Of a stretch of 64,000 nucleotides of DNA, positions 1-64,000 are shown piece after piece (the first letter of the stretch is position 1; the number at the start of each line of letters is the position of its first letter). The DNA lies in IMG/VR virus record IMGVR_UViG_3300005805_000064, positions 21,268 through 85,267 of that record, one strand, 5' to 3'. Made by a program: the position numbers and the translations under genes. The notes beneath the pieces were generated by a model. It saw nothing but the letters and a program-made list of their open reading frames with translations. It ran no database searches and had not been told where the DNA came from. This stretch comes from a virus. Its lineage: Duplodnaviria > Caudoviricetes.

Positions 1-3000
1 TATCAACAGATTCATGGGGATCATCTAATGTGAAGTCAAGACCTACGCCAGTGTTATTCAATGTCAACTTCTTGTTATATGCGATCATGGCTTGGTGACC
101 ATATACAAGCCCGTTTAACGGGTTCTTGGCTGTGAAGATGTAATGCTTGGGTATCTGCAATCTATCTGGTTGCCAGTTGAAATCGAACTTCTCATCGATC
201 TTGAGTTTAGCGAATACTGTAAACATCCAGGGTGTACTGCTTGCTTGTGCTGCGGCATGATATGCTGCTACACGACCATTCACACCATCTACTCTCACTA
301 CCTTGTTAGGCAGATGTTTAGTGATCTTCAACAAATGTTGATAGTTCTCTTCTGCGCAACTTTCACCATTGCTCAAGAAAACGATATCTAATGGTTTTGA
401 TTTAGCGACCCTCTTCGCTTTAGTTATATAAGGATAATCATATAATTCGTTATCCACATATAGTTTCGCTTCTTTTGGTAGTGCAAGAACTGTGCCACCT
501 GTGGTCAATATCTCAATATTCTTAGTATGATCTGCCCATAAACACACAGGTTCATCATAGTTCACCGTTATGTCCTTGTTGTCTGCTGTCTTAAAGATAG
601 CATACGGGAAGTCATAATCTGTCTTGACCGCATCGATATTAGTGTCATGGTCTAACACGAACTCGGGCGCAGGTAATCTCTTTGTCCTGATATGATTGTT
701 ATAATTGATCTTATCATAATCTTCTAACAGATTCATGTCATCGATCAAACTCTTTAATTTGTTGACATCGACTAAGAATGTGTCGCCGAACTTCTGCTTG
801 TCGCTAGGGAACACATGTAGATTCTCTTTAGCGAATGGATCGCAGATATATGTCATATCGAAATTCTGATAATCGCACACAGAACTGCATACCCAGATAT
901 AATTTTCTTTGTTGGGTTTTACCTTCAACGATATGTCGCGCAATGTCTCAAGGTAACTCTTTCTATATGGCACTACATGTACAGTCTTACCCGTAGACTT
1001 AGATAATAATTGCTCTTTGATCTTGTCTGTTTCATTATTACCATGATCTATAAGATAGATATCGTACAAGCAATTCGTTGCCTTAGCAGCACGGTTCTTG
1101 ACAAAGTTAAGATTGCTTAGATGCTCTATGATCTTGATGTACTTGGTGTCTTCAGGAAATGTGTCTTTGTTCAGCAAGTATGTGGTTCCCCAATGGCTCC
1201 ACTGTGTGCCAAATATATGAACCATCTTCAATTGCCAAGGGTTAGGATAATACTTGAAGTCAAAGTTACTGTAATCAAGTTCGCTGTTCAATATCCATGC
1301 TAACTGTGTAGTGCTTCTATTCAAGCAACGATAGATCGTGTCTACCCAACTATTGAGATAGCGTGTCTTTTGTATGTTAGGGAATCTTTCTTGCAACTTC
1401 TCAAATCTTTCTTTAGCCTCGGCATTGCCGCGGTCGATCATGAAGATATCTGGCTGTATGAACAAGTCGGCTAGATATTCGTTCTCTGCTTTGACATCGC
1501 CCGTGACGAAATTATACTGAGTGAAGCCTTGCTTATATAGTTTGCTGTTGACGAAATATGTTTGTGTCTCTTTCGCTTCAGGGCTACCGAATACATGAAC
1601 GAATCTTGCCTGTTCAATATTTGGACGCCAACTGAAATTGAAATTGCTGTAATTAATGTTCTTGTTCAACGCCCAGAACAATTCATCTGTGTGTTCATCT
1701 ATCAAGTCTTCAAGTGTGGTCTGTATATAATACTTAGGAATCTCTACGAACTCACTACGGTGTTTCTTTGTCACACGCTGTAGTTTGATGATCTCACCGT
1801 TGTTCTTTTTAGTTTTGTATATAGGGCCATCTGTATCATCGAACAATGTGCCGAACTGATAGATATATGGCGGGCTACCGGGATTAGGTCTCCAACTGAA
1901 ATCAAAGTCATCAGTATTGATATTTTCTGGTATGACCCAATTGGTCATATCGCTCACTACTTCTGCCGTGATATCATGTATGTACTTTTTCTCAGTAGCA
2001 TTCTTGACATGATACTCTAATGTTGGTTCTACTTCGCCACTGTTCCACTGATTGCCGAACACATAGATATAGGGAGGACTAGTAGGATCAGGTCTCCAAC
2101 TATAGTCAAAATCACTTCTGACTTTGATCAACTCACGCCACTTGTTGTAATCAGGTAATACATGCGCAGTTTGCGGCATATACTTACGCTGTGTAGCACC
2201 CTTGACATGATATTCTAATGTAGGTTCTATCTCAGCACTATTCCACTGATTACCGAACACATAGATATAAGGCTCGTCATGTGGATCAGGTACCCAACTA
2301 TAATCGAAACTTGTGCGATCTACAGGTATGATCTCTGTGAATCGATCATAGTTCTGTGCTAACTGTGCTACGAATGAATTGTCATACTTGTAATCAGTAG
2401 CGCCGCTGACCCTGTACAATATAGTAGGCATCTTTTCTGCTGGATACTGAGTGTTACCGAAAGCATAGATATAAGGTTGTTCTTTGGGGTTCGGTCTCCA
2501 ACTAAAGTCAAAACTTTCTTCAACGATAGGATGCAATATCTTATAGTTATTCTTGTTAGGCAATACGGTAGCAACAATGTCCTCTATATACTTGTATTCA
2601 GTAGCGCCGGGCACATGATATTCTAATGTAGGTTCTACGCTGGCTAAGTTCCATTGATTACCAAACACATAGATATATGGCGGAGCCTTAGGATCAGGCA
2701 CCCAACCAAAATCAAAATCTGATTTGTCTACTGGTATCTTTTCTACCCAGTGTGTCATGTTAGTTGCTAACTTGGCTTTGACATCATCGACATACTTGAT
2801 CTCAGTAGCATTCTCTACGACATAACGAACAGTAGGCATGACTTCGCCGGGATACTGAGTATTACCGAACACATAAATGAATGGATCATCGTATGGGTCA
2901 GGACGCCAGCTAAAGTCGAACTCACTTTCTACTATAGGTATCAATATCTCAAACTTACTTTTGTCTTGTGCGACCTTAGCGATGATATCATGCACATACT

Positions 3001-6000
3001 TTATCTCAGTGGCACCAGGCACATGATATTCAACTGTAGGTTCTTTCTCTGCTCTATTCCATTGATTACCGAACACATAGATATATGGTGGTGCTTCGGG
3101 ATGCGGTACCCAACTGAAATCAAAACTATCAGGTTCTAATCTTATCTTTACTTTAAAATTCTTAGTATCAACTAATGTCTTTGCTTGTATGCCTTTGATA
3201 TATTTCTTTTGAGTAGCATTATGTGTATGATATACAGGACCTCCTACATCATTCCATATCGTAGCAAACTCATAGTCATATGGCTCTTCTGTATTATCAG
3301 GATGCCAACTAAAATCAAAACTATCAACATCTATGTTGCTAGGAATAGTCCAGTTAGTCTTATCAGATAGTTTGATAGCATATTGAACATCGACATATTT
3401 TGTCTCAGTAGCACCTTCGACAACATATCTAGGACCATTAGTCTTTTGATGTTGCGTACCAAACTCATATATGAACGCAGGTTCAGTATCGTCTGGATGC
3501 CAACTAAAATCAAACTGTGAAACATCTAAACCTTCAGGTATCACATAATTTTTGATATCAGGCAGTCTAACTGCTCTCTGACTATCAATATACTTGACTT
3601 CTGTGGCTCCTTCAACCGTATATGTAGGTCCGCCTGTCTTCTGCCATTGTGTACCGAACTGATAGATATATGGCGGGCTACCCGGATCGGGCAACCATTC
3701 GAAATCGAATTTATCTAAATCTATATTATTGTCATATCTCCATTTAGTCATGTCAGCAAATGTCTTTGCTACAACTTCGTTCACATATTTTAATTCCGTA
3801 GCACCCGGCACTACATATTTTACTGTGGGCATGATCTCAGCACTATACTGCTCATTGCCGAACACATAGATATATGGCTGTTCTGTATTATCAGGATGCC
3901 AACTATAATCAAAACTTTTGATTTTTATATCACATAACTGCCAATATATAGATGTAGGTTTAGCGATTGCCTTATCGCTGTACATGTATTTGATCTCACT
4001 AGCACCTTCTACAACATATCTAGGACCGCCGTTCTTTTGATGCTGTGTGTTGAACTCGTAGATATAAGGTTGATCATGTGGATTAGGAATCCAACTAAAA
4101 TCAAACTTGCTATCATCAATATTATCAGGTACTATCCAATTTGTTTTATTCTGTGCTAACTTAGCAACGATATCTGTGATATATTTTTCTTTTATAGCAC
4201 CAGGCATACGATATTCAATCGTAGGCATTTGTCTAGCATCATGATGCTGATTACCAAAGATGTAAATGTAAGGTTCTTCGGTATTATCGGGATGCCAACT
4301 GTAATCAAAATCTTCTATCTCATGATCTATTAAAATATTGAAATTGTTTTGATCAGGCAATCTTTTAGCGATTATACCCTCGACAATCTTGACTTCAGTT
4401 GCACCAGGAACGACATATCTTGGTCCACCGTTCTTTTGATGCTGCGTGCCAAACTCATATATGTAGTCAGGCTCCAATGGGTCGGGCCTCCATGTAAAAT
4501 CAAAACTATTTTTGTCTACATTAGCAGGTATATCCCATCGATCATATTCCGGCAATACAACTACATCATCAGTCATGTACTTTATCTCGGTAGCACCGGG
4601 CACAACATATTCAACTGTTGCTTTATACTTGTTACTGATATACTTGTTACCCCAACGATAGATGTAAGGAGGATCATTGGGATTTGGTATCCAACTAAAA
4701 TCAAACTTATTTTCGTCAATTGGCTGAGTGATTATCCAATTGGTTTTATCTATATCTAATGTTGCTACGATGTCTGCGACATACTTGATTTCAACTGCGC
4801 CCGGTACTACATACTGTATAGTAGGCATTTCTTCTGCTTTGTATTGGTTGTTACCAAAAATATAGATATATGGTTGTTCACTGTTATCAGGGTGCCAACT
4901 ATAGTCGAAATCTTTTATCTTTATATTTTGATTCACAAGCCAATTTGTTATGGTGGGCAACGCTCTTGCCTGTTGACTATCAATATATTTGATTTCAGAT
5001 GCGCCGGGGACAACATATCTAGGACCACCTGTTCTCTGCCACTGCGTGCCGAACTCATAGATATAAGGAGGGTCTTTAGGATGGGGTACCCAGCCAAAGT
5101 CAAACGCGGATATATCGATATTTTCATTAACATGCCAACATTCAGGCTTAATTCCTATCTTAGCCTTGATAGTGTCGATATATTTGTATTCACTGGCGCC
5201 TTCTACAACATATTGTAGCGTCGGCATAATCTCACCTGAATAGTGCTGATTGCCAAACACATAGATATAAGGCTGTTCACTACTATCAGGATGCCAACTA
5301 TAATCGAAATCTTCTACAGGAAAATCTGTAACAACAGTGAATCTATCTTTTTGCGGCATATGCTTCACGGATTGTGAATCAATATACTTGATCTCACTAG
5401 CACCTTCTATGATATATCTTGGTCCATTTGTCTTTTGATGTTGCGTGCCAAACTCATAGATATAAGGTGGGTCGTTCGGATTAGGCTCCCAACTATAATC
5501 AAAGGTCTCATCATCGACACTAGAAGGTACTGACCAGTTCGTCATGCATGGCTTACGGACTACACGGTCGTTCATGTATTTGTACTGAGTGGCGCCCTCT
5601 ACTTTATAGGCTACGCTTACTTTGTCTCTTGGATCATTATGCTGATTACCCCATGCATATATGTAAGGCGGTGCACCTGGATCTGGTCGCCATGTGTAAT
5701 CCATGCCTGTGCAATCTTCATATATCTCAAATAACTCAGGCTTTGACTTTAATCTTGCATACCATGCGTTGTCAATATACTTTCTTTCAATCGCGCCTTC
5801 TACATGATATTCAATAGTAGGCATCTCTTCAGCACGGTAATGCTGGTTACCCCATACATAGATATAAGGCGGATGTGTGGGGTCCGGGACCCAGGCCCAG
5901 TCAAAACTATTATCATCTACATCATGTATTATTTTGTAATTATTTTTATTAGGTTTTAATTCTACAAATTTCTCCATGTACTTGTAGTCTGTAGCCCCGG

Positions 6001-6469
6001 GCACACGATATTCTATAGCAGGCTTGTGCGTAGCAGGAAAATATCTACAACCCCAGGCATAGATATAGGGAGGATCGGTTGGGTCCGGGTACCAACTGAA
6101 ATCAAACAACTTCTCATCGACATCATAATTTAATACCCAATTGTCAGACTTGCTCTCAGTCCTTAACAGTTGAGGAACATCTTGTCTGTATATTATATTA
6201 CCGCCAGACTCTTTAGCACATAGCCAAGTACCGCTATCTTTATTATGCTGGCTGGGCCATACATTATCATGCTCGCCGGTCCATACTTGGTCGTCTGGTA
6301 AAAATTCAAAATCGAAATCCCAATCGAAACCTGTATAGTCGCAGAACTCGTTGACTATCCAAAAATGTTCAGTCGTTGCTAGTAATCTTGCTTCTTCTAA
6401 ATTTTTAGCAGGCTGTTCTAATGGATGAACATTGGGTTTTTTGCCGAAGTAGAATACATCTCTTAACAT
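1..6469 (-). CDS. Giant repeat protein (>2156 aa, runs off the left edge, absent from the ORF track): degenerate GT-A-like N-module, 22 tandem ~67-aa repeats, then three degenerate GT-A-like modules
   Basis: Manual translation. ATG at 6469 (MLRDVFYFGKKPNVHP...). The same frame is open where I translated it in register at 4142-4312, 1022-1500 and 2-460 (...PLDIVFLSNGE...VDGVNGRVAAYHAAAQASSTPWMFTVFAKL...NPLNGLVYGHQAMIAYNKK...), and the repeat motif reads through the stretches between. No stop before position 1, which explains why the track omits it. I did not check every codon in register. Confidence 0.9.
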   Translation of the reverse strand, partial: MLRDVFYFGKKPNVHPLEQPAKNLEEARLLATTEHFWIVNEFCDYTGFDWDFDFEFLPDDQVWTGEHDNVWPSQHNKDSGTWLCAKESGGNIIYRQDVPQLLRTESKSDNWVLNYDVDEKLFDFSWYPDPTDPPYIYAWGCRYFPATHKPAIEYRVPGATDYKYMEKFVELKPNKNNYKIIHDVDDNSFDWAWVPDPTHPPYIYVWGNQHYRAEEMPTIEYHVEGAIERKYIDNAWYARLKSKPELFEIYEDCTGMDYTWRPDPGAPPYIYAWGNQHNDPRDKVSVAYKVEGATQYKYMNDRVVRKPCMTNWSVPSSVDDETFDYSWEPNPNDPPYIYEFGTQHQKTNGPRYIIEGASEIKYIDSQSVKHMPQKDRFTVVTDFPVEDFDYSWHPDSSEQPYIYVFGNQHYSGEIMPTLQYVVEGASEYKYIDTIKAKIGIKPECWHVNENIDISAFDFGWVPHPKDPPYIYEFGTQWQRTGGPRYVVPGASEIKYIDSQQARALPTITNWLVNQNIKIKDFDYSWHPDNSEQPYIYIFGNNQYKAEEMPTIQYVVPGAVEIKYVADIVATLDIDKTNWIITQPIDENKFDFSWIPNPNDPPYIYRWGNKYISNKYKATVEYVVPGATEIKYMTDDVVVLPEYDRWDIPANVDKNSFDFTWRPDPLEPDYIYEFGTQHQKNGGPRYVVPGATEVKIVEGIIAKRLPDQNNFNILIDHEIEDFDYSWHPDNTEEPYIYIFGNQHHDARQMPTIEYRMPGAIKEKYITDIVAKLAQNKTNWIVPDNIDDSKFDFSWIPNPHDQPYIYEFNTQHQKNGGPRYVVEGASEIKYMYSDKAIAKPTSIYWQLCDIKIKSFDYSWHPDNTEQPYIYVFGNEQYSAEIMPTVKYVVPGATELKYVNEVVAKTFADMTKWRYDNNIDLDKFDFEWLPDPGSPPYIYQFGTQWQKTGGPTYTVEGATEVKYIDSQRAVRLPDIKNYVIPEGLDVSQFDFSWHPDDTEPAFIYEFGTQHQKTNGPRYVVEGATETKYVDVQYAIKLSDKTNWTIPSNIDVDSFDFSWHPDNTEEPYDYEFATIWNDVGGPVYHTHNATQKKYIKGIQAKTLVDTKNFKVKIRLEPDSFDFSWVPHPEAPPYIYVFGNQWNRAEKEPTVEYHVPGATEIKYVHDIIAKVAQDKSKFEILIPIVESEFDFSWRPDPYDDPFIYVFGNTQYPGEVMPTVRYVVENATEIKYVDDVKAKLATNMTHWVEKIPVDKSDFDFGWVPDPKAPPYIYVFGNQWNLASVEPTLEYHVPGATEYKYIEDIVATVLPNKNNYKILHPIVEESFDFSWRPNPKEQPYIYAFGNTQYPAEKMPTILYRVSGATDYKYDNSFVAQLAQNYDRFTEIIPVDRTSFDYSWVPDPHDEPYIYVFGNQWNSAEIEPTLEYHVKGATQRKYMPQTAHVLPDYNKWRELIKVRSDFDYSWRPDPTSPPYIYVFGNQWNSGEVEPTLEYHVKNATEKKYIHDITAEVVSDMTNWVIPENINTDDFDFSWRPNPGSPPYIYQFGTLFDDTDGPIYKTKKNNGEIIKLQRVTKKHRSEFVEIPKYYIQTTLEDLIDEHTDELFWALNKNINYSNFNFSWRPNIEQARFVHVFGSPEAKETQTYFVNSKLYKQGFTQYNFVTGDVKAENEYLADLFIQPDIFMIDRGNAEAKERFEKLQERFPNIQKTRYLNSWVDTIYRCLNRSTTQLAWILNSELDYSNFDFKYYPNPWQLKMVHIFGTQWSHWGTTYLLNKDTFPEDTKYIKIIEHLSNLNFVKNRAAKATNCLYDIYLIDHGNNETDKIKEQLLSKSTGKTVHVVPYRKSYLETLRDISLKVKPNKENYIWVCSSVCDYQNFDMTYICDPFAKENLHVFPSDKQKFGDTFLVDVNKLKSLIDDMNLLEDYDKINYNNHIRTKRLPAPEFVLDHDTNIDAVKTDYDFPYAIFKTADNKDITVNYDEPVCLWADHTKNIEILTTGGTVLALPKEAKLYVDNELYDYPYITKAKRVAKSKPLDIVFLSNGESCAEENYQHLLKITKHLPNKVVRVDGVNGRVAAYHAAAQASSTPWMFTVFAKLKIDEKFDFNWQPDRLQIPKHYIFTAKNPLNGLVYGHQAMIAYNKKLTLNNTGVGLDFTLDDPHESVD
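1800..6130 (-). repeat. 22 intragenic tandem repeats, ~200-bp period, consensus FD(F/Y)SWxPDPxxxPYIYxFG(NQW/TQH)...Y.VxGAxExKY
   Basis: The FDFSW-encoding motif (forward strand ccaact..aatcaaa-like) recurs at about 6105, 5900, 5695, 5495, 5300, 5095, 4900, 4700, 4495, 4300, 4100, 3905, 3700, 3505, 3310, 3115, 2910, 2710, 2505, 2300, 2100 and 1900. The copies are diverged at the DNA level and conserved at the protein level. Confidence 0.9.
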
Positions 6470-6474
6470 GCATT

Positions 6475-6482
6475 TACTTATT
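6475..6482 (-). promoter_or_regulatory. Possible late-promoter variant ATAAGTA, 5 nt upstream of the repeat-protein ATG
   Basis: The minus strand reads AATAAGTA-AATGC-ATG. This is one mismatch to ATAAATA, with the same 5-nt spacing as at the gp25-like gene. Confidence 0.4.
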
Positions 6483-7130
6483 TCATAATTTTATTTGGAA
6501 ATAATTATTTGCACATTCATGTAATGAATTATTTTGTATAAACTTAGTTAAAAAAGATGCAAGTAGCATGTTTTCATATGGACTAAAATGATTCGGGCTT
6601 GAATCACAATTAACCCAATTTTTGCGGGACTTGATACCTAGTCTTCTACTTAATGAAAATAGATCCGGTTTAAACTTTGTACCATTTAATTCTGACGATA
6701 TTATTTCAGTATCCTTAAAACAAAACAAGTGTATCACATTTTTATCAGCAACAATGTTGTTTAGTTCGTTAAACCATTGCAGCATAGCCCATTGATTCAC
6801 TTTTTCATTGTAAACATGTTTAAGATAAAACTCTCTTATTTCATTTTTTAAAGAGATACTTTCATCTGATCCAAAATAGGTTCGTTTGTCCCCTAACATC
6901 CTAGATTGTTCAGTATGACAAAATACGAATAAGTCTGTATTATTGAACTTTGTTCTGTGCTGATTTTTATATTGTATTAAATCTAATCTGCTAGGCCACC
7001 AAGAACAACCAGGAAAACCTTCTCCTGTTAATTCATATCCTAGATTGTTGGCTAGAATCAAGGGCCAATGCTCAGTCGGGCTAGTTCTATTAAAACAAAA
7101 ACTATCACCGGTTATATAGATATATTTCAA
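6483..7130 (-). CDS. SGNH/GDSL hydrolase-like protein
   Basis: N-terminal YITGDSF (block I Ser), GxS-type block II (GFPGCSW) and C-terminal PNHFS His motif. Confidence 0.65.
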   Translation of the reverse strand: MKYIYITGDSFCFNRTSPTEHWPLILANNLGYELTGEGFPGCSWWPSRLDLIQYKNQHRTKFNNTDLFVFCHTEQSRMLGDKRTYFGSDESISLKNEIREFYLKHVYNEKVNQWAMLQWFNELNNIVADKNVIHLFCFKDTEIISSELNGTKFKPDLFSLSRRLGIKSRKNWVNCDSSPNHFSPYENMLLASFLTKFIQNNSLHECANNYFQIKL

Positions 7131-8608
7131 CTTACTACCTTTAAATCGTACAATTTTTCAAATCTGTCAGCGTCACTACGATCATTGACCATTGGCTCGC
7201 CGCGTATATTCAATGATGTATTGAGCAACATTGGACAGCCTGTTTTCTTATACCATTTTTCTAAGAGTTGTCGTATCCCAGATCGATCTTCTGGAACAGT
7301 CTGTACACGGCTAGTCCCGTCATGATGAACAATAGCGGGATAAAGGTCAGGACGCTTGCAAGTAGCGATGACCTGCATATACCTACTATCATTCCAATTA
7401 ACAGGCATATCGAAATATTGATGTACATACTCCTCAAGAATGACTGGAGCAAAGGGTCTAAATTTTTGTCTTCGTTTGATTTCATTGACTTTATCCTTTA
7501 TCTCGGGTCCTCGAGGATCAGCCAATAAACTACGGTTGCCTAATGCGCGAGGCCCGAATTCTGCTCTTCCGCTAGCAACACCTACCATCTTGTTCTTCTT
7601 AAGTTCTTTGATAACTTTATCTACGGGATATGGACCTGCTATCTCATGACCTAAGAATGCGTCAGTCCAATTTATCTTTCTGCCATAACCCAATGCTGCT
7701 GCACCTAGGCTGTTACCTGCATCGCCCGGGTTAGGCATGATCCATATATCTTTAAAATATTTACCTAGCAATCGATTAGCGAGGCAGTTTAGTGCCACAC
7801 CACCGCCATAAACTAAGTTTTTGCTGCTACCTAATCTAAATGCTTTATGCATGACCTTCTCTATCAAAGTCTCGCACACTAACTGTGCGCTGCTTGCTAT
7901 GTCCATGTCATCTGCTTTAGTTAAAAAATTATTAGGTTCGAGCCCTATGTGTAGGTTGTGTCTAAAATCTAACTCAAATAAATCAGACATATAATGACTG
8001 ACGATTCTGTTGGCATGGCTAGGTTTACCATATGCAGCCATTCCCATTAGGATATATTCTTCTTCGTTAGGTTTTAATCCAACACGCTGTGTCATGGCAC
8101 TATAAAATAGACCTATACTATTAGGATACTTCTTGCTCCACAACTTAGTATAGTGCGCAGTACCATTCTTGTCATAACATGCATCCCATATGCTGATGCA
8201 ATCCATCTCACCTATAGCATCGATGATGACTACAGTGGCATGATCAAAGGGACTAGTCTGAAATCCTGCTGCGGCATGTGACTTATGATGAACATGAGTC
8301 TGTATAGGTCTGTCCCCTAACAGATCACATAGTTCAGAACCTATGATTCTCTTGACACTTAGCGGGCTTATAGTTTGTCCAGCGCGCCATTGCCTATAAG
8401 CCTTTAACCATGGTTTCTCATAATAGTTCAGTTTATAGGTCTCACCTGCATAGGATAATGCATCCTTGATGAGTCCTTCACAAAGGTTCTCGTCATGCTT
8501 CTTTTTGCTATATCTCTCGCTATGTCCGGCAAACAGTATATTGCCATCGTCTGAGATAACGCTCAAAGCAGCATCATGAAATCCCGCGCTTATACCTATA
8601 TGATTCAT
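7127..8608 (-). CDS. O-carbamoyltransferase, NodU/CmcH/TobZ family (Kae1-like plus YrdC-like domains). Probable start is MNHIGIS at 8608 rather than 8641.
   Basis: Family motifs GISAGFHDAA, HHKSHAAAGF, IDAIGE, SIGLFY, EYILMGMAAYG, GGVALNCLAN, PGDAGNSLG, GRAEFGPRALGNRS, KRRQKFRPFAP, HHDGTSRVQTV and LNTSLN. The ATG at 8608 forms an ATGA overlap with the upstream stop. Confidence 0.95.
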   Translation of the reverse strand: MNHIGISAGFHDAALSVISDDGNILFAGHSERYSKKKHDENLCEGLIKDALSYAGETYKLNYYEKPWLKAYRQWRAGQTISPLSVKRIIGSELCDLLGDRPIQTHVHHKSHAAAGFQTSPFDHATVVIIDAIGEMDCISIWDACYDKNGTAHYTKLWSKKYPNSIGLFYSAMTQRVGLKPNEEEYILMGMAAYGKPSHANRIVSHYMSDLFELDFRHNLHIGLEPNNFLTKADDMDIASSAQLVCETLIEKVMHKAFRLGSSKNLVYGGGVALNCLANRLLGKYFKDIWIMPNPGDAGNSLGAAALGYGRKINWTDAFLGHEIAGPYPVDKVIKELKKNKMVGVASGRAEFGPRALGNRSLLADPRGPEIKDKVNEIKRRQKFRPFAPVILEEYVHQYFDMPVNWNDSRYMQVIATCKRPDLYPAIVHHDGTSRVQTVPEDRSGIRQLLEKWYKKTGCPMLLNTSLNIRGEPMVNDRSDADRFEKLYDLKVVS

Positions 8609-9486
8609 TGACAAACTACACCTTCTATTTGATCTGCCCAATATTTATGATGGTTGATACCGGGATGTGATCTATCTCTAGCCAAATCTAAATTTGTTTC
8701 TATATCTTCAGGACTAGTCCACTCCGGCAAAAGAGTAATATGTTCGAATTTCATTAATTTCATCATTTGATAAGTGGGCCTATCCCAGGATGATATGAAT
8801 GTTTTTATGTCTTTAAGTTTAGACAAATAATCTAGATTATATATGTCGTCCTTCATTCTTCTTATTAATTCTGGTTCGGGAGTATATTTGAAGTATGACT
8901 TTGTTTGTATGTTATAATCCTCTAAATCTTTTTCTTGTTGCATTAACAAATTACATAACTTTATAGACTGGTTATTAATCTTATTAATAGCACACAGTTG
9001 TCTTCCATACGAAGGCATCAAAAATACCGCTCGGTCTATTTTCATATGTCTACTGATTATTGAAAAAACATCGCAAGTTGCTTTTATACTGCTTCCGGAA
9101 ATTCCGAAATTATATGAGTTTAAATTATGTTTTTTTGAAAGAAGCTTATGCCACAATTTATCAGACGGTAACCCTACCCCAAAGGTATAACTACAACCAA
9201 ACGCTGCTAATTCTAAATGACTATTTTGATTTATTTCGATATCTCTAAAACCTAATGAGTTCAGCACATAATCAAAGTCACCATGTTTCCAGTTTTCTGC
9301 ATTATCTTTTTCTGCTACTGTCCACATAGGTACCTGCTTTTTTAATTCACCATTTGCTAATATTAAATCAGGTCTGGCTGTAACCGGAGTATAATTAGAG
9401 AGATAATTTAAACTACACCCGTGTAGGTTTAATTGCAGCAATTCAGTTTGATTCTCAAATCCTACATTCAGTCTTTTTAATGCCAT
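8605..9486 (-). CDS. SGNH hydrolase-like protein
   Basis: LNSLGFRD followed by AAFGCSYTFGVG (block I variant), NFGISGSS (block II) and DRSHPG (DxxH). Confidence 0.7.
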   Translation of the reverse strand: MALKRLNVGFENQTELLQLNLHGCSLNYLSNYTPVTARPDLILANGELKKQVPMWTVAEKDNAENWKHGDFDYVLNSLGFRDIEINQNSHLELAAFGCSYTFGVGLPSDKLWHKLLSKKHNLNSYNFGISGSSIKATCDVFSIISRHMKIDRAVFLMPSYGRQLCAINKINNQSIKLCNLLMQQEKDLEDYNIQTKSYFKYTPEPELIRRMKDDIYNLDYLSKLKDIKTFISSWDRPTYQMMKLMKFEHITLLPEWTSPEDIETNLDLARDRSHPGINHHKYWADQIEGVVCQ

Positions 9487-9492
9487 GTGTAT

Positions 9493-9594
9493 TCAATAAA
9501 TGAATGGGTCGCGCTTTTTTAATTCTTTCAATCGTTTTTTATAACGATATTCCATGATTATCTTATAATAAATTCGTTTTATAAAATTAAACAT
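9493..9594 (-). CDS. 33-aa basic microprotein MFNFIKRIYYKIIMEYRYKKRLKELKKRDPFIY (not in track)
   Basis: ATG at 9594 and TGA at 9493-9495. It fills the gap between the rSAM stop (9596) and the SGNH start (9486) almost exactly. Confidence 0.75.
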   Translation of the reverse strand: MFNFIKRIYYKIIMEYRYKKRLKELKKRDPFIY

Positions 9595-9595
9595 A

Positions 9596-10777
9596 TTATT
9601 CACCTTTTTTAATTAACTTCTCGTCTACAGTTTTTGTCACATACAACTTATCTATGGCTGAGATAGATCCACAAGTTTCTACGCAATACAATAGTCTTCC
9701 CTCTTCTACTGTTTTTGCTTTCCAACCATCTAGAAAGAAAGGACCAAAATAAGGACCCATCAATATTTCATATATAGAGTTTTTTCTCAGATCAAGTTTA
9801 TCTTTGCCCATCTCTTGCACTTTTTTATTGAACTGCCAACGACTATAGGTGCTACTAAATTGCCCGAACACTCCACCTAAGAAACAACATGGCAGCAAAT
9901 GTCCAGTAGCCGACACATATATTTCCTGTACATATTGATCTAATGATTTGCAGCGAATGCCGGAACTCTTTGCTAAATTTCTACTAAATTCAGTTAACTC
10001 AGGTACCGGTTCTACCATAGCATGTTTAAAATCAATCTTATAATCAGATGGAATATTAGACCTTTCACCTGTAAAGTTTACAGGATATATAGTATAATCA
10101 AAAGTTCCATCTCGTTTATATACATTCATTCCTTGCTGCTTTCCCTGATACTCACCGAACCCCATTGGTCTTTTCTCTGCAAAATGAAACCCTAATTTAG
10201 ACGCTAATTGTCTAGCCTCTTCTACCTGATGTTGATTATGTTCGAATACCAAGAATTCCCATATACCGAAAGCACCTGTTTTGGCATATGCTTCCATGTT
10301 CGCAAATAATCTATCCCACTTAACACCGCGTCTGTATATATGGTTTGTATCTTCTAAACCATCCACACTGAATACTACTGCCGGCTGATAAAATGCATGA
10401 CTTAAGTTTTTCTCTCTAGGAACACTAGCAAAAAATTTTCCTACTTCTGACCAATATTCTGGATTGCGCATACCGCCATTAGTTCGTACTTGTTGTGCGA
10501 TATATTTTTTACTGTTAGATTGAAAATATTCTAATATAGGTATTAAATCTAATGCCATACCTGGATCGCCGACATTACCGCAAAAGTTAATACCTATGAT
10601 ATTTTCTACGAACTTTTTAGGAAAGAAATTTTTTATATCATCTATAGTAAGTTCTGTGATTTCTAGATTAGGACTTACTGGACCTCCTGCAAGATTTCTG
10701 CTACATGCAGGACAACTAGCATTGCATCTTGATGTAAGTTCTATGTGAAGCCTACCTATATTATTAATATTATACAT
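9596..10777 (-). CDS. Radical SAM protein with C-terminal twitch/SPASM-like Cys module
   Basis: CNASCPAC near the N-terminus, CGNVGDP in place of GGEP, TNGG, FSVDG, and C-terminal C...IYVSATGHLLPCC...CVETC. Confidence 0.9.
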   Translation of the reverse strand: MYNINNIGRLHIELTSRCNASCPACSRNLAGGPVSPNLEITELTIDDIKNFFPKKFVENIIGINFCGNVGDPGMALDLIPILEYFQSNSKKYIAQQVRTNGGMRNPEYWSEVGKFFASVPREKNLSHAFYQPAVVFSVDGLEDTNHIYRRGVKWDRLFANMEAYAKTGAFGIWEFLVFEHNQHQVEEARQLASKLGFHFAEKRPMGFGEYQGKQQGMNVYKRDGTFDYTIYPVNFTGERSNIPSDYKIDFKHAMVEPVPELTEFSRNLAKSSGIRCKSLDQYVQEIYVSATGHLLPCCFLGGVFGQFSSTYSRWQFNKKVQEMGKDKLDLRKNSIYEILMGPYFGPFFLDGWKAKTVEEGRLLYCVETCGSISAIDKLYVTKTVDEKLIKKGE

Positions 10778-12026
10778 CAGTTTTTCCTATAATACTTTCC
10801 ATCATGTTGGCGACTTTTTTAAAACGATTTTTCCAATCATCTTTTCTTCTCACATCTAAATCATTTAAAAATTGATAAAGATTATATACCTGCTCTTTAT
10901 TCACTTCACTAGACTGCATCTTTGCTCGGATACCGTATACAGTATCCTGATATGATAACATATTGTTGTCTTTAATAACATCGATAAACTTGTCTAAATC
11001 TTCTAGAAATAAATCTCCGAAATGATAAACATCAAAGCAATTAGGAACCACAACCGTATTCCAATGAAAAGTGATATGCTTGATTTTTTTCCATTCTTTT
11101 ACTTTTTCGGCGAGCAGATAAAAACTAGGCATTGACAAGGCAGTGATAGTCGAATGTATTTGAACCTCAACACCCGCAGTATCTAGCATCGTCAGAATGT
11201 TCTTTTCAGCCCACTCCATATTCAATCCATATCTAACATATTCTAAATCAGGTCCCCAGCAGTCTATGCTGCATACTACCATCATACTTTTTATTTTCTT
11301 CTCATAAATTAATTTTCGCACCTTATCGATTTTTGATTTGAACTTACCGGGCTCATGATTTAAATTGCTAAAAATATGCCAGTTTAATTCTGGACAAGGA
11401 TGCTTGTCAAAAAAATCTAAGCACATGTCAAACTCTTCTTGATAGAAAGGTTCACCACCTAGCATTTTAAACATCACTAATTTACTACCATGTTCTGCCA
11501 TATATTCAAAAAATTTATCTCTATAGGTAGTGTAGTTTTTTCTATCATCGTTTAGCCATTCGCTATAATTTGTATTAAATTTGCTAGGACCATATTTTTT
11601 CACTTCATGTTCGATTTGACTGCTAAATGTAGGTCTACAATATACACAAGATTGGTTGCACAGATTACTGAAATATACTTCAAGTATTGTAGGGGTAACT
11701 TTGATCGCATTGGGATCTGTTTCTAATTCAGGCGGAAGGATAGTAGTGTCTTTGTTTGTAAATGCGGTTCTATCGCTTAACCCACCTGCCATTTCGATGT
11801 CTCTACAATATTCACACCCATTACCAGGCCATTCTCCTTTAAGCATCTTGGCTCTATCTAGCATCTTTCCGGGTAAATTATGAAAGTCTTTAATCGTGTC
11901 GGCATCAAATTTATAGTGTTTGCATCTGTGACAACTGGCTGTTGTACCGGTATTTAAATAGATTGAACTCCATGCCCACTTATACTGACATGCTGCATTG
12001 TTTTGTATAGGAAATATTTTACTCAT
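10770..12026 (-). CDS. Radical SAM protein with N-terminal twitch-like module (subfamily A)
   Basis: CQYKW...SCHRC and CEYC, then CNQSCVYC, LGGEPF and SIDCWG. Confidence 0.9.
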   Translation of the reverse strand: MSKIFPIQNNAACQYKWAWSSIYLNTGTTASCHRCKHYKFDADTIKDFHNLPGKMLDRAKMLKGEWPGNGCEYCRDIEMAGGLSDRTAFTNKDTTILPPELETDPNAIKVTPTILEVYFSNLCNQSCVYCRPTFSSQIEHEVKKYGPSKFNTNYSEWLNDDRKNYTTYRDKFFEYMAEHGSKLVMFKMLGGEPFYQEEFDMCLDFFDKHPCPELNWHIFSNLNHEPGKFKSKIDKVRKLIYEKKIKSMMVVCSIDCWGPDLEYVRYGLNMEWAEKNILTMLDTAGVEVQIHSTITALSMPSFYLLAEKVKEWKKIKHITFHWNTVVVPNCFDVYHFGDLFLEDLDKFIDVIKDNNMLSYQDTVYGIRAKMQSSEVNKEQVYNLYQFLNDLDVRRKDDWKNRFKKVANMMESIIGKTDV

Positions 12027-12778
12027 TTATATTTGTCCATGATAGGTCTGATGATATTTTGATAATACACTTCGTGTCCTTTTTCATTAGTATGATTGTC
12101 TACGCATTTATAAATGTTTTTGTTAGCCCAATCATTATTGGTCCCGCTGTAATCATAACTTTGAATATCTAGAAATTGGTGTTTGATTATGCCGGTATCG
12201 TTTTGCAAATGTTTTATGATATCTGGGTCATACCAATACATAGGCATGGAAAACTCAAAAGAAAATCCTCTAAGTTCACAGTATTGTTTGGCTGCTAGAA
12301 GAGACATCAATCCTATGTTTCTTCCTATCTCATCCTGATATAAATGCATTATATACATCTTTTTAGCCAAAAAATATTGCTCAAGGTGCGGATCCATCTT
12401 TCCCTGCCATGCGGGATCCCAATTATGCGACAATACCCATGAGTGCAGTTCTCCCCTATTTCCTGATGCTTCTAACCTATCAGGACTAGTACCTGCAAAA
12501 AGCACTAGTGTTTTTAATTTAGAATGATTGTCCTTTATTCCGAAATTCATTAAGTCGCGGAACATAGCCGGATTAGAATGCCCGCATCTAGCAAGATTTA
12601 TGACAGGTATGTTATATTCTTTACTTAGCAAACTTGCCCAGCAATATTCACTCGGAAAATTATCAGGAGTTCGTTGTCCTACTACCTGCTTAGTGTCAGG
12701 ATCGATATAAAAAACACGATCTTGGCATCCATGACCATATGTATAACTATCTCCAAAAACTACAATACGCTCTATCAT
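12023..12778 (-). CDS. SGNH hydrolase-like protein
   Basis: VVFGDSYTYGHG, NLARCGHSN and C-terminal DNHTNEKGH. Confidence 0.7.
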   Translation of the reverse strand: MIERIVVFGDSYTYGHGCQDRVFYIDPDTKQVVGQRTPDNFPSEYCWASLLSKEYNIPVINLARCGHSNPAMFRDLMNFGIKDNHSKLKTLVLFAGTSPDRLEASGNRGELHSWVLSHNWDPAWQGKMDPHLEQYFLAKKMYIMHLYQDEIGRNIGLMSLLAAKQYCELRGFSFEFSMPMYWYDPDIIKHLQNDTGIIKHQFLDIQSYDYSGTNNDWANKNIYKCVDNHTNEKGHEVYYQNIIRPIMDKYK

Positions 12779-12779
12779 T

Positions 12780-14033
12780 TTATTTCAAACCTATATATTT
12801 TGCTAAATTATCGGGCTTATTTCTGCGTACAGTATATTGCTCAAAAAAGATATCGCTATCTCTGCGCATCTCGGCTTGATTTTCTCTGATAAACCCTTCA
12901 TCTAAGAACTTGATCAATCTATTGCAATGTTCAAATTCTACGGGCAATAAATCATCTTTGATGCTATCATAGAATTTCTGATATTTATTGATGTAAAAAT
13001 CACGCTCTTGTCTAGTCAAACAAGCGAATCCTTGAAACTCGGGCTTGTCTACCATATTGATAGAGATATATGGTTTGATCTTGGTGCGGCTTCTGATATC
13101 TATGATATCTCTGTACATCTGATCTAGGCTCTGTAATGCTATGGCGCTGACTGTAGTGCTGATGCTAAACTCTTTGACTGTGCTATTACCCAGTCGTTCT
13201 ATATTAGTCAACCATTCACTATAAACCATTCCCTCTCGTATGAATTCAGCCGTTTCACCTGCACTTTCATTACTGATATTCATGCGCAGGTTATTCAAGC
13301 CTTTTATCTTATCAAAGAACCTATCCATGACTACTGGCTTCTGACATAGGTTACTATGTATGACAGTTTCTATGTTAGGATTAACCCTTGTCATCATAGC
13401 GAACAACTTGAATACTTCTTCATGCATCAATGGCTCACCGCCGCTGACACGAATGCTTTCAAGACCTTCCATGACTGTCTCAAACCAACTCCAAAATAGT
13501 TCCATATGTGGAGGCTTGATCATCTCTTCTAGTTCAGCCATATCTTTCTGATAGTGCCTGCGATCATCAGTCTTGATATCAGTATACACACCGTTGACTC
13601 GTATATCATTGATCCAACTTGTGCTAAATTGCGGGCTGCAATAACTACATGCTAGATTACATGTGTTGTTAAACGCTAACTCTAACGCTTTTGGTTTGAA
13701 TATGTAATTTGGATTCTTGTAATCTTCTGCTGTGAGATGATCCTTGAAACTGAGGCTCTTGCGTGTTCTATCGCTAGTCAATCCCAAATTCTCATATCGC
13801 CAGCAACTATCACATGCAGGAGGCTGCTCTCCTGCTAACATGCGCTTTTGTTGCTCACGCTTCTCTGCTGGATTATAGAATGTGTCTACTGTATCACCGA
13901 CTTGGAGGAAGGGAGTATAATGGCAACTAGCGATCTTGCCGCTATAGACCCATATACTTGCTTCATGGAACTTTGCTAGACAAAATGTAGGGCTAGTCTC
14001 ATTCCTAATTTTTATTAACTTATTCAGTTCCAT
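12780..14033 (-). CDS. Radical SAM protein with N-terminal twitch-like module (subfamily A)
   Basis: CLAKF...SCHY and CDSCW, then CNLACSYC and SGGEPL. Confidence 0.9.
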   Translation of the reverse strand: MELNKLIKIRNETSPTFCLAKFHEASIWVYSGKIASCHYTPFLQVGDTVDTFYNPAEKREQQKRMLAGEQPPACDSCWRYENLGLTSDRTRKSLSFKDHLTAEDYKNPNYIFKPKALELAFNNTCNLACSYCSPQFSTSWINDIRVNGVYTDIKTDDRRHYQKDMAELEEMIKPPHMELFWSWFETVMEGLESIRVSGGEPLMHEEVFKLFAMMTRVNPNIETVIHSNLCQKPVVMDRFFDKIKGLNNLRMNISNESAGETAEFIREGMVYSEWLTNIERLGNSTVKEFSISTTVSAIALQSLDQMYRDIIDIRSRTKIKPYISINMVDKPEFQGFACLTRQERDFYINKYQKFYDSIKDDLLPVEFEHCNRLIKFLDEGFIRENQAEMRRDSDIFFEQYTVRRNKPDNLAKYIGLK

Positions 14034-15343
14034 CAGTAGTCAAACTCATCATTTAAATTATTCTTAGTCATGTAATCTTGCATGTTTTTATGCTCAGGGA
14101 AAACAGCAAAGAAGTTTTCTTTTCTAATACTATCTAGTTTTCTGGTAATCCTACTAAAGAACTTCAGACTTTCATGTAAATTTGGTTCTCTGTTGACATC
14201 GCTGTACATAAAATTAATAGCATTTTCATATCTACTTATTGCGCTGGAATGTACGCTGTATCTTTTCAACCATTCGATGTGACTTAAAAACAGTAATTCT
14301 ATCTCACGCTTTTTCCATTCCGGAATGTTTTTCAAGCAGTAATAAGGAGGGGTATCTAATGGGTTGATCATAATATTGTCATGACCTATTAATCCCAATT
14401 CTACCCATTCTTTATGAAAGTCTACGAGGTTGTGGGAGTTCGGCCAACTCAATGTATACGATATATTAAATTGAACATGCGGCACTAATGCTAGCATGGA
14501 CAGTCTATTACTGACCACCGTAGGCCAATCAGTGCCGCTACGCCAGTACTCTCCCCTGCTATGGCTTCCATCAAGGCTAGCGTTGACACTGACATTTTTA
14601 AATTTTTTCCAATATTCGATAACATTATCATAATTCTTTAACTTCAACAAACTAAAGTTAGTGTTATATCTAATCTCAATGTCTGTATTACCTATCTCAA
14701 TCAACTTGTTCAATACTTCATAATGTTCTTTTTGCATCAGTGGTTCACCACCTGCAAAATATATGATCTCAGCCGTGCTTAGATGGGGTATTATTTCTTC
14801 TAATGCTTGTACTTCAGTCGAACCTGGATATTGAAAACCATCATCAATTTCTAGTTTTTCAGTTCGATTATATAACTTTCTGTGGTCGCTGACCCAACTA
14901 GTGCTGTAATGAGGGGCGCAGCTGCGGCACTTCAAGTTGCAAAGGTTGTTGAACCGTACATCAATATAATATAGTTTATGTTCATCTACGGTGCCGTCGC
15001 TCTTAGTGCTAGCCACTATCTCTTGTATAGCAGGATTCTCTTCAAAAAATCTTTTATTGTAAGAATTATAAAAAGCGTCCCCTAATTCAGCGCGGTTATT
15101 ACAAATACTACAGTTAGGATGTTGTTCACCTTTTAAAAATTGTAATCTCAAAGTTTTAGTATTCTCGTTATTCCATATCTCTTTCAATGTGTTTTGTTTT
15201 AGACTACCTAGTTCTGCTTTCCAATCGTATACACAACAAGGTTTTACATCTCCCGGCGGACCTACATATTGATGAACCCATGGAAATATACAAAAAGTTT
15301 TGCTGGATTTTGCCATTTCTAAAGGATTAAAATTATTTTCCAT
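14033..15343 (-). CDS. Radical SAM protein with N-terminal twitch-like module (subfamily B)
   Basis: CIFPW...GDVKPCC and CSIC, then CNLKCRSC, AGGEPL, YNTN and SLDG. Confidence 0.9.
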   Translation of the reverse strand: MENNFNPLEMAKSSKTFCIFPWVHQYVGPPGDVKPCCVYDWKAELGSLKQNTLKEIWNNENTKTLRLQFLKGEQHPNCSICNNRAELGDAFYNSYNKRFFEENPAIQEIVASTKSDGTVDEHKLYYIDVRFNNLCNLKCRSCAPHYSTSWVSDHRKLYNRTEKLEIDDGFQYPGSTEVQALEEIIPHLSTAEIIYFAGGEPLMQKEHYEVLNKLIEIGNTDIEIRYNTNFSLLKLKNYDNVIEYWKKFKNVSVNASLDGSHSRGEYWRSGTDWPTVVSNRLSMLALVPHVQFNISYTLSWPNSHNLVDFHKEWVELGLIGHDNIMINPLDTPPYYCLKNIPEWKKREIELLFLSHIEWLKRYSVHSSAISRYENAINFMYSDVNREPNLHESLKFFSRITRKLDSIRKENFFAVFPEHKNMQDYMTKNNLNDEFDY

Positions 15344-16628
15344 ACTTTATTAAATCCACATATAATTCGGGAAATATCTGCATGAAACTTTCATTTCTCA
15401 ATAGATCAAGTTGCGTTGTCTTTTCAAAAAATCTAGGTATCATATGACTTTCATCTGCACTGTTCATCAAAGTAATCGCACTTTGCCAATGTTCCATATA
15501 TACCGGATAATCAAAATTTCTAGGTTGTGTCTTTTCAAGCCATTCGATGTGATTTTTAATCTTTTCTGTAACTCGTTTTTTAGTCTCTGATGGTAATACG
15601 GTAGTTCTTATATACTCAGGAAAATGCAACACATTAAGATTAAATCCAAATGTATCTCCTGTATGCTTTTTAAATAAATCATTCTCGCAAATATATCTAT
15701 GTAGGTCTATAGCAGCCTCACAGTTTAACAAACTATATACCGCACTGATGCCAAAATCTATGGTAGGTATGTATTCTTTACAAGTCTTTATCCAATCTAA
15801 TGCTAATTGCCAATCAAATCCTTTTCTAATATATTCACCTTTAGCACCCATAGCGTCTATGCTACCTATTATAAAAACATTTTCAAAATGTTTTAGTAGT
15901 TCAAACGCATTATAGTTTTTTAACTTGTATGTGCTTAGGTTAGTATTATATCTGATTTTTACTTTTGTTTGCCCCATCTCTATCAAAAGTTTTAAGAATT
16001 CATAATGCTCTTCTTGCATCATAGGTTCTCCACCACTGAAATGTATTTCAGTGTATGGATCTACCATGCCTACTAAATTAACTAAATCATCTTTCATATG
16101 TGCGATTTGATCATTGGTGATCAATGTAGGCACTGGATTTCCTAATTTAATCGCATCAGCCGCCCAACTAGTGCTAAGTCCTGGACCACAACTACGACAC
16201 TTAAAATTACAAAGATTGTTAAAGATTAGGTCTATCGTGGCTAATTTTATGTCACCTACACTACCGTCTGGTAAAGTAGTACTATGTATATCTTCAAATT
16301 TATTATGGTATTTTTGATTTGTATAGTCAGGCCAGTGCTGATACCTTTCATTAAACCGTTGACGCATACTAACTATACCGCTATCCTCTTCTTTCCAACA
16401 ACGAAAACATGCGCTAGGTCTTTTACCTTCTAAAAATTGTTTTCTAAGATCATTCCATTTTTCGTTATGAAAAATATTTTTAAGTTTATCTTCTTTCCAA
16501 TTACCTAATTTATGAGGAGTCTGATGGCTATAATAGCAACAAGGCATCACTTTACCATCTGGTTCAGTGTGTATCTGCAACCACGGCACACTACAAAAAT
16601 TTTTAGGATATTGATTATCTTGATTCAT
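15333..16628 (-). CDS. Radical SAM protein with N-terminal twitch-like module (subfamily B)
   Basis: CSVPW...DGKVMPCC and CFRCW, then CNFKCRSC, SGGEPM and SIDA. Confidence 0.9.
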   Translation of the reverse strand: MNQDNQYPKNFCSVPWLQIHTEPDGKVMPCCYYSHQTPHKLGNWKEDKLKNIFHNEKWNDLRKQFLEGKRPSACFRCWKEEDSGIVSMRQRFNERYQHWPDYTNQKYHNKFEDIHSTTLPDGSVGDIKLATIDLIFNNLCNFKCRSCGPGLSTSWAADAIKLGNPVPTLITNDQIAHMKDDLVNLVGMVDPYTEIHFSGGEPMMQEEHYEFLKLLIEMGQTKVKIRYNTNLSTYKLKNYNAFELLKHFENVFIIGSIDAMGAKGEYIRKGFDWQLALDWIKTCKEYIPTIDFGISAVYSLLNCEAAIDLHRYICENDLFKKHTGDTFGFNLNVLHFPEYIRTTVLPSETKKRVTEKIKNHIEWLEKTQPRNFDYPVYMEHWQSAITLMNSADESHMIPRFFEKTTQLDLLRNESFMQIFPELYVDLIKYGK

Positions 16629-17722
16629 ATTAATTTTATAATCTCGGTCAATACTTTTTCATGATTAGTATTTCTAGTTTGATCTATAGCAGTAAATAAT
16701 TTCTGTGCGAGGGGAAACAATTCGGACTTATCTTCTCCGGTCATTAACTGCGTCTTGAATTTGTCTTGTATCTCTAAAAATTTAGGATCATTAGTAGGCA
16801 ATATATTATCAAACACTCGCTTTAAAATGATTTGCTTACTCTTCAACGGAATTACATCTACGCTTTGTTCTTCTGGATAAACTAATTTATTCATATGTAC
16901 GCTGTCTAGATTTGGATATGAAGTATATATCCAGTTATACCAATCTGCAAACCACAATGCATTCATCCATGTAAGAGCATATTGAAAGTTAATCTTAAAT
17001 CTATGATCTTGTAGTTGGTAGTAGCGGTCTATATTATCCTTGACTTCTGCCCATTTACCATTAGATCGGATGTATTCAAATATATCATCCGTGCCGTCTA
17101 TACTGAATCCTAATCCAACAAATCTAAATATCCTCGAATACTCTTGCAATTTAGGTTTATACATAGTACCATTAGTAAGCATTGAAATCGCAGTAGTACT
17201 AGCATAAGGTTGTTCAGATAACCAATCTAAAAATTCAAATATCAAAGGATTGATTAGTGGTTCCCCACCTAATATATTAATATTAATATATGGATAAGTG
17301 TTTTGTTTCAGTGCTGTTTTTATAAATTCTAATTTACTAGGTCCCTGTTCACTTATAATTCTGTATAATTTTTGAGAGTTTTTACTTTCATTAGCGATTT
17401 GAGTGCTATATCTAGGACTACAGTAAGTACATCTTAAATTACATAGATTATCAAAAGATACAGTTATTCTTAGTTCGTCATCTCGTATAGTGTCTTCTGC
17501 TTCTTTTCTTTGGCTGAATGGATTACCATTTTTTTCAAGATCGATGCAGTACTTGCAATTTGTTTCAATATCCATTTTAGATAATTGATCATAATATTCG
17601 TCTACAGTAGTAGCATCAATATTAGTTTTAAAATAGCAACAGGGGCGGTAGGGCTTTTCATCATTGCTAATGAAAAGCCACTGCTTGTGTGCCTTGCAAT
17701 TTTTATATGGGGTTAAATCCAT
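16625..17722 (-). CDS. Radical SAM protein with short N-terminal Cys module (subfamily B-like)
   Basis: CKAH...RPCC and CKYC, then CNLRCTYC, LGGEPL, TNGT and SIDG. Confidence 0.9.
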   Translation of the reverse strand: MDLTPYKNCKAHKQWLFISNDEKPYRPCCYFKTNIDATTVDEYYDQLSKMDIETNCKYCIDLEKNGNPFSQRKEAEDTIRDDELRITVSFDNLCNLRCTYCSPRYSTQIANESKNSQKLYRIISEQGPSKLEFIKTALKQNTYPYININILGGEPLINPLIFEFLDWLSEQPYASTTAISMLTNGTMYKPKLQEYSRIFRFVGLGFSIDGTDDIFEYIRSNGKWAEVKDNIDRYYQLQDHRFKINFQYALTWMNALWFADWYNWIYTSYPNLDSVHMNKLVYPEEQSVDVIPLKSKQIILKRVFDNILPTNDPKFLEIQDKFKTQLMTGEDKSELFPLAQKLFTAIDQTRNTNHEKVLTEIIKLI

Positions 17723-19002
17723 CCATTAAGTTCCTTGAATACTTCACTAAAATTTCGTTCTCTACGCTTATCGTATTCTGTTGTGAATTTTCTAAACTGG
17801 TCTGTGCGCCAATCTCTTTCTACATCATTCATAGTAGTCTTGCGAGCCTTCCAGAAATCATAGACCATAGCCCATGTCTCTTTTTCTACGCTCTTGATGA
17901 GACTATCATTTTCTTTCATGAAGTTATTTGTATCTTCAAAATAACTATCGGCACTATCAGGTAATATGCGCAAATCAAACTGCTTAGGATCGACTAGCCG
18001 TGCGCAGTTGAACATGATGTCGATACCATCTTTTCTAAACTCAATGACCTTCTTGATGAATGTCTTAAAGTTGAACACACTCAACAATCCAAATGTGACC
18101 ATGATTCTGATAGGTACATGGAATGTAGTGCTGACTTTGCGAACAGTATCTTCCCACTGTGCTACATCAAGCCCGTCGCGGATATACTCTGCTTGTGGAC
18201 CCCATGTATCCATGCTAGTATATACTTCAAGACCTTTGATAGTCTTAGCATTCAACAATGTCGTTGCCTTCTCAAAGAACATCTTTAAGTTCTTTTCAGG
18301 TACACACAAGTTAGTGTTGATCACTAGTGTTAAGTTAGGGTTATGGTTCTGTGCTACGAAATCAAGCAACTTCATGAAGTTGCGTGTGGCAAGTGGTTCG
18401 CCACCTGTGATTCTAAGATAGCGCAAATCTTTATACGCATCAGGTAACCACTTCCAGAATGCATCGATATAAGGGTTATCATCTTCTGGTAGCATGTCGT
18501 GCATCTTGTCTTTATGCACAGTCGGGTCTTCGATAGGATAACTACCGAACTTGCGTACTTCATGCTCCCATCGTGAACTCTGTCCCGGGCTGCAATAACT
18601 GCAAGCAAAGTTACAAGTGTTTGCGAAACTGATCTCTAAGTAACTAGGATTGATAGGCTTGTCATATGGCGCGTTGAGTATCTCTGCTCTGCGCTCAATA
18701 GCCCATGGTTCGTTGGTGAATCGTTTTCTATCGCTGATGACATCAGGATTGATCGCTTCCATGTCAAAGCAATAATAACATTCTTTTGGCTTCTCGCCGT
18801 TCAACATCTGTCTACGCTGTTCGATCTTATGACCAGTGTTGTGTAGTGCTGAAGGATCTTTGTCAGTCTCTTCACGCTTCCAACGATGTATGGGTGGGTG
18901 ATAGCAACTATGGTTCTCACCCATGCCAAAATGCATAGTGACCATTAGCCACTTTGCTGCACAAAAACTATCTTTAATCTTGATTGGAATCTCTACACTC
19001 AT
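17713..19002 (-). CDS. Radical SAM protein with N-terminal twitch-like module (subfamily A)
   Basis: CAAKW...SCYHPP and CYYC, then CNFACSYC and TGGEPL. Confidence 0.9.
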   Translation of the reverse strand: MSVEIPIKIKDSFCAAKWLMVTMHFGMGENHSCYHPPIHRWKREETDKDPSALHNTGHKIEQRRQMLNGEKPKECYYCFDMEAINPDVISDRKRFTNEPWAIERRAEILNAPYDKPINPSYLEISFANTCNFACSYCSPGQSSRWEHEVRKFGSYPIEDPTVHKDKMHDMLPEDDNPYIDAFWKWLPDAYKDLRYLRITGGEPLATRNFMKLLDFVAQNHNPNLTLVINTNLCVPEKNLKMFFEKATTLLNAKTIKGLEVYTSMDTWGPQAEYIRDGLDVAQWEDTVRKVSTTFHVPIRIMVTFGLLSVFNFKTFIKKVIEFRKDGIDIMFNCARLVDPKQFDLRILPDSADSYFEDTNNFMKENDSLIKSVEKETWAMVYDFWKARKTTMNDVERDWRTDQFRKFTTEYDKRRERNFSEVFKELNGWI

Positions 19003-20177
19003 AATATTTCACCTAATTCTGGTATGTAATCTTTATAACTTAAGTTTCTTGCTTTGTCTACTGCGTTGATAAACTGGCTTGCTTTCGTTAATAGTTTAGG
19101 ATCATGCTCGACCTGCAACTTAGCATACAATTCATTACGCTGCCAGTCATGTAATTTATCAACATAATAATCCTTGACTTTCTGTTTGTAACTCTCTGGT
19201 AATGCAGCGAGGCTCAGATAGTCTGGATACAATACATAATTGTGATGCGGAATCTTGTTGTAATTTTTCTCTAACCAAGTATTTAATGTATCCAATGTCA
19301 GTATGTTTAATATGCTCACAGTCTGTGTGACATGCCAATATACATTGCTTACTTTGTTTAATTTCTCAATGCTAGTAACTGTCTCATCCCACTGTGTAGG
19401 ATATCTGATATAATAGTTTCTAATATCATAATCGTCTATACTTGCGTTGACTGTTACCTTCATGAATGACTTCCACAATTCTATCAGATTGTCAGGAATA
19501 TCCATCATGTTTAGGCTATATACAAGATGCACTTTTTTGCTTGTGCCGTTATTGATTAGATTTTCTAAGTAGCGATAATGTGCTTTGATCAATGTTGGCT
19601 CGCCACCATTGATATAAATCTCTTCTACGCCTTCGCTATATTTCGTCAACTCGTCATAGAACTCAGGATCTTCGAACCATTTAAAGTTCTCTACAGGTCT
19701 AAGTTTGAACCAGGGTAGTTCTCGGGCTATCTTCTTTTCATCTGGATACCACTTACTGCTGCTGTAACTATTGCAAGTCAAACAGGCATTATTACATACA
19801 TTGCCTAATCTTAATTCAATATAACGATAATTAGGACGCTTGATGTATGCTGTCTTTTCTAATTCTTCTATGATATGTGCCCAACGCTCATTCTCATATT
19901 GTCTTTTACTTTTTAAACCTTTATCTTCATCGCTCCAGCATCCTTCACATTCTACTGGGCGTTTGCCATCTATCATGGCTTGACGCACTTCTATAAACTT
20001 CTTGCTATTGATGATATCATTTAAACTGCTATCATCTAATAGTGCGAGGCTTTCAGTATTGTCTTTCTTTGCCCAACTGATAGCGTTATTGTGGTTGCTG
20101 CGGCAGCACAGGCTACACCCACCGTTTGGGTGGGTAGCAAGATGCATCCAAGGCAATACACATAATGTATTAGACAT
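18999..20177 (-). CDS. Radical SAM protein with N-terminal twitch-like module (subfamily B). Probable start is MSNTLC at 20177 (track start 20210).
   Basis: CVLPW...SLCC and CEGCW, then CNNACLTC, NGGEPT and SIDD. The 20177 start gives a short 8-nt overlap with the upstream SDR. Confidence 0.88.
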   Translation of the reverse strand: MSNTLCVLPWMHLATHPNGGCSLCCRSNHNNAISWAKKDNTESLALLDDSSLNDIINSKKFIEVRQAMIDGKRPVECEGCWSDEDKGLKSKRQYENERWAHIIEELEKTAYIKRPNYRYIELRLGNVCNNACLTCNSYSSSKWYPDEKKIARELPWFKLRPVENFKWFEDPEFYDELTKYSEGVEEIYINGGEPTLIKAHYRYLENLINNGTSKKVHLVYSLNMMDIPDNLIELWKSFMKVTVNASIDDYDIRNYYIRYPTQWDETVTSIEKLNKVSNVYWHVTQTVSILNILTLDTLNTWLEKNYNKIPHHNYVLYPDYLSLAALPESYKQKVKDYYVDKLHDWQRNELYAKLQVEHDPKLLTKASQFINAVDKARNLSYKDYIPELGEIL

Positions 20178-20853
20178 ATTTGATTGATATCTCAGAAGGC
20201 GGATTTTCAAATCCTTTTAATTGCGCTACGATTTTCCCATTGAATTTATCATCATGATTAATAATGTGATCATATAGGTTAGTTAAAGCCTGACCATATA
20301 ATACGGGATCATTATAGATAAAAAATGGACATACTGCGCTAAAGGTGACTTTTTTAGTTCTTGACCTTGCCATGCTAGTCATTAAATGTGTAGCAAATGA
20401 TTTTCCTGCAGGATATCCCACACCTGCACCAAAATGATTTCTTTCATATTCAAAGGCCATACTTGAACTCATGAATACTACCTTGCTGCCTTCTGTCAGA
20501 TTGTTATATAATACTGAAATTATTAAATGCGGTAGTATGACATGAGCAGTCATAGTTTGACTATATCTACTGACTACAGGCTCCGAAAACAATTGATCTA
20601 CTGTGTCCGGGTATCCAGCACCGTTTTGGTTAAATAAAATCAAGTCTATACTAGGCATATCTATTGTAATTTGTTGAACAATAGATTTAGTATTTTCAGT
20701 GTTATTATAATCTATAACCCTGTCATCAGTATTTCCGGTATTATGATCACGGTGTGATAATACAATCACACGATGTCCGTTTGCTCTGGCTTTTTTAACA
20801 AAATCGTTTCCGAATTTTCCCGGGGTGCCGCCACCTAAAACAACTATATTCAT
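20170..20853 (-). CDS. Short-chain dehydrogenase/reductase (Rossmann fold)-like protein
   Basis: N-terminal IVVLGGGTPGKFG, LILFNQNGAG (NAG-like), VVFMSS and YPAGKS (YxxxK). Confidence 0.7.
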   Translation of the reverse strand: MNIVVLGGGTPGKFGNDFVKKARANGHRVIVLSHRDHNTGNTDDRVIDYNNTENTKSIVQQITIDMPSIDLILFNQNGAGYPDTVDQLFSEPVVSRYSQTMTAHVILPHLIISVLYNNLTEGSKVVFMSSSMAFEYERNHFGAGVGYPAGKSFATHLMTSMARSRTKKVTFSAVCPFFIYNDPVLYGQALTNLYDHIINHDDKFNGKIVAQLKGFENPPSEISIKYV

Positions 20854-22247
20854 ATATTATCCCACCATTGTAGTAATTTTGCATTTCTGCTATAGATATC
20901 ACGCAATGTCAACTTAGCATCGCGGATTTGTTCTAATCTGTGTACCCATCCTTTACCATTCTTTGCTGCTTGCCTGAATGTATCGGGCCATTCTTCTTCG
21001 TGCGTCTTTCTAGTGTTCTTCAATGCTTCTAAGTTTGCGATCAATGTGCCATGACGCCATTCGTCTGCTCTAGGTCTGATATATTCAAGTATATCGTCAC
21101 ATACTTCATTCAATACTTCTCTAGGCCAACTAGTCGGGCTCCACATGATATCAGGATGGAATGCGAATGTGATCTTTGTCTCAATCTTGACACCTAGTTC
21201 ATTGCTCAAATCAAACAAGTCTTTTAGTGAGAACATGCCCGGTGCTGTGATAGTCAAATCAAGAACCATCTTTTGTCTTCCGCCGGGTAATTCACATCCA
21301 CGCTTGAAATTCTCAAGCCATTTATCCCACTTGATACCTGTGCGTATATACTCAACGATATCACCAGTGCCGTCGATGCTTGCGCACATCATCCAGTCTT
21401 TGAAGTGCGGTAGATAATCATATAGATTCTTAGTTCCAAATTGAACACGGCTCAAGTTACTGTTATATCTTAGATAGCAATTCTTTGCGCTACCATTGCG
21501 TAGCATCTCTTCTAATGTCCACCAATGCACATCGTACATCAATGGCTCACCACCTACCCAATACATTTCTTCAACTATGCCGCGACTGACAGCATCACGG
21601 AACTCTGGTTCTACTACTTCTGTCTGAAACTTCTCCATAGCATTCTTGATTTCTGGTACCATGAATGGTTGATGCTTAGGAGTCCACATATTGTGAATCT
21701 TCTTTTCAGTTTCCCATGTTGAACTTAATTGCTCACCACACATGCGGCACTTGAAATTGCATAGATTGCTGAAACGATAATCGAATGATATAGGTTCCAT
21801 AGTAGTGTAGCCTGTGTCATCTGTCTTATCAAATGCTTCTTGTATCTTATGTTTGAACAATGTGCCTGTGAACCAACCACGATAACTATGACCTTCCATC
21901 AATAGATTCTTATTGCATACATCACACTGTGGAATCTCTTCTCCGCGCATGAGTTTGACACGGATATCACGCATGTATTCACTGTTCCAATGTTCTTTTA
22001 ATGACAATGGTTTATACTTATCTACGGATGTCTCGCTATCCTTTGTCTTGCCATAGCGTTCATCATTGCTGCTGTCGATATATTGTTTTTGGAAACTATG
22101 TTCTTCTCTGCTTGCGCAACATAGTCTGCGTTCGCTTTGAGGGCTTATATAGGTATGCGTCCATGGAGCCATGCAAAAGACTTTATTTTGACTGTCTTTT
22201 GCAGGCTTCGCATCATCTCCCCATATAGGAATTATTTTGTTGTCCAT
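20850..22247 (-). CDS. Radical SAM protein with N-terminal twitch-like module (subfamily B)
   Basis: CMAPW...RRLCC and CDVC, then CNFKCRMC, VGGEPL and SIDG. Confidence 0.9.
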   Translation of the reverse strand: MDNKIIPIWGDDAKPAKDSQNKVFCMAPWTHTYISPQSERRLCCASREEHSFQKQYIDSSNDERYGKTKDSETSVDKYKPLSLKEHWNSEYMRDIRVKLMRGEEIPQCDVCNKNLLMEGHSYRGWFTGTLFKHKIQEAFDKTDDTGYTTMEPISFDYRFSNLCNFKCRMCGEQLSSTWETEKKIHNMWTPKHQPFMVPEIKNAMEKFQTEVVEPEFRDAVSRGIVEEMYWVGGEPLMYDVHWWTLEEMLRNGSAKNCYLRYNSNLSRVQFGTKNLYDYLPHFKDWMMCASIDGTGDIVEYIRTGIKWDKWLENFKRGCELPGGRQKMVLDLTITAPGMFSLKDLFDLSNELGVKIETKITFAFHPDIMWSPTSWPREVLNEVCDDILEYIRPRADEWRHGTLIANLEALKNTRKTHEEEWPDTFRQAAKNGKGWVHRLEQIRDAKLTLRDIYSRNAKLLQWWDNI

Positions 22248-22972
22248 TGTAGTTCTCGTAGTTTAGGTAATACTAAATGATTTACTATAGATTGGTGCCC
22301 TTCAATAGTAGGATGAGTAGTCTGATCGTACTGATTAATATCTAACACATATTGATCTATACCATATGCTTTGCCATTTCTTTTATATGCGACAATTTCA
22401 CAGTTAATAGGAAATTCTGAAAAATCAATGTCGTCAGCAGTAGCATTATTATGCAACCCCAGCAAAAACAGAAATTTGTTATTACCTGTTTTAAATGCTT
22501 CTGATAGCAAGTTCGTTTGAAAAGATAAAAATCTAGCATTATCTTGCCAAGAGGTATTTACCTCATGAGGCCATATATCTGCAATCCATCGATAGTGTGT
22601 CTTAAAACCTGACAAAACATATTTTCTTCCATATATCTCATGAGTTTTTAACGGCATATCTTCGGTTGATTCTAGATACTTGAATAGATCGTATGCTTTA
22701 AAAAAATCATAACCGTGCGTCCCGGAAGTAATATCCAAATCTTCTCTTCTTATATGGGTAGATTGAAATATTATCAGACAATTTTCAAAAGTTATTTTTT
22801 CATAAGCCCAAATAGCATAAAAATTGTTTAGTATAGTTTTATTAGATGCCCCGGGAACAGTGAACTTCACTAATGATTTGCCTAACAAATTAGATAGGTA
22901 ATCAGCCCAACTCAATTTGTAGTCAGTAAAACTATCACCTATCGCAACAATAGTGTCTCTAATCAATCTCAT
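22232..22972 (-). CDS. SGNH hydrolase-like protein
   Basis: VAIGDSFT, VPGASN and C-terminal DQTTHPTIEGH. Confidence 0.7.
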   Translation of the reverse strand: MRLIRDTIVAIGDSFTDYKLSWADYLSNLLGKSLVKFTVPGASNKTILNNFYAIWAYEKITFENCLIIFQSTHIRREDLDITSGTHGYDFFKAYDLFKYLESTEDMPLKTHEIYGRKYVLSGFKTHYRWIADIWPHEVNTSWQDNARFLSFQTNLLSEAFKTGNNKFLFLLGLHNNATADDIDFSEFPINCEIVAYKRNGKAYGIDQYVLDINQYDQTTHPTIEGHQSIVNHLVLPKLRELQWTTK

Positions 22973-24195
22973 AAATTAATACCTGAATTTGAATATAGAC
23001 TTAAATCCGTACTGTACATCTCTTTATAATTTTTACCCCAGTTATCTTTATTATATCCATATTGCGACATTAAATCTGCCCATTCCGGAAAAACATCTAG
23101 GAAAGATTCGCGCCGCCTGATATCAAATTTCATCAAATGATTTATTGCTATAGGCATGAGATTAGTCCAATCTTTACTGAACATATAATTAATCATACCA
23201 TCGACATCACCTTTATCATGCCACACTCTAGTTTTCATTTCTTGCAAATATTTCGCTGCCTTTTCTTTTTCATGTTGTGGTAATACATGCAGCGTATATT
23301 CTTTAGAATACACTACCGTATTATTGTACATTCCTTTAGGATCTATCGCATATAATTCTTCTAACAAATCACCCCATTTATATAATATGGGCCAAGCAAT
23401 AGTAGTGATGTAAGTTCTTTTTATAGGTAAATCGGCATCTCTGACTAATTTAATATTCTGTATAATGTCATTCCAATCAGTACCGTAGCGCCAATAACCA
23501 TGACCGGGGCCCGCAGCATCGACACTCATTCTAAAATCTATTTCATCAAAATGTTTCCATTTATCAAAAATATGTTGACCTTTAAAAGTCAACTGACTTA
23601 CATTAGAATAATAATTTAATTTAGGTTTGTATCCATTCTTAATAAAGAAATCAAGCAACTCCCAATGTTGCCAATGCAATAATGGTTCGCCGCCGCTAAA
23701 TGTTATTCTTCGTATTGTGTGAGCATGTTTTTTAACTTGATCTAAAACAAAACCCTCATATGGACCCGGTGTTCTGTGTACTTCATATGTATGATTATCT
23801 TTTTCTTCATACATCTTGTTTTCATGTGCTATTCGTGAACTTACATGATCGTAGCAAATTCTGCACTTTGAGTTACACAAATTAGAAAATCTAACCTCTA
23901 CATGATGTATTTCATCTTTATAATATACATCCTCTTCAAAATGATTTACTTTGTCTTTGCGTTCACTGCCTAAACCCATATCTTCAAGATAATAACAGGC
24001 ATTGCAGCGGCTAGGACGCTCATCTCTTAGATGTTGCTCTCTTAATTCTTTTAAGAAAGGGTCGGCACGGTATTCATCTATAGTGATGGTGTCTTTATTT
24101 GTTGTTATGAAAGGACATATACCTACGGTTCCTGCCATAGAATAATGTATTGCCCCGAAAGGCATAGGGCAACGATTTTTATATTCTGTAGTCAT
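22969..24195 (-). CDS. Radical SAM protein with N-terminal twitch-like module (subfamily B-like)
   Basis: CPMPF...GICP and CNACY, then CNSKCRIC, SGGEPL and SVDA. Confidence 0.9.
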   Translation of the reverse strand: MTTEYKNRCPMPFGAIHYSMAGTVGICPFITTNKDTITIDEYRADPFLKELREQHLRDERPSRCNACYYLEDMGLGSERKDKVNHFEEDVYYKDEIHHVEVRFSNLCNSKCRICYDHVSSRIAHENKMYEEKDNHTYEVHRTPGPYEGFVLDQVKKHAHTIRRITFSGGEPLLHWQHWELLDFFIKNGYKPKLNYYSNVSQLTFKGQHIFDKWKHFDEIDFRMSVDAAGPGHGYWRYGTDWNDIIQNIKLVRDADLPIKRTYITTIAWPILYKWGDLLEELYAIDPKGMYNNTVVYSKEYTLHVLPQHEKEKAAKYLQEMKTRVWHDKGDVDGMINYMFSKDWTNLMPIAINHLMKFDIRRRESFLDVFPEWADLMSQYGYNKDNWGKNYKEMYSTDLSLYSNSGINL

Positions 24196-25724
24196 TATAG
24201 ATCAGGATTTACGAACACTTCCTTGCTAGGATCTTCAGGTGGATGTTCTGGTACTAAGTCCATTCCTTCACGATAATTACCTGTTATGATCTCTGCGCTA
24301 GTAGGTACTTCAGTGTCGATGCTATCAAACCAGGCTACGAATTCTTCTGGGAAAGTCTCACGGAAGTTCTTAGCACGGCGCACATCATACTGACTATAGA
24401 ATTGCTTGAAGTCACGCTTGTTCTGCTCAGGGTCCTTGACATTCTTGTGTGGAGTCTTGATGACGTCAAGATAATCGATCAAACGCTGAGTCTGCTCACG
24501 CTCAATAGCAGTCAATAATGGTTCACCGTTACTAGTCTTCTCATTCAAGTGTATATAATGGTTCAACCACTTCTGCAACTTGTCGCTATACTTCTGACGA
24601 ATATCCATTGGCAACATCGCGCAACTCTGGAAACTTGGGAAACGCAAGATATTCAAACTCATTGTTGGATATGTTGAGTCGTGCTTGCGCTTGAAGTTCA
24701 TGATCTCTGTCATGAATTCTGTGATGCTTGACAAGCACAAACTATTGATAGTCATCATGATATGTGTGCGCTTGACATTACCTTCAGTATGCAATCTTTC
24801 AAGATTGCGCAACCATATATCCCAATTAAATCCATCACGGATGTATTCAGCATGTTTACCTACTGCTTCACAACTTGTATACACTTCAAGCCATGGCACA
24901 TAGTGACTCAATTCTATGAAACGATCCATGATATCATCTTTAGGTACGAGGTTGCTATTGATAGCATAACGCATGACCTTACCGTCTGGGCGATTCTTTA
25001 CACGCTCTTGGTTAGCCTTGAACCATTCGAATAGTTTCCATACACCTGCAGCCATTAATGGCTCACCGCCTGTGATACGAATCTCTTCAAGGTTATCAGC
25101 GAGGCCGTTCTCTTGTTCCCACCAGCGCCAGAACGCTTGTGTGTATGGGTTAACTTCATCCGGCAATGGCTTTGCGTGATCTGCCTTGTTGATGAAGTGA
25201 CTACGGGCATCACCGTTGATGTTACGATATGGACCAAACTTGACGATATCCTTTACCCATGTAGTGCTAAAACTTGGGTTGCAATATGAACATGCGAAAT
25301 TACAAGTTCTGTCGAATGCGATCTCAAGTGTACGCAACATAGTGTTTTCTTGCCAGTCTGCTTTAGCAGTCTGTGCGATATACTCTTCCTGGTGTACGGC
25401 AGTCTTGTATACACGGTCTGAGATAGAACCGCGACCCAAGTCTTCGATCTTCCAGCAATACTCACATTCTTGAGGACGAGTGCCTTCCTGCATCATCTTA
25501 CGCATCAATTTCTTATGCGGGGTGTTGTGAATAGCAGTTGGATTATCTTTTAATTCGTTAGCATCGATCTGGTGTCCCAATGGGTGGTGACAACTTGCTG
25601 TCTGGCCGTTACCCAACCAAATAGTAGCATTTAGCCACTTGGCTGCACAATAACTGTCACTAACGATGTCGATGACTCGTTTCTTATAATCTGCGTATGT
25701 TTCGTCTGGTCTTTTTCCTGCCAT
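24195..25724 (-). CDS. Radical SAM protein with N-terminal twitch-like module (subfamily A)
   Basis: CAAKW...SCHHP and CEYCW, then CNFACSYC and TGGEPL. GAGGA Shine-Dalgarno upstream. Confidence 0.9.
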   Translation of the reverse strand: MAGKRPDETYADYKKRVIDIVSDSYCAAKWLNATIWLGNGQTASCHHPLGHQIDANELKDNPTAIHNTPHKKLMRKMMQEGTRPQECEYCWKIEDLGRGSISDRVYKTAVHQEEYIAQTAKADWQENTMLRTLEIAFDRTCNFACSYCNPSFSTTWVKDIVKFGPYRNINGDARSHFINKADHAKPLPDEVNPYTQAFWRWWEQENGLADNLEEIRITGGEPLMAAGVWKLFEWFKANQERVKNRPDGKVMRYAINSNLVPKDDIMDRFIELSHYVPWLEVYTSCEAVGKHAEYIRDGFNWDIWLRNLERLHTEGNVKRTHIMMTINSLCLSSITEFMTEIMNFKRKHDSTYPTMSLNILRFPSFQSCAMLPMDIRQKYSDKLQKWLNHYIHLNEKTSNGEPLLTAIEREQTQRLIDYLDVIKTPHKNVKDPEQNKRDFKQFYSQYDVRRAKNFRETFPEEFVAWFDSIDTEVPTSAEIITGNYREGMDLVPEHPPEDPSKEVFVNPDL

Positions 25725-25731
25725 ATATTCC

Positions 25732-27297
25732 TCAATTTTGTGTATATTCTTTCACGCACTCTTTCCAGTAATTCTTAAACTCCGGGAAGGTGAGTAGGAA
25801 ATTAGTGCCCCGTCTTTTATCGAACTCTTTAATGAAAAGATAGAAATTCTTCTTATTTATTGACTTTTGATTTTGGGGCAAAGATTCCTTCATCACAGCC
25901 AAATCTCGCTTGACTTTGAGTATCTCGTAGGGCTTGAAACCCTCGAATGTCTCTAAGTAGTCATCTCCCTGCACATTGTCTTCCATGAACTTCAAACAAC
26001 GCTCTACTTCTTGTATCTCTTTCTCGGTAGCATTAGTCACGCTGAACCAAGGCGGGAAACGCAAGATAGGAATGTCAAAGAACACACGCTGGAACTTTTT
26101 CTGCGTGTAGACTTTGTGAACGATACCATGCTTCTTTTCTTCTTCCGTTTGCTCAGGACTGATAGTGAACTCAGTCTGCGCACGACCGCCGAACTCACGG
26201 CGTAGTTCCAATATCATCTCAAGGAACTTGTGTAAACTAGGTATGCTCAACAAGTTAAAGGTATTGATGAAACTCACAGTAGTGTACTTTGTCTCACGCA
26301 AGAAGGTTCTGATGTTGTTCAACATCCTATCATATTCTAGACCTGTGCGCATATACTCTGCTTGAGGGCCCACTCCGTCTAGTGACACGAATAGCCAGAA
26401 ATGCTTGAAACCTTTATCTACATACCAATGATTACCGCTGAACTCATTGAAGTTTTCCTTGTCTTCATATGTGCGCAACTCTTCGATAGCCTTGACTTTT
26501 TCTAGGAACTTATCAAATAGTTTCTGATCGGGTGGGCACATGTTGCTGGTTATGCTCAACTCAAGTTGTCCATGAGGATTCTTGTTGACATAATCAAGCA
26601 CTTTGAATGTGTTCTTGTCCATTAATGGCTCGCCACCTGTCATACGGAACACACGCAACTTTCTATAGATAGTGGGCCACCATTTCCAGAAAGCCTCTAC
26701 ATAAGGATTTTCTTTCTGTGCTACTCTTATGGGCATCAAGCCCTTTTGCTCTAATGATGGTAGATCATTGTGAACATAATTGTCTAACACGAATCCGCCA
26801 TACTTTCGTACTTCTTCTTCCCATGTCGTTGACAAGTGTGGGCTGCAATACATGCATTTGAAATTACATGCTTGATTGAAATTGACTTCTACATATCGGG
26901 GAGTCACATCATAGTCCCAAGGATTACCCGTGACTTCATCGAATGTAGGTGCGTTCCACCATTCGCTACTACGATAGTGACGATCACTTAGATGTCCTTT
27001 AGGATCATCGCTCTGCGCATCTTCTACACGCCAGCAATATGCACAGCCTTCGGGTCTTTTACCCTCAAGCATCATCTTGCGTTCGGCAATCTTTTGTGGT
27101 GTGTTGTGTAATGCGCTTGGTTGCTTTTCTAATAATTCTACAGGTATCTTATGTGTAGGTGGATGATAGCAACTCTGTGTGAGTCCTTGCGGCAAGTGCA
27201 AACTCACTTGCTGCCATTTTGCTAGGCATAAAGAAGGACTGACCGCATTTAAGCGGTCTCGCATGTCCCTAGCAAATTGATCGTATTCGCCTGACAT
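25732..27297 (-). CDS. Radical SAM protein with N-terminal twitch-like module (subfamily A)
   Basis: CLAKW...SCYHPP and CAYCW, then CNFKCMYC, TGGEPL and SLDG. Confidence 0.9.
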   Translation of the reverse strand: MSGEYDQFARDMRDRLNAVSPSLCLAKWQQVSLHLPQGLTQSCYHPPTHKIPVELLEKQPSALHNTPQKIAERKMMLEGKRPEGCAYCWRVEDAQSDDPKGHLSDRHYRSSEWWNAPTFDEVTGNPWDYDVTPRYVEVNFNQACNFKCMYCSPHLSTTWEEEVRKYGGFVLDNYVHNDLPSLEQKGLMPIRVAQKENPYVEAFWKWWPTIYRKLRVFRMTGGEPLMDKNTFKVLDYVNKNPHGQLELSITSNMCPPDQKLFDKFLEKVKAIEELRTYEDKENFNEFSGNHWYVDKGFKHFWLFVSLDGVGPQAEYMRTGLEYDRMLNNIRTFLRETKYTTVSFINTFNLLSIPSLHKFLEMILELRREFGGRAQTEFTISPEQTEEEKKHGIVHKVYTQKKFQRVFFDIPILRFPPWFSVTNATEKEIQEVERCLKFMEDNVQGDDYLETFEGFKPYEILKVKRDLAVMKESLPQNQKSINKKNFYLFIKEFDKRRGTNFLLTFPEFKNYWKECVKEYTQN

Positions 27298-28250
27298 TAC
27301 CAGCCTTCGATCCTTCTGATCACATCCATCTCTGTCACAAGAGGACCAAGATTATGCTTATCAGCATTGTAATGCCTCTTGAAGAATTCGCTTTGCTCTG
27401 CCGATAATGTGCAGATAGGTAAACCTAATTTGAACTTCAGTTGTTCGCCCACTTGTTCCATAGCGTCTTTGGGATCTTTGCCTTCTGCATATTCGTTCCA
27501 CAATGCAGGATAGTTATCGAACCATTGAACATTGCTATGGTCCCAGTCACTTAGCATAGTGAGATATGTTCCCAATCGTGCGCCATACATAGCCCAATAA
27601 CCGTTGTCAACATCTGCGCCTACATTCTGCCATATAGTGAGATTATTGAAGTTACGGCTTGCTACAGAATCTTTAAATTGCTCTACTGTCGGTACTGCGC
27701 CCTTGTTCAAGCACATCTTTACACCTTCACGGAAACCTGCACGCCATGCTTGAAACGGAGTGTAGTTAGGGTATGTAGTTGAATAGCAATCATACATAGC
27801 CCAATATAAACTGTCTTTGCTGTCTAGGCAGAAGTCTGCGATTCGTGATACATCACCTTCAGTCTGATGCTCATGTGTCTTCATCTCACGCACATAAGTC
27901 TTAGTCCAACTGCTCATGCCACCGTTACCATAACGCAAGCCATTGATAGCATTCACTGCCTTCCAACGGAACTGTGCTAACTTATACTTAGGATCTTTAT
28001 CTGTGAAATCGAATTGTATGTTGAAGAACTCAGGTTGCGGCATGTTGTCGCCGTCGATGAGAATAAAGCGTTCAGTATCGCTTGCCTCACCTGCTGCTTT
28101 ATGCGCAGCATCACTACCTTTAACATTATCAACACGCTTTGCCCAAGGAACCATGTTCTGAATCTGCATCCAGAATTCTTCTTTTTGTGGTTCATCATAA
28201 CTCAAGTAAATGCAGTCTAATTCTGCAACATCTACGATATCATAACTCAT
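27297..28250 (-). CDS. GT-A fold glycosyltransferase-like protein, homologous to the C-terminal module of the giant repeat protein
   Basis: DCIYLSYDE (beta1), RVDNVKGSDAAHKAA, FILIDGDN (DxD) and NGLRYGNGG. It aligns by eye with DIVFLSNGE...RVDGVNGRVAAYHAA...NGLVYGHQA at <1-400. Confidence 0.65.
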   Translation of the reverse strand: MSYDIVDVAELDCIYLSYDEPQKEEFWMQIQNMVPWAKRVDNVKGSDAAHKAAGEASDTERFILIDGDNMPQPEFFNIQFDFTDKDPKYKLAQFRWKAVNAINGLRYGNGGMSSWTKTYVREMKTHEHQTEGDVSRIADFCLDSKDSLYWAMYDCYSTTYPNYTPFQAWRAGFREGVKMCLNKGAVPTVEQFKDSVASRNFNNLTIWQNVGADVDNGYWAMYGARLGTYLTMLSDWDHSNVQWFDNYPALWNEYAEGKDPKDAMEQVGEQLKFKLGLPICTLSAEQSEFFKRHYNADKHNLGPLVTEMDVIRRIEGW

Positions 28251-28596
28251 GTGTATGTAACTTCCATTTTTGTTGATCTGTGTAGTCGCTATTTACTACA
28301 ACGCTAATATCTGTTTTTGCAGTGGATTGACCTTCATCAGCAGGCTTTAATTTAGAAAATGTCATGCCAGGTACAATCTTCACTATTTTTCCTTCAATAA
28401 CTCTAATATCATACCGCATCTCTGAAAAGGTATTTTTGTCGATGATGATATAATTTCCTTCCGGCTTATCACAGGTGTAGAAATCTACACTACCATCATC
28501 TCTGTAGTAGAGTCTGAATTCGACGGGTTCCACTATAGTTTCTTCAGCCACTAGATATTCTACCCCGTTTATCTCTATTACTTTAAGTCTTTCCAT
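28240..28596 (-). CDS. Hypothetical protein (118 aa)
   Basis: ORF overlapping both neighbours in the operon. No recognisable motif. Confidence 0.7.
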   Translation of the reverse strand: MERLKVIEINGVEYLVAEETIVEPVEFRLYYRDDGSVDFYTCDKPEGNYIIIDKNTFSEMRYDIRVIEGKIVKIVPGMTFSKLKPADEGQSTAKTDISVVVNSDYTDQQKWKLHTHEL

Positions 28597-29386
28597 ATGC
28601 GTTTTCTATTTTACTACAAAAGTCCTTCACATGATAATGAAAAGGATACATTTGCGGTACTGTATTCACTCTTAGTGTATCGGGTAATATTTCATAAACC
28701 AATTCTTTTGTCCAATCTTCTGTTTTAAGATTGTTGATCATTTGTTTCATGTGCACCATGCTAAATTCCTTAAACAAGGGCATAGTAGTTTTTTCAACGC
28801 CTATCATGCTACATGCTATGGCATAAACCCAATCGGTAGTTGCTTCTTCATCTACTTTACATTGTAGTAACTTTTTATATTCATCCCAATTTTCGAATAT
28901 ATTTCTCACCAACTTAAAAAAATGTTCAGCGGTTTCGCTTTTCTTAAAATAAGTTAACGCATTATAACAGTCAGGAAGATTGTTGTTATCTATGAACTTT
29001 CTATAATAGCGCACATCAGATATCCTCTGATTGTAACTTCTAATATGTGTGCTTACCACTACATCGAGTTGTGAGCAAACATCAAAATAATAATCTATAG
29101 GTCGCGGTATATACAAGTCTGCTTCAAGTTTTATAGTATGATCATATGGGCTTGCTTCATAAACTTGCCAGTCATTTATTAGTTTCCATTTACTTTCTTT
29201 TGCTTGATCACCATATGGCAAGGCTATGACACTATCAAAATATGTGCTAGCATCGATGTCGTCCGTTAATAAAGATATATGCATATGAGGCATAGTTTTC
29301 TTTATGCTTCTTGCTAATATTTCTGCACATTTGATGTAATCAATGTCTACAGTATTTTGTGCTAAGATTACAAAACCTCTACTCAT
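28583..29386 (-). CDS. GT-A glycosyltransferase-like protein (GT8/mannosyltransferase-like), tandem paralog of the 29383-30195 gene
   Basis: GFVILAQN...ISLLTD...YEASPYDHTIKLEADL (ExD variant of DxD). Confidence 0.65.
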   Translation of the reverse strand: MSRGFVILAQNTVDIDYIKCAEILARSIKKTMPHMHISLLTDDIDASTYFDSVIALPYGDQAKESKWKLINDWQVYEASPYDHTIKLEADLYIPRPIDYYFDVCSQLDVVVSTHIRSYNQRISDVRYYRKFIDNNNLPDCYNALTYFKKSETAEHFFKLVRNIFENWDEYKKLLQCKVDEEATTDWVYAIACSMIGVEKTTMPLFKEFSMVHMKQMINNLKTEDWTKELVYEILPDTLRVNTVPQMYPFHYHVKDFCSKIENAYGKT

Positions 29387-30195
29387 TTTGTCAACTCCAC
29401 AAATATATCTTTGTTTATGACATGAAAATCCATATTTTTTAATGTGATGTATTCTTTTTTGATTTTACCTCTCATCCATTTATCATATATTACTGTGTAC
29501 TCTGTGCAGAACACATCATCATTATTTTTATATACAAAAGTCTTAGGACCTATATGTGTTAAATTCCAAGGTATGATATCTGATCTGATATCAGCATGTC
29601 CATTAACTATCCTATGTGCTATAGTCAACCCGTAATCATTTCTATAGGTGTCGCATGAGAACTTATGTATATTACCGTAGTGTGGGTAATTCTCTTGAAC
29701 CATCTTCAAGCACTGAAAAATATTCTCTACTCGTTTTGTCTTTTTGAATCCTACAACAGTAGCCCATAATGTAGGTATGGTCAGTTCGTTGCTAAAGTCT
29801 AAATGTTCTTTCTTATCATATTCGTTCATTAAAAAGTTGATAGATTCATGACAACAAAAATCATCCATGACATCAAAAACTTTCATCAGAGTGTCGCTAT
29901 TGACAAGATAATCCACATCTAACAAAATAGTATCGTCATATGGGCTCAGTTCATAACTACGGTAGCGTCCTTTATTTAACCAGACTCTTCCATGAAATGT
30001 GTTGTTGGGATCGCTGTCTATCGTATAGACATTATCAAATTTATAGCCCGTAGTAGTCGCTAATGAATTCTTATCTGTAACTATGCTTACTGGAAGATTG
30101 AGAAAATGATTCACACGCTTGGCAGTAAACTCAGCCATGTGATAGTAATTGTATTCAGGACTATTGAACGCAAAAAGAAGAACACCTTTTGTCAT
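29383..30195 (-). CDS. GT-A glycosyltransferase-like protein (GT8/mannosyltransferase-like)
   Basis: GVLLFAFN...VSIVTD...YELSPYDDTILLDVDYL (DxD). Confidence 0.7.
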   Translation of the reverse strand: MTKGVLLFAFNSPEYNYYHMAEFTAKRVNHFLNLPVSIVTDKNSLATTTGYKFDNVYTIDSDPNNTFHGRVWLNKGRYRSYELSPYDDTILLDVDYLVNSDTLMKVFDVMDDFCCHESINFLMNEYDKKEHLDFSNELTIPTLWATVVGFKKTKRVENIFQCLKMVQENYPHYGNIHKFSCDTYRNDYGLTIAHRIVNGHADIRSDIIPWNLTHIGPKTFVYKNNDDVFCTEYTVIYDKWMRGKIKKEYITLKNMDFHVINKDIFVELTK

Positions 30196-30497
30196 CGCTT
30201 GGTCTCGGTCTCTTTAAACTCTGTAAGATATGATGACATGTTTTCTTGATAGACTGATTTGAGCCTATTCAACAACGATAGCCTGTCAACTTCGACTGGT
30301 CTGTTGTGCGTATCGATGAGTATCAGTTTTTCTGTGTCGAAACTCTGTAAAAGGGTTATTGTTTCTGCGTTAGCAGCCCATAATCCATTTTGATCGGCAA
30401 CTAAAAATTTGTTTTTGTATTTTTCTCTAAGGTAATCTTTAGCAGAATTATGTGCGAATCTTGCTTTTGCTTCGGATAGAAGGCTTTGGATATCCAT
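30192..30497 (-). CDS. Hypothetical protein (101 aa), first gene of the enzyme cluster
   Basis: ORF with an AGAGGAG Shine-Dalgarno and a TATAAATA upstream. ATGA overlap with the next gene. Confidence 0.8.
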   Translation of the reverse strand: MDIQSLLSEAKARFAHNSAKDYLREKYKNKFLVADQNGLWAANAETITLLQSFDTEKLILIDTHNRPVEVDRLSLLNRLKSVYQENMSSYLTEFKETETKR

Positions 30498-30515
30498 ATA
30501 AACTCCTCTTCCGAG

Positions 30516-30523
30516 TATTTATA
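30516..30523 (-). promoter_or_regulatory. T4-type late promoter TATAAATA heading the enzyme cluster
   Basis: Exact T4 late consensus in the intergenic gap, 18 nt upstream of the 30497 start. Confidence 0.75.
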
Positions 30524-30546
30524 TGGTGCTAGACTATGCTAAAAAA

Positions 30547-31494
30547 TTAGGATACGACGTTAGCGCCGGTCAATGAGATAGTACCCCAAGTGTTTGCTAT
30601 GTTAGTTGTTGACGGAGGAACTAATGTGCAAGTCACACTTGAACCGCTACCCAATGTACCATTACCACTAATCTTGTCAAAGATGCAATGTACTGTGACT
30701 ACTGAACCGTTATCACCGTTTGAGCCTTGTACACCGTTGGTTCTTGCTAGATATTGAATCTGAACAGTTGTAGTATATGGTGCTGTGCCTGAGTCTTGGT
30801 CAAATATTGTCGTGTTAGCAGTTCCTAGACCAAAATAACCTGAGTTAGTTGATACTGTTGCTGAACCAGAACCACCTGTCTTTGTGACGCCAGTGTATGA
30901 TGTACCTGCGATAGTGCGTGAACCTGAGTTTTGACCGCTTAGGTTTAATGTACCAGTTGCTGTTGCTAATGTATTCATAGCAGCATTGATACCTGCTTGA
31001 GTATTTGAGTGTGAAGCAGTAAACTTCAACTGTCCACCTGAATTAAAGAAGTAACGAGCAGCATCGCCGTTTGCGAATGTGCAAGTGAATGTGAAGTTAG
31101 CATAGTCAGTCCATGCAGCAGTAGTAGTCTGTGTGTTTGTTGAACTCGAACCTTGCGCCGCAGCATTACCTCTGCTTGCCCAGATTGATGTTAAGTTTGT
31201 AGGAATCGCTGCGATATATGTTACTAGACCACCTGCCACTGGGGCAGTGACGCTTGTGATGCTTGTACCTTGGTGTGCGGCTGCGCTTGCAGTGTTATTA
31301 ACAAGACTAGCCCAACTTGAAGCAGCCACTGCTTGACCTGCTGATACGTTTGCAACAGCAGTCTGGCCATATCCTCCCTGACCACTACCCGTTGCCCAAA
31401 CAGCATTTAGTGTATTAACAGTGCTGGTAGGGTTACCTCCAACCAAATTATTAAAGTCCGATGCTTCAATCAAATTAAATTGTGCGTAACTCAT
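30547..31494 (-). CDS. Virion structural protein (small fibre/collar-type), Gly/Ser/Thr/Ala-rich
   Basis: MSYAQFNLIEASDFNNLVG N-terminus, beta-rich STG-rich composition, own late promoter and SD, and position after the baseplate genes. Confidence 0.6.
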   Translation of the reverse strand: MSYAQFNLIEASDFNNLVGGNPTSTVNTLNAVWATGSGQGGYGQTAVANVSAGQAVAASSWASLVNNTASAAAHQGTSITSVTAPVAGGLVTYIAAIPTNLTSIWASRGNAAAQGSSSTNTQTTTAAWTDYANFTFTCTFANGDAARYFFNSGGQLKFTASHSNTQAGINAAMNTLATATGTLNLSGQNSGSRTIAGTSYTGVTKTGGSGSATVSTNSGYFGLGTANTTIFDQDSGTAPYTTTVQIQYLARTNGVQGSNGDNGSVVTVHCIFDKISGNGTLGSGSSVTCTLVPPSTTNIANTWGTISLTGANVVS

Positions 31495-31523
31495 GTTTTA
31501 AAATTCCTATCAATCTATAGTTT

Positions 31524-31531
31524 TATTTATC
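31524..31531 (-). promoter_or_regulatory. Late-promoter motif GATAAATA
   Basis: Upstream of the 31494 start, with an AGGA SD between them. Confidence 0.65.
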
Positions 31532-32477
31532 TTATTATGACGATTGCTTCTACCTCGCCTGCTTGAGGCGTAAGTTTATCTTCTAGACTTCGTCCTATAG
31601 TGTTAAATGCTGTGGCCTCACCATTTTTAGCCGATCTAGCGATACCGTTACCTGCACTTACTAAGCGGTCTCCCTTATTGACTGTCCCAATGACCTTGAC
31701 TTTGACACGGCCTGAGACTGCTACCGGAGGGTGTGTAGTATCTGTACCGGCACCTGCATTCATAAGATATGCTGCTGTATCAGAAATCACACCAAATACA
31801 TCTTCACTAAGTTCGTAACGAACGGCTCTAATTTCTTTCTCTCCGCCCAATTCAACTACTGTGCCCGGACTCAATTCTGTGTCCGACTCAAATCGTTCTG
31901 CTAAGTCAGCATAAGTTGCTTGTAATCTTGAACCTGTTGTCAATGTCCAATTTCCTGTTATCGATCCCGGGGTCGAGGCGCCGCCTGTAGTTATGATAGC
32001 CGTTGAAACTGTTGTTGCATTGGCTACTGTACAGTTGATGTTACCTGCATTAACATTACCGCTAGCCGTTAATCCAACTGTAGTAATATTGCCGGATACT
32101 GCTAAATTTCCACCTGCTGATATATCTGCGCCTACTGTCAAGTCCGTGCCTATACTCACATTACCGAAACTTGTTGTTCCTGTAGAACTTGTCGCAGTCA
32201 ATGCTAGCCAATTGCTAGTGACTGTCTCGCCGTCGCTTGGGCAGACTAACAATGTATTTGTGTTAGTGTTGAACCATAACTGGCCGCGCAATGGATTTGG
32301 GGGAGGAGTCGTATCCGCGAAATTTTCTAAGACATGCACGAAATTGGTATCTAACACTTGTCCATAACCGGCATAGTTACGACCGGGCAGCCCCAATGAA
32401 GTGCTTGTAGTATTAATCTGTCCGTCAGCGATGGTTGTTAATACTTGTCCGTCGCTTTTAACAATCGTATATGCCAT
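31527..32477 (-). CDS. Tail fibre/spike-like protein with a C-terminal intramolecular-chaperone/autocleavage (peptidase G2/S74-like) domain
   Basis: N-terminal attachment module (LGLPGRNYAGYG...LENFA...PLRGQLWFN), short beta-helix-like repeats, and C-terminal YADLAERF...GVIS...PVAVSGRVKVKV...GDRLVS. Confidence 0.65.
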   Translation of the reverse strand: MAYTIVKSDGQVLTTIADGQINTTSTSLGLPGRNYAGYGQVLDTNFVHVLENFADTTPPPNPLRGQLWFNTNTNTLLVCPSDGETVTSNWLALTATSSTGTTSFGNVSIGTDLTVGADISAGGNLAVSGNITTVGLTASGNVNAGNINCTVANATTVSTAIITTGGASTPGSITGNWTLTTGSRLQATYADLAERFESDTELSPGTVVELGGEKEIRAVRYELSEDVFGVISDTAAYLMNAGAGTDTTHPPVAVSGRVKVKVIGTVNKGDRLVSAGNGIARSAKNGEATAFNTIGRSLEDKLTPQAGEVEAIVIIR

Positions 32478-32497
32478 AGTTTAATATCCGCTAGTTT

Positions 32498-32505
32498 TAT
32501 TTATC
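32498..32505 (-). promoter_or_regulatory. Late-promoter motif GATAAATA
   Basis: In the intergenic gap upstream of the 32477 start. Confidence 0.65.
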
Positions 32506-32506
32506 T

Positions 32507-33121
32507 TCACAAAGTTATCTGATTTGTGAGGCTCTGTATTCTCACTGTATAATCAATCTGTATCTGACGATTTAAGGACTTCTGCACGGGGTGAAAAATA
32601 ACATGAGTCAATAATCTAGTGATTACATTACCGTCACTATCTGTACCGTAATTTGCGAGCAATCCTAATTCGTCAAATATAAAGTCGGAGTCAGTCTGTG
32701 TGCTGTTATCAAATGCCATCTGTCCTGAAGGCTCGCCGTAATCTAATAAGCACTGAACTAATATATCTGTATACAATCTACCTGAAGTATGATTGACTGT
32801 CATCTTATTTCTGGTAGGGTCTTGATTGAATACGCTAGTATCGTCAACAATCTTTGCGTAGGTTTCGTTATAAAGAGCAGCATTTTGCCCAGTTGTGTTG
32901 GGCGGCAAGTAAGTAATAATACCTGTTTCGTCTACGCTAGCACCACCGTTGCCGAAGGCCATCTGATAGATTTCACCGAATCCGCGATTGCTGAGTGTGT
33001 CAGCAAGAGCCTCGCTCATGTTTTCGTAGTTGATGGCATTTTTCTTATCTACGAATACTTCCAAACTATTTGGATCGTAGATTTTCAAAAATCCCTCAAT
33101 CTTATAAGATAGTGTTATCAT
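32507..33121 (-). CDS. Virion/baseplate structural protein (tail-collar/fibre-attachment-like)
   Basis: IYQMAFGNGG...FDELGL...LLTHVIFHPVQKS...IDYTVRI resembles baseplate/fibre-attachment proteins. It lies directly after the giant wedge gene. Confidence 0.55.
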   Translation of the reverse strand: MITLSYKIEGFLKIYDPNSLEVFVDKKNAINYENMSEALADTLSNRGFGEIYQMAFGNGGASVDETGIITYLPPNTTGQNAALYNETYAKIVDDTSVFNQDPTRNKMTVNHTSGRLYTDILVQCLLDYGEPSGQMAFDNSTQTDSDFIFDELGLLANYGTDSDGNVITRLLTHVIFHPVQKSLNRQIQIDYTVRIQSLTNQITL

Positions 33122-33285
33122 TAATCGTCAGCCCTCTTTTGCACAAAAATTTCCTTTGTGTTAGGATCATAAATTTTTACATGTGACGACAGATAAACCC
33201 CATTATTTTCATTGGGCTTTTTCTGCTCGTTTTCCGGTTTTTTATCGTCAGATTCCAATTTTTTTCCTACAGAATTATTTATCAT
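33121..33285 (-). CDS. Small ORF (54 aa from ATG 33285, or 45 aa from TTG 33258) ending HVKIYDPNTKEIFVQKRADD (not in track)
   Basis: Fills the gap between the giant ORF stop (33286) and the next ATG (TAATG overlap at 33121). An AGGA SD lies 7 nt before the TTG. The C-terminus resembles the N-terminus of the downstream gene (FLKIYDPNSLEVFVDKKNA). Confidence 0.7.
   Translation of the reverse strand: MINNSVGKKLESDDKKPENEQKKPNENNGVYLSSHVKIYDPNTKEIFVQKRADD
33276..33283 (-). promoter_or_regulatory. Late-promoter motif GATAAATA
   Basis: Immediately after the giant gene stop and upstream of the TTG at 33258. Confidence 0.6.
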
Positions 33286-36200
33286 TTAAGTCACATCCAC
33301 TTTTAAGAAATCTGCGCCCGCTGTATCTGCGATCTGTAACGGGTCACCCTGTGTCTCGTTATATATGCCCGGTATAGGGTTCCATACACTATTATAGTTA
33401 GGTTGTGTCATCTTGTTATATTCTAACAAACTAAACACGGTAGTGTACTTACCGATATATGGACTAATGATTGACCCCAATACACCGCGCTGAACATTGA
33501 CGATATTGGCAGTCTCGTCCACATTCAAAATCTGCATGTATTCGCCGTTGACATATAGCAATTTACCTTCTAATGAAGTGATAGTTAGATTATCATTGTT
33601 GCTTATCCACGGACCATCTTGTATAGAAACAAATGCCCCTTGACCGCTTGCGCTCAACAATAGATAGTCTTGATCGATCAATTGATTTTTGGTATTGTTG
33701 TACACTTTTACTTGTATAACATCTAATCTATTAGCATTTAATGGTATAGTGCGATATCCAAATACACTAGGTGGTGCTATAGATGTTTGAGTCACATTAT
33801 TGGTTAACTTTGTCGCATCACCCACTTCTATGGCAGTCGCATACTCTCCTACATTCTCACGCAACCAAGTTCTAGTTTCTGTATTAGCACGATAGACATT
33901 TCCCTGACCCGCAACATCTACTATTTGTAGATAAGTCTGTTGATCAGGAGTTGATGATGGCATCATGCTAGTAATTATTACTTCGTCTCCTGGTAATATT
34001 TCTTCTAATATAGAAACATCATTTGCTTCGTGCAATCTTAACTTGCTACTTGCCACGCGCTGTCCTTTAACTGTGACCCATAGGCGATCAACATTGGTCT
34101 GCTCCCATTGAGTGACATTGACGTTCAAGCCTGACTGAACAGACAATGTTTTCGCAACGCCGTTTCTAGTTTCACTGATGCTGAATTTGTCGTTTGCGCT
34201 ATCGATCTCTATCACTTCCTTGATATAGTATTTGGTTCCAGCAACAAGTTCCGGGATGCTAATAGGTTGACCTAGATCGATTCCGGTTTCAGTAAAGTAG
34301 ACAGGCGTTCCTTCTACTAAACCGGTAGCCTTGCCTACAAAGATATATTCATTGTCGCTTGATACGCCGGTCTTATTATACAATACATAATTCTGATTCA
34401 ATGATACATAACCACCACTTATATAAGTATTGATATCAGTTAAAGGTACTGATGCAGTATATGGAATATCTGCGATATATTCATATAGAGCAAACTCTGT
34501 AGCACTTAATACATTGATAGTGAACAACTGACCATTCAACTGGACGGAGCCCAATACATCTTCTATTCTGACGACATCGTTATCACTTAAATTATGTGGT
34601 CTAGTAGTTGTCACTGTGACAGGTAATACAGTGTTATTAACATAGACTATAGGTGTTACTTGCTTACCTGTGTATGTGTTAGTGAACAAGTATTGTCTAT
34701 CCGTATCATTAAATGTTGTAACTGCTATGGTCTGAGAACTAGTTACTGGTGCATTGAATACGAGTGTACCTGTAGTGTAGTTAACATTATATTCTGATGG
34801 AGTTTTTCTTAATCCATCAACTTCAACTATGGCATTTTCTGGATTATCTCCGTCTAAACTGTTAGTTAATGTATAAGGTCCTACAGTACCATTACCTGTA
34901 AATTGCTGTGTCTCTGGAACTGTGTATCCATATTGTACAGGTTCTGTTTCACCGAAGAATGAATATGAGATATAGTCTGTTAACTGATCGTACTGATCTG
35001 CGAACACGATTTTTGCTGTAATCTGATTATCAGCAGGCATAGCAGCATAATCTTGGGTGACGAATATAGCACTTCCTGAGGCGCTATCTACTGTCACTGG
35101 ATTACCGAACTGATCTTTAATGGTGATAGTTGTCGCTGATAATACCTGATCGATATAATAACTAGTTAAAGGTACTATACCGCCGAATATAGTATCACTG
35201 AATGTAATTCTTTGATCCGATGCTAGTCCTGCTGCGCTAAAAATAGTTATAGAATTATTAATAGCATTAGTAGAAATCACATAATTTGCGAATCCTGATG
35301 TTAATTTTTGTCCGTTGTGATACACTGCCGGTTCTGTGTAGAATTCGCCATCGGTTCCTACTTGTACAATGCCGCCACCGTTATAATCTAGATTAGTGTA
35401 ATTGCAGTCCAATGATATTTCATTAAATCCCGTAGATAGGTTGATCTCTATTGGATCATTATCCGTATTTGATTTGACTAATTGATTACCATTTCCTATC
35501 TCATACACATCTATGCGCAGTTGCTGACCTGATGTCAATGGTGATAGTAAAGATACGATTTTGTCGTGCCAGTTAATTTCATAATCTACATTTTCATATA
35601 GCGACACACTTAAACCGTCTGTCAATAAGAACACACTTAGTTGAGCCGGTGTTTGAACAGCACTGCTGAAATCATATTCATTTGATGGTTCTATGTCAAG
35701 TTCTAGTGAAACAACTTTGTAGCCAACATGTGCATATTGATCTGCTGGCCAGTTAGTACCTGGTCTTGTGTTTACAGTCATCACTAGTTGATCTGATACG
35801 ATGCCGGGTACCATTTCTTCTGGACCATAACCGAACATGAACGGATCACCTTGTACAGTATATTCTGTCTGTACTTCTTGGAACACATTAGTGGTTCCCC
35901 ATACTACAGTCGGGGATGTGATGTCGCTAGTTTGTAATACTGTATTGTTATTACCTACTATAGTCCACTGATCTTTTTCAGCCACATATATAACGCTGTT
36001 TAAATTCTCTAATGTTCCACTGGTTACAGTTGTGAAGTTAATACCGTCAGTTGATCTCTTGATCACACCGTTGTTTCCTACTAATACCAAAATTCCATCA
36101 GCGAAATGTATGTCATTATATACGATATCAACTTGAGAAATAGTTGTCCAATTGGTGCTGTCTGAACTATATGCAATTATTTGATCTCCCACTGCATAAA

Positions 36201-39200
36201 TCTTGTCAAACGCTGAAGTAACTGCATTGAATGCCTTATTGAACGGTGCAGTGACTAGCGTCCAAGATATACCATTTAGACTTCTAAATACGATGCCACC
36301 AGTAGGCCTTCTTCCTACTACAATATATCCATTAAAACCAGACGCTGTTACATAGGACACATCGTTTAAAATATTAGTTGCGGTTGCAGCAGGCAATCTT
36401 GCTTGCCAGTTAACTAGATCAGTGCTAGTCACAATGTTAGGATTTACCGCGATCCACAAACCATCGTGGAATGTAACTGCATTAAATGATTGATTTGCGG
36501 CGATCATCTTTATCTTAAAGAAATCAACAACATTTGACGGAGTTCCAAAAGGAACAAAGAATGTATCGGTTCTCCATGTCATTTGATCAGTGCTAGTAAA
36601 CATTGGTATAGGACTGTTAGATGATGTCATCACATAACTATTACCTGCTTTAGTTATATCAGTTATCGATAATGTTTCGTCGGCTAACTTATATAATGAC
36701 CAATCGTTTTGTATTTCTATATCCGCGATAACTCCAGAATAATTAGGTAAATTTGCAGGTGCGATATAATTAGTACCGTTAAATGTTATAGCAGGAATGT
36801 CAACGCCAGTTGCATTAAATGATGAGTTTATCAACTGAGTATCGATAGGATATGATTGATCTGGATTAAACTTATTACCCTTGTAAGTAGTATTAGGATA
36901 TGTCAATCCAGTGAACAACTGCGTGAGATCATTACCAGCCATATTAATATATTGCTGCCATGCTCTAGTATTTGATGGGTCTGGTTTATACCATCCTTCT
37001 GCTCTATCTAATGCGTTTAATCTACCATCACCGGCTGACAATTCTTCCCATTTACCGAATACAAATTCACTGTCGTTATTAGAGACAACGCACAACCATA
37101 CTCTGTTATTATATTTTACTATGCTTGGATTAAAGTAGAACGGTTCCGGCAATACCATAAATGATCCTGCCTTAGCCATAGTCATAGATCCTGAAGCGTT
37201 TGTCGTGATGTTCACTAGATTTGATACACTGCCGGGATCAGTAGTCAAACGAACAGTAGTGCTAGTTGGTTTATCATAGATATAATAAACTTGTCCTAAA
37301 TTTATAGATGCTGAGAACATACTTCCAGTGAATACTACCGGATCATTTATATTAAAGTTTGATGAACTAGTGACTGTAATTCTATCATCGCTCGCGGTAG
37401 CCGCAGTAGCAGTAGTAGTAACATAACCAGTATAAGCGAAGTCTAGCCCGCTGACCGGAGTCTGTAGTAGCGGGTCACTATATACTTCAAATGTATTGGC
37501 ATTTATAACTTTCAGATAATAATCTGTCGTAGTTCCGATCGGTGTTCCTTCTGTTATAAGTTTAGTTATAGATCCGTTGCTTGTCACGGGTAATGACCAG
37601 CTATAAGTTCCGGCTTCTATAGGATTAATTCTAGATACAGTTAAAGTGAGGTCATTAGTAGGACTTGTACCGCCCAACCATTGACCTGAAATAGTGATAG
37701 TGTTATTTTGAGTAAATCCTAATCCACCGTCACTGATCAACACATTATAACCACCTAATACATAACCGATATCAAATGTAGGATCTGCTATGATTTCTTG
37801 ATTCATCTGCACAGAACCGGATTCGTCTGACAATAATACAGTCGCTTGCCCAACGCCTGTCTGCGCAGCATTATTGCAAGTGAAGTTCGCTACATATACT
37901 TTACCAGTGCCTGTACCGGGTCCGGTTGCAGTAAATATCACATCCACTTCGTTAGATGCAGCGCCTACTAGAATGAAATTAGTGTCGCCCACTGTATCGA
38001 TGATATATGTTTGACCTGTAACGAAAGATCCTGCTGATACTAATGTTGAACCTATGCTATCCCAGTTACCGTTACCTGTTTGTTTGATTTGATAATCTTT
38101 ACCAAATGCAAGTTCACCTATATTTTGATATGCCTTGAAAGATGCGCTTCCGGATGCGGTCATTGATCCTGCGCCGGCAATCAGTGATATGGCACCTTGA
38201 CCCTTTTGCTCTGATATAGTAAATGTAGAACTGTTTACCAAATGTCTAACATAATAATCTGTATCTAACTCTAGTCCACCGAATATCAATCCCGTATTAA
38301 ATGTGAACGGCATACCTTCGTATAGACTGTCAGTAGTAAAACTAGAAGACAATGTTACTAGACCGGTGCTTGCCGTTATACCATTGATTGTTGTAGGTAA
38401 ATATGGTTTGTTGAGTGTGTATACTCCTCCTCCTAAACTATCTTCAATATAAGTATTATTTTCTATTCCGGTACCAGTGATAACAGTACCAGGATATATG
38501 CTACCTATCAACGAATTTACAGTCATAGTAAATCCATTGAATGTAGCGTTGAATGTAGCGTTACTAGAAGTGCTGATTACACAAGTAAACGGAATATTTT
38601 GTACATTGTAAGTGTAATATACATTGTCTGGCTCTAAATTACCTATACTATTATTAACTGTAAATGAGAACCCGTTGTATATTTGAGAATTATTACCAGT
38701 TAATGCTATAGTGTTGTCGGACAGTGTATGTTCTATTACCTTTGTGACTAAATTACCATAAGTTAACTTGGGTGCCGTGATATCAGCATAATTATTAGAT
38801 GAAGGGTAGAATGTAAATTTCTGCCCGTCAACCTGTCCGGGACTTACAGGTAATGATATATTCATTGCCGCAATGCCGGTCGCAGTAGTTAAATCTACTG
38901 TCTGATTTTGATTAGTAATGAACGCATAATTTCCTGCGCCAGCTACTTGAGTTGAAGTTATAAATGTGCTTCCACCAGGAGCGGTGCTTATCGTGATAGT
39001 ATTATTGACTCCTATCTCTTTGACATAATAAACAGTCTTAGGAGATATACCTCCGAAGTTAAGAGCCGGACTATTGTTGATATACATAGTGTCAAATACT
39101 ATAGGATCGTTAACTTCAAGCCCGTTAGTAGTCTCTACACCTATATTACCAAATGCATCAGTAGCATAAACTCTTGTGTAAGTTGAATCAGAATTTTCTG

Positions 39201-42200
39201 ACATAGAGAATGATTCTAATCCAAAGACTGACACAACATAATAAATCTTATTCTCTTCTATTCCACCGAAAACATCACCGGTGAATACTACTGGACAATT
39301 TAAATATAGTCCATTAGTACCCCCTGTGCCGATCGCATTCAACGGCACTGTAACAGTATTATTTGTTGCGTTAGTGCCGGTGATAGTTCTAATTCCGGGA
39401 TAAGATGTAGATATTCTAGCAGTATTGGTTACTTTAGCAGTAGAGCATTTCATATTTGATACGGTGCCGGATATTGCTAAAGGACTTCCTCCAGGAGTAG
39501 AACTTATACTGAAACTGGTTAAGTTTGCTACATTACTGACATAATAAGTATTACCAGCAGTTATACCTGTTACAGATTGTGTAAATTTCACAGGCATGTT
39601 GACGGTCATACCTACTGTAGAACCAGATGGATATTGATCACCTACACTGCTAACAAATGAAAGGTTGATATAATTATTTGATATGTTACCTACAGTTCTT
39701 TCTAATCCTGACCAATCTGATTGTACTTGATTATTTGTCACGGATACTACAGGAAACACAGTGCCGCCTGCACTAGACAAAATGTTATTAATATCAGGTT
39801 GTGTTGCAGCCAATGATAATGTGGAACTTGTGCTGTCTAGATAATATCCAACGAATTCACTTGCATAAAATGCATTCGGTGTCCATTCAGTGATTTGTGA
39901 ATTGTAACTAGTTCTATCAAACTTGATAGTGATGTTATTTTCTCTTACTGGACTGCTTGATGTTATGGCTAATGCTCTTGCTACTATTTCAAAAATCTGT
40001 GTGCCTGTTCCTTGATTTATAAATTGAATTCTGTTTTTGTCTTCTATAGCATTCAAATAAGTATCATATAAAGCAACTATAGTAGATGGTGTTGAATCCA
40101 ATACATTGATATAATAATATTGCTCATTAGCAAGACCGCCTATATTAGTAGTACCTTCTTTATATCTTACCATGTCTCCAGTCATAAATGTAGGAGCATC
40201 CAGATCGATAGTATGTAATAATATATTAACATTACCACTATCGAATTCAAAAGACTCTGCACTTTCAATTCTGATTTCTGGGGTTACTGCATAACCTTCA
40301 CCCGGATTAATTACTGTTATGCTAGAAACTTTGTCCAAGCTCATGGTGACTTCTAACTGAGCCTGTACTCTAGGTTCTGGATATATGCTAGTATCTATAT
40401 AGGCCAACGCTCTTGGAGGATTAGTATAATTTTTACCTGTGTCTAATACAATCACTGCCGGCAGATCCATGTATACATTAGTCTTAGGTAAATGTATCGA
40501 AATCTGCGTTTGATTGAATCCTCTAGTCAAACCGGTAAGTTCGCCGGTAGCTCTATTAACTCTTGCATAAGCGATTTGCTCATCGCCTATTTTTATAATA
40601 CCGTTGACTGGAAACCCTTGGGCATTGTCTACTACAATAGATGTGCTTACTAATGTGACATATGATAATAATTTACCCATCAAGTAATTTGGTTGTCCAG
40701 TTAAAGCCACACCATAATTATTATACCATTCTTTATAATTTTCTTTTTGCCATACGGGGCTATCAGGTAAGAATTCATAATCAGTGTCTTGATTATTATA
40801 CACCAATTGCGGGCTTACAAATTTATTGATAGTTACATCGTATTCAGATGGCACATCAAAATCAGTGATAGTGCCGGGATATATATCTTCACCGGTATAA
40901 TCAAATAAGAACTCTTTTATGACCACATGATATGGTTTAGTTTCATTGATGTACCCACTCAAGAACTCCTGATTGTCACTGATAAAGTTCTTTATTTCTT
41001 TAAGTTCACGAACTTTATGTGAAACATCTACTAATGATGTTTTGTTTAACCAAGGCAAATAATTTTGATTTTCAATTGTTTCTTCTTGGATATATTCAAA
41101 CATCAAAATCAAACTTTTATTTCTATGAATCAACAACTCACTAGTATAAATTTGTTCGTTTAATGCTCTTATGATCCAGCGGGTAGGCTGGCTCGGGAAC
41201 ACATCATAACTGTCTGTGTCATAGAATGTACCGCCGAATCCAAATCCACCTGAATCATAATCATACAACTCATCCTTGAATCGTATAGTACCATTCTCAA
41301 GACCTATTCTTTCCCATGTACCTAAACCATCATAGCGATATGTCTCGCTAACTCCTAGACCGTTCTTAGCGACTGTTACTATAGTACCTTGTACTGCATT
41401 TATAGTAGATAAATCTGCATACACTGGAACCTGCAACACCGAGCGAGTGTTGTCATCATAACCAGGTGCCCACCAGTTTATGTATTCCCAGAATTCTGCG
41501 GTATTGTAATATGTTCCGGATTCAAACAAGAAGTCAAATGATCGTATTTCTGCTATAGGATACAATCTCATTATAATATTTGCATACTGTAGATAGTTCT
41601 TTAATGCTGCGAATCTGTCATAAAAGAAACTCTGTCTTGGTCTTGCCAATACACCTGATTGCACTGCTTTAGGTAAGAACGGATCAGGTACAGAATTACC
41701 TGACTCATCAACTCCAGATAAACTATCTAAGAATCTGTCATATAATGATTCTGGTTGTGTGACACCAAATGATCCCGGGACGCCCGGTAAGAAGTCATCA
41801 GCAAAATCGCTTCTGATCAAATCAAACTGTTCATGCGCGGGGTTGTTTTCTTGTCCAGTAGTGAAGCCTACATGCAATACGCTGTCATTGGCATTGATGT
41901 ATGACTTGCAATTATACAGTGCGAACACATTAGTTGACAATGGCGCTAGATAACTGATACCTGAACCTTGTGGATTGCTGATATAGTTTGCGATATTGAT
42001 GTCTGCCAGGCTCTTATTAGGTGCTATGATACCTGTGTTTCTTGCCCAGAAATAATATACAGGTACTACCGTATTATTTGAATTCAAGGTTGTCTGTACT
42101 GTATAGGCTGCTACATTTTTAGGTATGCCGGGTCCCTGATATTCTACAGGAGGTACCGTGCTTGCTACCCATGTGCAAACTGCTATATCGCTACCCGGGA

Positions 42201-45200
42201 ATAATTGACCCCAGTATCTTGCATTGTATTCGTTATCATTCTGATGATAGTTCAAGAACCTTATATTTGCTGTGTCAAACCATATCTTACCAACTTGATC
42301 TGCACCCCAAACTAAGTTTGGTGTCAATGCGGTAGTATTATTGTAGCCTGCAGGGTCGATATCGCTAACATAATCTATGTTCTGTCTGACTGCTCCTAAT
42401 ATTTTTCCCTGCAATGGATCAATATAGTCTAGATTGATTAATGTGTTATTTGACTCCGCGCTAAAGATTTGCATATTTTCTACGCGGTTGATGTCTACTA
42501 CAGGATTAGATTGTCTGAATACACTCCAATTTTGTTCGCCTGTATCATTTATATAAGTAACTACCTGACCATCGATCACAGTAGGTCTAAATCCAGGAGC
42601 ACCTATAACGATTCTGTCTTCATTCCAATCTATAGCATATCCATAAGTTGGTTGTGCCCCGTATACTAAGTCCTTAGCATTGACGCTTTGACCATAAGTA
42701 TAATTACCTATATTATTCAATGACTCATTGTAGTTGCTCAAGTAATCAAATGTATATACTGCACCTGCATTATCAAATACATCAGCAAACTGTGTTGCAT
42801 TGTTATCGAAAATAGTATCGTTATCATTGATGTTGTCATCGACAAAATCGAATGTAGTGACTGTATATCTGTCACCTACTGGTGCGCTTATCGCTGCACT
42901 GTTGAATTCATTGAACTTGATAGTAGTACCGAACTGGCTCGCACCTACAGTATGTGGGCACTGTATGATCTGAGTCTGTGTGTATAGTTTCAATCCTAAT
43001 TGTGTTAACACTGCAGGGTTGTATGCCGATACTAATAACTCTTGATTTACATTAGCGAGATTCTGGTTTGCTAAAGTTAATACTAATTTACCATCTACCG
43101 CGCTTGCGACTATATTTGTGATTTTTGCTGCGTTGATTGCGGCTGCTACTATGTCTGCATCTCCGACCGGTACGGGCACCAAGAAACCATTGATCAATAT
43201 ATTCGACGGTGCTGTTACATTCACATCTTCAATACCGATTATTGTGCCAAATCTTGCACCACCGTAAGTATATCTGAACACTGCACCCTCCGCATTAGTT
43301 TCACTCAAGTAGAAAGGAGCACCTACTAAAATCTCTGTGCCAAAATTATTTGTGTCTAGGCTATAACCAAATTGAACACCGATTCTTGGTGTTTTCTCAT
43401 TAGTTAATGTCTGCACTAATACGAATTCATTACCACCTATAGTCAATATGTCTCCGTATGTAAATTCGCCGGTATATGTAAATGTAGTACCTGATACAGA
43501 GTATAATGAACTATTGACTAGTATCCCATTCTTAGTTACAGTCAAAGGTAGTGACGGGTTCGGAGCCCATATCAATGTGAATGTTGCAGGCGTGTCTTCG
43601 TCATATGCTTGATTGATTTCAATATTTTGTACTAATCTATCATAGATATAACTATTGCCGTAATTGGCTATTGAACCGCTATAATCGACATTAGGCGCGC
43701 CTACTACTAATGTAGTACCATAATAATTTGTGCTTATAGAATGTCCGAATTTATCAACTGTTGTTGAAGCACTATTAATAGTAGTCATATACTGGTAGTC
43801 ACAGCGTGTTGCTGTACCTGTACCATTGCCTAAACCGTTATTGGTTGCCTTAAAGTATATACCTACTTTATTTTCTACTGCCCCGATTAATGTAAAATCT
43901 GTTTCTTCGCCTTGGGCTACGCCTGTTTCCCCTGCAGTTCCAGTACCAGTTGCAGTAAATATAACTCCTACTGTGTTACTTGTTGCTCCCAACGATGTAA
44001 AATCAGTATCTCCTACAAATACTATAGTATAAGTTTCTCCAGGTACAAAACTTCCTGCTTTATAAGAAGTACTCAATGATGTAATTTGATAAATCGCTGG
44101 ATCAATAGTAGTCGGAATTATAAAATTGCCCGGTGTGGTTAATGTATTTCTTCTGCGGAAAGCGTGAACTTTGTTTCTAGCAGTTGGGGTTGCTTGATCG
44201 TAATCACTAATATATAACCAGTTTAGATCGCCTGACAATGCCAATGCACTACCGAAGTTAGTTGATCCGGTAGTTGCGGCGTGATCGCTAGCAAGTATCT
44301 CCTGATATAGTTGGGGATTATCAACTTCAGTGCTATCATTTAAAGTCCATATTTGTATGCTAGGTGTAGTCGTAGGCTGACTGATTACATATATGTTATC
44401 TTTATGCACTATCGTAGTGCCGAAACTTGCATCTCCGGTAATCGTAAAAGTGTTTTCAAATTCACCAGTTATAATATTAAGACTATATCGGTATACATTA
44501 CCCTCACCGCTATCTGCGAATAAGTATCCCATATGTGAATCATATGCGACTGCATTGCCAAAATTTACACTACTGGTTTGATAATACTGTGTACCATACA
44601 AGTAGTTAATACTCTTTAAGTATACTGCCCAACTACCATCATTGTTCGTATCTACCCAGACTTTATTTTTAACAAATTCAGTATTAATTAACGGTAATGA
44701 TTGTATGTCACCGGGCTGATCAACTCTCTGGGTACCGAACTTCAAGCCTATGCCTTGACCAGTCAACACCTTAGTTGAGCCGGGTAATGTCAATGTGATC
44801 AATATCTGTCTTGGATTGATGATAGTGTTTGCTACAAAATATCCATTCGCTGAGGAATCGAAATTAATGATAGCAAAAATGTCATATTGTGATAGGTTAT
44901 GTTCTTCTTTGAATGTTACTGTGCAAGTACCGTTGAGATTGCTGCGAACTTGAATAACTTGTCCAACGCTTGTAGGTGTTAACACCTGCCAATTTGATTG
45001 ATAATCTGCTAACCAAACATAATCGTTTACATACAAATTACCAAGAGGAACTACAATACCATTTTGATTAGTAGCCGTCGGTAAATTGCTATAAAAGTAT
45101 GCACTCATCTTGACATCATTGATGTTGACATATCCAGCATTAGGATATACTCTATCAGGGGTATCTGTCGCTAGTGTAGGTAGTATGTAAGGGGTATTGA

Positions 45201-48200
45201 TAGGCTTGCCGTAATTAAACAGACTATATAATGGCACTAATTGCTGTGCGTCAGGAACATCATTGCCGTTAGTTAATCCAATTATACCCGGGTTCCCTGT
45301 CAACTGATTTTCATTGAGTTTGAATTCAATGAAATTATCATTTAATGTTCCGCCGAATGTACCCTGTAATATAGCCCAGTTTTCATAGACATCATAATCT
45401 ATTCCACCTTGTGGTAGATTTGCGCCTTTAAACGCTTTTACAGAGTTAGAAGTTCCTTTTTCTTTAATCAAATTCTTATAAACATTTACTTGTGTAATAT
45501 CTGTCAAGTCCGCACTTGCCATATATTCTCTTGGTCTAAAACCGATCAAACTAAATGACAACAGATCAGCATCAGTCTCTAGGTTAGCCGAGTCTGAATT
45601 GTAATACAATGCACTTTCAAAACTGCGTGTGCTGCTATTAGGCAATAATCCTTTTTGTATCTCATCATAGTCAGTTACTTTCCACTGGTTCTGATTGAAT
45701 TTAGGATTTGGCTGAATGATCTCAAGTGCTGTGAAGAACTTGTTCTTATACTTGACGATGGCGCCCTTAGTGTATTTTATATCGCCGGACCATTCTTGGA
45801 TATTATCTTGATTGTAAATAAATCCGCTAGCAAATAATGTACCATTCCATTCGGCACTCTTAGTACCACGAACATATATACGACTCTGTTTTAGACCAGA
45901 TACAAGATTATAAATCACATCGTTGAACAGGGTCTCGTTTTGAAACACGATACCATGTTCAATATTGCTTAGATTAAACTGTCCGTAACCTATAGCATCA
46001 CCTTCATTTAATGGTTTAACTGTAAACTTGGTTGAGTTTCTATCTATCGCTAAATCTTTATTTTGTATTGGATATAAATTATTGTTCAATACAAAGTTTG
46101 TTTGATTATATGTCAGTGGTTGAACAATATAATTTTCTTTGTCTATAGTTAATTTTTTAGCAGAAGGATTTAATGTAATAACACTACCGGTCGCAAACCC
46201 TATTTGAGTCCAATACAAGAACTCTGCTACCATTTGATTCCAGTTGATGACTACATCTTGTATTTGATCGTCAAATACTGCTCCTCGACTTACAAGCCAT
46301 GCACCATAATCTATCAAGAACTGGCTAACATCACTGATCGTATAATAAGTTGTACCATATGGAACTAATATTTCAGTTTCATAATGATCAACTGCTACTT
46401 GCACAGATAGGTCTTGAACACTAATCTTGTCTTTAGGACCACTAATTATAGGACGCAATGTTCTAAAATAGGCACTATTTTGACTATTACCGAATACAGT
46501 GTACCCATTGACTGTCTTTTGTACTACTACGCCTGAATATACTAGTTTGAAACTAGGTTGATTTTCGTACAATAATACCTGATAACTTTCATCAGGAATC
46601 ATTAGGCTACTGTTATTTGAACCAGGTGTGCCCTTCTCGACAAAGAATTTTAATAGTGACTTGTCGCTGAATCCTGCTAATCTATGAACTAGTCGTACAT
46701 CTAGGTTGTTAACTAGTCTAGTGATTAAATCCGTTGCGTTTACGCCGAGTTGTTTTGTATAATCAACTATCCAATTAATGTAACTAGTTTTTGCAGTGCC
46801 GTTACCGTAGATTTGTATCTGATTTGGTATAAGATGTGTTCTACCATTAACTAAGAATTGATTAAACTCTACATTGTATTTGTAATTGTCAAGATCGACA
46901 CCTAGATTATAAAAATCCGCCGGCTTCAATAATGACTGTAATCTCATCAAGTCAAACGGATAAGTCGAACTTTTGCGATATGAGAACTCGACCGGAGCAT
47001 CGTCACCTACTATCCAGTCACGCTTGAATGTCAATTGATTATAGTTGGCAATCAATGTCTCTAGCGGTGCTTTTAGTTGACCTTGATCGTCCACTGGTAT
47101 GATGTTTAGCAATCCGGGTCTCTTATATAATGGTCTTACTACAGGTGTACCGTTATTATAATCGATACCGTCTTGTAAGTCAGTCCACAATATCAAGTTT
47201 TGATTTGTATACGGTGCTGGACCATAACGATCTTCCCACCAGTCTGGCTTATTAGCGTAGCCAATCATTGCCCATGGAGTCAAGTTTGGTGTAGAAGTAT
47301 CGTATACATATTGATAGATACCTCTCCAATTTCCCTGCATCACTATGCTATTATCAAGTTTTAGTGTGCTTTCTCTATAGTTGTAACTATACTCGTCAGT
47401 TGAGCGATATAGTTGAGTCTTATAATCTAATCTATTTTGTCCTACCCAATCTAAGAAATTTTTGCTGTATATTTCAGTATATTCAGCGTAACTTAATGCT
47501 GTGTCTCTAAAATATCCGGGCACCGTTAATGCTAGATCAATAGGTAATGATCTGCTTAATTTGATATTATTATAAACTCTTGTCTCATATTCAAGCAATG
47601 CCTGATCTCTGAAATCGACCGGCATGCCGAATACGGAACTATAATCTCCGTATAATTTGTTATATGAACCATCATGACCCTGAATAAAATAAGTAGGCTC
47701 TGTATATGTGTCATCTAACAATACTTTAGGAACATATAGTGGATATAGACCCAATTTAGACGGAGAGTTTGGTATATACGACCCGTATGTCTGGTTGTAT
47801 TCTTTGACTATGATCTTGTCGCCAGCATCTAAAAATACATTGACTCTAACGCTAGGACTATCGGTGCTGACTACATATTCAGTACCGCGCAACAGTTGCT
47901 TAGTGACCATAACCCCATTAATTTTTCGTTGTAGATAAACTAACACACCATCATAATTTGCGGTAGTAAAATCATAAATTTTACTTAGTGGGAACACACT
48001 AGTTTCTGCTTGGTTAGCAAAATTATAAGTATTCGACAAGAAAGGAGCCTTGCTTGGTATCATGTCCGACCAGAAGAAAGGTTGTTCTTCATTCTTGACA
48101 CTAGTGATAATATCTATCGCTTCATCTAATAGCGCAGCAGGATCAAATTTTTGTTGTGCGGCAATTTGATTAACTGTGTCGATTAATAAGTTTTTGAATT

Positions 48201-51200
48201 TAATATATTCTCTACTGTTAAACAATAGTGCATCTGATAAGTTATATTGAGGGTCGCGTAAAAATGCGCCCGGCAATACTAGGCTTGCACTATTCTGTAT
48301 AATAGCATTATTCCATGGTACAAGATTACCTAAATCTCGAAAATTATTCGCGCCGAAAACTTGTCCCACTGTGTCAGGATTATTTTGAAATATAGACTGA
48401 TATGCACCTCTAATATCACCTATATCTACAACTGTTGGATCAGTATTGAATGGATTATTAGAAAGATTTATCGGTACAGAATAATACGCTTTTTCACTTG
48501 TCTTATTACTTAATATCAAAACTTGTATAGGAGTATCAACATCTTTTGTTAGTTTTATTGTTATAGTGGTATCAGCATCAGTATTGATTACTGTGTAATC
48601 CGTGTTTAATTCAAGCAAAGTATTATTATTATATACTAACAAACTAGGCCATATTGTCTCTGAACGATCTACTTGCGGTACATCTAATATTACTGTATAA
48701 TCTATAGTTTCATCAGCATCAAGAACTATAGGAGTTATATTTGCTACATAATTAAATTCGAATACTTGATACTGACCGCTGTTTGCTACCGCAGTTTGCC
48801 AGCCTGTTAGTCTTGTATACTCTGTGCGTGAATTATAATCATACACGAAACCATTTTTTACATCGCTAGTGATAGAATTACCGTCACTGACATAATCAAA
48901 TTTTTGTGTGTTGAGAGATATTTCAAAACTTATGTCACCCACATTATTGATAGAACTATAACTTATAGGGAAACCTAAAACACTATCGTTTATTCCTACT
49001 CCCAATTTATAGTTGAATAACTTGCAACCATCAAATGTAGTTGAAGGGTATACTATACTATCACCGTAACTAATTCCATTTTCGTCAAACAAATCAAATC
49101 TAGGTGCCTGATTGACTGTAGTTTTTTGCTGTGCTTCAGAAAAATTGCTGACCGTACCGGAGTAGTATTCTCCGTTGAAGTATACGGATAGACCCTCAAA
49201 ATAAAATCCATTCTTGACGCTAAATTGATCATCTGCTAGTACCGGGCTATCTACTGCTTCAGTTAGAGTGATGGCAGGAAAATTTCCGGCGCCAGTGATA
49301 TTAAATTCAGCGACATAAATCTTGTTTCTAACATCTAAATTTGTGTCTTTAGCAAATACGATTCGTGCGCCAGGAAATAATTGTAGATCCGCGTTATCTT
49401 TCGGATTAGCGACAAAGGAAACATTTGTATTTGATGGTATGCTATCGCTAGGTATAGGCCAATACACTGTCATCTGGTAAGTAGGGTTAGTTGCGTTGAC
49501 TGACAATATTCTTGTGCCAGTAGGTAATACGCTGATACCGTTTGATAATGGGGGGTTGAATAGTTTTACATCGTTGATCCATAGCCCCTGAGTAAATGAT
49601 CCTTCAATAATATCGCTAGCAGGGATAGAAATAGTAGTGGTAGTTTTCTGAATTACTTCGCCGTTACCTTGTGTGGCTAGTCCGGTGCCGTATACAGTTA
49701 ATGTTGTACCTAAACTAGGATCCCATGTTGCTATAAATGTGCCACCTACAGCCGGAGTACCTGTTCCCCATGATCTTGTTCCTGATACACTAATATTGTT
49801 CCATAATGTATTACCTATATCCGCTATAGTATATTGATATCCTAACACAAATGTATTTTGAGTATATCCTTGTCCAGTAGCCTTGAATAAAATCTTGAAT
49901 GCGTCTCCATTACCTATAGTATCCCCGGTTGGTGCGCCGCAGGTGAATACTTCATTTTCTTGATATGGTGATGAGTTGGGTAGTGCGGATACTTCTACAT
50001 ATCTCTTAACTTTACCTGTTCCAGTGCCTGCTCCGGTTGCTTTAAATACTGCCCCGGGAGTAGGAAGACCAGTAAGACCTATAGAAGCCCAATTTGTATT
50101 TCCTGTGATAATGATTTGATACCAAATATCAGTTTGTATTTCATTAGCAAATATGTTGTTTGTGCCGGCTATCGCACTCCAATCTTCTTGAGATGTAGAG
50201 CCTAGGCTATTAATAATATATTCTGTTCCGGTAGCGAATTCGCCGTCCACGTCTAATTCTGCACCTAATTCTATCCAAGTATCTTTCTCTGTAGTACCTA
50301 AAGTTTCTATTTGATAATATTGATTTTCTAATATACCTGATAATCCTATAGGAGTAGCATTAGAATTTACTGTTCCGGTGTATTCCGTATATGTTTGTAC
50401 ATCAGGATAATATGTCTGTTGTCCTTCAACGAAATCGAATGCGTTCTCAGTCCTATTATCTAAGAAATCAATATTATCTTTGCCTATAATTCCACTGTTG
50501 AATAATTTAAGATTAGGATAAAATTCTATGATAGGTCTTTTTGCTTTATTTTCAGGTAAAGCAAAATTTGTTGCTATTTCAGGATTGTTGTTATAATCTG
50601 CTGTAGCATTGATGACATCGATATGGAACCAGCGATTGCTTCTTGACCAAGCATTCTTGTTGATACTATTTCTTGCTATAGTGATATAGTCTGGTGTTGT
50701 AGGAATATTCAAGCCTTCATCGTATGGACCTATATCATAATTCAATATATCATAAGGGCTAGCAGTTTTAGTAGTGAATGGTTCCGGCACATTTAAAGAT
50801 TCTACTGAAATGAGTTCTATACCTGTACCTACTCCTTCTACATAGTATTCGCCCTGTAGATAACTTCTAGGTATCACATCTCCGTCAAATTCTACTTTTA
50901 ATCCATTAGTAAACACTACCCCGTTCTTGCTTGTGTAATTTGTTTTACCTAATATATCGTTAGTTACATCTATAGTATTAGTTTCATTATTTTCAATTAG
51001 TTTAATAATTCCTACACGATTTTCATTAGTGCTATCTTGATAGTATAATGTATCTAGGGGTGCTGAAAGATAGGGAACCTGATCAATAGTGCCAGCAGTA
51101 GATTTGTAAAAATTCAATCCAGCATATTCATTGCCGTATAATGCAGTTATTTTTTGTTCGGTTGGTATCAAACCATCCGGTAATAACTGAGTTATGATTC

Positions 51201-52152
51201 CAGCCTGAACTCTGATAGACCAGAAATAATCATTAACATTATAATTGATTCCGCCGACATTTACTATCTCGTTTGATATACCAGTATTGAAAAAGATGAC
51301 TGTTCTTAAATTTAAGAATGTTATGCCGTCTATGCCTGCTGAAGCAGGACTACCAATCAGTTGACTAAAAGGTTTTGTGCTTACTACGCTTACTGTATTA
51401 TTTCCGGGAAAATTAAATTCATCTTGCGCATCTTTTTGCGGAACATTGAATGTGACTATTCCGGTGTCAGCGCCGTTTCCAGTAACACCGAATATGTCTC
51501 TGACATATAGATTTTCTTGTGTAGCACTGTATCCGCTAGTACCTGGTTCGCCTTGTATCCAAAATCCTTGAGGTGCTATGAAATTATATGTACCGCCGCG
51601 TAGTAGCGTGATAGTAGGATTATTATCTACTTCTGCGCTGCCTAAAGCCTGAATACTGTATGAACTAGCAGCAGGAGTGACTATAAAATCGTCGTTGCTA
51701 TAGACGATTGACGCTGCTACTGATACTGCCGGCGGGCCTTCTGGTATCCAATAATATTGGTTATAATTAATTATCTTATCTAAATTTGTGAAACTATCCC
51801 AACTGTAAAATTGGCTAGCAAACAATTCACTATTGTTTTTAGTTATGGATCCTTGCTGCTGTAATGCATCAAGTATGCCAGGATAACTGATGAAGTCTTT
51901 CGCAGTTGTCTCATTATCTTTGAGAAATACTACGCCCGGATCTAATTGATAATCTTTACGAACTTTGTTTGGTTCGGTTACATAATAATCCTTAGCATCA
52001 ACACCGTAACCGACTTTACTGCCTATGAAACCTTGTATCTTTTTAGTGACCGGAGGATTGACCAATTGGTCGAGTGTTGCTCCGAGAAACTGGCTGTTAG
52101 TCTCAGTTTGAAATATCTGTGGTAAAAATTCAAGTGTTCTTATTCTAGTCAT
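33286..52152 (-). CDS. Giant (6288 aa) baseplate wedge/fibre-like virion protein, positional equivalent of T4 gp7
   Basis: Directly follows the gp6-like gene. It contains FG-GAP-like propeller blades (FGNAVAYD, FGSALALSGD, FGHSIS, FGYSLD, YGYAID; ~42600-44580), repeated Y.I...G.T.(W/F)..IG...F.ATG.GTGTG modules, a C-terminal BNR-like propeller (~35930-36800) and an FCCH-like beta module (TTTRPHNLSDNDVVRI). Confidence 0.75.
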   Translation of the reverse strand: MTRIRTLEFLPQIFQTETNSQFLGATLDQLVNPPVTKKIQGFIGSKVGYGVDAKDYYVTEPNKVRKDYQLDPGVVFLKDNETTAKDFISYPGILDALQQQGSITKNNSELFASQFYSWDSFTNLDKIINYNQYYWIPEGPPAVSVAASIVYSNDDFIVTPAASSYSIQALGSAEVDNNPTITLLRGGTYNFIAPQGFWIQGEPGTSGYSATQENLYVRDIFGVTGNGADTGIVTFNVPQKDAQDEFNFPGNNTVSVVSTKPFSQLIGSPASAGIDGITFLNLRTVIFFNTGISNEIVNVGGINYNVNDYFWSIRVQAGIITQLLPDGLIPTEQKITALYGNEYAGLNFYKSTAGTIDQVPYLSAPLDTLYYQDSTNENRVGIIKLIENNETNTIDVTNDILGKTNYTSKNGVVFTNGLKVEFDGDVIPRSYLQGEYYVEGVGTGIELISVESLNVPEPFTTKTASPYDILNYDIGPYDEGLNIPTTPDYITIARNSINKNAWSRSNRWFHIDVINATADYNNNPEIATNFALPENKAKRPIIEFYPNLKLFNSGIIGKDNIDFLDNRTENAFDFVEGQQTYYPDVQTYTEYTGTVNSNATPIGLSGILENQYYQIETLGTTEKDTWIELGAELDVDGEFATGTEYIINSLGSTSQEDWSAIAGTNNIFANEIQTDIWYQIIITGNTNWASIGLTGLPTPGAVFKATGAGTGTGKVKRYVEVSALPNSSPYQENEVFTCGAPTGDTIGNGDAFKILFKATGQGYTQNTFVLGYQYTIADIGNTLWNNISVSGTRSWGTGTPAVGGTFIATWDPSLGTTLTVYGTGLATQGNGEVIQKTTTTISIPASDIIEGSFTQGLWINDVKLFNPPLSNGISVLPTGTRILSVNATNPTYQMTVYWPIPSDSIPSNTNVSFVANPKDNADLQLFPGARIVFAKDTNLDVRNKIYVAEFNITGAGNFPAITLTEAVDSPVLADDQFSVKNGFYFEGLSVYFNGEYYSGTVSNFSEAQQKTTVNQAPRFDLFDENGISYGDSIVYPSTTFDGCKLFNYKLGVGINDSVLGFPISYSSINNVGDISFEISLNTQKFDYVSDGNSITSDVKNGFVYDYNSRTEYTRLTGWQTAVANSGQYQVFEFNYVANITPIVLDADETIDYTVILDVPQVDRSETIWPSLLVYNNNTLLELNTDYTVINTDADTTITIKLTKDVDTPIQVLILSNKTSEKAYYSVPINLSNNPFNTDPTVVDIGDIRGAYQSIFQNNPDTVGQVFGANNFRDLGNLVPWNNAIIQNSASLVLPGAFLRDPQYNLSDALLFNSREYIKFKNLLIDTVNQIAAQQKFDPAALLDEAIDIITSVKNEEQPFFWSDMIPSKAPFLSNTYNFANQAETSVFPLSKIYDFTTANYDGVLVYLQRKINGVMVTKQLLRGTEYVVSTDSPSVRVNVFLDAGDKIIVKEYNQTYGSYIPNSPSKLGLYPLYVPKVLLDDTYTEPTYFIQGHDGSYNKLYGDYSSVFGMPVDFRDQALLEYETRVYNNIKLSRSLPIDLALTVPGYFRDTALSYAEYTEIYSKNFLDWVGQNRLDYKTQLYRSTDEYSYNYRESTLKLDNSIVMQGNWRGIYQYVYDTSTPNLTPWAMIGYANKPDWWEDRYGPAPYTNQNLILWTDLQDGIDYNNGTPVVRPLYKRPGLLNIIPVDDQGQLKAPLETLIANYNQLTFKRDWIVGDDAPVEFSYRKSSTYPFDLMRLQSLLKPADFYNLGVDLDNYKYNVEFNQFLVNGRTHLIPNQIQIYGNGTAKTSYINWIVDYTKQLGVNATDLITRLVNNLDVRLVHRLAGFSDKSLLKFFVEKGTPGSNNSSLMIPDESYQVLLYENQPSFKLVYSGVVVQKTVNGYTVFGNSQNSAYFRTLRPIISGPKDKISVQDLSVQVAVDHYETEILVPYGTTYYTISDVSQFLIDYGAWLVSRGAVFDDQIQDVVINWNQMVAEFLYWTQIGFATGSVITLNPSAKKLTIDKENYIVQPLTYNQTNFVLNNNLYPIQNKDLAIDRNSTKFTVKPLNEGDAIGYGQFNLSNIEHGIVFQNETLFNDVIYNLVSGLKQSRIYVRGTKSAEWNGTLFASGFIYNQDNIQEWSGDIKYTKGAIVKYKNKFFTALEIIQPNPKFNQNQWKVTDYDEIQKGLLPNSSTRSFESALYYNSDSANLETDADLLSFSLIGFRPREYMASADLTDITQVNVYKNLIKEKGTSNSVKAFKGANLPQGGIDYDVYENWAILQGTFGGTLNDNFIEFKLNENQLTGNPGIIGLTNGNDVPDAQQLVPLYSLFNYGKPINTPYILPTLATDTPDRVYPNAGYVNINDVKMSAYFYSNLPTATNQNGIVVPLGNLYVNDYVWLADYQSNWQVLTPTSVGQVIQVRSNLNGTCTVTFKEEHNLSQYDIFAIINFDSSANGYFVANTIINPRQILITLTLPGSTKVLTGQGIGLKFGTQRVDQPGDIQSLPLINTEFVKNKVWVDTNNDGSWAVYLKSINYLYGTQYYQTSSVNFGNAVAYDSHMGYLFADSGEGNVYRYSLNIITGEFENTFTITGDASFGTTIVHKDNIYVISQPTTTPSIQIWTLNDSTEVDNPQLYQEILASDHAATTGSTNFGSALALSGDLNWLYISDYDQATPTARNKVHAFRRRNTLTTPGNFIIPTTIDPAIYQITSLSTSYKAGSFVPGETYTIVFVGDTDFTSLGATSNTVGVIFTATGTGTAGETGVAQGEETDFTLIGAVENKVGIYFKATNNGLGNGTGTATRCDYQYMTTINSASTTVDKFGHSISTNYYGTTLVVGAPNVDYSGSIANYGNSYIYDRLVQNIEINQAYDEDTPATFTLIWAPNPSLPLTVTKNGILVNSSLYSVSGTTFTYTGEFTYGDILTIGGNEFVLVQTLTNEKTPRIGVQFGYSLDTNNFGTEILVGAPFYLSETNAEGAVFRYTYGGARFGTIIGIEDVNVTAPSNILINGFLVPVPVGDADIVAAAINAAKITNIVASAVDGKLVLTLANQNLANVNQELLVSAYNPAVLTQLGLKLYTQTQIIQCPHTVGASQFGTTIKFNEFNSAAISAPVGDRYTVTTFDFVDDNINDNDTIFDNNATQFADVFDNAGAVYTFDYLSNYNESLNNIGNYTYGQSVNAKDLVYGAQPTYGYAIDWNEDRIVIGAPGFRPTVIDGQVVTYINDTGEQNWSVFRQSNPVVDINRVENMQIFSAESNNTLINLDYIDPLQGKILGAVRQNIDYVSDIDPAGYNNTTALTPNLVWGADQVGKIWFDTANIRFLNYHQNDNEYNARYWGQLFPGSDIAVCTWVASTVPPVEYQGPGIPKNVAAYTVQTTLNSNNTVVPVYYFWARNTGIIAPNKSLADINIANYISNPQGSGISYLAPLSTNVFALYNCKSYINANDSVLHVGFTTGQENNPAHEQFDLIRSDFADDFLPGVPGSFGVTQPESLYDRFLDSLSGVDESGNSVPDPFLPKAVQSGVLARPRQSFFYDRFAALKNYLQYANIIMRLYPIAEIRSFDFLFESGTYYNTAEFWEYINWWAPGYDDNTRSVLQVPVYADLSTINAVQGTIVTVAKNGLGVSETYRYDGLGTWERIGLENGTIRFKDELYDYDSGGFGFGGTFYDTDSYDVFPSQPTRWIIRALNEQIYTSELLIHRNKSLILMFEYIQEETIENQNYLPWLNKTSLVDVSHKVRELKEIKNFISDNQEFLSGYINETKPYHVVIKEFLFDYTGEDIYPGTITDFDVPSEYDVTINKFVSPQLVYNNQDTDYEFLPDSPVWQKENYKEWYNNYGVALTGQPNYLMGKLLSYVTLVSTSIVVDNAQGFPVNGIIKIGDEQIAYARVNRATGELTGLTRGFNQTQISIHLPKTNVYMDLPAVIVLDTGKNYTNPPRALAYIDTSIYPEPRVQAQLEVTMSLDKVSSITVINPGEGYAVTPEIRIESAESFEFDSGNVNILLHTIDLDAPTFMTGDMVRYKEGTTNIGGLANEQYYYINVLDSTPSTIVALYDTYLNAIEDKNRIQFINQGTGTQIFEIVARALAITSSSPVRENNITIKFDRTSYNSQITEWTPNAFYASEFVGYYLDSTSSTLSLAATQPDINNILSSAGGTVFPVVSVTNNQVQSDWSGLERTVGNISNNYINLSFVSSVGDQYPSGSTVGMTVNMPVKFTQSVTGITAGNTYYVSNVANLTSFSISSTPGGSPLAISGTVSNMKCSTAKVTNTARISTSYPGIRTITGTNATNNTVTVPLNAIGTGGTNGLYLNCPVVFTGDVFGGIEENKIYYVVSVFGLESFSMSENSDSTYTRVYATDAFGNIGVETTNGLEVNDPIVFDTMYINNSPALNFGGISPKTVYYVKEIGVNNTITISTAPGGSTFITSTQVAGAGNYAFITNQNQTVDLTTATGIAAMNISLPVSPGQVDGQKFTFYPSSNNYADITAPKLTYGNLVTKVIEHTLSDNTIALTGNNSQIYNGFSFTVNNSIGNLEPDNVYYTYNVQNIPFTCVISTSSNATFNATFNGFTMTVNSLIGSIYPGTVITGTGIENNTYIEDSLGGGVYTLNKPYLPTTINGITASTGLVTLSSSFTTDSLYEGMPFTFNTGLIFGGLELDTDYYVRHLVNSSTFTISEQKGQGAISLIAGAGSMTASGSASFKAYQNIGELAFGKDYQIKQTGNGNWDSIGSTLVSAGSFVTGQTYIIDTVGDTNFILVGAASNEVDVIFTATGPGTGTGKVYVANFTCNNAAQTGVGQATVLLSDESGSVQMNQEIIADPTFDIGYVLGGYNVLISDGGLGFTQNNTITISGQWLGGTSPTNDLTLTVSRINPIEAGTYSWSLPVTSNGSITKLITEGTPIGTTTDYYLKVINANTFEVYSDPLLQTPVSGLDFAYTGYVTTTATAATASDDRITVTSSSNFNINDPVVFTGSMFSASINLGQVYYIYDKPTSTTVRLTTDPGSVSNLVNITTNASGSMTMAKAGSFMVLPEPFYFNPSIVKYNNRVWLCVVSNNDSEFVFGKWEELSAGDGRLNALDRAEGWYKPDPSNTRAWQQYINMAGNDLTQLFTGLTYPNTTYKGNKFNPDQSYPIDTQLINSSFNATGVDIPAITFNGTNYIAPANLPNYSGVIADIEIQNDWSLYKLADETLSITDITKAGNSYVMTSSNSPIPMFTSTDQMTWRTDTFFVPFGTPSNVVDFFKIKMIAANQSFNAVTFHDGLWIAVNPNIVTSTDLVNWQARLPAATATNILNDVSYVTASGFNGYIVVGRRPTGGIVFRSLNGISWTLVTAPFNKAFNAVTSAFDKIYAVGDQIIAYSSDSTNWTTISQVDIVYNDIHFADGILVLVGNNGVIKRSTDGINFTTVTSGTLENLNSVIYVAEKDQWTIVGNNNTVLQTSDITSPTVVWGTTNVFQEVQTEYTVQGDPFMFGYGPEEMVPGIVSDQLVMTVNTRPGTNWPADQYAHVGYKVVSLELDIEPSNEYDFSSAVQTPAQLSVFLLTDGLSVSLYENVDYEINWHDKIVSLLSPLTSGQQLRIDVYEIGNGNQLVKSNTDNDPIEINLSTGFNEISLDCNYTNLDYNGGGIVQVGTDGEFYTEPAVYHNGQKLTSGFANYVISTNAINNSITIFSAAGLASDQRITFSDTIFGGIVPLTSYYIDQVLSATTITIKDQFGNPVTVDSASGSAIFVTQDYAAMPADNQITAKIVFADQYDQLTDYISYSFFGETEPVQYGYTVPETQQFTGNGTVGPYTLTNSLDGDNPENAIVEVDGLRKTPSEYNVNYTTGTLVFNAPVTSSQTIAVTTFNDTDRQYLFTNTYTGKQVTPIVYVNNTVLPVTVTTTRPHNLSDNDVVRIEDVLGSVQLNGQLFTINVLSATEFALYEYIADIPYTASVPLTDINTYISGGYVSLNQNYVLYNKTGVSSDNEYIFVGKATGLVEGTPVYFTETGIDLGQPISIPELVAGTKYYIKEVIEIDSANDKFSISETRNGVAKTLSVQSGLNVNVTQWEQTNVDRLWVTVKGQRVASSKLRLHEANDVSILEEILPGDEVIITSMMPSSTPDQQTYLQIVDVAGQGNVYRANTETRTWLRENVGEYATAIEVGDATKLTNNVTQTSIAPPSVFGYRTIPLNANRLDVIQVKVYNNTKNQLIDQDYLLLSASGQGAFVSIQDGPWISNNDNLTITSLEGKLLYVNGEYMQILNVDETANIVNVQRGVLGSIISPYIGKYTTVFSLLEYNKMTQPNYNSVWNPIPGIYNETQGDPLQIADTAGADFLKVDVT

Positions 52153-52153
52153 T

Positions 52154-55100
52154 TTATGCTACTTGCAATTGGTCTGGTGTCAATGCTGCGATAACTCTGA
52201 TATCATTTGCTGTCGCGGCGTTAACAAAAATCTCAAATGGTTTGCACTTGATCTCATACAAAGTGCCAAATGGTTCTGTTGGATCGTTTGGTACTAGTAC
52301 TGCTGAACTTATCAAGTCACCTAACTGATTATGTAGATAGGCGCTGAGTTCACTAAAGAAGAATGTATCACCGAAGTTCCAATTATCTATATTGAAATAA
52401 TTATTCATTGCTGTTAACACCGCGCTCTTAATATCACTATCGCTGGCAGTAGTATCGCTAGTTTTTATGACCTTGATAGTACCACGCAACGCTGCCTGTG
52501 CTTTAGGTCCAAACAATGGTTTGAACACTACACTATTTAATACTACAGAATCACTCAACATTTTGTAATCTTGTATTTGACCATATTCAGCACTGAGTTC
52601 GTTTATAGTAGGTCTGCTTGGCATCGGCACTGTATCTGATGTATCTTGTATATAATTTTGATATGCCGTGTAGTATGCCTGTGTAACAACATATAAATCA
52701 ATGATGTTTGTAGTTGCCGGATCAATGCGTGTTGTATTGTTGCTATTGTGTCTATATAAGTAATTCAATCCTTGTCTACCAGACTGAACAGAATAACTTG
52801 TTTGTTCTATTAATTCATAACTTGTCTGGGTAGTCGTTACATCCTGAACAGTTTTATAAAATTTATTATCAGTTGTAGCGTAAAATAGTTGTCCTACAGG
52901 ATAATCATATTTTATTACTTCGATCTGGCTCTTGATCGCATATGCATAAATTACATCCGTGCTTGGTACTATTTGTAGTCTTGTCAAATTCACTGCATCT
53001 TGTATTTCTTGAAAAAATACATATTTGCCGATGTTTGCGCCACCTGGAACTACTCCCGTAATTTCTTGAAAGAAATCGGGATTTACTACAAGCAGGTTAT
53101 TGTTAACATCAGTGCTTGCTACTTCAACTTCAAAATCATTTACATAACCATCACTCTGCGTAGTTTGACCTATGATACTTACGGGAATATCATTACCTAA
53201 TGGAGTGACTGTGTTAGGTTGTGTGTTGATACCTAAAACATTAATAAAATCTTGTAATATTTTTCCAGAATAAGGGTCATATACGAGTTCGTTCAACGCA
53301 TAAGTGAATCGTGTCTCATCTACGCTACCGAAATAATAACGCAATGAACGATATTGAACAACATAGGTGTTATCTGCTATATTGTTGAAATATACGAACC
53401 AATTTGAGGGTTGTCCTAATTCAATTGACCAACGACCATTATCTATTCTACTGTTGTTATAAGTCAAACTAAAATCTTGTTGTAATTCGATTCTTAATAT
53501 AGCCTCTTGTATGATACTGACTGGAAGACTATTATCCCATGCAGGAATGACAGAATTTAATATTGCTCCATCCGGAACATATCCATTTAGTGTTACAGGA
53601 CCTACACCGTTACTAAAATTACCTTGTCCCGTGTTGCTACCATCTCCTGACACATTTAATACTGTAGTCCAGATATATGATTTATTTGTAGGACTTGATG
53701 TTGTAGTCAATCTATTATTTTGATCAAAACTATAACCAATTGGTGCGACAAACTTACACAATGCACCTTTTGAAATATACTTTCTAGTACTATCTGTATT
53801 TGCACCTAGCATCACAGGAGTCTCAATAGTATTGTCTAATATATAGAAATAACCATTAACACTATTTCCATTTACATTACTAGTATTGAAGTAAGTTGCG
53901 TTCACACCTGACGGGAATGAATAGCGATTGTAAACAGATTGTGAAGTATCTGCTGTAGTGTTGATATAATATTGTATGGTTCTATTATCAGAAAGTATCG
54001 CTGATAAAGTTTCTGTAAAAAATGAAATGACGCTACTTGAGTTTAATACATTGAGATTGACGAAACCCAAATCGTAATTTTCCCATAATGCGCCGTCGCT
54101 ACCTAAATTGTTTATACTGCTATATTTGCCTGTTGGATCAAGCAAATCTAAATTCTTGCTTACACCTATGCTGCTACGGTTCACAGCCTTTGATTTGATA
54201 ATTGATGAATATAATGTAAATGGGAAGTTGTTATAGTCTTCACCATTTACCATGCGATTCTGTGTATAATATCTTGTAGGTGCTCGTTGCTTTATGCTTG
54301 CTATGCTTTCGCGGGCTTGTGCATTGCTCACTGGTTGAGTTAAACTCAATCCTAATGTCAATGTCTCTGCGCGACCTGTACGGCTTATATAAGTGAAAGC
54401 AACGCTAATGCCTTGCATCTCGTTGATATCGATAGTATATGTTAATCCATTACTTGCACGAACATATGATCTAAATGTTCCTACTGGAATATTGCTGAAT
54501 ACCCCGTCACCAAATACATAAGTCACTTGATCATTGAACCTTGAGTTCACACTAAAGATATTTTTCTTACTGGTTTCTGTTTGCAAGTATGCATCATTAT
54601 AAACATTATCAACTTTTTCCCATAATAAACGGTCGTTGTTGTTTAGATTGAGTTGATATAACCAAGTATCTGTATTATTGATACCTTGTATATCAATGTT
54701 TACCGCTTGATTGCTGATTTGCTGTTCTAGAACAAAATCATAATTATTCAAAATACCTTGCTTGAAATATAAGAAATATCCGGTATTGCTACTAGCAAAA
54801 CCTAATTTATCATTTTTATATAAGAAGTTGAACTTGCCGGTTGGGGCAGGCGGTATCTCATACAAATAATCTTCATCAACGCTTGTAACACTGACTAATT
54901 CAAAATTCATAGTCTGCCCATCTATAGTGCTTGTAAATGGCACTATAGGCAAACTTCCTTCTGGAATCTGCATACTGTATTCTGCTGTAGTGACTCCTAA
55001 TATATCACTGACATTACCGGGGCGACCAATACGCTGTGAACTAATCAATGTAGAATTCAATATAGTATTGAACTGCTCAAACCAACTTGGGTTCGCAGGG

Positions 55101-55537
55101 TCATTCCACAATATAGGAAGATTGCTCAAGTTTACCCCGTTGAAATCAGTGATATCCTGACTAGTCTGTATGCTAGTGATCTTCAATGTGCCTTCAGCAC
55201 AGATATTTCTTTTGGGGGTGTAACTGACAAGATTGGCTAACTTGATGACGCTATCACGGCGTTCGGCTGTGTCTATAAAGTTTTCTCTTGCGTTCAAGTC
55301 ATTTCTAAATGCAAGACCTTGACCCATGAATGCCATGACGTCGAGCAACGCTATAAATTCGCTTGATTCGATGTAGTCGTTATATGTTTCAGGATAATAG
55401 ACGCGCAGGTAATCTATGAAACTTTTGCGTAATGTCTCATAGTCGTAACTGCGAAAGTCTACCTCACGAAAGGTTTGATAGATTGCTTTCCAATCGTTGA
55501 CACCGAATAGTGCTGCTTGTCTTGAACTTTTAGCCAT
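52154..55537 (-). CDS. gp6: Baseplate wedge subunit, T4 gp6/baseplate-J-like
   Basis: DFRSYDYETLRKSFIDYLR...YNDYIESSEFIALLDVMAF...ENFIDTAERRDSVIKLANLVSYTPKR, and ESIASIKQRAP..YYTQNRMVNGEDY. Confidence 0.85.
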   Translation of the reverse strand: MAKSSRQAALFGVNDWKAIYQTFREVDFRSYDYETLRKSFIDYLRVYYPETYNDYIESSEFIALLDVMAFMGQGLAFRNDLNARENFIDTAERRDSVIKLANLVSYTPKRNICAEGTLKITSIQTSQDITDFNGVNLSNLPILWNDPANPSWFEQFNTILNSTLISSQRIGRPGNVSDILGVTTAEYSMQIPEGSLPIVPFTSTIDGQTMNFELVSVTSVDEDYLYEIPPAPTGKFNFLYKNDKLGFASSNTGYFLYFKQGILNNYDFVLEQQISNQAVNIDIQGINNTDTWLYQLNLNNNDRLLWEKVDNVYNDAYLQTETSKKNIFSVNSRFNDQVTYVFGDGVFSNIPVGTFRSYVRASNGLTYTIDINEMQGISVAFTYISRTGRAETLTLGLSLTQPVSNAQARESIASIKQRAPTRYYTQNRMVNGEDYNNFPFTLYSSIIKSKAVNRSSIGVSKNLDLLDPTGKYSSINNLGSDGALWENYDLGFVNLNVLNSSSVISFFTETLSAILSDNRTIQYYINTTADTSQSVYNRYSFPSGVNATYFNTSNVNGNSVNGYFYILDNTIETPVMLGANTDSTRKYISKGALCKFVAPIGYSFDQNNRLTTTSSPTNKSYIWTTVLNVSGDGSNTGQGNFSNGVGPVTLNGYVPDGAILNSVIPAWDNSLPVSIIQEAILRIELQQDFSLTYNNSRIDNGRWSIELGQPSNWFVYFNNIADNTYVVQYRSLRYYFGSVDETRFTYALNELVYDPYSGKILQDFINVLGINTQPNTVTPLGNDIPVSIIGQTTQSDGYVNDFEVEVASTDVNNNLLVVNPDFFQEITGVVPGGANIGKYVFFQEIQDAVNLTRLQIVPSTDVIYAYAIKSQIEVIKYDYPVGQLFYATTDNKFYKTVQDVTTTQTSYELIEQTSYSVQSGRQGLNYLYRHNSNNTTRIDPATTNIIDLYVVTQAYYTAYQNYIQDTSDTVPMPSRPTINELSAEYGQIQDYKMLSDSVVLNSVVFKPLFGPKAQAALRGTIKVIKTSDTTASDSDIKSAVLTAMNNYFNIDNWNFGDTFFFSELSAYLHNQLGDLISSAVLVPNDPTEPFGTLYEIKCKPFEIFVNAATANDIRVIAALTPDQLQVA

Positions 55538-55556
55538 AATTTGTCTCTGATTTGAT

Positions 55557-55564
55557 TATTTATC
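55557..55564 (-). promoter_or_regulatory. Late-promoter motif GATAAATA
   Basis: Intergenic, upstream of the gp6-like start at 55537. Confidence 0.65.
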
Positions 55565-55571
55565 AAACCCG

Positions 55572-55585
55572 AAAACCGCGGTTTT
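55572..55585. promoter_or_regulatory. Perfect 14-bp palindrome AAAACCGCGGTTTT just upstream of a late promoter (operator or terminator candidate)
   Basis: Seen directly. A related element lies at 63936-63951 in the same position relative to GATAAATA. Confidence 0.45.
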
Positions 55586-55590
55586 TAAGA

Positions 55591-56040
55591 TTATTGTATG
55601 GCAGCAGTATTGGTTGTGCTATCTAAAAACACGCTTAACATAGTGGCTTCATTAAATGGTTGTATTGCTATTTCTACTTCTAGTAATATACCATTTTCTT
55701 GAGGATACGCTCTTACATAATTGAGAACGATTCTTGGATCTAAACTAGCGATTCGTGTTATCTCATTTTCGAGACTAAATTGTACATCAGGGGTATTTGG
55801 CTCAAATACAAAGTTCCACAGTGTGGTTCCGTATTGAGGCTGGCCTACCTTCTCACCCTGTCGTATGTTTAGGCTGTTTACAAAATCTTGCACTACTAAA
55901 TTTTCATCAGTCAACTTGAATTTTTTACCTGGAATTACTGGATTCACCAATGATCCCACGCCCCCATCGATACCCGGGGGCGCATTCGTTGTCTTTGGTT
56001 TGTTAGAACCTATAGTAGAAAATCCCGTATATTGTGCCAT
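55591..56040 (-). CDS. gp25: Baseplate wedge protein, gp25/GPW-like
   Basis: LVVQDFVNSLNIRQGEKVGQPQYGTTLWNFVFEP...EITRIASLDPRI. Confidence 0.9.
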   Translation of the reverse strand: MAQYTGFSTIGSNKPKTTNAPPGIDGGVGSLVNPVIPGKKFKLTDENLVVQDFVNSLNIRQGEKVGQPQYGTTLWNFVFEPNTPDVQFSLENEITRIASLDPRIVLNYVRAYPQENGILLEVEIAIQPFNEATMLSVFLDSTTNTAAIQ

Positions 56041-56045
56041 ACTGA

Positions 56046-56053
56046 TATTTATG
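56046..56053 (-). promoter_or_regulatory. Late-promoter motif CATAAATA, 5 nt upstream of the gp25-like ATG
   Basis: The minus strand reads CATAAATA-TCAGT-ATG, with no room for an SD. Confidence 0.6.
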
Positions 56054-56056
56054 TTA

Positions 56057-64000: not shown

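Follow-up and report, generated by a model that had tools for sequence, protein, structure and literature searches.

What would a giant phage make with twelve radical SAM enzymes, four SGNH proteins, an O-carbamoyltransferase and several glycosyltransferase-like proteins encoded side by side? The question is raised by a fragment of an uncultured giant phage, of which a 64-kb stretch (the window) was analysed. The initial annotation had read this locus as a late-expressed candidate pathway for the decoration of virions with glycans.

A tightly coupled operon behind the tail-fibre genes

From the octamer TATAAATA onwards, 25 tightly coupled minus-strand genes, including a hidden peptide gene, form a chain (Table 1). 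After correction of two TTG-extended starts, the genes from 30497 to the repeat-protein gene at 6469 all overlap or are separated by at most 13 nt, in agreement with the about 24 genes and gaps of about 15 nt or less initially described. Past the window start follow genes for AdoMetDC (gap of 11 nt) and a nucleotide-sugar dehydrogenase (gap of 1 nt), so that the whole operon comprises 27 genes and ~32 kb. It lies directly behind the tail-fibre genes, as had been claimed: a 316-aa fibre protein with a Peptidase_G2 chaperone domain is encoded upstream, and baseplate wedge and hub genes are found further up. No transmembrane-grade hydrophobic stretch was found in any cluster protein, and Pfam searches of the cluster gave no match to a flippase, polymerase, ligase or polyprenyl-phosphate transferase. 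The predicted short-chain dehydrogenase/reductase (SDR) was borne out by a Pfam match above cut-off, and no orthologue of it was found among the relatives examined. The first operon gene has orthologues at the same position in four related loci (L007, L013, L015 and L017).

Table 1. Genes of the operon within the window, in order of transcription.
Feature	Position	Strand	Basis or remark
Conserved 101-aa protein, function unassigned, first operon gene	30192..30497	-	no Pfam/PHROG match
GT8-like (glycogenin/LgtC-like) putative glycosyltransferase, DVD motif	29383..30195	-	paralogue of 28583..29386
Second GT8-like putative glycosyltransferase	28583..29386	-	EAD replaces DxD; PHROG 1903 at 3e-6
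Conserved 118-aa protein, function unassigned	28240..28596	-	orthologues in L004, L013, L017
GT-A-fold protein, DGD motif	27297..28250	-	AlphaFold pLDDT 81; fold search
N-twitch radical SAM, core orthogroup common to Bdellovibrionota glycan loci	25732..27297	-	NF033640 293 bits
N-twitch radical SAM, core orthogroup	24195..25724	-	NF033640 298 bits; 49% to RsoM2USA_202
N-twitch radical SAM	22969..24195	-	NF033640 251 bits
SGNH/DUF6071-like	22232..22972	-	GDS at residues 12-14; Lipase_GDSL 17.9 bits, below cut-off; hhalign 98%
N-twitch radical SAM, core orthogroup	20850..22247	-	NF033640 314 bits; tree placement
SDR	20170..20853	-	Pfam adh_short 32.2 bits, cut-off 26.6
Six N-twitch radical SAM genes (next six rows)	12780..20210	-	4/6 scored, NF033640 244-359 bits
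N-twitch radical SAM	18999..20210	-	
N-twitch radical SAM	17713..19002	-	
N-twitch radical SAM	16625..17722	-	Pfam Radical_SAM and SPASM matches
N-twitch radical SAM	15333..16628	-	
N-twitch radical SAM	14033..15343	-	Pfam Radical_SAM and SPASM matches
N-twitch radical SAM	12780..14033	-	
SGNH/DUF6071-like	12023..12778	-	GDSL below cut-off; hhalign 98%; two orthologues in L004
Eleventh N-twitch radical SAM	10770..12026	-	NF033640 203 bits; PHROG 14086 match
Twelfth radical SAM	9596..10777	-	PHROG 21308 at 1e-14; Pfam 17 bits, below cut-off
Basic micropeptide, 33 aa (…KKRDPFIY)	9493..9594	-	own Shine-Dalgarno
SGNH/DUF6071-like	8605..9486	-	GCS in block I, DRSH in block V; hhalign 98%, E 6e-14
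O-carbamoyltransferase, NodU/CmcH/TobZ family	7127..8608	-	Pfam 169 + 125 bits
SGNH/DUF6071-like	6483..7130	-	GDS at residues 8-10; alignment and hhalign
Repeat protein, first 2156 of 2248 residues	1..6469	-	22 repeats, then three GT-A-like modules

A late-type promoter at the head of the operon

The perfect T4-type late promoter reported ahead of the cluster was confirmed. On the minus (coding) strand, the box TATAAATA occupies 30516-30523; GAGGAG comes next, and the ATG of the first cluster gene, at 30497, is reached 18 nt after the box. With both strands of the 64 kb counted, the box is the sole copy, where 10.6 ± 3.4 would be expected; for the shorter core ATAAATA the count in the window is 11 versus 35.7 ± 5.5 expected. 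Ten of these copies are on the coding strand, seven of them intergenic, six at 6-47 nt and one ~155 nt upstream of baseplate/fibre genes or the cluster head; the core marks structural gene starts. Late timing is backed by the motif in this phage, but the box is not conserved upstream of the cluster head in relatives, which counts against the glycan reading; in L005, a terminator hairpin and a sigma-70-like promoter take its place. Within the cluster, sigma-70-like promoters and terminators do not exceed chance level.

Eleven N-twitch radical SAM enzymes and a twelfth

All twelve radical SAM genes of the initial annotation were recovered. Eleven belong to N_Twi_rSAM (NCBIfam NF033640), which has an N-terminal twitch domain; nine of them score 203-359 bits (cut-off 170), and the other two (16625-17722 and 14033-15343) align with these nine. 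CxxxCxxC is kept in 12/12 proteins, and in the alignment of the N-twitch proteins GGEP is kept as well and the twitch cysteines are nearly invariant, the first being missing from 16625-17722. The N-twitch paralogues share 17-36% mutual identity and each has its own orthologues (for 25732-27297, L058_9947, L040_9959, L063_9884 and Rso349), suggesting that they are old paralogues forming separately conserved orthogroups. The twelfth protein, assigned by PHROG, has CxxxCxxC at residues 18-25, a C-terminal Cys-rich (SPASM/twitch-like) part and an orthologue in L004.

As in NF033640 generally, a four-Cys auxiliary domain precedes the CxxxCxxC core and GGEP, whereas in this phage eleven members stand in an array within one operon. 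The family is a catalogue entry, and our literature search on NF033640 turned up neither an assayed member nor a publication. The founding twitch enzyme is BtrN, the butirosin 2-deoxy-scyllo-inosamine dehydrogenase, whose substrate is sugar-like. Among solved structures, BtrN matches the N-terminal twitch domain best (E 0.003) and likewise has one auxiliary [4Fe-4S] twitch domain; however, its twitch domain is C-terminal rather than N-terminal, and the similarity extends over only ~60 residues. The initial annotation knew of no characterised pathway of this scale and overlooked earlier published mentions of radical SAM arrays in marine T4-like phages (PMC5332604, PMC7029224).

Glycosyltransferase-like, SGNH and carbamoyltransferase proteins

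The protein encoded at 27297-28250 has a GT-A fold, with Foldseek matches to RmlT, BcsA, TarP and PBCV-1 A64R at probability 0.9-0.99, and with VIA at Z 8-9; viral glycosyltransferases also match. Nucleotidyltransferases such as IspD and GlmU share this fold at equal Z, which counts against a glycan role. Its orthologues, including RsoM2USA ORF350, are 41-80% identical, and its gene always stands immediately before the first radical SAM gene. For neither protein of the GT8-like pair was a Pfam match obtained, and the family profile has glycogenin as its sole PDB match (E 0.05), a weak GT8 membership that also counts against a glycan role. Every relative has an orthologue of the copy at 29383-30195, as does RsoM2USA (ORF353).

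The four SGNH proteins, whose Pfam GDSL matches are all below cut-off, were confirmed by hhalign, all four groups aligning to DUF6071/GDSL-like proteins (probability 98%, E ~1e-14). In L004, 22232-22972 is absent and the orthologue of 6483-7130 comes after the carbamoyltransferase. The carbamoyltransferase was likewise verified: its PDB matches are NovN (9e-49), GdmN and TobZ (range 1e-37 to 1e-49), it is 47% identical to a RsoM2USA protein, and the targets of its structurally solved relatives are hydroxyl groups on sugars and other natural products.

The repeat protein and the micropeptide

The repeat protein consists of 22 repeats of 64-68 aa and three C-terminal GT-A-like modules without DxD, and its C-terminal module is homologous to 27297-28250. 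A three-repeat AlphaFold model (pLDDT 94) gave weak fold matches, 8/9 rows being GT-A enzymes (Z 2-3.1); in this model the repeats are beta units that appear to resemble the acceptor half of GT-A enzymes. The repeat profile found 157 representatives among 1.84 billion proteins, and in L079 the repeat protein likewise comes after the carbamoyltransferase. Its size agrees with the giant repeat scaffold initially described, but that role was overstated, since the protein is accessory and occurs in few relatives.

The 33-aa micropeptide MFNFIKRIYYKIIMEYRYKKRLKELKKRDPFIY is conserved in L003-L007, L013, L015-L017 and L079 and occurs in at least 120 protein clusters of metagenomes. It is nearly invariant in every phage locus with a carbamoyltransferase, including cultured RsoM2USA, and its gene always stands just ahead of the SGNH and carbamoyltransferase genes. 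The initial annotation had given it no weight. The saxitoxin set similarly combines the O-carbamoyltransferase sxtI, the adjacent short ORFs sxtJ/sxtK, which have no assigned function, and the GDSL lipase sxtL (PMC2885083), but the surrounding saxitoxin pathway is unrelated to the phage operon. A search of the contig for Pfam DUF5989 gave no match that would link the micropeptide to SxtK.

Conservation of the cassette

The proposed synteny survey supported linkage to structural genes in distant relatives. The cassette follows fibre genes in many relatives from metagenomes (L005, L007, L013, L015-L017 and L033 among them) and in RsoM2USA (ORF348-355), and gene order is conserved in these L-numbered loci and in L004. 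The cultured Ralstonia jumbo phage RsoM2USA carries the cassette in split form: ORF348-354 come after the virion-confirmed ORF361 and ORF356 and the fibre-like ORF355, but the half with the peptide, SGNH, radical SAM and carbamoyltransferase genes has DNA ligase, RlaP and helicase genes as neighbours rather than fibres, which counts against the glycan reading. Phage loci have 2 to 12 radical SAM genes. In relatives, the gene after the carbamoyltransferase encodes a kinase/nucleotidyltransferase, and in L056 the nucleotide-sugar dehydrogenase again adjoins GT-A-like and radical SAM genes. Among Bdellovibrionota, 25732-type orthologues are found amid GT4, DegT sugar aminotransferase and carbamoyltransferase genes (L063) and amid GT2, GT-C-like and GT-A-like genes (L040), from which a carbohydrate role gains independent support; several other Bdellovibrionota arrays lie amid housekeeping genes and have no sugar genes in their neighbourhood, which counts against it.

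What does the operon make?

The conserved peptide with its invariant C-terminus near radical SAM enzymes would also fit a peptide-derived product, RiPP-like or mycofactocin-like, with the peptide as precursor or scaffold, which counts against the glycan reading although we consider such a product unlikely. Its end, DPFIY(K), would be edited by the radical SAM enzymes, and the edited peptide would receive further groups from the glycosyltransferases, SGNH proteins and carbamoyltransferase. The GT8-like pair could start a glycan on the tyrosine, a point in favour being that their sole PDB relative, glycogenin, glucosylates a tyrosine. The near-invariance of the peptide alongside the carbamoyltransferase argues for such a product, as do the auxiliary Fe-S cluster enzymes typical of peptide maturases, with weak NCBIfam side matches. 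The 22 PDPxxPPYIY strands of the repeat protein resemble the peptide end, but in the repeat fold YIY forms a beta strand of the buried type, and the likeness may therefore be no more than structural. Moreover, Pfam and PHROG searches found no PqqD/RRE-type recognition domain, peptidase or exporter in any cluster protein; the peptide, which is strongly basic, goes with the SGNH and carbamoyltransferase genes and not with the radical SAM array; its end is constant while radical SAM number varies; and it is missing from Bdellovibrionota arrays and from Vibrio phage K566, which do have the enzymes. Mycofactocin involves the MftA peptide ending in Tyr, the radical SAM/SPASM enzyme MftC and the glycosyltransferase MftF. 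The likeness would lie in a small C-terminal-Tyr peptide, radical SAM enzymes with auxiliary clusters and a glycosyltransferase, whereas the phage operon has no MftB-type recognition protein or peptidase, its auxiliary domain is N-terminal and its glycosyltransferase families are unlike.

An auxiliary metabolic island that remodels host surface polysaccharide (O-antigen or capsule), blocking superinfection or altering adsorption, seems to us distinctly improbable. It is the published reading of similar islands, with glycosyltransferases in a pelagimyophage host-recognition cluster (PMC7029224), and it fits the bacterial relatives in cell-surface glycan loci and the position in the variable region past fibre genes, where such genes collect. 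However, the cluster encodes no membrane protein, polyprenyl-phosphate transferase, flippase, polymerase or ligase, a late promoter poorly suits exclusion, and the conserved core gene order is not cassette-like. Hypermodification of nucleotides or phage DNA/RNA is very improbable: phage glycosyltransferases often act on DNA, one RsoM2USA half adjoins DNA-metabolism genes, relatives have the kinase/nucleotidyltransferase, and the radical SAM core has side matches to MoaA, viperin, QueE and NrdG, but these are far below cut-offs and reflect the shared core only, the promoter is of late type, the bacterial contexts are glycan loci, and Pfam searches found no DNA-binding or base-excising enzyme in the operon.

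We therefore return to glycan tailoring, the best reading because of the synteny after fibre genes and the bacterial relatives found partly in glycan loci; the initial interpretation as a whole is partly supported. The sugar link also draws on the GT-A fold with its DGD motif, the GT8-like motifs, the nucleotide-sugar dehydrogenase of the operon, the solved relatives of the carbamoyltransferase and the match to BtrN. On balance, we lean towards an operon transcribed late and acting entirely in the cytoplasm, which would build a putative carbohydrate-containing product and tailor it extensively, the genes forming one pathway as judged from overlapping or closely spaced joints, no excess of internal promoters or terminators, conserved order and orthologues for each paralogue. 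Gene identities, operon structure, promoter motif, conservation and synteny are established, whereas we infer the sugar chemistry, each enzyme's reaction and the target, the substrate class from neighbourhood and fold. The GT8-like and GT-A-fold proteins would transfer sugars, with precursors partly supplied via the nucleotide-sugar dehydrogenase at the operon end and possibly via a kinase/nucleotidyltransferase encoded elsewhere on the contig. Each of the twelve radical SAM enzymes may make one distinct radical edit (candidates are oxidation, epimerisation, deoxygenation and C-C bond formation), and the SDR, SGNH/DUF6071 proteins and O-carbamoyltransferase would perform final tailoring. The micropeptide may be an obligate partner of the SGNH and carbamoyltransferase pair, as accessory subunit or acceptor, and the repeat protein, built of catalytically dead GT-A pieces, may bind or carry glycans.

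Virion glycosylation in PBCV-1 (A64R), mycobacteriophages of the Che8 type and mimivirus (fibril glycans) similarly relies on cytoplasmic virus-encoded GT-A enzymes, and A64R and Che8/Gordonia phage glycosyltransferases are among the fold matches of 27297-28250, whereas virion glycosylation in this phage is a candidate reading. To our knowledge, no radical SAM enzyme, carbamoyltransferase or micropeptide belongs to the chlorovirus, mycobacteriophage or mimivirus systems. With the late promoter, the fibre linkage and the lack of membrane proteins, virion decoration is plausible, and the most likely recipient would be a late-assembled structure of the phage's own making, for example fibre or baseplate proteins.

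A putatively late gene cluster follows the fibre genes of a large phage

The window corresponds to bases 21268-85267 of a single virus contig of 85,267 bp. CheckV estimates this contig to be about 22% complete, which implies a genome of probably some 390 kb. All sizeable genes in the window are on the minus strand. The region 33286-63876 codes for wedge and hub proteins of the baseplate, for fibre-like proteins and for a protein of 6288 aa; the wedge protein is ~33% identical to its counterparts in the 340-490-kb myoviruses Phosso, Munch, fHe-Yen9-04 and Atu_ph07. The 6288-aa ORF (see table) is weakly similar to ORF361 of the cultured Ralstonia jumbo phage RsoM2USA, a virion-confirmed protein of 2541 aa. 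A near-identity DNA search of phage records with 20 kb returned no match.

The tightly joined gene chain described in the initial annotation was recovered: from 30497 down to 6469, genes overlap or are separated by gaps of no more than 13 nt, and promoter-like and terminator-like sites within the cluster occur at or below chance frequency. The last in-window gene, encoding a repeat protein, crosses the window start and is followed by genes for an AdoMet decarboxylase (gap of 11 nt) and a nucleotide-sugar dehydrogenase (gap of 1 nt). Neither Pfam nor NCBIfam gave a match for the repeat protein or for the proteins of 101, 118, 270, 267 and 317 aa, and no membrane-grade hydrophobic segment was found in any cluster protein. 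Downstream of the operon, a DUF2201 metallopeptidase/VWA-like gene and a gene for a MoxR-type AAA ATPase flank a single intervening gene (197 aa). Also present, 6 kb past the operon, is a gene for a 285-aa protein in which a P-loop kinase (APS kinase/KTI12-like) is fused to a nucleotidyltransferase (NMNAT/cytidylyltransferase-like); in two related loci (L007 and L016) this gene is directly 3' of the carbamoyltransferase gene.

The T4-type late box claimed at the head of the cluster is indeed present: TATAAATA lies on the coding strand 18 nt 5' of the first ATG (30497), with GAGGAG in between. A T4-type late promoter is defined by this sequence ~10 nt 5' of the start site and is used with a gp55-type sigma factor. 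The box occurs as a single copy in the 64 kb, versus 10.6 +/- 3.4 expected, and its ATAAATA core is three-fold depleted (11 copies versus 35.7 +/- 5.5 expected), with 10 of the 11 cores on the coding strand. Seven of these 10 are located in short intergenic gaps before wedge, fibre or other structural genes or the cluster head. The sequence itself, its scarcity elsewhere and its position ahead of structural genes all fit a putative T4-type late promoter, and the phage evidently uses, as judged from sequence, an ATAAATA-type box that the cluster would share with the structural genes. In the 85-kb contig only two other copies of TATAAATA were found, both on the coding strand before the window start, one where the dehydrogenase gene ends and the other 6 nt 5' of the ATG of the next gene; beyond the nucleotide-sugar dehydrogenase gene, a copy of the box opens the next unit.

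Within the operon, three ATAAATA cores are embedded in coding sequence, one of them 34 nt 5' of the carbamoyltransferase ATG. Since a similar box is found ~80 nt 5' of the micropeptide gene in the related loci L005 and L007, these three cores may be internal late promoters. In L005, a relative of 361 kb, no late box precedes the cluster head; a terminator-like hairpin that includes TTGACA-17 nt-TAAAAT lies there, so timing may differ between relatives.

Coordinates of features of the cluster, its surroundings and related loci (window positions unless a contig or locus is named)
Feature	Position	Strand	Remark
6288-aa ORF	33286-52152	-	between baseplate wedge and fibre genes
Late-type box	30516-30523	coding	cluster head
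GT8-like pair	28583-30195		267 and 270 aa
GT-A-like protein	27297-28250		317 aa
N-twitch radical SAM gene	16625-17722		placed by alignment
N-twitch radical SAM gene	14033-15343		placed by alignment
Twelfth (candidate) radical SAM gene	9596-10777		outside NF033640
Micropeptide ORF	9493-9594		33 aa
SGNH-type protein	8605-9486		GCS variant
Repeat protein gene	1-6469		2248-aa product
ATAAATA core	25854-25860	-	within operon coding sequence
ATAAATA core	12982-12988	-	within operon coding sequence
ATAAATA core	8642-8648	-	near carbamoyltransferase ATG
Late-type box	C1 (this phage contig) 19421-19428	coding	before window start
Late-type box	C1 17281-17288	coding	before window start
Kinase/nucleotidyltransferase fusion	C1 (L001) 14358-15215	-	downstream of operon
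MoxR-type ATPase region	C1 (L001) 10156-13322	-	downstream of operon
Hairpin	L005 2950-3020		before cluster head
N-twitch array	L058 9947-20237		Bdellovibrionales chromosome
Split repeat protein	L079 5048-13041		two overlapping ORFs

Eleven radical SAM enzymes belong to the N-twitch family and a candidate twelfth does not

Of the twelve radical SAM genes of the initial annotation, 11 were assigned to NCBIfam NF033640, in which the auxiliary twitch domain is N-terminal, and the twelfth, outside this family, is a putative radical SAM gene. Nine of the ten scored genes reached 203-359 bits against the curated whole-protein cut-off of 170 bits, and the twelfth gene, at 31 bits, falls outside the family; two genes outside the scored set were placed by alignment with the other N-twitch paralogues. 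In the 11-sequence alignment, C74, C77, C140, C144, C147 and GGEP are invariant, and C12 and C31 nearly so. The four-Cys domain of these enzymes precedes CxxxCxxC and GGEP, and Pfam SPASM matches lie within residues 12-112, N-terminal to the Radical_SAM matches. The paralogues share only 17-36% identity and form two deep subfamilies (FastTree), with separate orthogroups common to the relatives and Bdellovibrionota; the 11-paralogue alignment was too divergent as a seed, and a narrower one was used for the genome scan. The twelfth protein carries its CxxxCxxC core at the N-terminus (residues 18-25) and a Cys-rich C-terminus, scoring 17.4 bits in Pfam versus a cut-off of 29.5 and matching PHROG 21308 'radical SAM' at 1e-14.

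A T4-like marine viral genome with twelve radical SAM genes (PMC5332604) and pelagimyophages whose host-recognition cluster carries radical SAM cassettes (PMC7029224) have been mentioned in passing. Our literature searches found no functional study and no relevant paper under the NF033640 family name.

Partner proteins fit a proposed carbohydrate chemistry

The carbamoyltransferase and the SDR protein of the initial annotation both pass their Pfam cut-offs, the former with Carbam_trans_N (125 bits) and Carbam_trans_C (169 bits). With PDB matches to NovN (9e-49), GdmN (~1e-41) and TobZ (~1e-37), its sequence clearly predicts a NodU/CmcH/TobZ-type enzyme related to these three. The four proteins annotated as SGNH are candidate members of that group: SGNH-type blocks are present and hhalign links the proteins at 98% probability to DUF6071-positive phage proteins, but Pfam GDSL reached only 17-18 bits, below its cut-off, and gave no match for two of the four. 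In block I, three of them have GDS and the fourth has GCS.

The 317-aa protein encoded before the array is predicted to adopt a GT-A fold (AlphaFold model, pLDDT 81), with Foldseek probabilities of 0.9-0.99 to RmlT, BcsA, TarP and A64R and VIA Z of 8-9.2; comparable scores were obtained for nucleotidyltransferases with this fold, so the fold match does not fix the transferase type. A DGD sequence (DxD motif) is nearly invariant in its family. The family profile had no match among PDB sequences, and the matches of the 317-aa protein in the protein atlas were all unnamed viral clusters. The GT8-like pair are paralogues whose family consensus, with LDAD, reads like GT8; the sole PDB matches of their profile are weak ones to glycogenin (E 0.05-0.4), and the family had no match to Pfam GT8, with one member matching Mannosyl_trans3 at 0.006.

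In the repeat protein, a unit of 64-68 aa occurs 22 times; its consensus is FDFSWxPDPxxPPYIYxFGNQ…EYxVPGATExKY. A three-unit model (pLDDT 94) predicts small beta units, for which Foldseek found no match in the PDB; an exhaustive structural comparison gave 9 weak rows, 8 of them GT-A glycosyltransferases. The module at the C-terminus shares homology with the 317-aa GT-A-like protein, but DxD is absent from it and from two further modules. The repeat is rare, with 157 representatives (1-25 matched copies) among 1.84 billion proteins, and the protein atlas gave no usable match for it. In the related locus L079, a version of 1590 and 1082 aa lies directly 3' of the peptide and carbamoyltransferase genes. 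Because of this linkage and the GT-A-module homology, a simple fibre was rejected as the identity of the repeat protein. The two L079 ORFs overlap, maybe through a frameshift or assembly error in one giant gene.

A conserved micropeptide precedes the SGNH and carbamoyltransferase genes

The 33-aa ORF has its own ribosome-binding site and the C-terminus KKRDPFIY. In each of the related phage loci the same peptide, there ending RDPFIYK, is encoded directly 5' of the SGNH and carbamoyltransferase genes, in RsoM2USA by an unannotated ORF, and at least 120 protein clusters of it were found in metagenomes with a 61-aa frame extension as the query. DPFIY-type peptides were not found in the bacterial loci, and a literature search for 'DPFIY' yielded no relevant paper. 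A search of the whole contig for PF19451 (DUF5989, SxtK-like small proteins) gave no candidate, with a filter that may miss a 33-aa target.

The gene order recurs in phages, and N-twitch arrays in Bdellovibrionota

Metagenomic contigs as long as 361 kb show the cluster order behind fibre genes again: fibre, S/T-rich protein, ~104-aa protein, two GT8-like proteins, ~118-aa protein, GT-A-like protein, radical SAM array, peptide, SGNH and carbamoyltransferase. RsoM2USA has a reduced set of two radical SAM, two GT8-like, two GT-A-like and three DUF6071 proteins with the peptide and the carbamoyltransferase. Its head part (ORF348-354) follows baseplate, giant and fibre genes, and its tail part, comprising the three DUF6071 proteins, one radical SAM protein, the peptide and the carbamoyltransferase, is encoded next to DNA ligase and helicase genes at a distance of 90 kb. 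Vibrio phage K566 has three N-twitch genes without the peptide or carbamoyltransferase.

Bdellovibrionota, including complete chromosomes, carry N-twitch arrays of up to eight genes, some among housekeeping genes and others in loci with GT4, GT2, DegT aminotransferase, carbamoyltransferase or GT-A-like genes. In the complete Bdellovibrionales chromosome OZ220490.1 (L058), seven tandem N-twitch genes and one more radical SAM gene neighbour the housekeeping genes PhoH, GGDEF and glutamate dehydrogenase. An 840-bp gap in this locus was considered as a source of a precursor peptide or RNA and rejected, containing only transposase-like fragments and no Rfam match.

Function and significance of the cluster

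Most of the evidence is compatible with a carbohydrate-tailoring pathway, and we lean modestly towards this reading of the operon. The late box, the linkage to fibre genes across deep divergence and the soluble-only enzyme set make the virion a plausible target. A peptide-derived or peptide-primed product is rather unlikely; the conserved micropeptide keeps it in play, and of the features sought for a RiPP only this candidate peptide was found, with no cluster protein matching RRE/PqqD, peptidase or transporter families at E <=0.01. Remodelling of the host surface is a weaker reading and improbable, and modification of nucleic acids is weaker still and very improbable.

We speculate, with considerable doubt, that phages and predatory bacteria share a new glycoconjugate chemistry, in which a glycan primed on a tyrosine of a ribosomally made product, be it the micropeptide with its invariant DPFIY or the pseudo-glycosyltransferase protein with its 22 PYIY repeats, would be rewritten residue by residue by the N-twitch series and then carbamoylated and acyl-edited, giving a virion or secreted decoration without known counterpart.

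The 12 predicted radical SAM genes in 17.7 kb (~32 kb including their partners) are among the densest known viral groupings, and their N-twitch orthogroups, in a family of putative function, are conserved from large phages of aquatic and soil origin to Bdellovibrionota. The reduced form in the cultured phage RsoM2USA makes the question directly testable. If glycan tailoring is true, radical chemistry would join the viral glycosylation repertoire and might account for the way in which such phages alter or shield their host-recognition apparatus.

What the first reader, a model, noticed from the sequence alone, without database searches (positions are those of the whole stretch)
1..6469. Unannotated >2150-aa ORF with 22 tandem ~67-aa aromatic-rich repeats
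The ORF track missed this gene because it runs off the window edge. It has 22 repeats at a ~200-bp period with consensus FDFSWxPDPxxxPYIYxFG...Y.VPGATExKY. There are two length classes in a mosaic order: a long form (FGNQW..AE..PT.EY) and a short form (FGTQHQK.GGPRY). The units are diverged at the DNA level, so this is an old, selected protein repeat. I cannot match it to a named repeat family. It is the terminal gene of the enzyme cluster within this window.
Basis: seen in the sequence. Interest (0 to 1): 0.85.

Follow-up and report, generated by a model that had tools for sequence, protein, structure and literature searches.

The report
Phage giant protein of half-glycosyltransferase repeats
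An uncultured freshwater jumbo phage encodes a real 2,248-residue protein whose 22 repeats are copies of half of a sugar-transferase (GT-A) domain; it belongs to a large unnamed phage family that sits next to a carbamoyl-adding enzyme, and its function is untested.

Summary
A minus-strand ORF runs from the ATG at window 6469 off the left edge, with 2,156 codons and no stop. On the 85-kb contig it ends 92 codons further on, giving 2,248 aa.

It has 22 regular units of 64-68 aa: 14 long and 8 short, in the order LLLSLSLLSLSLSSSLLLLLLS. They average 41% aa and 52% nt identity, and dN/dS is about 0.05-0.08.

No Pfam, NCBIfam, PHROG or PDB-sequence family matches, but the repeat is not an orphan. 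Profile comparison (hhalign 97%, E 7e-11) and weak fold hits show each unit is the C-terminal half of a GT-A-like module.

The last 670 aa fold confidently (pLDDT 89) into tandem GT-A-like modules. The final module has family-invariant AKL where a stand-alone paralog in the same window keeps DGD.

The family is large, with more than 2,600 clusters, and confined to uncultured jumbo-phage contigs. Unit number ranges from 1 to about 33. A NodU-type carbamoyltransferase lies directly upstream in 61-62 of about 72 loci.

My best reading is a largely non-catalytic, glycan-handling partner of that enzyme in a phage glycan-tailoring island. A virion fibre or a radical-SAM substrate is less likely.

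The parts
6134..6469 (-). N-terminal module, aa 1-112. It is a short strand-helix-strand followed by a degenerate copy of the FDF..P motif.
   Evidence: It is 54-89% identical across homologs that differ widely in repeat number. Residues 41-105 are modelled poorly, with pLDDT below 50. The start Met and following residues are invariant in 39 homologs.
1736..6133 (-). Array of 22 tandem units of 64-68 aa, aa 113-1578. Each unit is an all-beta half of a GT-A-like module.
   Evidence: define the units. In the AF2 model the repeats have pLDDT above 90 and are all-beta. hhalign to the C-terminal modules gives 97.1% probability, E 7e-11. dN/dS is 0.05-0.08.
1085..1735 (-). Modules A and B, aa 1579-1795. 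These are small GT-A-like modules, each containing the repeat motif. Module B carries the invariant NSELD at and just after the DXD position.
   Evidence: The repeat HMM hits C-terminal positions 24-61 and 150-182. Invariant columns are listed. The AF2 model has pLDDT 89.
428..1084 (-). Module C, aa 1796-2014. It has a nucleotide-diphospho-sugar-transferase-like fold.
   Evidence: VIA-align matches model residues 220-356 at Z 9.4-9.8 to Aq1419, TarI and IspD-type folds, and it pairs with module D in matches to K4CP, R699 and CHSY3.
2..427 (-). Module D, aa 2015 to about 2181, which continues beyond the window edge and is followed by a helical tail to aa 2248. It is a GT-A fold with AKL (aa 2087-2089, window 203-211) at the DXD position.
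   Evidence: VIA-align gives Z 11.5 to B4GALNT1 and 10-10.7 to the Leptospira GT, WrtF and ThuS. The paralog alignment places DGD opposite AKL. K510 and L511 are invariant and A509 is at least 90% conserved in 45 homologs. The last 92 codons lie at contig 20993-21267, outside the window.
7127..8641 (-). NodU/CmcH-type carbamoyltransferase, the conserved upstream partner gene.
   Evidence: Pfam Carbam_trans_N and Carbam_trans_C match at E 6e-36 and 8e-50. It is present in 62 of 72 related loci by tblastn, with its stop typically within about 10 nt of the repeat gene's start. By clustering it is at position -1 in 52 and -2 in 9 of 71 loci.
6483..7130 (-). A 215-aa ORF of unknown function inserted between the carbamoyltransferase and the repeat gene.
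   Evidence: It has no Pfam, PHROG or NCBIfam match. A homolog is present in only 1 of 72 related loci.
27297..28250 (-). Stand-alone 317-aa paralog of module D that retains a canonical DGD motif.
   Evidence: The profile of the C-terminal region hits it at E 1.3e-13. BLASTP gives 29% identity over 174 aa and aligns its DGD with AKL of the giant protein.

Best explanation
The gene encodes a soluble, acidic 264-kDa protein of an uncultured freshwater jumbo myovirus. The whole protein is built from one ancestral GT-A (nucleotide-sugar transferase) module. It has a small head module, then 22 copies of only the C-terminal, acceptor-side beta half of the module, then four fuller modules (A-D) and a helical tail. 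The half-modules lack the nucleotide-binding half, so they cannot be catalytic. The last full module has also lost its DXD metal site. I infer that the protein is mainly a glycan-binding or glycan-positioning scaffold with at most one or two active transferase sites. I further infer that it works as the partner of the carbamoyltransferase encoded directly upstream, inside a late-expressed glycan-building island placed behind the tail-fibre genes. On this reading the repeat array holds or spaces a sugar chain, on the virion or on the host envelope, while it is extended and O-carbamoylated. Shown here: the fold, the origin of the repeat, the loss of DXD, the variable unit number, the gene linkage and the purifying selection. 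Inferred only: any sugar binding, any catalysis, the partnership with the carbamoyltransferase and the target.
For: Architecture and origin: the repeat HMM matches three sites in the C-terminal modules at equivalent positions, and hhalign of the repeat against the C-terminal profile gives 97.1%, E 7e-11. A distant subfamily (P0323, P0370) amplifies a longer unit of about 115 aa that includes the strand at the DXD position. The best fold hits for single repeats are GT-A proteins, though only at Z 3.6 or below.

Fold: the C-terminal model has pLDDT 89. Foldseek finds tandem-GT-A enzymes: K4CP, Mimivirus R699, LH3, LARGE1 and heparosan synthase. VIA-align gives Z 9.4-11.5 for modules C and D.

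Lost DXD: invariant AKL sits opposite DGD of the in-window paralog.

Linkage: the carbamoyltransferase is adjacent in 61-62 of 71-72 loci.

Sugar context: UDP-glucose dehydrogenase, an epimerase/dehydratase, an SDR and a DegT aminotransferase lie in this contig or in related loci.

Protein properties: no TM segment, pI 5.0, 15% aromatic residues.

Selection and plasticity: dN/dS is 0.05-0.08. Unit number ranges from 1 to about 33, with whole-unit indels between close relatives.
Against: No sugar binding or catalysis has been tested. Fold similarity to GT-A is nearly matched by nucleotidyltransferases such as IspD and cytidylyltransferases (Z about 9.5), so the chemistry is not fixed. Module B keeps an invariant NSELD, and modules C and D keep many invariant polar residues, so real catalysis, perhaps metal-independent, cannot be excluded. 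Adjacency to the carbamoyltransferase shows co-inheritance and not physical or functional partnership. Late expression rests on a single TATAAATA motif 24 kb upstream. No cultured phage carries the full protein, so no virion proteome or phenotype bears on it.
Confidence: 0.5

Rival explanations
1. It is a structural virion fibre or decoration protein. The all-beta repeat array would form a shaft of variable length, and the degenerate GT-A modules would act as lectin-like heads that bind host surface glycans.
For: The gene lies in a co-directional run behind baseplate, giant-protein and fibre-chaperone genes. Unit number changes between close relatives, as it does in host-interaction proteins. 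The repeats are confidently modelled as folded all-beta units with pLDDT above 90. The protein is acidic and aromatic-rich. The DXD of the last module is lost.
Against: There is no PHROG or Pfam structural match and no fold match to any fibre, spike or adhesin. The immediate conserved neighbours are enzymes, not structural genes. No form of the repeat fused to longer proteins was found, which is weak evidence. No virion proteome exists for any carrier.
Confidence: 0.2
2. It is an active, possibly processive, multi-site glycosyltransferase. The repeat array would act as a molecular ruler or product track that sets the length of the glycan it makes.
For: Module D plus the helical tail aligns over 190-220 residues with processive GT2 synthases: Chlorella virus and Xenopus hyaluronan synthases and BcsA, at Z 9.2-9.6. 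There are invariant polar residues such as NSELD, and a WRTxFRE helix shared with the DGD-bearing paralog. Unit number varies from 1 to about 33 around constant ends. The pairing with a NodU-type enzyme recalls the NodC/NodU pair; that comparison rests on my own knowledge.
Against: A canonical DXD is absent from module D in all 45 homologs. There are no TM helices of the kind processive synthases have. No Pfam GT family matches any part. The Z scores are in the range the tool calls common.
Confidence: 0.15
3. It is a substrate or scaffold of the neighbouring radical-SAM enzymes. They would crosslink or otherwise modify the aromatic repeat motifs, as RiPP maturases do.
For: Twelve or thirteen radical-SAM genes lie upstream in this window. 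At least one radical-SAM gene lies within 10 kb in 58 of 71 related loci. The repeats are rich in Trp, Tyr and Phe.
Against: The repeats are a well-folded domain with a recognisable enzyme-fold origin, not a leader-core peptide. Radical-SAM count does not track unit count (Spearman rho 0.03, p 0.83, n 62), and arrays of 14-21 units occur with no radical-SAM gene upstream. The type of radical-SAM enzyme differs between loci, B12-binding versus N-terminal twitch. The surrounding genes are sugar-nucleotide enzymes.
Confidence: 0.07

Closest known systems
Tandem GT-A enzymes with accessory domains: E. coli K4 chondroitin polymerase (2z86), human LH3 (6fxm), Mimivirus R699 collagen glucosyltransferase (9dyt; PMC9546862, PMC12279948), LARGE1, and Pasteurella heparosan synthase 2
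   Same: They also have several GT-A-type domains in one chain. The best Foldseek matches to the C-terminal 670 aa come from this group (E 3e-6 to 2e-3). In LH3 and R699 one of the GT-A-type domains is described as accessory rather than catalytic; that point is from my own knowledge and I did not read it in the papers listed.
   Different: Sequence identity is only 6-11%, and no Pfam GT family matches. None of these enzymes has a tandem array of half-domains. The canonical DXD is missing in the last module. TM-scores over the whole chain are low, 0.13-0.20.
Single-domain GT-A transferases: human B4GALNT1 (9h6k), Leptospira GT (6p61), WrtF, SunS/ThuS, SpsA, and STIV A197
   Same: They are the best structural matches to module D (Z 9.2-11.5, rmsd about 3 A, 131-141 residues). 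B4GALNT1, 6p61 and A197 are also the top, but weak, matches to a single repeat unit.
   Different: The repeat unit covers only about 60-65 residues of those folds, at Z 3.6 or below. Nucleotidyltransferases score almost as well on modules C and D.
Uncharacterised proteins A0A6J5LK21 and A0A6J5L5L5 of 'uncultured Caudovirales phage' (BFVD), and the hypothetical protein RsoM2USA_348 of Ralstonia jumbo phage RsoM2USA
   Same: These are true homologs. The BFVD models match at E 9e-73 and 4e-68, with 37-41% identity. The RsoM2USA protein matches module D plus the tail at 29% identity, E 1e-13.
   Different: None has a name or a tested function. The RsoM2USA protein is a stand-alone 233-aa domain without repeats and is not adjacent to that phage's carbamoyltransferase.
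Hypervariable host-recognition regions of aquatic T4-like myophages (pelagimyophages and cyanomyophages, PMC7029224)
   Same: They show the same genomic logic: glycosyltransferases, sugar-nucleotide enzymes and radical-SAM cassettes placed behind a giant structural protein and the tail fibres.
   Different: That paper does not describe this protein. Its freshwater pelagimyophages lack radical-SAM and LPS-type genes. This contig's baseplate is closest to Rak2/121Q-like jumbo phages, at 33% identity.

Membership tests
GT-A fold (nucleotide-diphospho-sugar transferase superfamily) | Rossmann-like alpha/beta/alpha fold with a central mixed sheet | tested here: met
   Modules C and D of the AF2 model (pLDDT 89) align to GT-A and related nucleotidyltransferase structures at Z 9.4-11.5. 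Foldseek probability is up to 1.00.
GT-A fold (nucleotide-diphospho-sugar transferase superfamily) | DXD (or EXD) metal and nucleotide-sugar binding motif after strand beta-4 | tested here: not met
   This applies to module D. AKL, with K and L invariant and A at least 90% conserved in 45 homologs, aligns with DGD of the in-window paralog. Module B has an invariant NSELD at this position, and its competence is undecided.
GT-A fold (nucleotide-diphospho-sugar transferase superfamily) | Sequence membership in a curated glycosyltransferase family (Pfam or NCBIfam) | tested here: not met
   There is no Pfam, NCBIfam or PHROG match to the protein or its parts. None was found for nine distant relatives either. 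CAZy was not available.
GT-A fold (nucleotide-diphospho-sugar transferase superfamily) | Transfer of a sugar from a nucleotide-sugar donor | not testable with these tools
   This needs a biochemical assay.
Bifunctional two-GT-A polymerases (K4CP, heparosan synthase, LARGE1 type) | Two complete GT-A domains, each with its own DXD and donor site | tested here: inconclusive
   Tandem GT-A-like modules are present. The last one lacks DXD, modules A and B are undersized, and whole-chain TM-scores are only 0.13-0.20.
RiPP or radical-SAM-modified precursor | Obligate co-occurrence with, and dependence on, a cognate radical-SAM maturase; an unstructured leader-core organisation | tested here: not met
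   Arrays of 14-21 units occur without any radical-SAM gene within 10 kb upstream, and the counts are uncorrelated. The units are confidently folded, with pLDDT above 90. Modification itself was not testable.
Phage tail fibre or spike proteins | Similarity to known fibre or spike folds or families | tested here: inconclusive
   There is no PHROG structural family and no fibre-like fold match. Absence of a match does not exclude a new fibre type.
Named protein repeat families (Pfam repeats) | A significant profile match of the unit | tested here: not met
   Pfam's best hit is E 0.0078, below cut-off, and is unrelated. The PDB profile search's best hit is E 0.72. The unit profile finds only 160 representative clusters in 1.84 billion proteins, and all that were inspected belong to this family.

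The most novel reading that the evidence does not exclude
The array of catalytically empty half-GT-A units is a molecular ruler or product track. The number of units, 1 to about 33 and changing by whole-unit indels between close relatives, would set the length or spacing of a carbamoylated glycan that the phage builds on its own particle or on the host envelope. That would be a protein-encoded, rapidly tunable glycan-length device made by amplifying a fragment of an enzyme fold.
Probability: 0.12. Interest if true: 0.8.

Novelty: new variant of a known kind. Interest (0 to 1): 0.55.

Why it matters
Amplifying a fragment of an enzyme domain, rather than a whole domain, into a conserved and strongly selected array of up to about 33 units is an unusual way to build a protein. 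The unit has no match among solved structures.

The family is abundant in lake and other aquatic metagenomes, with more than 2,600 clusters at 90% identity. It has no name and no tested member. It is locked to a carbamoyltransferase whose role in phages is also unknown.

Working out what the pair does would help explain the large glycan-tailoring islands of jumbo phages, and it could reveal how phages decorate their particles or remodel host surfaces. It would also give glycosyltransferase researchers a natural example of pseudo-enzyme modules reused as a scaffold.

Tried and rejected
- Pfam, PHROGs and NCBIfam scans of the protein, its parts and nine distant relatives found nothing usable.
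- PDB sequence-profile searches with the repeat and with the C-terminal alignment found nothing.
- megablast of 20 kb against GenBank phages found no match. tblastn of the repeats also found none.
- The ESM Atlas returned only unnamed viral clusters for the C-terminus, with a weak 0.86 lead to Glycos_transf_2, and no usable hit for the repeats.
- Foldseek against PDB with the repeat model gave nothing at E 0.001 or better.
- The search for related loci with the unit alignment failed because no stretch was conserved enough.
- The sigma-70 promoter and terminator scan around the gene was at chance level.
- The 33-aa microprotein ending in DPFIY does not look like a docking mimic of the repeat core. 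It occurs in only 5 of 72 loci, and in the model YIYxFG is a beta-strand of the unit. I treat the resemblance as probably coincidental.
- The Arch Virol 2025 'moraphage' paper (PMC12619734) mentions putative glycosyltransferases but not this protein in the passages I searched.
- The search for fused forms longer than 3,935 aa found none, which is weak evidence.


Full report
**1. The observation**

The ORF listing with open ends shows a minus-strand frame at window 2..6469. It has 2,156 codons, starts at an ATG, and has no stop before the window's left edge. The translation has no internal stop. The window is bases 21268-85267 of a single 85,267-bp contig. On that contig the frame ends 92 codons further on, so the protein is 2,248 aa (contig 20993-27736, P0002).

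A motif scan and an alignment give 22 regular units at residues 113-1578 with periods of 64-68 aa.

Fourteen units are the long form and eight the short form, in the order LLLSLSLLSLSLSSSLLLLLLS. Tandem Repeats Finder finds no DNA repeat. The units average 41% protein and 52% DNA identity, and no pair exceeds 65% or 69% respectively.

The best partners of a unit usually lie two or more units away: 7 with 12, 6 with 11, 16 with 18 and 20, and 17 with 19. The array therefore grew by blocks.

**2. The genome**

PHROGs identifies a gp6-like baseplate wedge (E 7e-254) and a gp5-like hub upstream. A 6,288-aa ORF and a protein with a Peptidase_G2 intramolecular-chaperone domain lie between them and the enzyme genes.

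The wedge's nearest cultured relatives are Rak2/121Q-like jumbo myoviruses of 337-470 kb, at 31-33% identity. Homologs of the repeat protein lie on IMG/VR contigs of up to 525 kb. This is an uncultured jumbo myovirus.

Upstream of the repeat gene, on the same strand, are:
- a 215-aa ORF of unknown function;
- a NodU/CmcH-type carbamoyltransferase;
- twelve or thirteen radical-SAM genes, one of which I confirmed as NCBIfam NF033640, the N-terminal twitch type, at E 5e-108;
- an SDR.

Downstream, starting 11 nt after the stop, are an AdoMet-decarboxylase-like gene, UDP-glucose/GDP-mannose dehydrogenase, a MoxR-type AAA ATPase with its VWA partner, thymidylate synthase and an NAD-dependent epimerase/dehydratase. 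The gene is therefore not the terminal gene of the run.

**3. The family**

The word-indexed search found 582 clusters of 1,236-3,934 aa and at least 2,043 shorter ones. All are unnamed or called 'hypothetical protein'. None above 3,935 aa was found, which is weak evidence.

A profile of the unit, searched against 1.84 billion representatives, finds only 160 clusters at E 0.001 or better. The unit is therefore confined to this family.

In 72 IMG/VR loci the N-terminal 112 aa and the C-terminal 670 aa are conserved at 54-90% identity. The profile-hit count runs from 4 to 36 per protein, which corresponds to 1 to about 33 regular units plus three degenerate ones.

Against the closest relatives the arrays are collinear except for whole-unit indels in the middle. 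L004 has two extra blocks of two units, and L005 has three fewer units. The outer units are about 76-96% identical.

dN/dS against L004 and L005 is 0.05-0.08 for the repeats and 0.04-0.07 for the terminal regions, with dS near saturation.

GTDB species genomes hold relatives only in one Haliscomenobacter MAG. Its two contigs carry the same phage genes, so they are phage contigs binned into the MAG, and this is at most a weak host hint.

**4. What the parts are**

The C-terminal 670 aa, folded with 45 homologs, gives a confident model (pLDDT 89, pTM 0.76).

Foldseek's best solved matches are enzymes with several GT-A domains: K4 chondroitin polymerase, Mimivirus R699, LH3, LARGE1 and heparosan synthase 2.

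VIA-align places GT-A or nucleotidyltransferase folds on model residues 220-356 (Z 9.4-9.8) and 437-603 (Z up to 11.5 to B4GALNT1). Longer alignments, which include the helical tail, go to hyaluronan and cellulose synthases (Z 9.2-9.6).

BFVD holds two true homologs, both 'uncharacterized protein' of uncultured Caudovirales. The only GenBank phage match is a 233-aa hypothetical protein of Ralstonia phage RsoM2USA, which covers the last module.

The N-terminus plus five units was folded with 39 homologs. The units come out with pLDDT above 90 and are all-beta, with three main strands per unit: YIYxFG, xEYxV and ATExKY onward. Residues 41-105 are poorly modelled.

Foldseek finds no solved match for the units. 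The exhaustive VIA search gives only Z 3.6 or below. Even so, the hits for single units are GT-A proteins, including B4GALNT1, the Leptospira GT and STIV A197, which also top the list for module D.

**5. Origin of the repeat**

- The unit HMM matches the C-terminal region at three equivalent places, each just after the strand that carries DXD in GT-A enzymes.
- Profile-profile comparison gives 97.1% probability, E 7e-11 over 52 columns.
- Distant relatives (P0323, P0370) keep the same head module and the same last module and tail. Their amplified unit is about 115 aa and includes the W[VI]W[VI]xDxRIDY strand.

Each 67-aa unit is therefore the C-terminal half of a GT-A-like module: the DXD-position strand, the aromatic loop and three strands. 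It has no nucleotide-binding half. Two subfamilies amplified pieces of different length.

**6. Catalytic competence**

A 317-aa stand-alone paralog in the same window (27297-28250) matches the profile of module D at E 1.3e-13. In the pairwise alignment its DGD lies opposite AKL of the giant protein. K and L are invariant in all 45 homologs, and A is at least 90% conserved. Both proteins share the WRxxFRE helix.

Module D has thus lost the canonical metal site. Module B keeps an invariant NSELD at this position, and I cannot judge its meaning. The units themselves cannot bind a nucleotide-sugar in the usual way.

**7. Linkage**

tblastn finds the carbamoyltransferase in 62 of 72 loci. Its stop is typically within about 10 nt of the repeat gene's start, and it is 66-87% identical across loci. 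Clustering places it at position -1 in 52 and -2 in 9 of 71 loci.

Homologs of this window's twitch-type radical-SAM genes occur in only about 20 loci. A B12-binding radical-SAM protein, which this contig lacks, occurs in 51 loci. At least one radical-SAM gene of either type lies within 10 kb in 58 of 71 loci.

The number of radical-SAM genes does not track the number of units (rho 0.03, p 0.83, n 62; not corrected for relatedness and limited to 10-kb flanks). Arrays of 14-21 units occur with none upstream.

Other recurrent neighbours are a DegT-type aminotransferase, UDP-glucose dehydrogenase and unknowns. It occurs in only 5 of 72 loci, always just upstream of the carbamoyltransferase.

**8. 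How it most likely works**

The protein is soluble (no TM-like stretch), acidic (pI 5.0) and 15% aromatic.

The evidence fits a glycan-handling protein best. That evidence is the GT-A ancestry, the empty half-modules, the lost DXD, the sugar-nucleotide genes around it and the fixed pairing with an O-carbamoyltransferase family. From my own knowledge, that family acts on sugars in NodU, NolO and TobZ.

On this reading the array binds or spaces a sugar chain, and the upstream enzyme carbamoylates it. Any remaining catalytic activity would sit in modules B-D.

A single TATAAATA lies at 30516-30523 on the coding strand, where chance would give about 10.6. That is compatible with one T4-type late promoter heading the island, but I did not test it. 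The literature places such islands behind the fibre genes of aquatic T4-like phages without assigning a target (PMC7029224).

The rivals are a structural fibre with lectin-like modules, an active processive transferase with a ruler, and a radical-SAM substrate. They are weighed in their own sections of this report.

**9. Novelty and earlier notes**

No paper found in three searches describes this protein. Notes from this scan on other genomes describe the same family and reach similar readings. I used two of them as leads and tested both here: FAK versus DGD, and the microprotein.

I class the finding as a new variant of a known kind. The fold superfamily is known. The architecture, a selected and copy-number-variable array of enzyme half-domains, is not. 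The function remains open.

Noticed in passing
window 33286-52152 (-): A 6,288-aa ORF lies directly downstream of the gp6-like baseplate wedge gene. It probably corresponds to the giant structural protein (VrlC-type) that precedes hypervariable regions in aquatic T4-like phages. I did not analyse it.
   Followed up: no
window 9596-27297 (-): A run of twelve or thirteen radical-SAM genes. Several have the SPASM/twitch-like Cys-rich domain at the N-terminus rather than the C-terminus. One of them (14033-15343) matches NCBIfam NF033640 N_Twi_rSAM at E 5e-108.
   Followed up: partly
window 9493-9594 (-): A 33-aa basic microprotein ends in KKRDPFIY. Near-identical tails occur in 5 of 72 related loci, always just upstream of the carbamoyltransferase.
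   Followed up: partly
window 30516-30523 (-): This is the only TATAAATA in 64 kb, where shuffles give 10.6 on average and never fewer than 1. The motif is strongly depleted. The single copy sits about 20 nt upstream of the ORF starting at 30497, at the head of the enzyme island.
   Followed up: no
L077 and L078 (NZ_JBBAKG010000003.1 and NZ_JBBAKG010000001.1): Two contigs of 148 and 183 kb in a Haliscomenobacter MAG each carry a short form of the protein together with the carbamoyltransferase, radical-SAM, epimerase, AAA and VWA genes of this phage type. They look like jumbo-phage contigs binned into a bacterial MAG.
   Followed up: partly
related loci, e.g. L072:3391-5967 (-): A B12-binding radical-SAM protein of about 735-860 aa is present near the carbamoyltransferase and repeat-gene pair in 51 of 71 related loci but is absent from this contig.
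   Followed up: partly
P0323 (1,536 aa) and P0370 (1,017 aa): A distant subfamily has the same head and tail modules but an amplified unit of about 115 aa that keeps the W[VI]W[VI]xDxRIDY strand. This is a second, independent size of amplified GT-A fragment.
   Followed up: partly
window 6483-7130 (-): A 215-aa ORF with no family match is wedged between the carbamoyltransferase and the repeat gene. In most related loci those two genes abut, and a homolog of this ORF was seen in only one other locus.
   Followed up: no
window 31527-32477 (-): A 316-aa protein with a Peptidase_G2 intramolecular-chaperone autoproteolytic domain, as found at the C-termini of phage fibres and spikes, lies just downstream of the giant ORF.
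   Followed up: no

Follow-up and report, generated by a model that had tools for sequence, protein, structure and literature searches.

The founding radical SAM enzyme with a twitch domain is BtrN, a 2-deoxy-scyllo-inosamine dehydrogenase, which acts on a sugar-like substrate. BlsE, DesII, and AprD4 are model cases of radical editing on sugars and nucleoside sugars. Among viruses, a marine T4-like environmental viral genome is reported to have 12 genes of the radical SAM superfamily (Nishimura et al. 2017, PMC5332604), which are mentioned there only in connection with Fe-S cluster supply and without family, layout, or function. The same count is reached in the DNA analyzed here, a 64-kb window of an 85-kb IMG/VR record that comes from an uncultured freshwater giant phage, carries T4-type baseplate genes, and represents about 22% of the genome. 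The original prediction of twelve radical SAM genes holds: all twelve quoted CxxxCxxC motifs are found in adjacent minus-strand ORFs at 9596-27297 (R1 to R12), and these are the only radical SAM matches in the record. No PF01521 Fe-S scaffold gene was found in this 85-kb, ~22% fragment of the genome. The array is part of a ~30-kb block of 25 ORFs, reaching from 30497 to position 2, in which gaps are at most 13 nt and most neighbors overlap. The features are as follows.

30515..30523, minus strand, late-promoter-like motif TATAAATAC, 19 nt upstream of g101
30192..30497, minus strand, g101, 101-aa ORF without family, first gene of the block
29383..30195, minus strand, g270, putative GT8-like (glycogenin-like) glycosyltransferase (joint g267/g270 profile)
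28583..29386, minus strand, g267, putative GT8-like glycosyltransferase (joint g267/g270 profile)
28240..28596, minus strand, g118, small ORF without family
27297..28250, minus strand, g317, GT-A-fold glycosyltransferase-like by its model, invariant D-x-D-N, stop overlapping the R12 start
25732..27297, minus strand, R12, N_Twi_rSAM, clade A, core orthogroup
24195..25724, minus strand, R11, N_Twi_rSAM, clade A, core orthogroup
22969..24195, minus strand, R10, N_Twi_rSAM, clade B, variable cassette with SGNHb
22232..22972, minus strand, SGNHb, SGNH/GDSL-like (GDS motif and weak Pfam match below cutoff)
20850..22247, minus strand, R9, N_Twi_rSAM, clade B, core orthogroup
20170..20853, minus strand, short-chain dehydrogenase/reductase (SDR; PF00106, E = 1e-7, above cutoff)
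18999..20210, minus strand, R8, N_Twi_rSAM, clade B
17713..19002, minus strand, R7, N_Twi_rSAM, clade A
16625..17722, minus strand, R6, N_Twi_rSAM, variable member (174-176 bits versus cutoff of 170)
15333..16628, minus strand, R5, N_Twi_rSAM, clade B
14033..15343, minus strand, R4, N_Twi_rSAM, clade B, core orthogroup
12780..14033, minus strand, R3, N_Twi_rSAM, clade A
12023..12778, minus strand, SGNHa, SGNH/GDSL-like
10770..12026, minus strand, R2, N_Twi_rSAM, clade A
9596..10777, minus strand, R1, radical SAM in the usual order, not a full NF033640 member
9493..9594, minus strand, 33-aa basic peptide ending KKRDPFIY, carbamoyltransferase partner
8605..9486, minus strand, g293, SGNH-like (motif only)
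7127..8641, minus strand, carbamoyltransferase, NodU/CmcH/TobZ type (PF16861, E = 8e-50; PF02543, E = 6e-36)
6483..7130, minus strand, g215, SGNH-like (motif only)
2..6469, minus strand, giant repeat protein, >2156 aa, running off the window, 19 repeats and then GT-A-like modules

All 12 array ORFs match the Pfam Radical_SAM profile (PF04055), nine of them above the gathering score of 29.5 bits and R1, R2, and R12 below it, and the CxxxCxxC motif for the SAM-binding [4Fe-4S] cluster is present in each and invariant in the alignment. GGEP, expected in most of the ORFs, occurs in 11 of the 12, R1 being the only one without it. The same 11 ORFs match NF033640 (N_Twi_rSAM, twitch domain-containing radical SAM protein) from end to end (model positions ~1-398) at 174 to 362 bits, against a curated cutoff of 170 bits; with E values of 1e-53 to 1e-109, the array is far beyond chance. 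Judged by these motifs and profiles, the twelve genes are members of the radical SAM superfamily and are predicted to cleave SAM. In the NF033640 layout, which the eleven share, a four-Cys twitch domain precedes the radical SAM core, whereas the match of R1 is confined to the core part (model positions 108-268, 28 to 31 bits); R1 is not a member and has the usual order, with CxxxCxxC at residue 18 and a Cys-rich twitch/SPASM-like region at the C terminus. The extra cysteines previously ascribed to an auxiliary cluster are real: four are conserved (C18, C37, C78, and C81 in R4 numbering), C37 nearly and the others strictly, and all lie N-terminal to the CNxxCxxC at 135-142. The predicted auxiliary-cluster domain is N-terminal in 11 of the 12 enzymes, a position that the original prediction did not include. 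Pfam SPASM matches fall at residues 12-112 in five copies; the seven-Cys SPASM motif of two auxiliary clusters was not found, and since only four cysteines are conserved, the sequence points to a twitch domain (one auxiliary cluster) rather than a full SPASM domain.

Like the array enzymes, BtrN has a four-Cys domain for one auxiliary cluster, and its twitch domain can be aligned with theirs (profile residues 13-81, E = 5.6e-5). In BtrN, however, this domain follows the core instead of preceding it, the overall identity is very low, and the array enzymes have an extra C-terminal helical region of ~100 aa; a dehydrogenase chemistry like that of BtrN is only a possibility for them. The eleven do not fall into one well-characterized family such as MoaA or QueE, which had been named as the outcome that would speak against distinct roles; they share NF033640, which carries no assigned function. 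The best scores of the array ORFs against the MoaA, QueE, and viperin equivalog models were 50, 23, and 41 bits versus cutoffs of 284, 260, and 180, and no characterized NF033640 member was found in the literature. Searches for "N-terminal SPASM" and for radical SAM together with jumbo phage and glycosyltransferase returned nothing, and the papers retrieved with "twitch domain-containing radical SAM" concern other enzymes, to go by their titles and abstracts. Proteins of this type are abundant: a profile of the 11 paralogs finds 7,647 clusters (50% identity) at E <= 1e-30, and the three Atlas clusters nearest R4 are 93 to 100% viral.

The window copies are mutually 21 to 36% identical paralogs that have invariant twitch cysteines, CNxxCxxC, GGEP, and other residues in common; the enzymes look intact, as had been proposed despite their divergence. 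Syntenic orthologs in close relatives are 62 to 85% identical, R12, R11, R9, and R4 are retained at 40 to 50% identity in distant relatives, and in the tree, those window copies with orthologs among the sampled loci each pair with them (SH-aLRT, 98-100). Mutual identity, orthologs, and tree together rule out recent duplication. Because each paralog has its own conserved ortholog and intact motifs, distinct steps are supported over decaying duplicates, in line with the original prediction, and the twelve appear from these comparisons to be old, individually conserved enzymes. There is variation around this core: metagenome contigs join 22232 to 24202 and skip R10 and SGNHb, which form a variable cassette, R6 is a variable member, and the SDR gene is absent from some relatives.

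All six occurrences of the motif [GT]ATAAATA in the 64 kb are intergenic and on the minus strand. The copy at 30515..30523 is the only one between 30523 and position 1; the motif likewise precedes baseplate and fiber genes, and the block sits inside the fiber/baseplate module. Scans for sigma-70 promoters and terminators performed no better than on shuffled sequence, and it is from the motif alone that we infer late timing of the block.

At the upstream end of the block, the joint g267/g270 profile matches GT8 glycogenin (E = 2e-7) with an invariant Asp in a DxD-like position, and g270 is conserved upstream of the arrays. The g317 model (pLDDT of 84) matches GT2-type structures, Foldseek returning BcsA, WrtF, and PBCV-1 A64R at probabilities of 0.97 to 1.0 with TM scores of only ~0.3, and D66, D68, and N69 are invariant. 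By modeled fold (g317) or profile match (g267 and g270) and by DxD, the three are putative glycosyltransferases of the GT-A type. A complex prediction for R12 and g317 scored 0.00 and counts neither for nor against an interaction. In the 51 phage loci, g317 lies upstream of the array in ~29 and is the immediate neighbor of an R12-type gene in at least 4. Gene fusions join a g317-like GT-A domain (P0153) or a GNAT domain (P0241) to an R12-type enzyme, and a GT2 domain to an R11-type enzyme (P0176). Around bacterial homologs (109 neighboring genes, mostly on large contigs), GT2 (6), GT1 (4), and GDSL (4) lead, and several homologs occupy unrelated neighborhoods, e.g., in Reichenbachiella. Within the block, genes for nucleotide-sugar synthesis were not identified. 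As NF033640 has no known substrate, the link to sugars comes entirely from neighborhood and fusions; with these, we propose that the array supplies the tailoring enzymes of a phage-encoded glycan pathway, a proposal that we think stands an even chance of being right.

Structural comparison leaves room for other substrates. The core of the R4 model, the copy chosen for modeling, matches radical SAM structures at Z scores of 10 to 11, with BlsE on top (11.4) and DesII and AprD4 at 10.3 and 8.4, whereas NCBIfam scores of the array enzymes against the BlsE, DesII, and AprD4 equivalogs are far below cutoff. Between 10.3 and 11.4, BlsE and DesII tie with MoaA, CteB, SkfB, SuiB, anSME, and EpeE, and a search with this model does not separate sugar- or nucleotide-acting from peptide-acting relatives. 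The radical SAM enzymes could modify a protein of the phage directly, the aromatic-rich giant repeat protein encoded last in the block being the obvious candidate, and introduce cross-links, epimerized residues, or oxidized side chains. Most characterized SPASM/twitch enzymes do modify peptides or proteins (RiPP maturases being the analogy), the RiPP enzyme TigE gives the best PDB sequence match (E = 7e-14, restricted to the core), and five of the tied structures (CteB, SkfB, SuiB, anSME, and EpeE) count toward this reading. The giant protein would offer nineteen P[YF]IY-centered repeats of ~67 aa with a near-identical motif, ahead of its g317-related GT-A-like modules, and it is encoded beside the array in the related genomes G001, G002, and G004 and ~20 kb off in G005. 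Yet an RRE/PqqD domain is absent from all copies (no match at E <= 0.01 in any of the 12 ORFs), and the fusions involve GT-A, GT2, and GNAT domains instead of peptide-binding ones. G003 (97% complete) has 10 family-model matches, 8 above cutoff, yet a single weak one-repeat match, while G002 encodes a 1649-aa repeat protein with just 4 to 5 radical SAM genes, so that repeat and radical SAM copy numbers do not scale together. The repeat unit moreover resembles part of a g317-type GT-A module and may therefore be a domain with a structural or enzymatic role, not a substrate motif. We regard modification of a phage protein by the array as unlikely, though not negligible.

Each of the five related records tested has the carbamoyltransferase next to the array. 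On DNA and dNTPs, 5hmdC is turned into 5-carbamoyloxymethyl-dC by a phage carbamoyltransferase of this Pfam type (PMC8670742), which favors the view that the products of the block attach a carbamoylated group that contains sugar to the bases of the phage DNA as a protection against host nucleases. Given its strongly basic character, the 33-aa partner peptide might bind nucleic acid, and all five records have a thymidylate-synthase homolog at a distance of 11 to 36 kb from the array. Radical SAM enzymes are also known from thymidine hypermodification clusters, a further point in favor. The thymidylate-synthase homolog, however, has canonical ThyA motifs, including the Asn in PFNIASY; Asn goes with dUMP specificity, whereas dCMP hydroxymethylases have Asp. 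The block also lies in the fiber/baseplate module behind the same late-type motif as structural genes, whereas prereplicative nucleotide modification normally calls for earlier enzyme synthesis, and DNA modification seems improbable to us. A TET/JBP search gave no match, and its control was equally silent.

The 33-aa peptide has Shine-Dalgarno-like sequences upstream and 2204 synonymous versus 1691 nonsynonymous codon differences between copies, which mark it as a real, conserved gene by sequence criteria. Since it ends in DPFIY(K), an aromatic end motif like that of MftA, and is encoded directly after the last radical SAM gene, it could be a PqqA/MftA-like precursor processed by the radical SAM enzymes. 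However, of 120 IMG/VR loci retrieved with only the peptide as query, 92 contain the carbamoyltransferase and just 30 any N_Twi_rSAM, so the peptide partners the carbamoyltransferase and not the array, and these counts largely refute it as a radical SAM substrate. In addition, its C terminus hardly varies, in contrast to a radical SAM set of 0 to >12, and loci L026-L029 and L045 have arrays without the peptide in their 10-kb flanks. No precursor peptide traveling with the radical SAM genes was found, as the only small conserved ORF tracks the carbamoyltransferase, and a literature search for the DPFIY motif found nothing. We see no sign of a peptide substrate for the array, and the precursor reading is very improbable.

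For the glycan pathway, we infer a substrate, chemistry, and acceptor along the following lines. The block from g101 (30497) to the giant repeat protein would form one late transcript, timed with the baseplate and fiber genes, and the three GT-A-fold transferases would build a sugar structure. Each radical SAM enzyme would reductively cleave SAM and take one particular sugar C-H hydrogen, the fully Cys-ligated auxiliary cluster acting as electron sink or relay, and the outcome could be oxidation, epimerization, deoxygenation, decarboxylation, or C-C coupling, comparable to the sugar reactions of BtrN, DesII, AprD4, and BlsE. Acyl, keto, or carbamoyl groups may be added or removed by SGNH-like proteins, by the SDR, and perhaps by the carbamoyltransferase, and the product would probably be placed on a virion component. 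A bolder and rather speculative version is that every one of the eleven permuted-twitch enzymes carries out its own, different radical C-H functionalization on a single glycan, assembled by the phage transferases on a virion protein, for which the tyrosine-rich repeats of the giant protein are a possible site; this would give a heavily radical-edited glycoprotein coat, diversified between co-occurring strains by gain and loss of single cassettes.

The original prediction remarked on a large Fe-S and SAM investment for a virus, but twelve copies are not exceptional: related records contain up to 16 to 17 family-model matches (13 to 15 above cutoff), and many IMG/VR contigs have arrays of 2 to 15 copies. 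Among cultured phages, no match to the array was found by Megablast, and a protein search gave only matches of <28% identity, in RsoM2USA and in Vibrio phages of the KVP40 type, with neighboring genes that are all annotated as hypothetical. Phages that stack 5 to 15 separately conserved copies beside glycosyltransferases would provide an assembled set of radical reactions, probably distinct, on one scaffold, which makes the array attractive for enzyme discovery, with the glycosyltransferase fusions as concrete enzyme pairs, and it may reveal an editing of virion or surface glycans that is new to phage biology. A radical-edited glycoprotein coat, if true, would have no known counterpart. Among viral systems, PBCV-1 offers A64R, the GT-A enzyme matched by the g317 model, albeit with a low TM score, which glycosylates the major capsid protein. 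In keeping with such a system, the putative glycosyltransferase genes of the present phage lie within a probably late structural module, but the PBCV-1 system has no radical SAM enzymes.

ORF listing combined with a motif scan located 12 adjacent minus-strand ORFs with CxxxCxxC at positions 9596 to 27297, with the motifs exactly as the original prediction had listed them. They are numbered R1 to R12 upward in window coordinates, and the array is bounded by the following two members.

9596-10777, minus strand: R1, radical SAM ORF with CxxxCxxC
25732-27297, minus strand: R12, radical SAM ORF with CxxxCxxC

GGEP, predicted for most copies, is also present in 11 of the 12. Pfam Radical_SAM matches all 12 ORFs, nine of them above the gathering score, and finds no further match in the 85,267-bp record. 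R2 to R12 match NCBIfam NF033640 (N_Twi_rSAM, twitch domain-containing radical SAM protein) end to end with 174 to 362 bits (curated cut-off, 170 bits), a family that is already catalogued; our literature search found no paper characterizing any of its members. R1 is matched by the core portion of this model alone and keeps the usual domain order, with the motif at residue 18 and the Cys-rich region C-terminal. Scores of R1 to R12 with the MoaA, QueE, and viperin equivalog models lie far under the cut-offs, and the array does not fall into a single family of known function such as MoaA or QueE.

In the alignment of R2 to R12, C18, C78, and C81 are invariant and C37 is almost invariant, and invariance extends to C135-N-x2-C139-x2-C142, GGEP, N229, S256, R268, and R407. 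The four conserved Cys would fit a single-cluster twitch domain, and in five copies Pfam SPASM matches residues 12 to 112, ahead of the radical SAM core. The N-terminal Cys region of the eleven-paralog profile aligns with the twitch domain of BtrN (E = 5.6e-5), so that relative to BtrN the domain order of R2 to R12 is permuted. The extra Cys predicted for an auxiliary cluster are thus present, with the correction that the twitch domain is N-terminal in R2 to R12. A structural model of R4 (mean pLDDT 74) resembles the SPASM/twitch branch of the radical SAM superfamily in a fold search; because sugar- and peptide-acting enzymes tie among its matches (BlsE, MoaA, CteB, SkfB, SuiB, anSME, DesII, and EpeE, Z 10.3 to 11.4), the fold cannot tell a sugar from a peptide substrate.

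Pairwise identity among R1 to R12 is only 21 to 36%, whereas R12, R11, R9, R8, R7, R5, R4, R3, and R1 occur in the same order at 62 to 85% identity in close relatives (loci L001 to L009 and L050), and R12, R11, R9, and R4 are retained at 40 to 50% identity in more distant phage contigs. The 12 genes are therefore old paralogs conserved separately, and the prediction of distinct enzymes instead of decaying duplicates is supported. In a quick maximum-likelihood tree, the window copies that have orthologs among the sampled loci join them with SH-aLRT values of 98 to 100, and two superclades are seen, A with R2, R3, R7, R11, and R12 (R6 nearby) and B with R4, R5, R8, R9, and R10. The variable members are R6 and, together with the SGNH/GDSL-like gene SGNHb, R10; GC content is 39 to 44% for genes of conserved orthogroups versus 31 to 36% for variable ones. 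Lake-metagenome contigs from three runs in two studies join 22232 to 24202, omitting exactly SGNHb and R10, and one such contig joins 20179 to 20875, omitting the SDR gene. These joints come from mapping at 85% likeness and may belong to related phages; their position at gene boundaries suggests cassette gain or loss among co-occurring relatives.

Tandem arrays are widespread in related phages. With R4 or a close homolog as the query, 51 phage loci (49 from IMG/VR) were fetched, each with 1 to 12 tandem NF033640-family members, and the counts for five related records are as follows.

NF033640 matches in related records
G001, 352 kb, CheckV completeness 100%: 16 matches, 13 above the cut-off
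G002, 361 kb with terminal repeats, CheckV 100%: 5 matches, 4 above the cut-off
G003, 338 kb, CheckV 97%: 10 matches, 8 above the cut-off
G004, 174 kb, CheckV 50%: 17 matches, 15 above the cut-off
G005, 244 kb, CheckV 71%: 4 matches, 3 above the cut-off

Among 1.84 billion representatives, the eleven-paralog profile retrieves 7,647 clusters (50% identity) at E ≤1e-30; Atlas clusters closest to R4 are 93 to 100% viral, and cellular genomes (Bacteroidota, Bdellovibrionota, Alphaproteobacteria) mostly have one copy of the gene. Twelve radical SAM genes have also been mentioned, in connection with Fe-S supply, for an environmental T4-like genome (Nishimura et al. 2017, PMC5332604). The count of twelve is confirmed but is typical of this phage group, which reaches 16 to 17 matches, and the original reading holds with three corrections: the N-terminal twitch domain, the catalogued family, and the unexceptional copy number. 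Four metagenome proteins (P0122, P0126, P0140, and P0146) carry two to three N_Twi_rSAM units per 800- to 1400-aa chain, through either true fusion or a read-through gene call.

The record has a CheckV completeness of 22%. Its DNA is phage, as judged from PHROGs matches to baseplate wedge, hub, and virion proteins at 52 to 64 kb of the window and from the 1127-aa wedge protein, which is ~33% identical to counterparts in jumbo myophages such as Munch, 7t3, Atu_ph07, and Phosso (genomes of 340 to 490 kb). Several studies from 2016 to 2025 have lake and freshwater metagenomes that contain near-identical DNA. Between the baseplate wedge gene and the fibre-like genes lies a single ORF of 6288 aa (33286-52152, minus strand).

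Between 30497 and position 2, 25 consecutive ORFs are separated by at most 13 nt, and most of them overlap. The motif [GT]ATAAATA, which resembles the T4 late promoter, has six copies in the window, all intergenic and on the coding strand.

30515-30523, minus strand: [GT]ATAAATA, 19 nt upstream of the first gene of the block
31523-31531, minus strand: [GT]ATAAATA
32497-32505, minus strand: [GT]ATAAATA
33275-33283, minus strand: [GT]ATAAATA
55556-55564, minus strand: [GT]ATAAATA
63922-63930, minus strand: [GT]ATAAATA

The broader pattern of this type is depleted overall (8 matches versus 22 expected), and the motif is found ahead of baseplate and fibre genes and, in several relatives, at the place equivalent to that before the block; it is probably the late promoter of this phage. 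Given the gap-free packing and one motif at the head of the block with no copy inside it, the 25 ORFs would form a single late transcript. The second gene upstream of the block, past g315, is g316 (31527-32477, minus strand), whose Peptidase_G2 intramolecular-chaperone autocleavage domain is of a kind typically found in tail fibres and spikes.

Three further genes of the block are the following.

2-6469, minus strand: repeat protein of >2156 aa, 19 repeats of ~67 aa followed by GT-A modules like g317 (a 317-aa ORF of the block)
7127-8641, minus strand: NodU/TobZ-type carbamoyltransferase
9493-9594, minus strand: conserved 33-aa peptide ORF, C terminus KKRDPFIY

The peptide ORF is a real gene, as judged from its recurrence (21 of the 51 phage loci and two contigs binned as bacterial MAGs), the Shine-Dalgarno-like sequences upstream, and an excess of synonymous over non-synonymous codon changes. 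When IMG/VR was scanned with the back-translated peptide motif alone, at least 120 loci were found, in 110 of which the motif ends a small ORF; a carbamoyltransferase homolog is present in 92 of the 120 and any N_Twi_rSAM in only 30, which assigns the peptide to the carbamoyltransferase and not to the radical SAM genes. The reading of peptide plus array as a RiPP-type system, otherwise the most obvious one of that kind, was removed on this ground, and a Pfam search found no RRE domain in any of the 12 copies. The basic 33- to 34-aa peptide ending (K/R)KRDPFIY(K) and the carbamoyltransferase form a widespread two-gene module, mostly without radical SAM genes.

A rival explanation is that the block performs DNA hypermodification, for which a published phage carbamoyltransferase of the same type, acting on 5hmC, offers a precedent (PMC8670742). 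However, the block lies within the late structural module, and the sole thymidylate-synthase homolog of the record has canonical ThyA motifs.

Record L252 (G000:C1) 7015-7863, minus strand: thymidylate synthase with canonical PPCH and PFNIASY motifs

This gene precedes the window start by ~13 kb, and its distance to the carbamoyltransferase is ~20 kb; each of the five records checked has a homolog within 11 to 36 kb of its array. It is also possible that the enzymes directly modify the giant repeat protein, whose units are centered on P[YF]IY (consensus FD[FY]SW.PDP..PPYIY.FG) and whose homologs (1436 to 1649 aa) occur in four of the five related records; yet G003, with its 10 matches, has one weak single-repeat match only, and the number of repeats does not rise with the number of enzymes.

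The evidence that links the family to sugars is entirely contextual, from neighbouring genes and fusions. Upstream of R12 are three transferase-like genes, g270, g267, and g317; the joint g267/g270 profile matches GT8 glycogenin (E = 2e-7), and these genes and the carbamoyltransferase, which follows the array, recur around arrays in many loci. An SDR gene lies inside the array, and two SGNH-like genes, plus two more by motif alone, lie within or after it. In P0153, a g317-like domain and an R12-type enzyme are naturally fused, mirroring the gene order g317-then-R12, and in at least four related loci these two genes abut each other directly. Two other fusions are P0176, in which the partner of an R11-type enzyme is a GT2 domain, and P0241, in which that of an R12-type enzyme is a GNAT domain. 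In a set of 109 genes that flank homologs on mostly large bacterial contigs, the commonest families are GT2 (6), then GT1 (4) and GDSL (4), tied with TPR (4) and PhyH (4). In Nereida ignava the family gene adjoins GT90 and GT2 genes; other bacterial homologs have unrelated neighbourhoods. Our best explanation, at about even odds, is that the array would tailor by radical chemistry a glycan that the phage itself builds late in infection, probably for a virion component. The model of g317 (pLDDT 84) has a GT-A fold with an invariant DxDN motif, and its fold matches, of high probability but with a TM score of only ~0.3, are BcsA, WrtF, and A64R, the capsid glycosyltransferase of PBCV-1.
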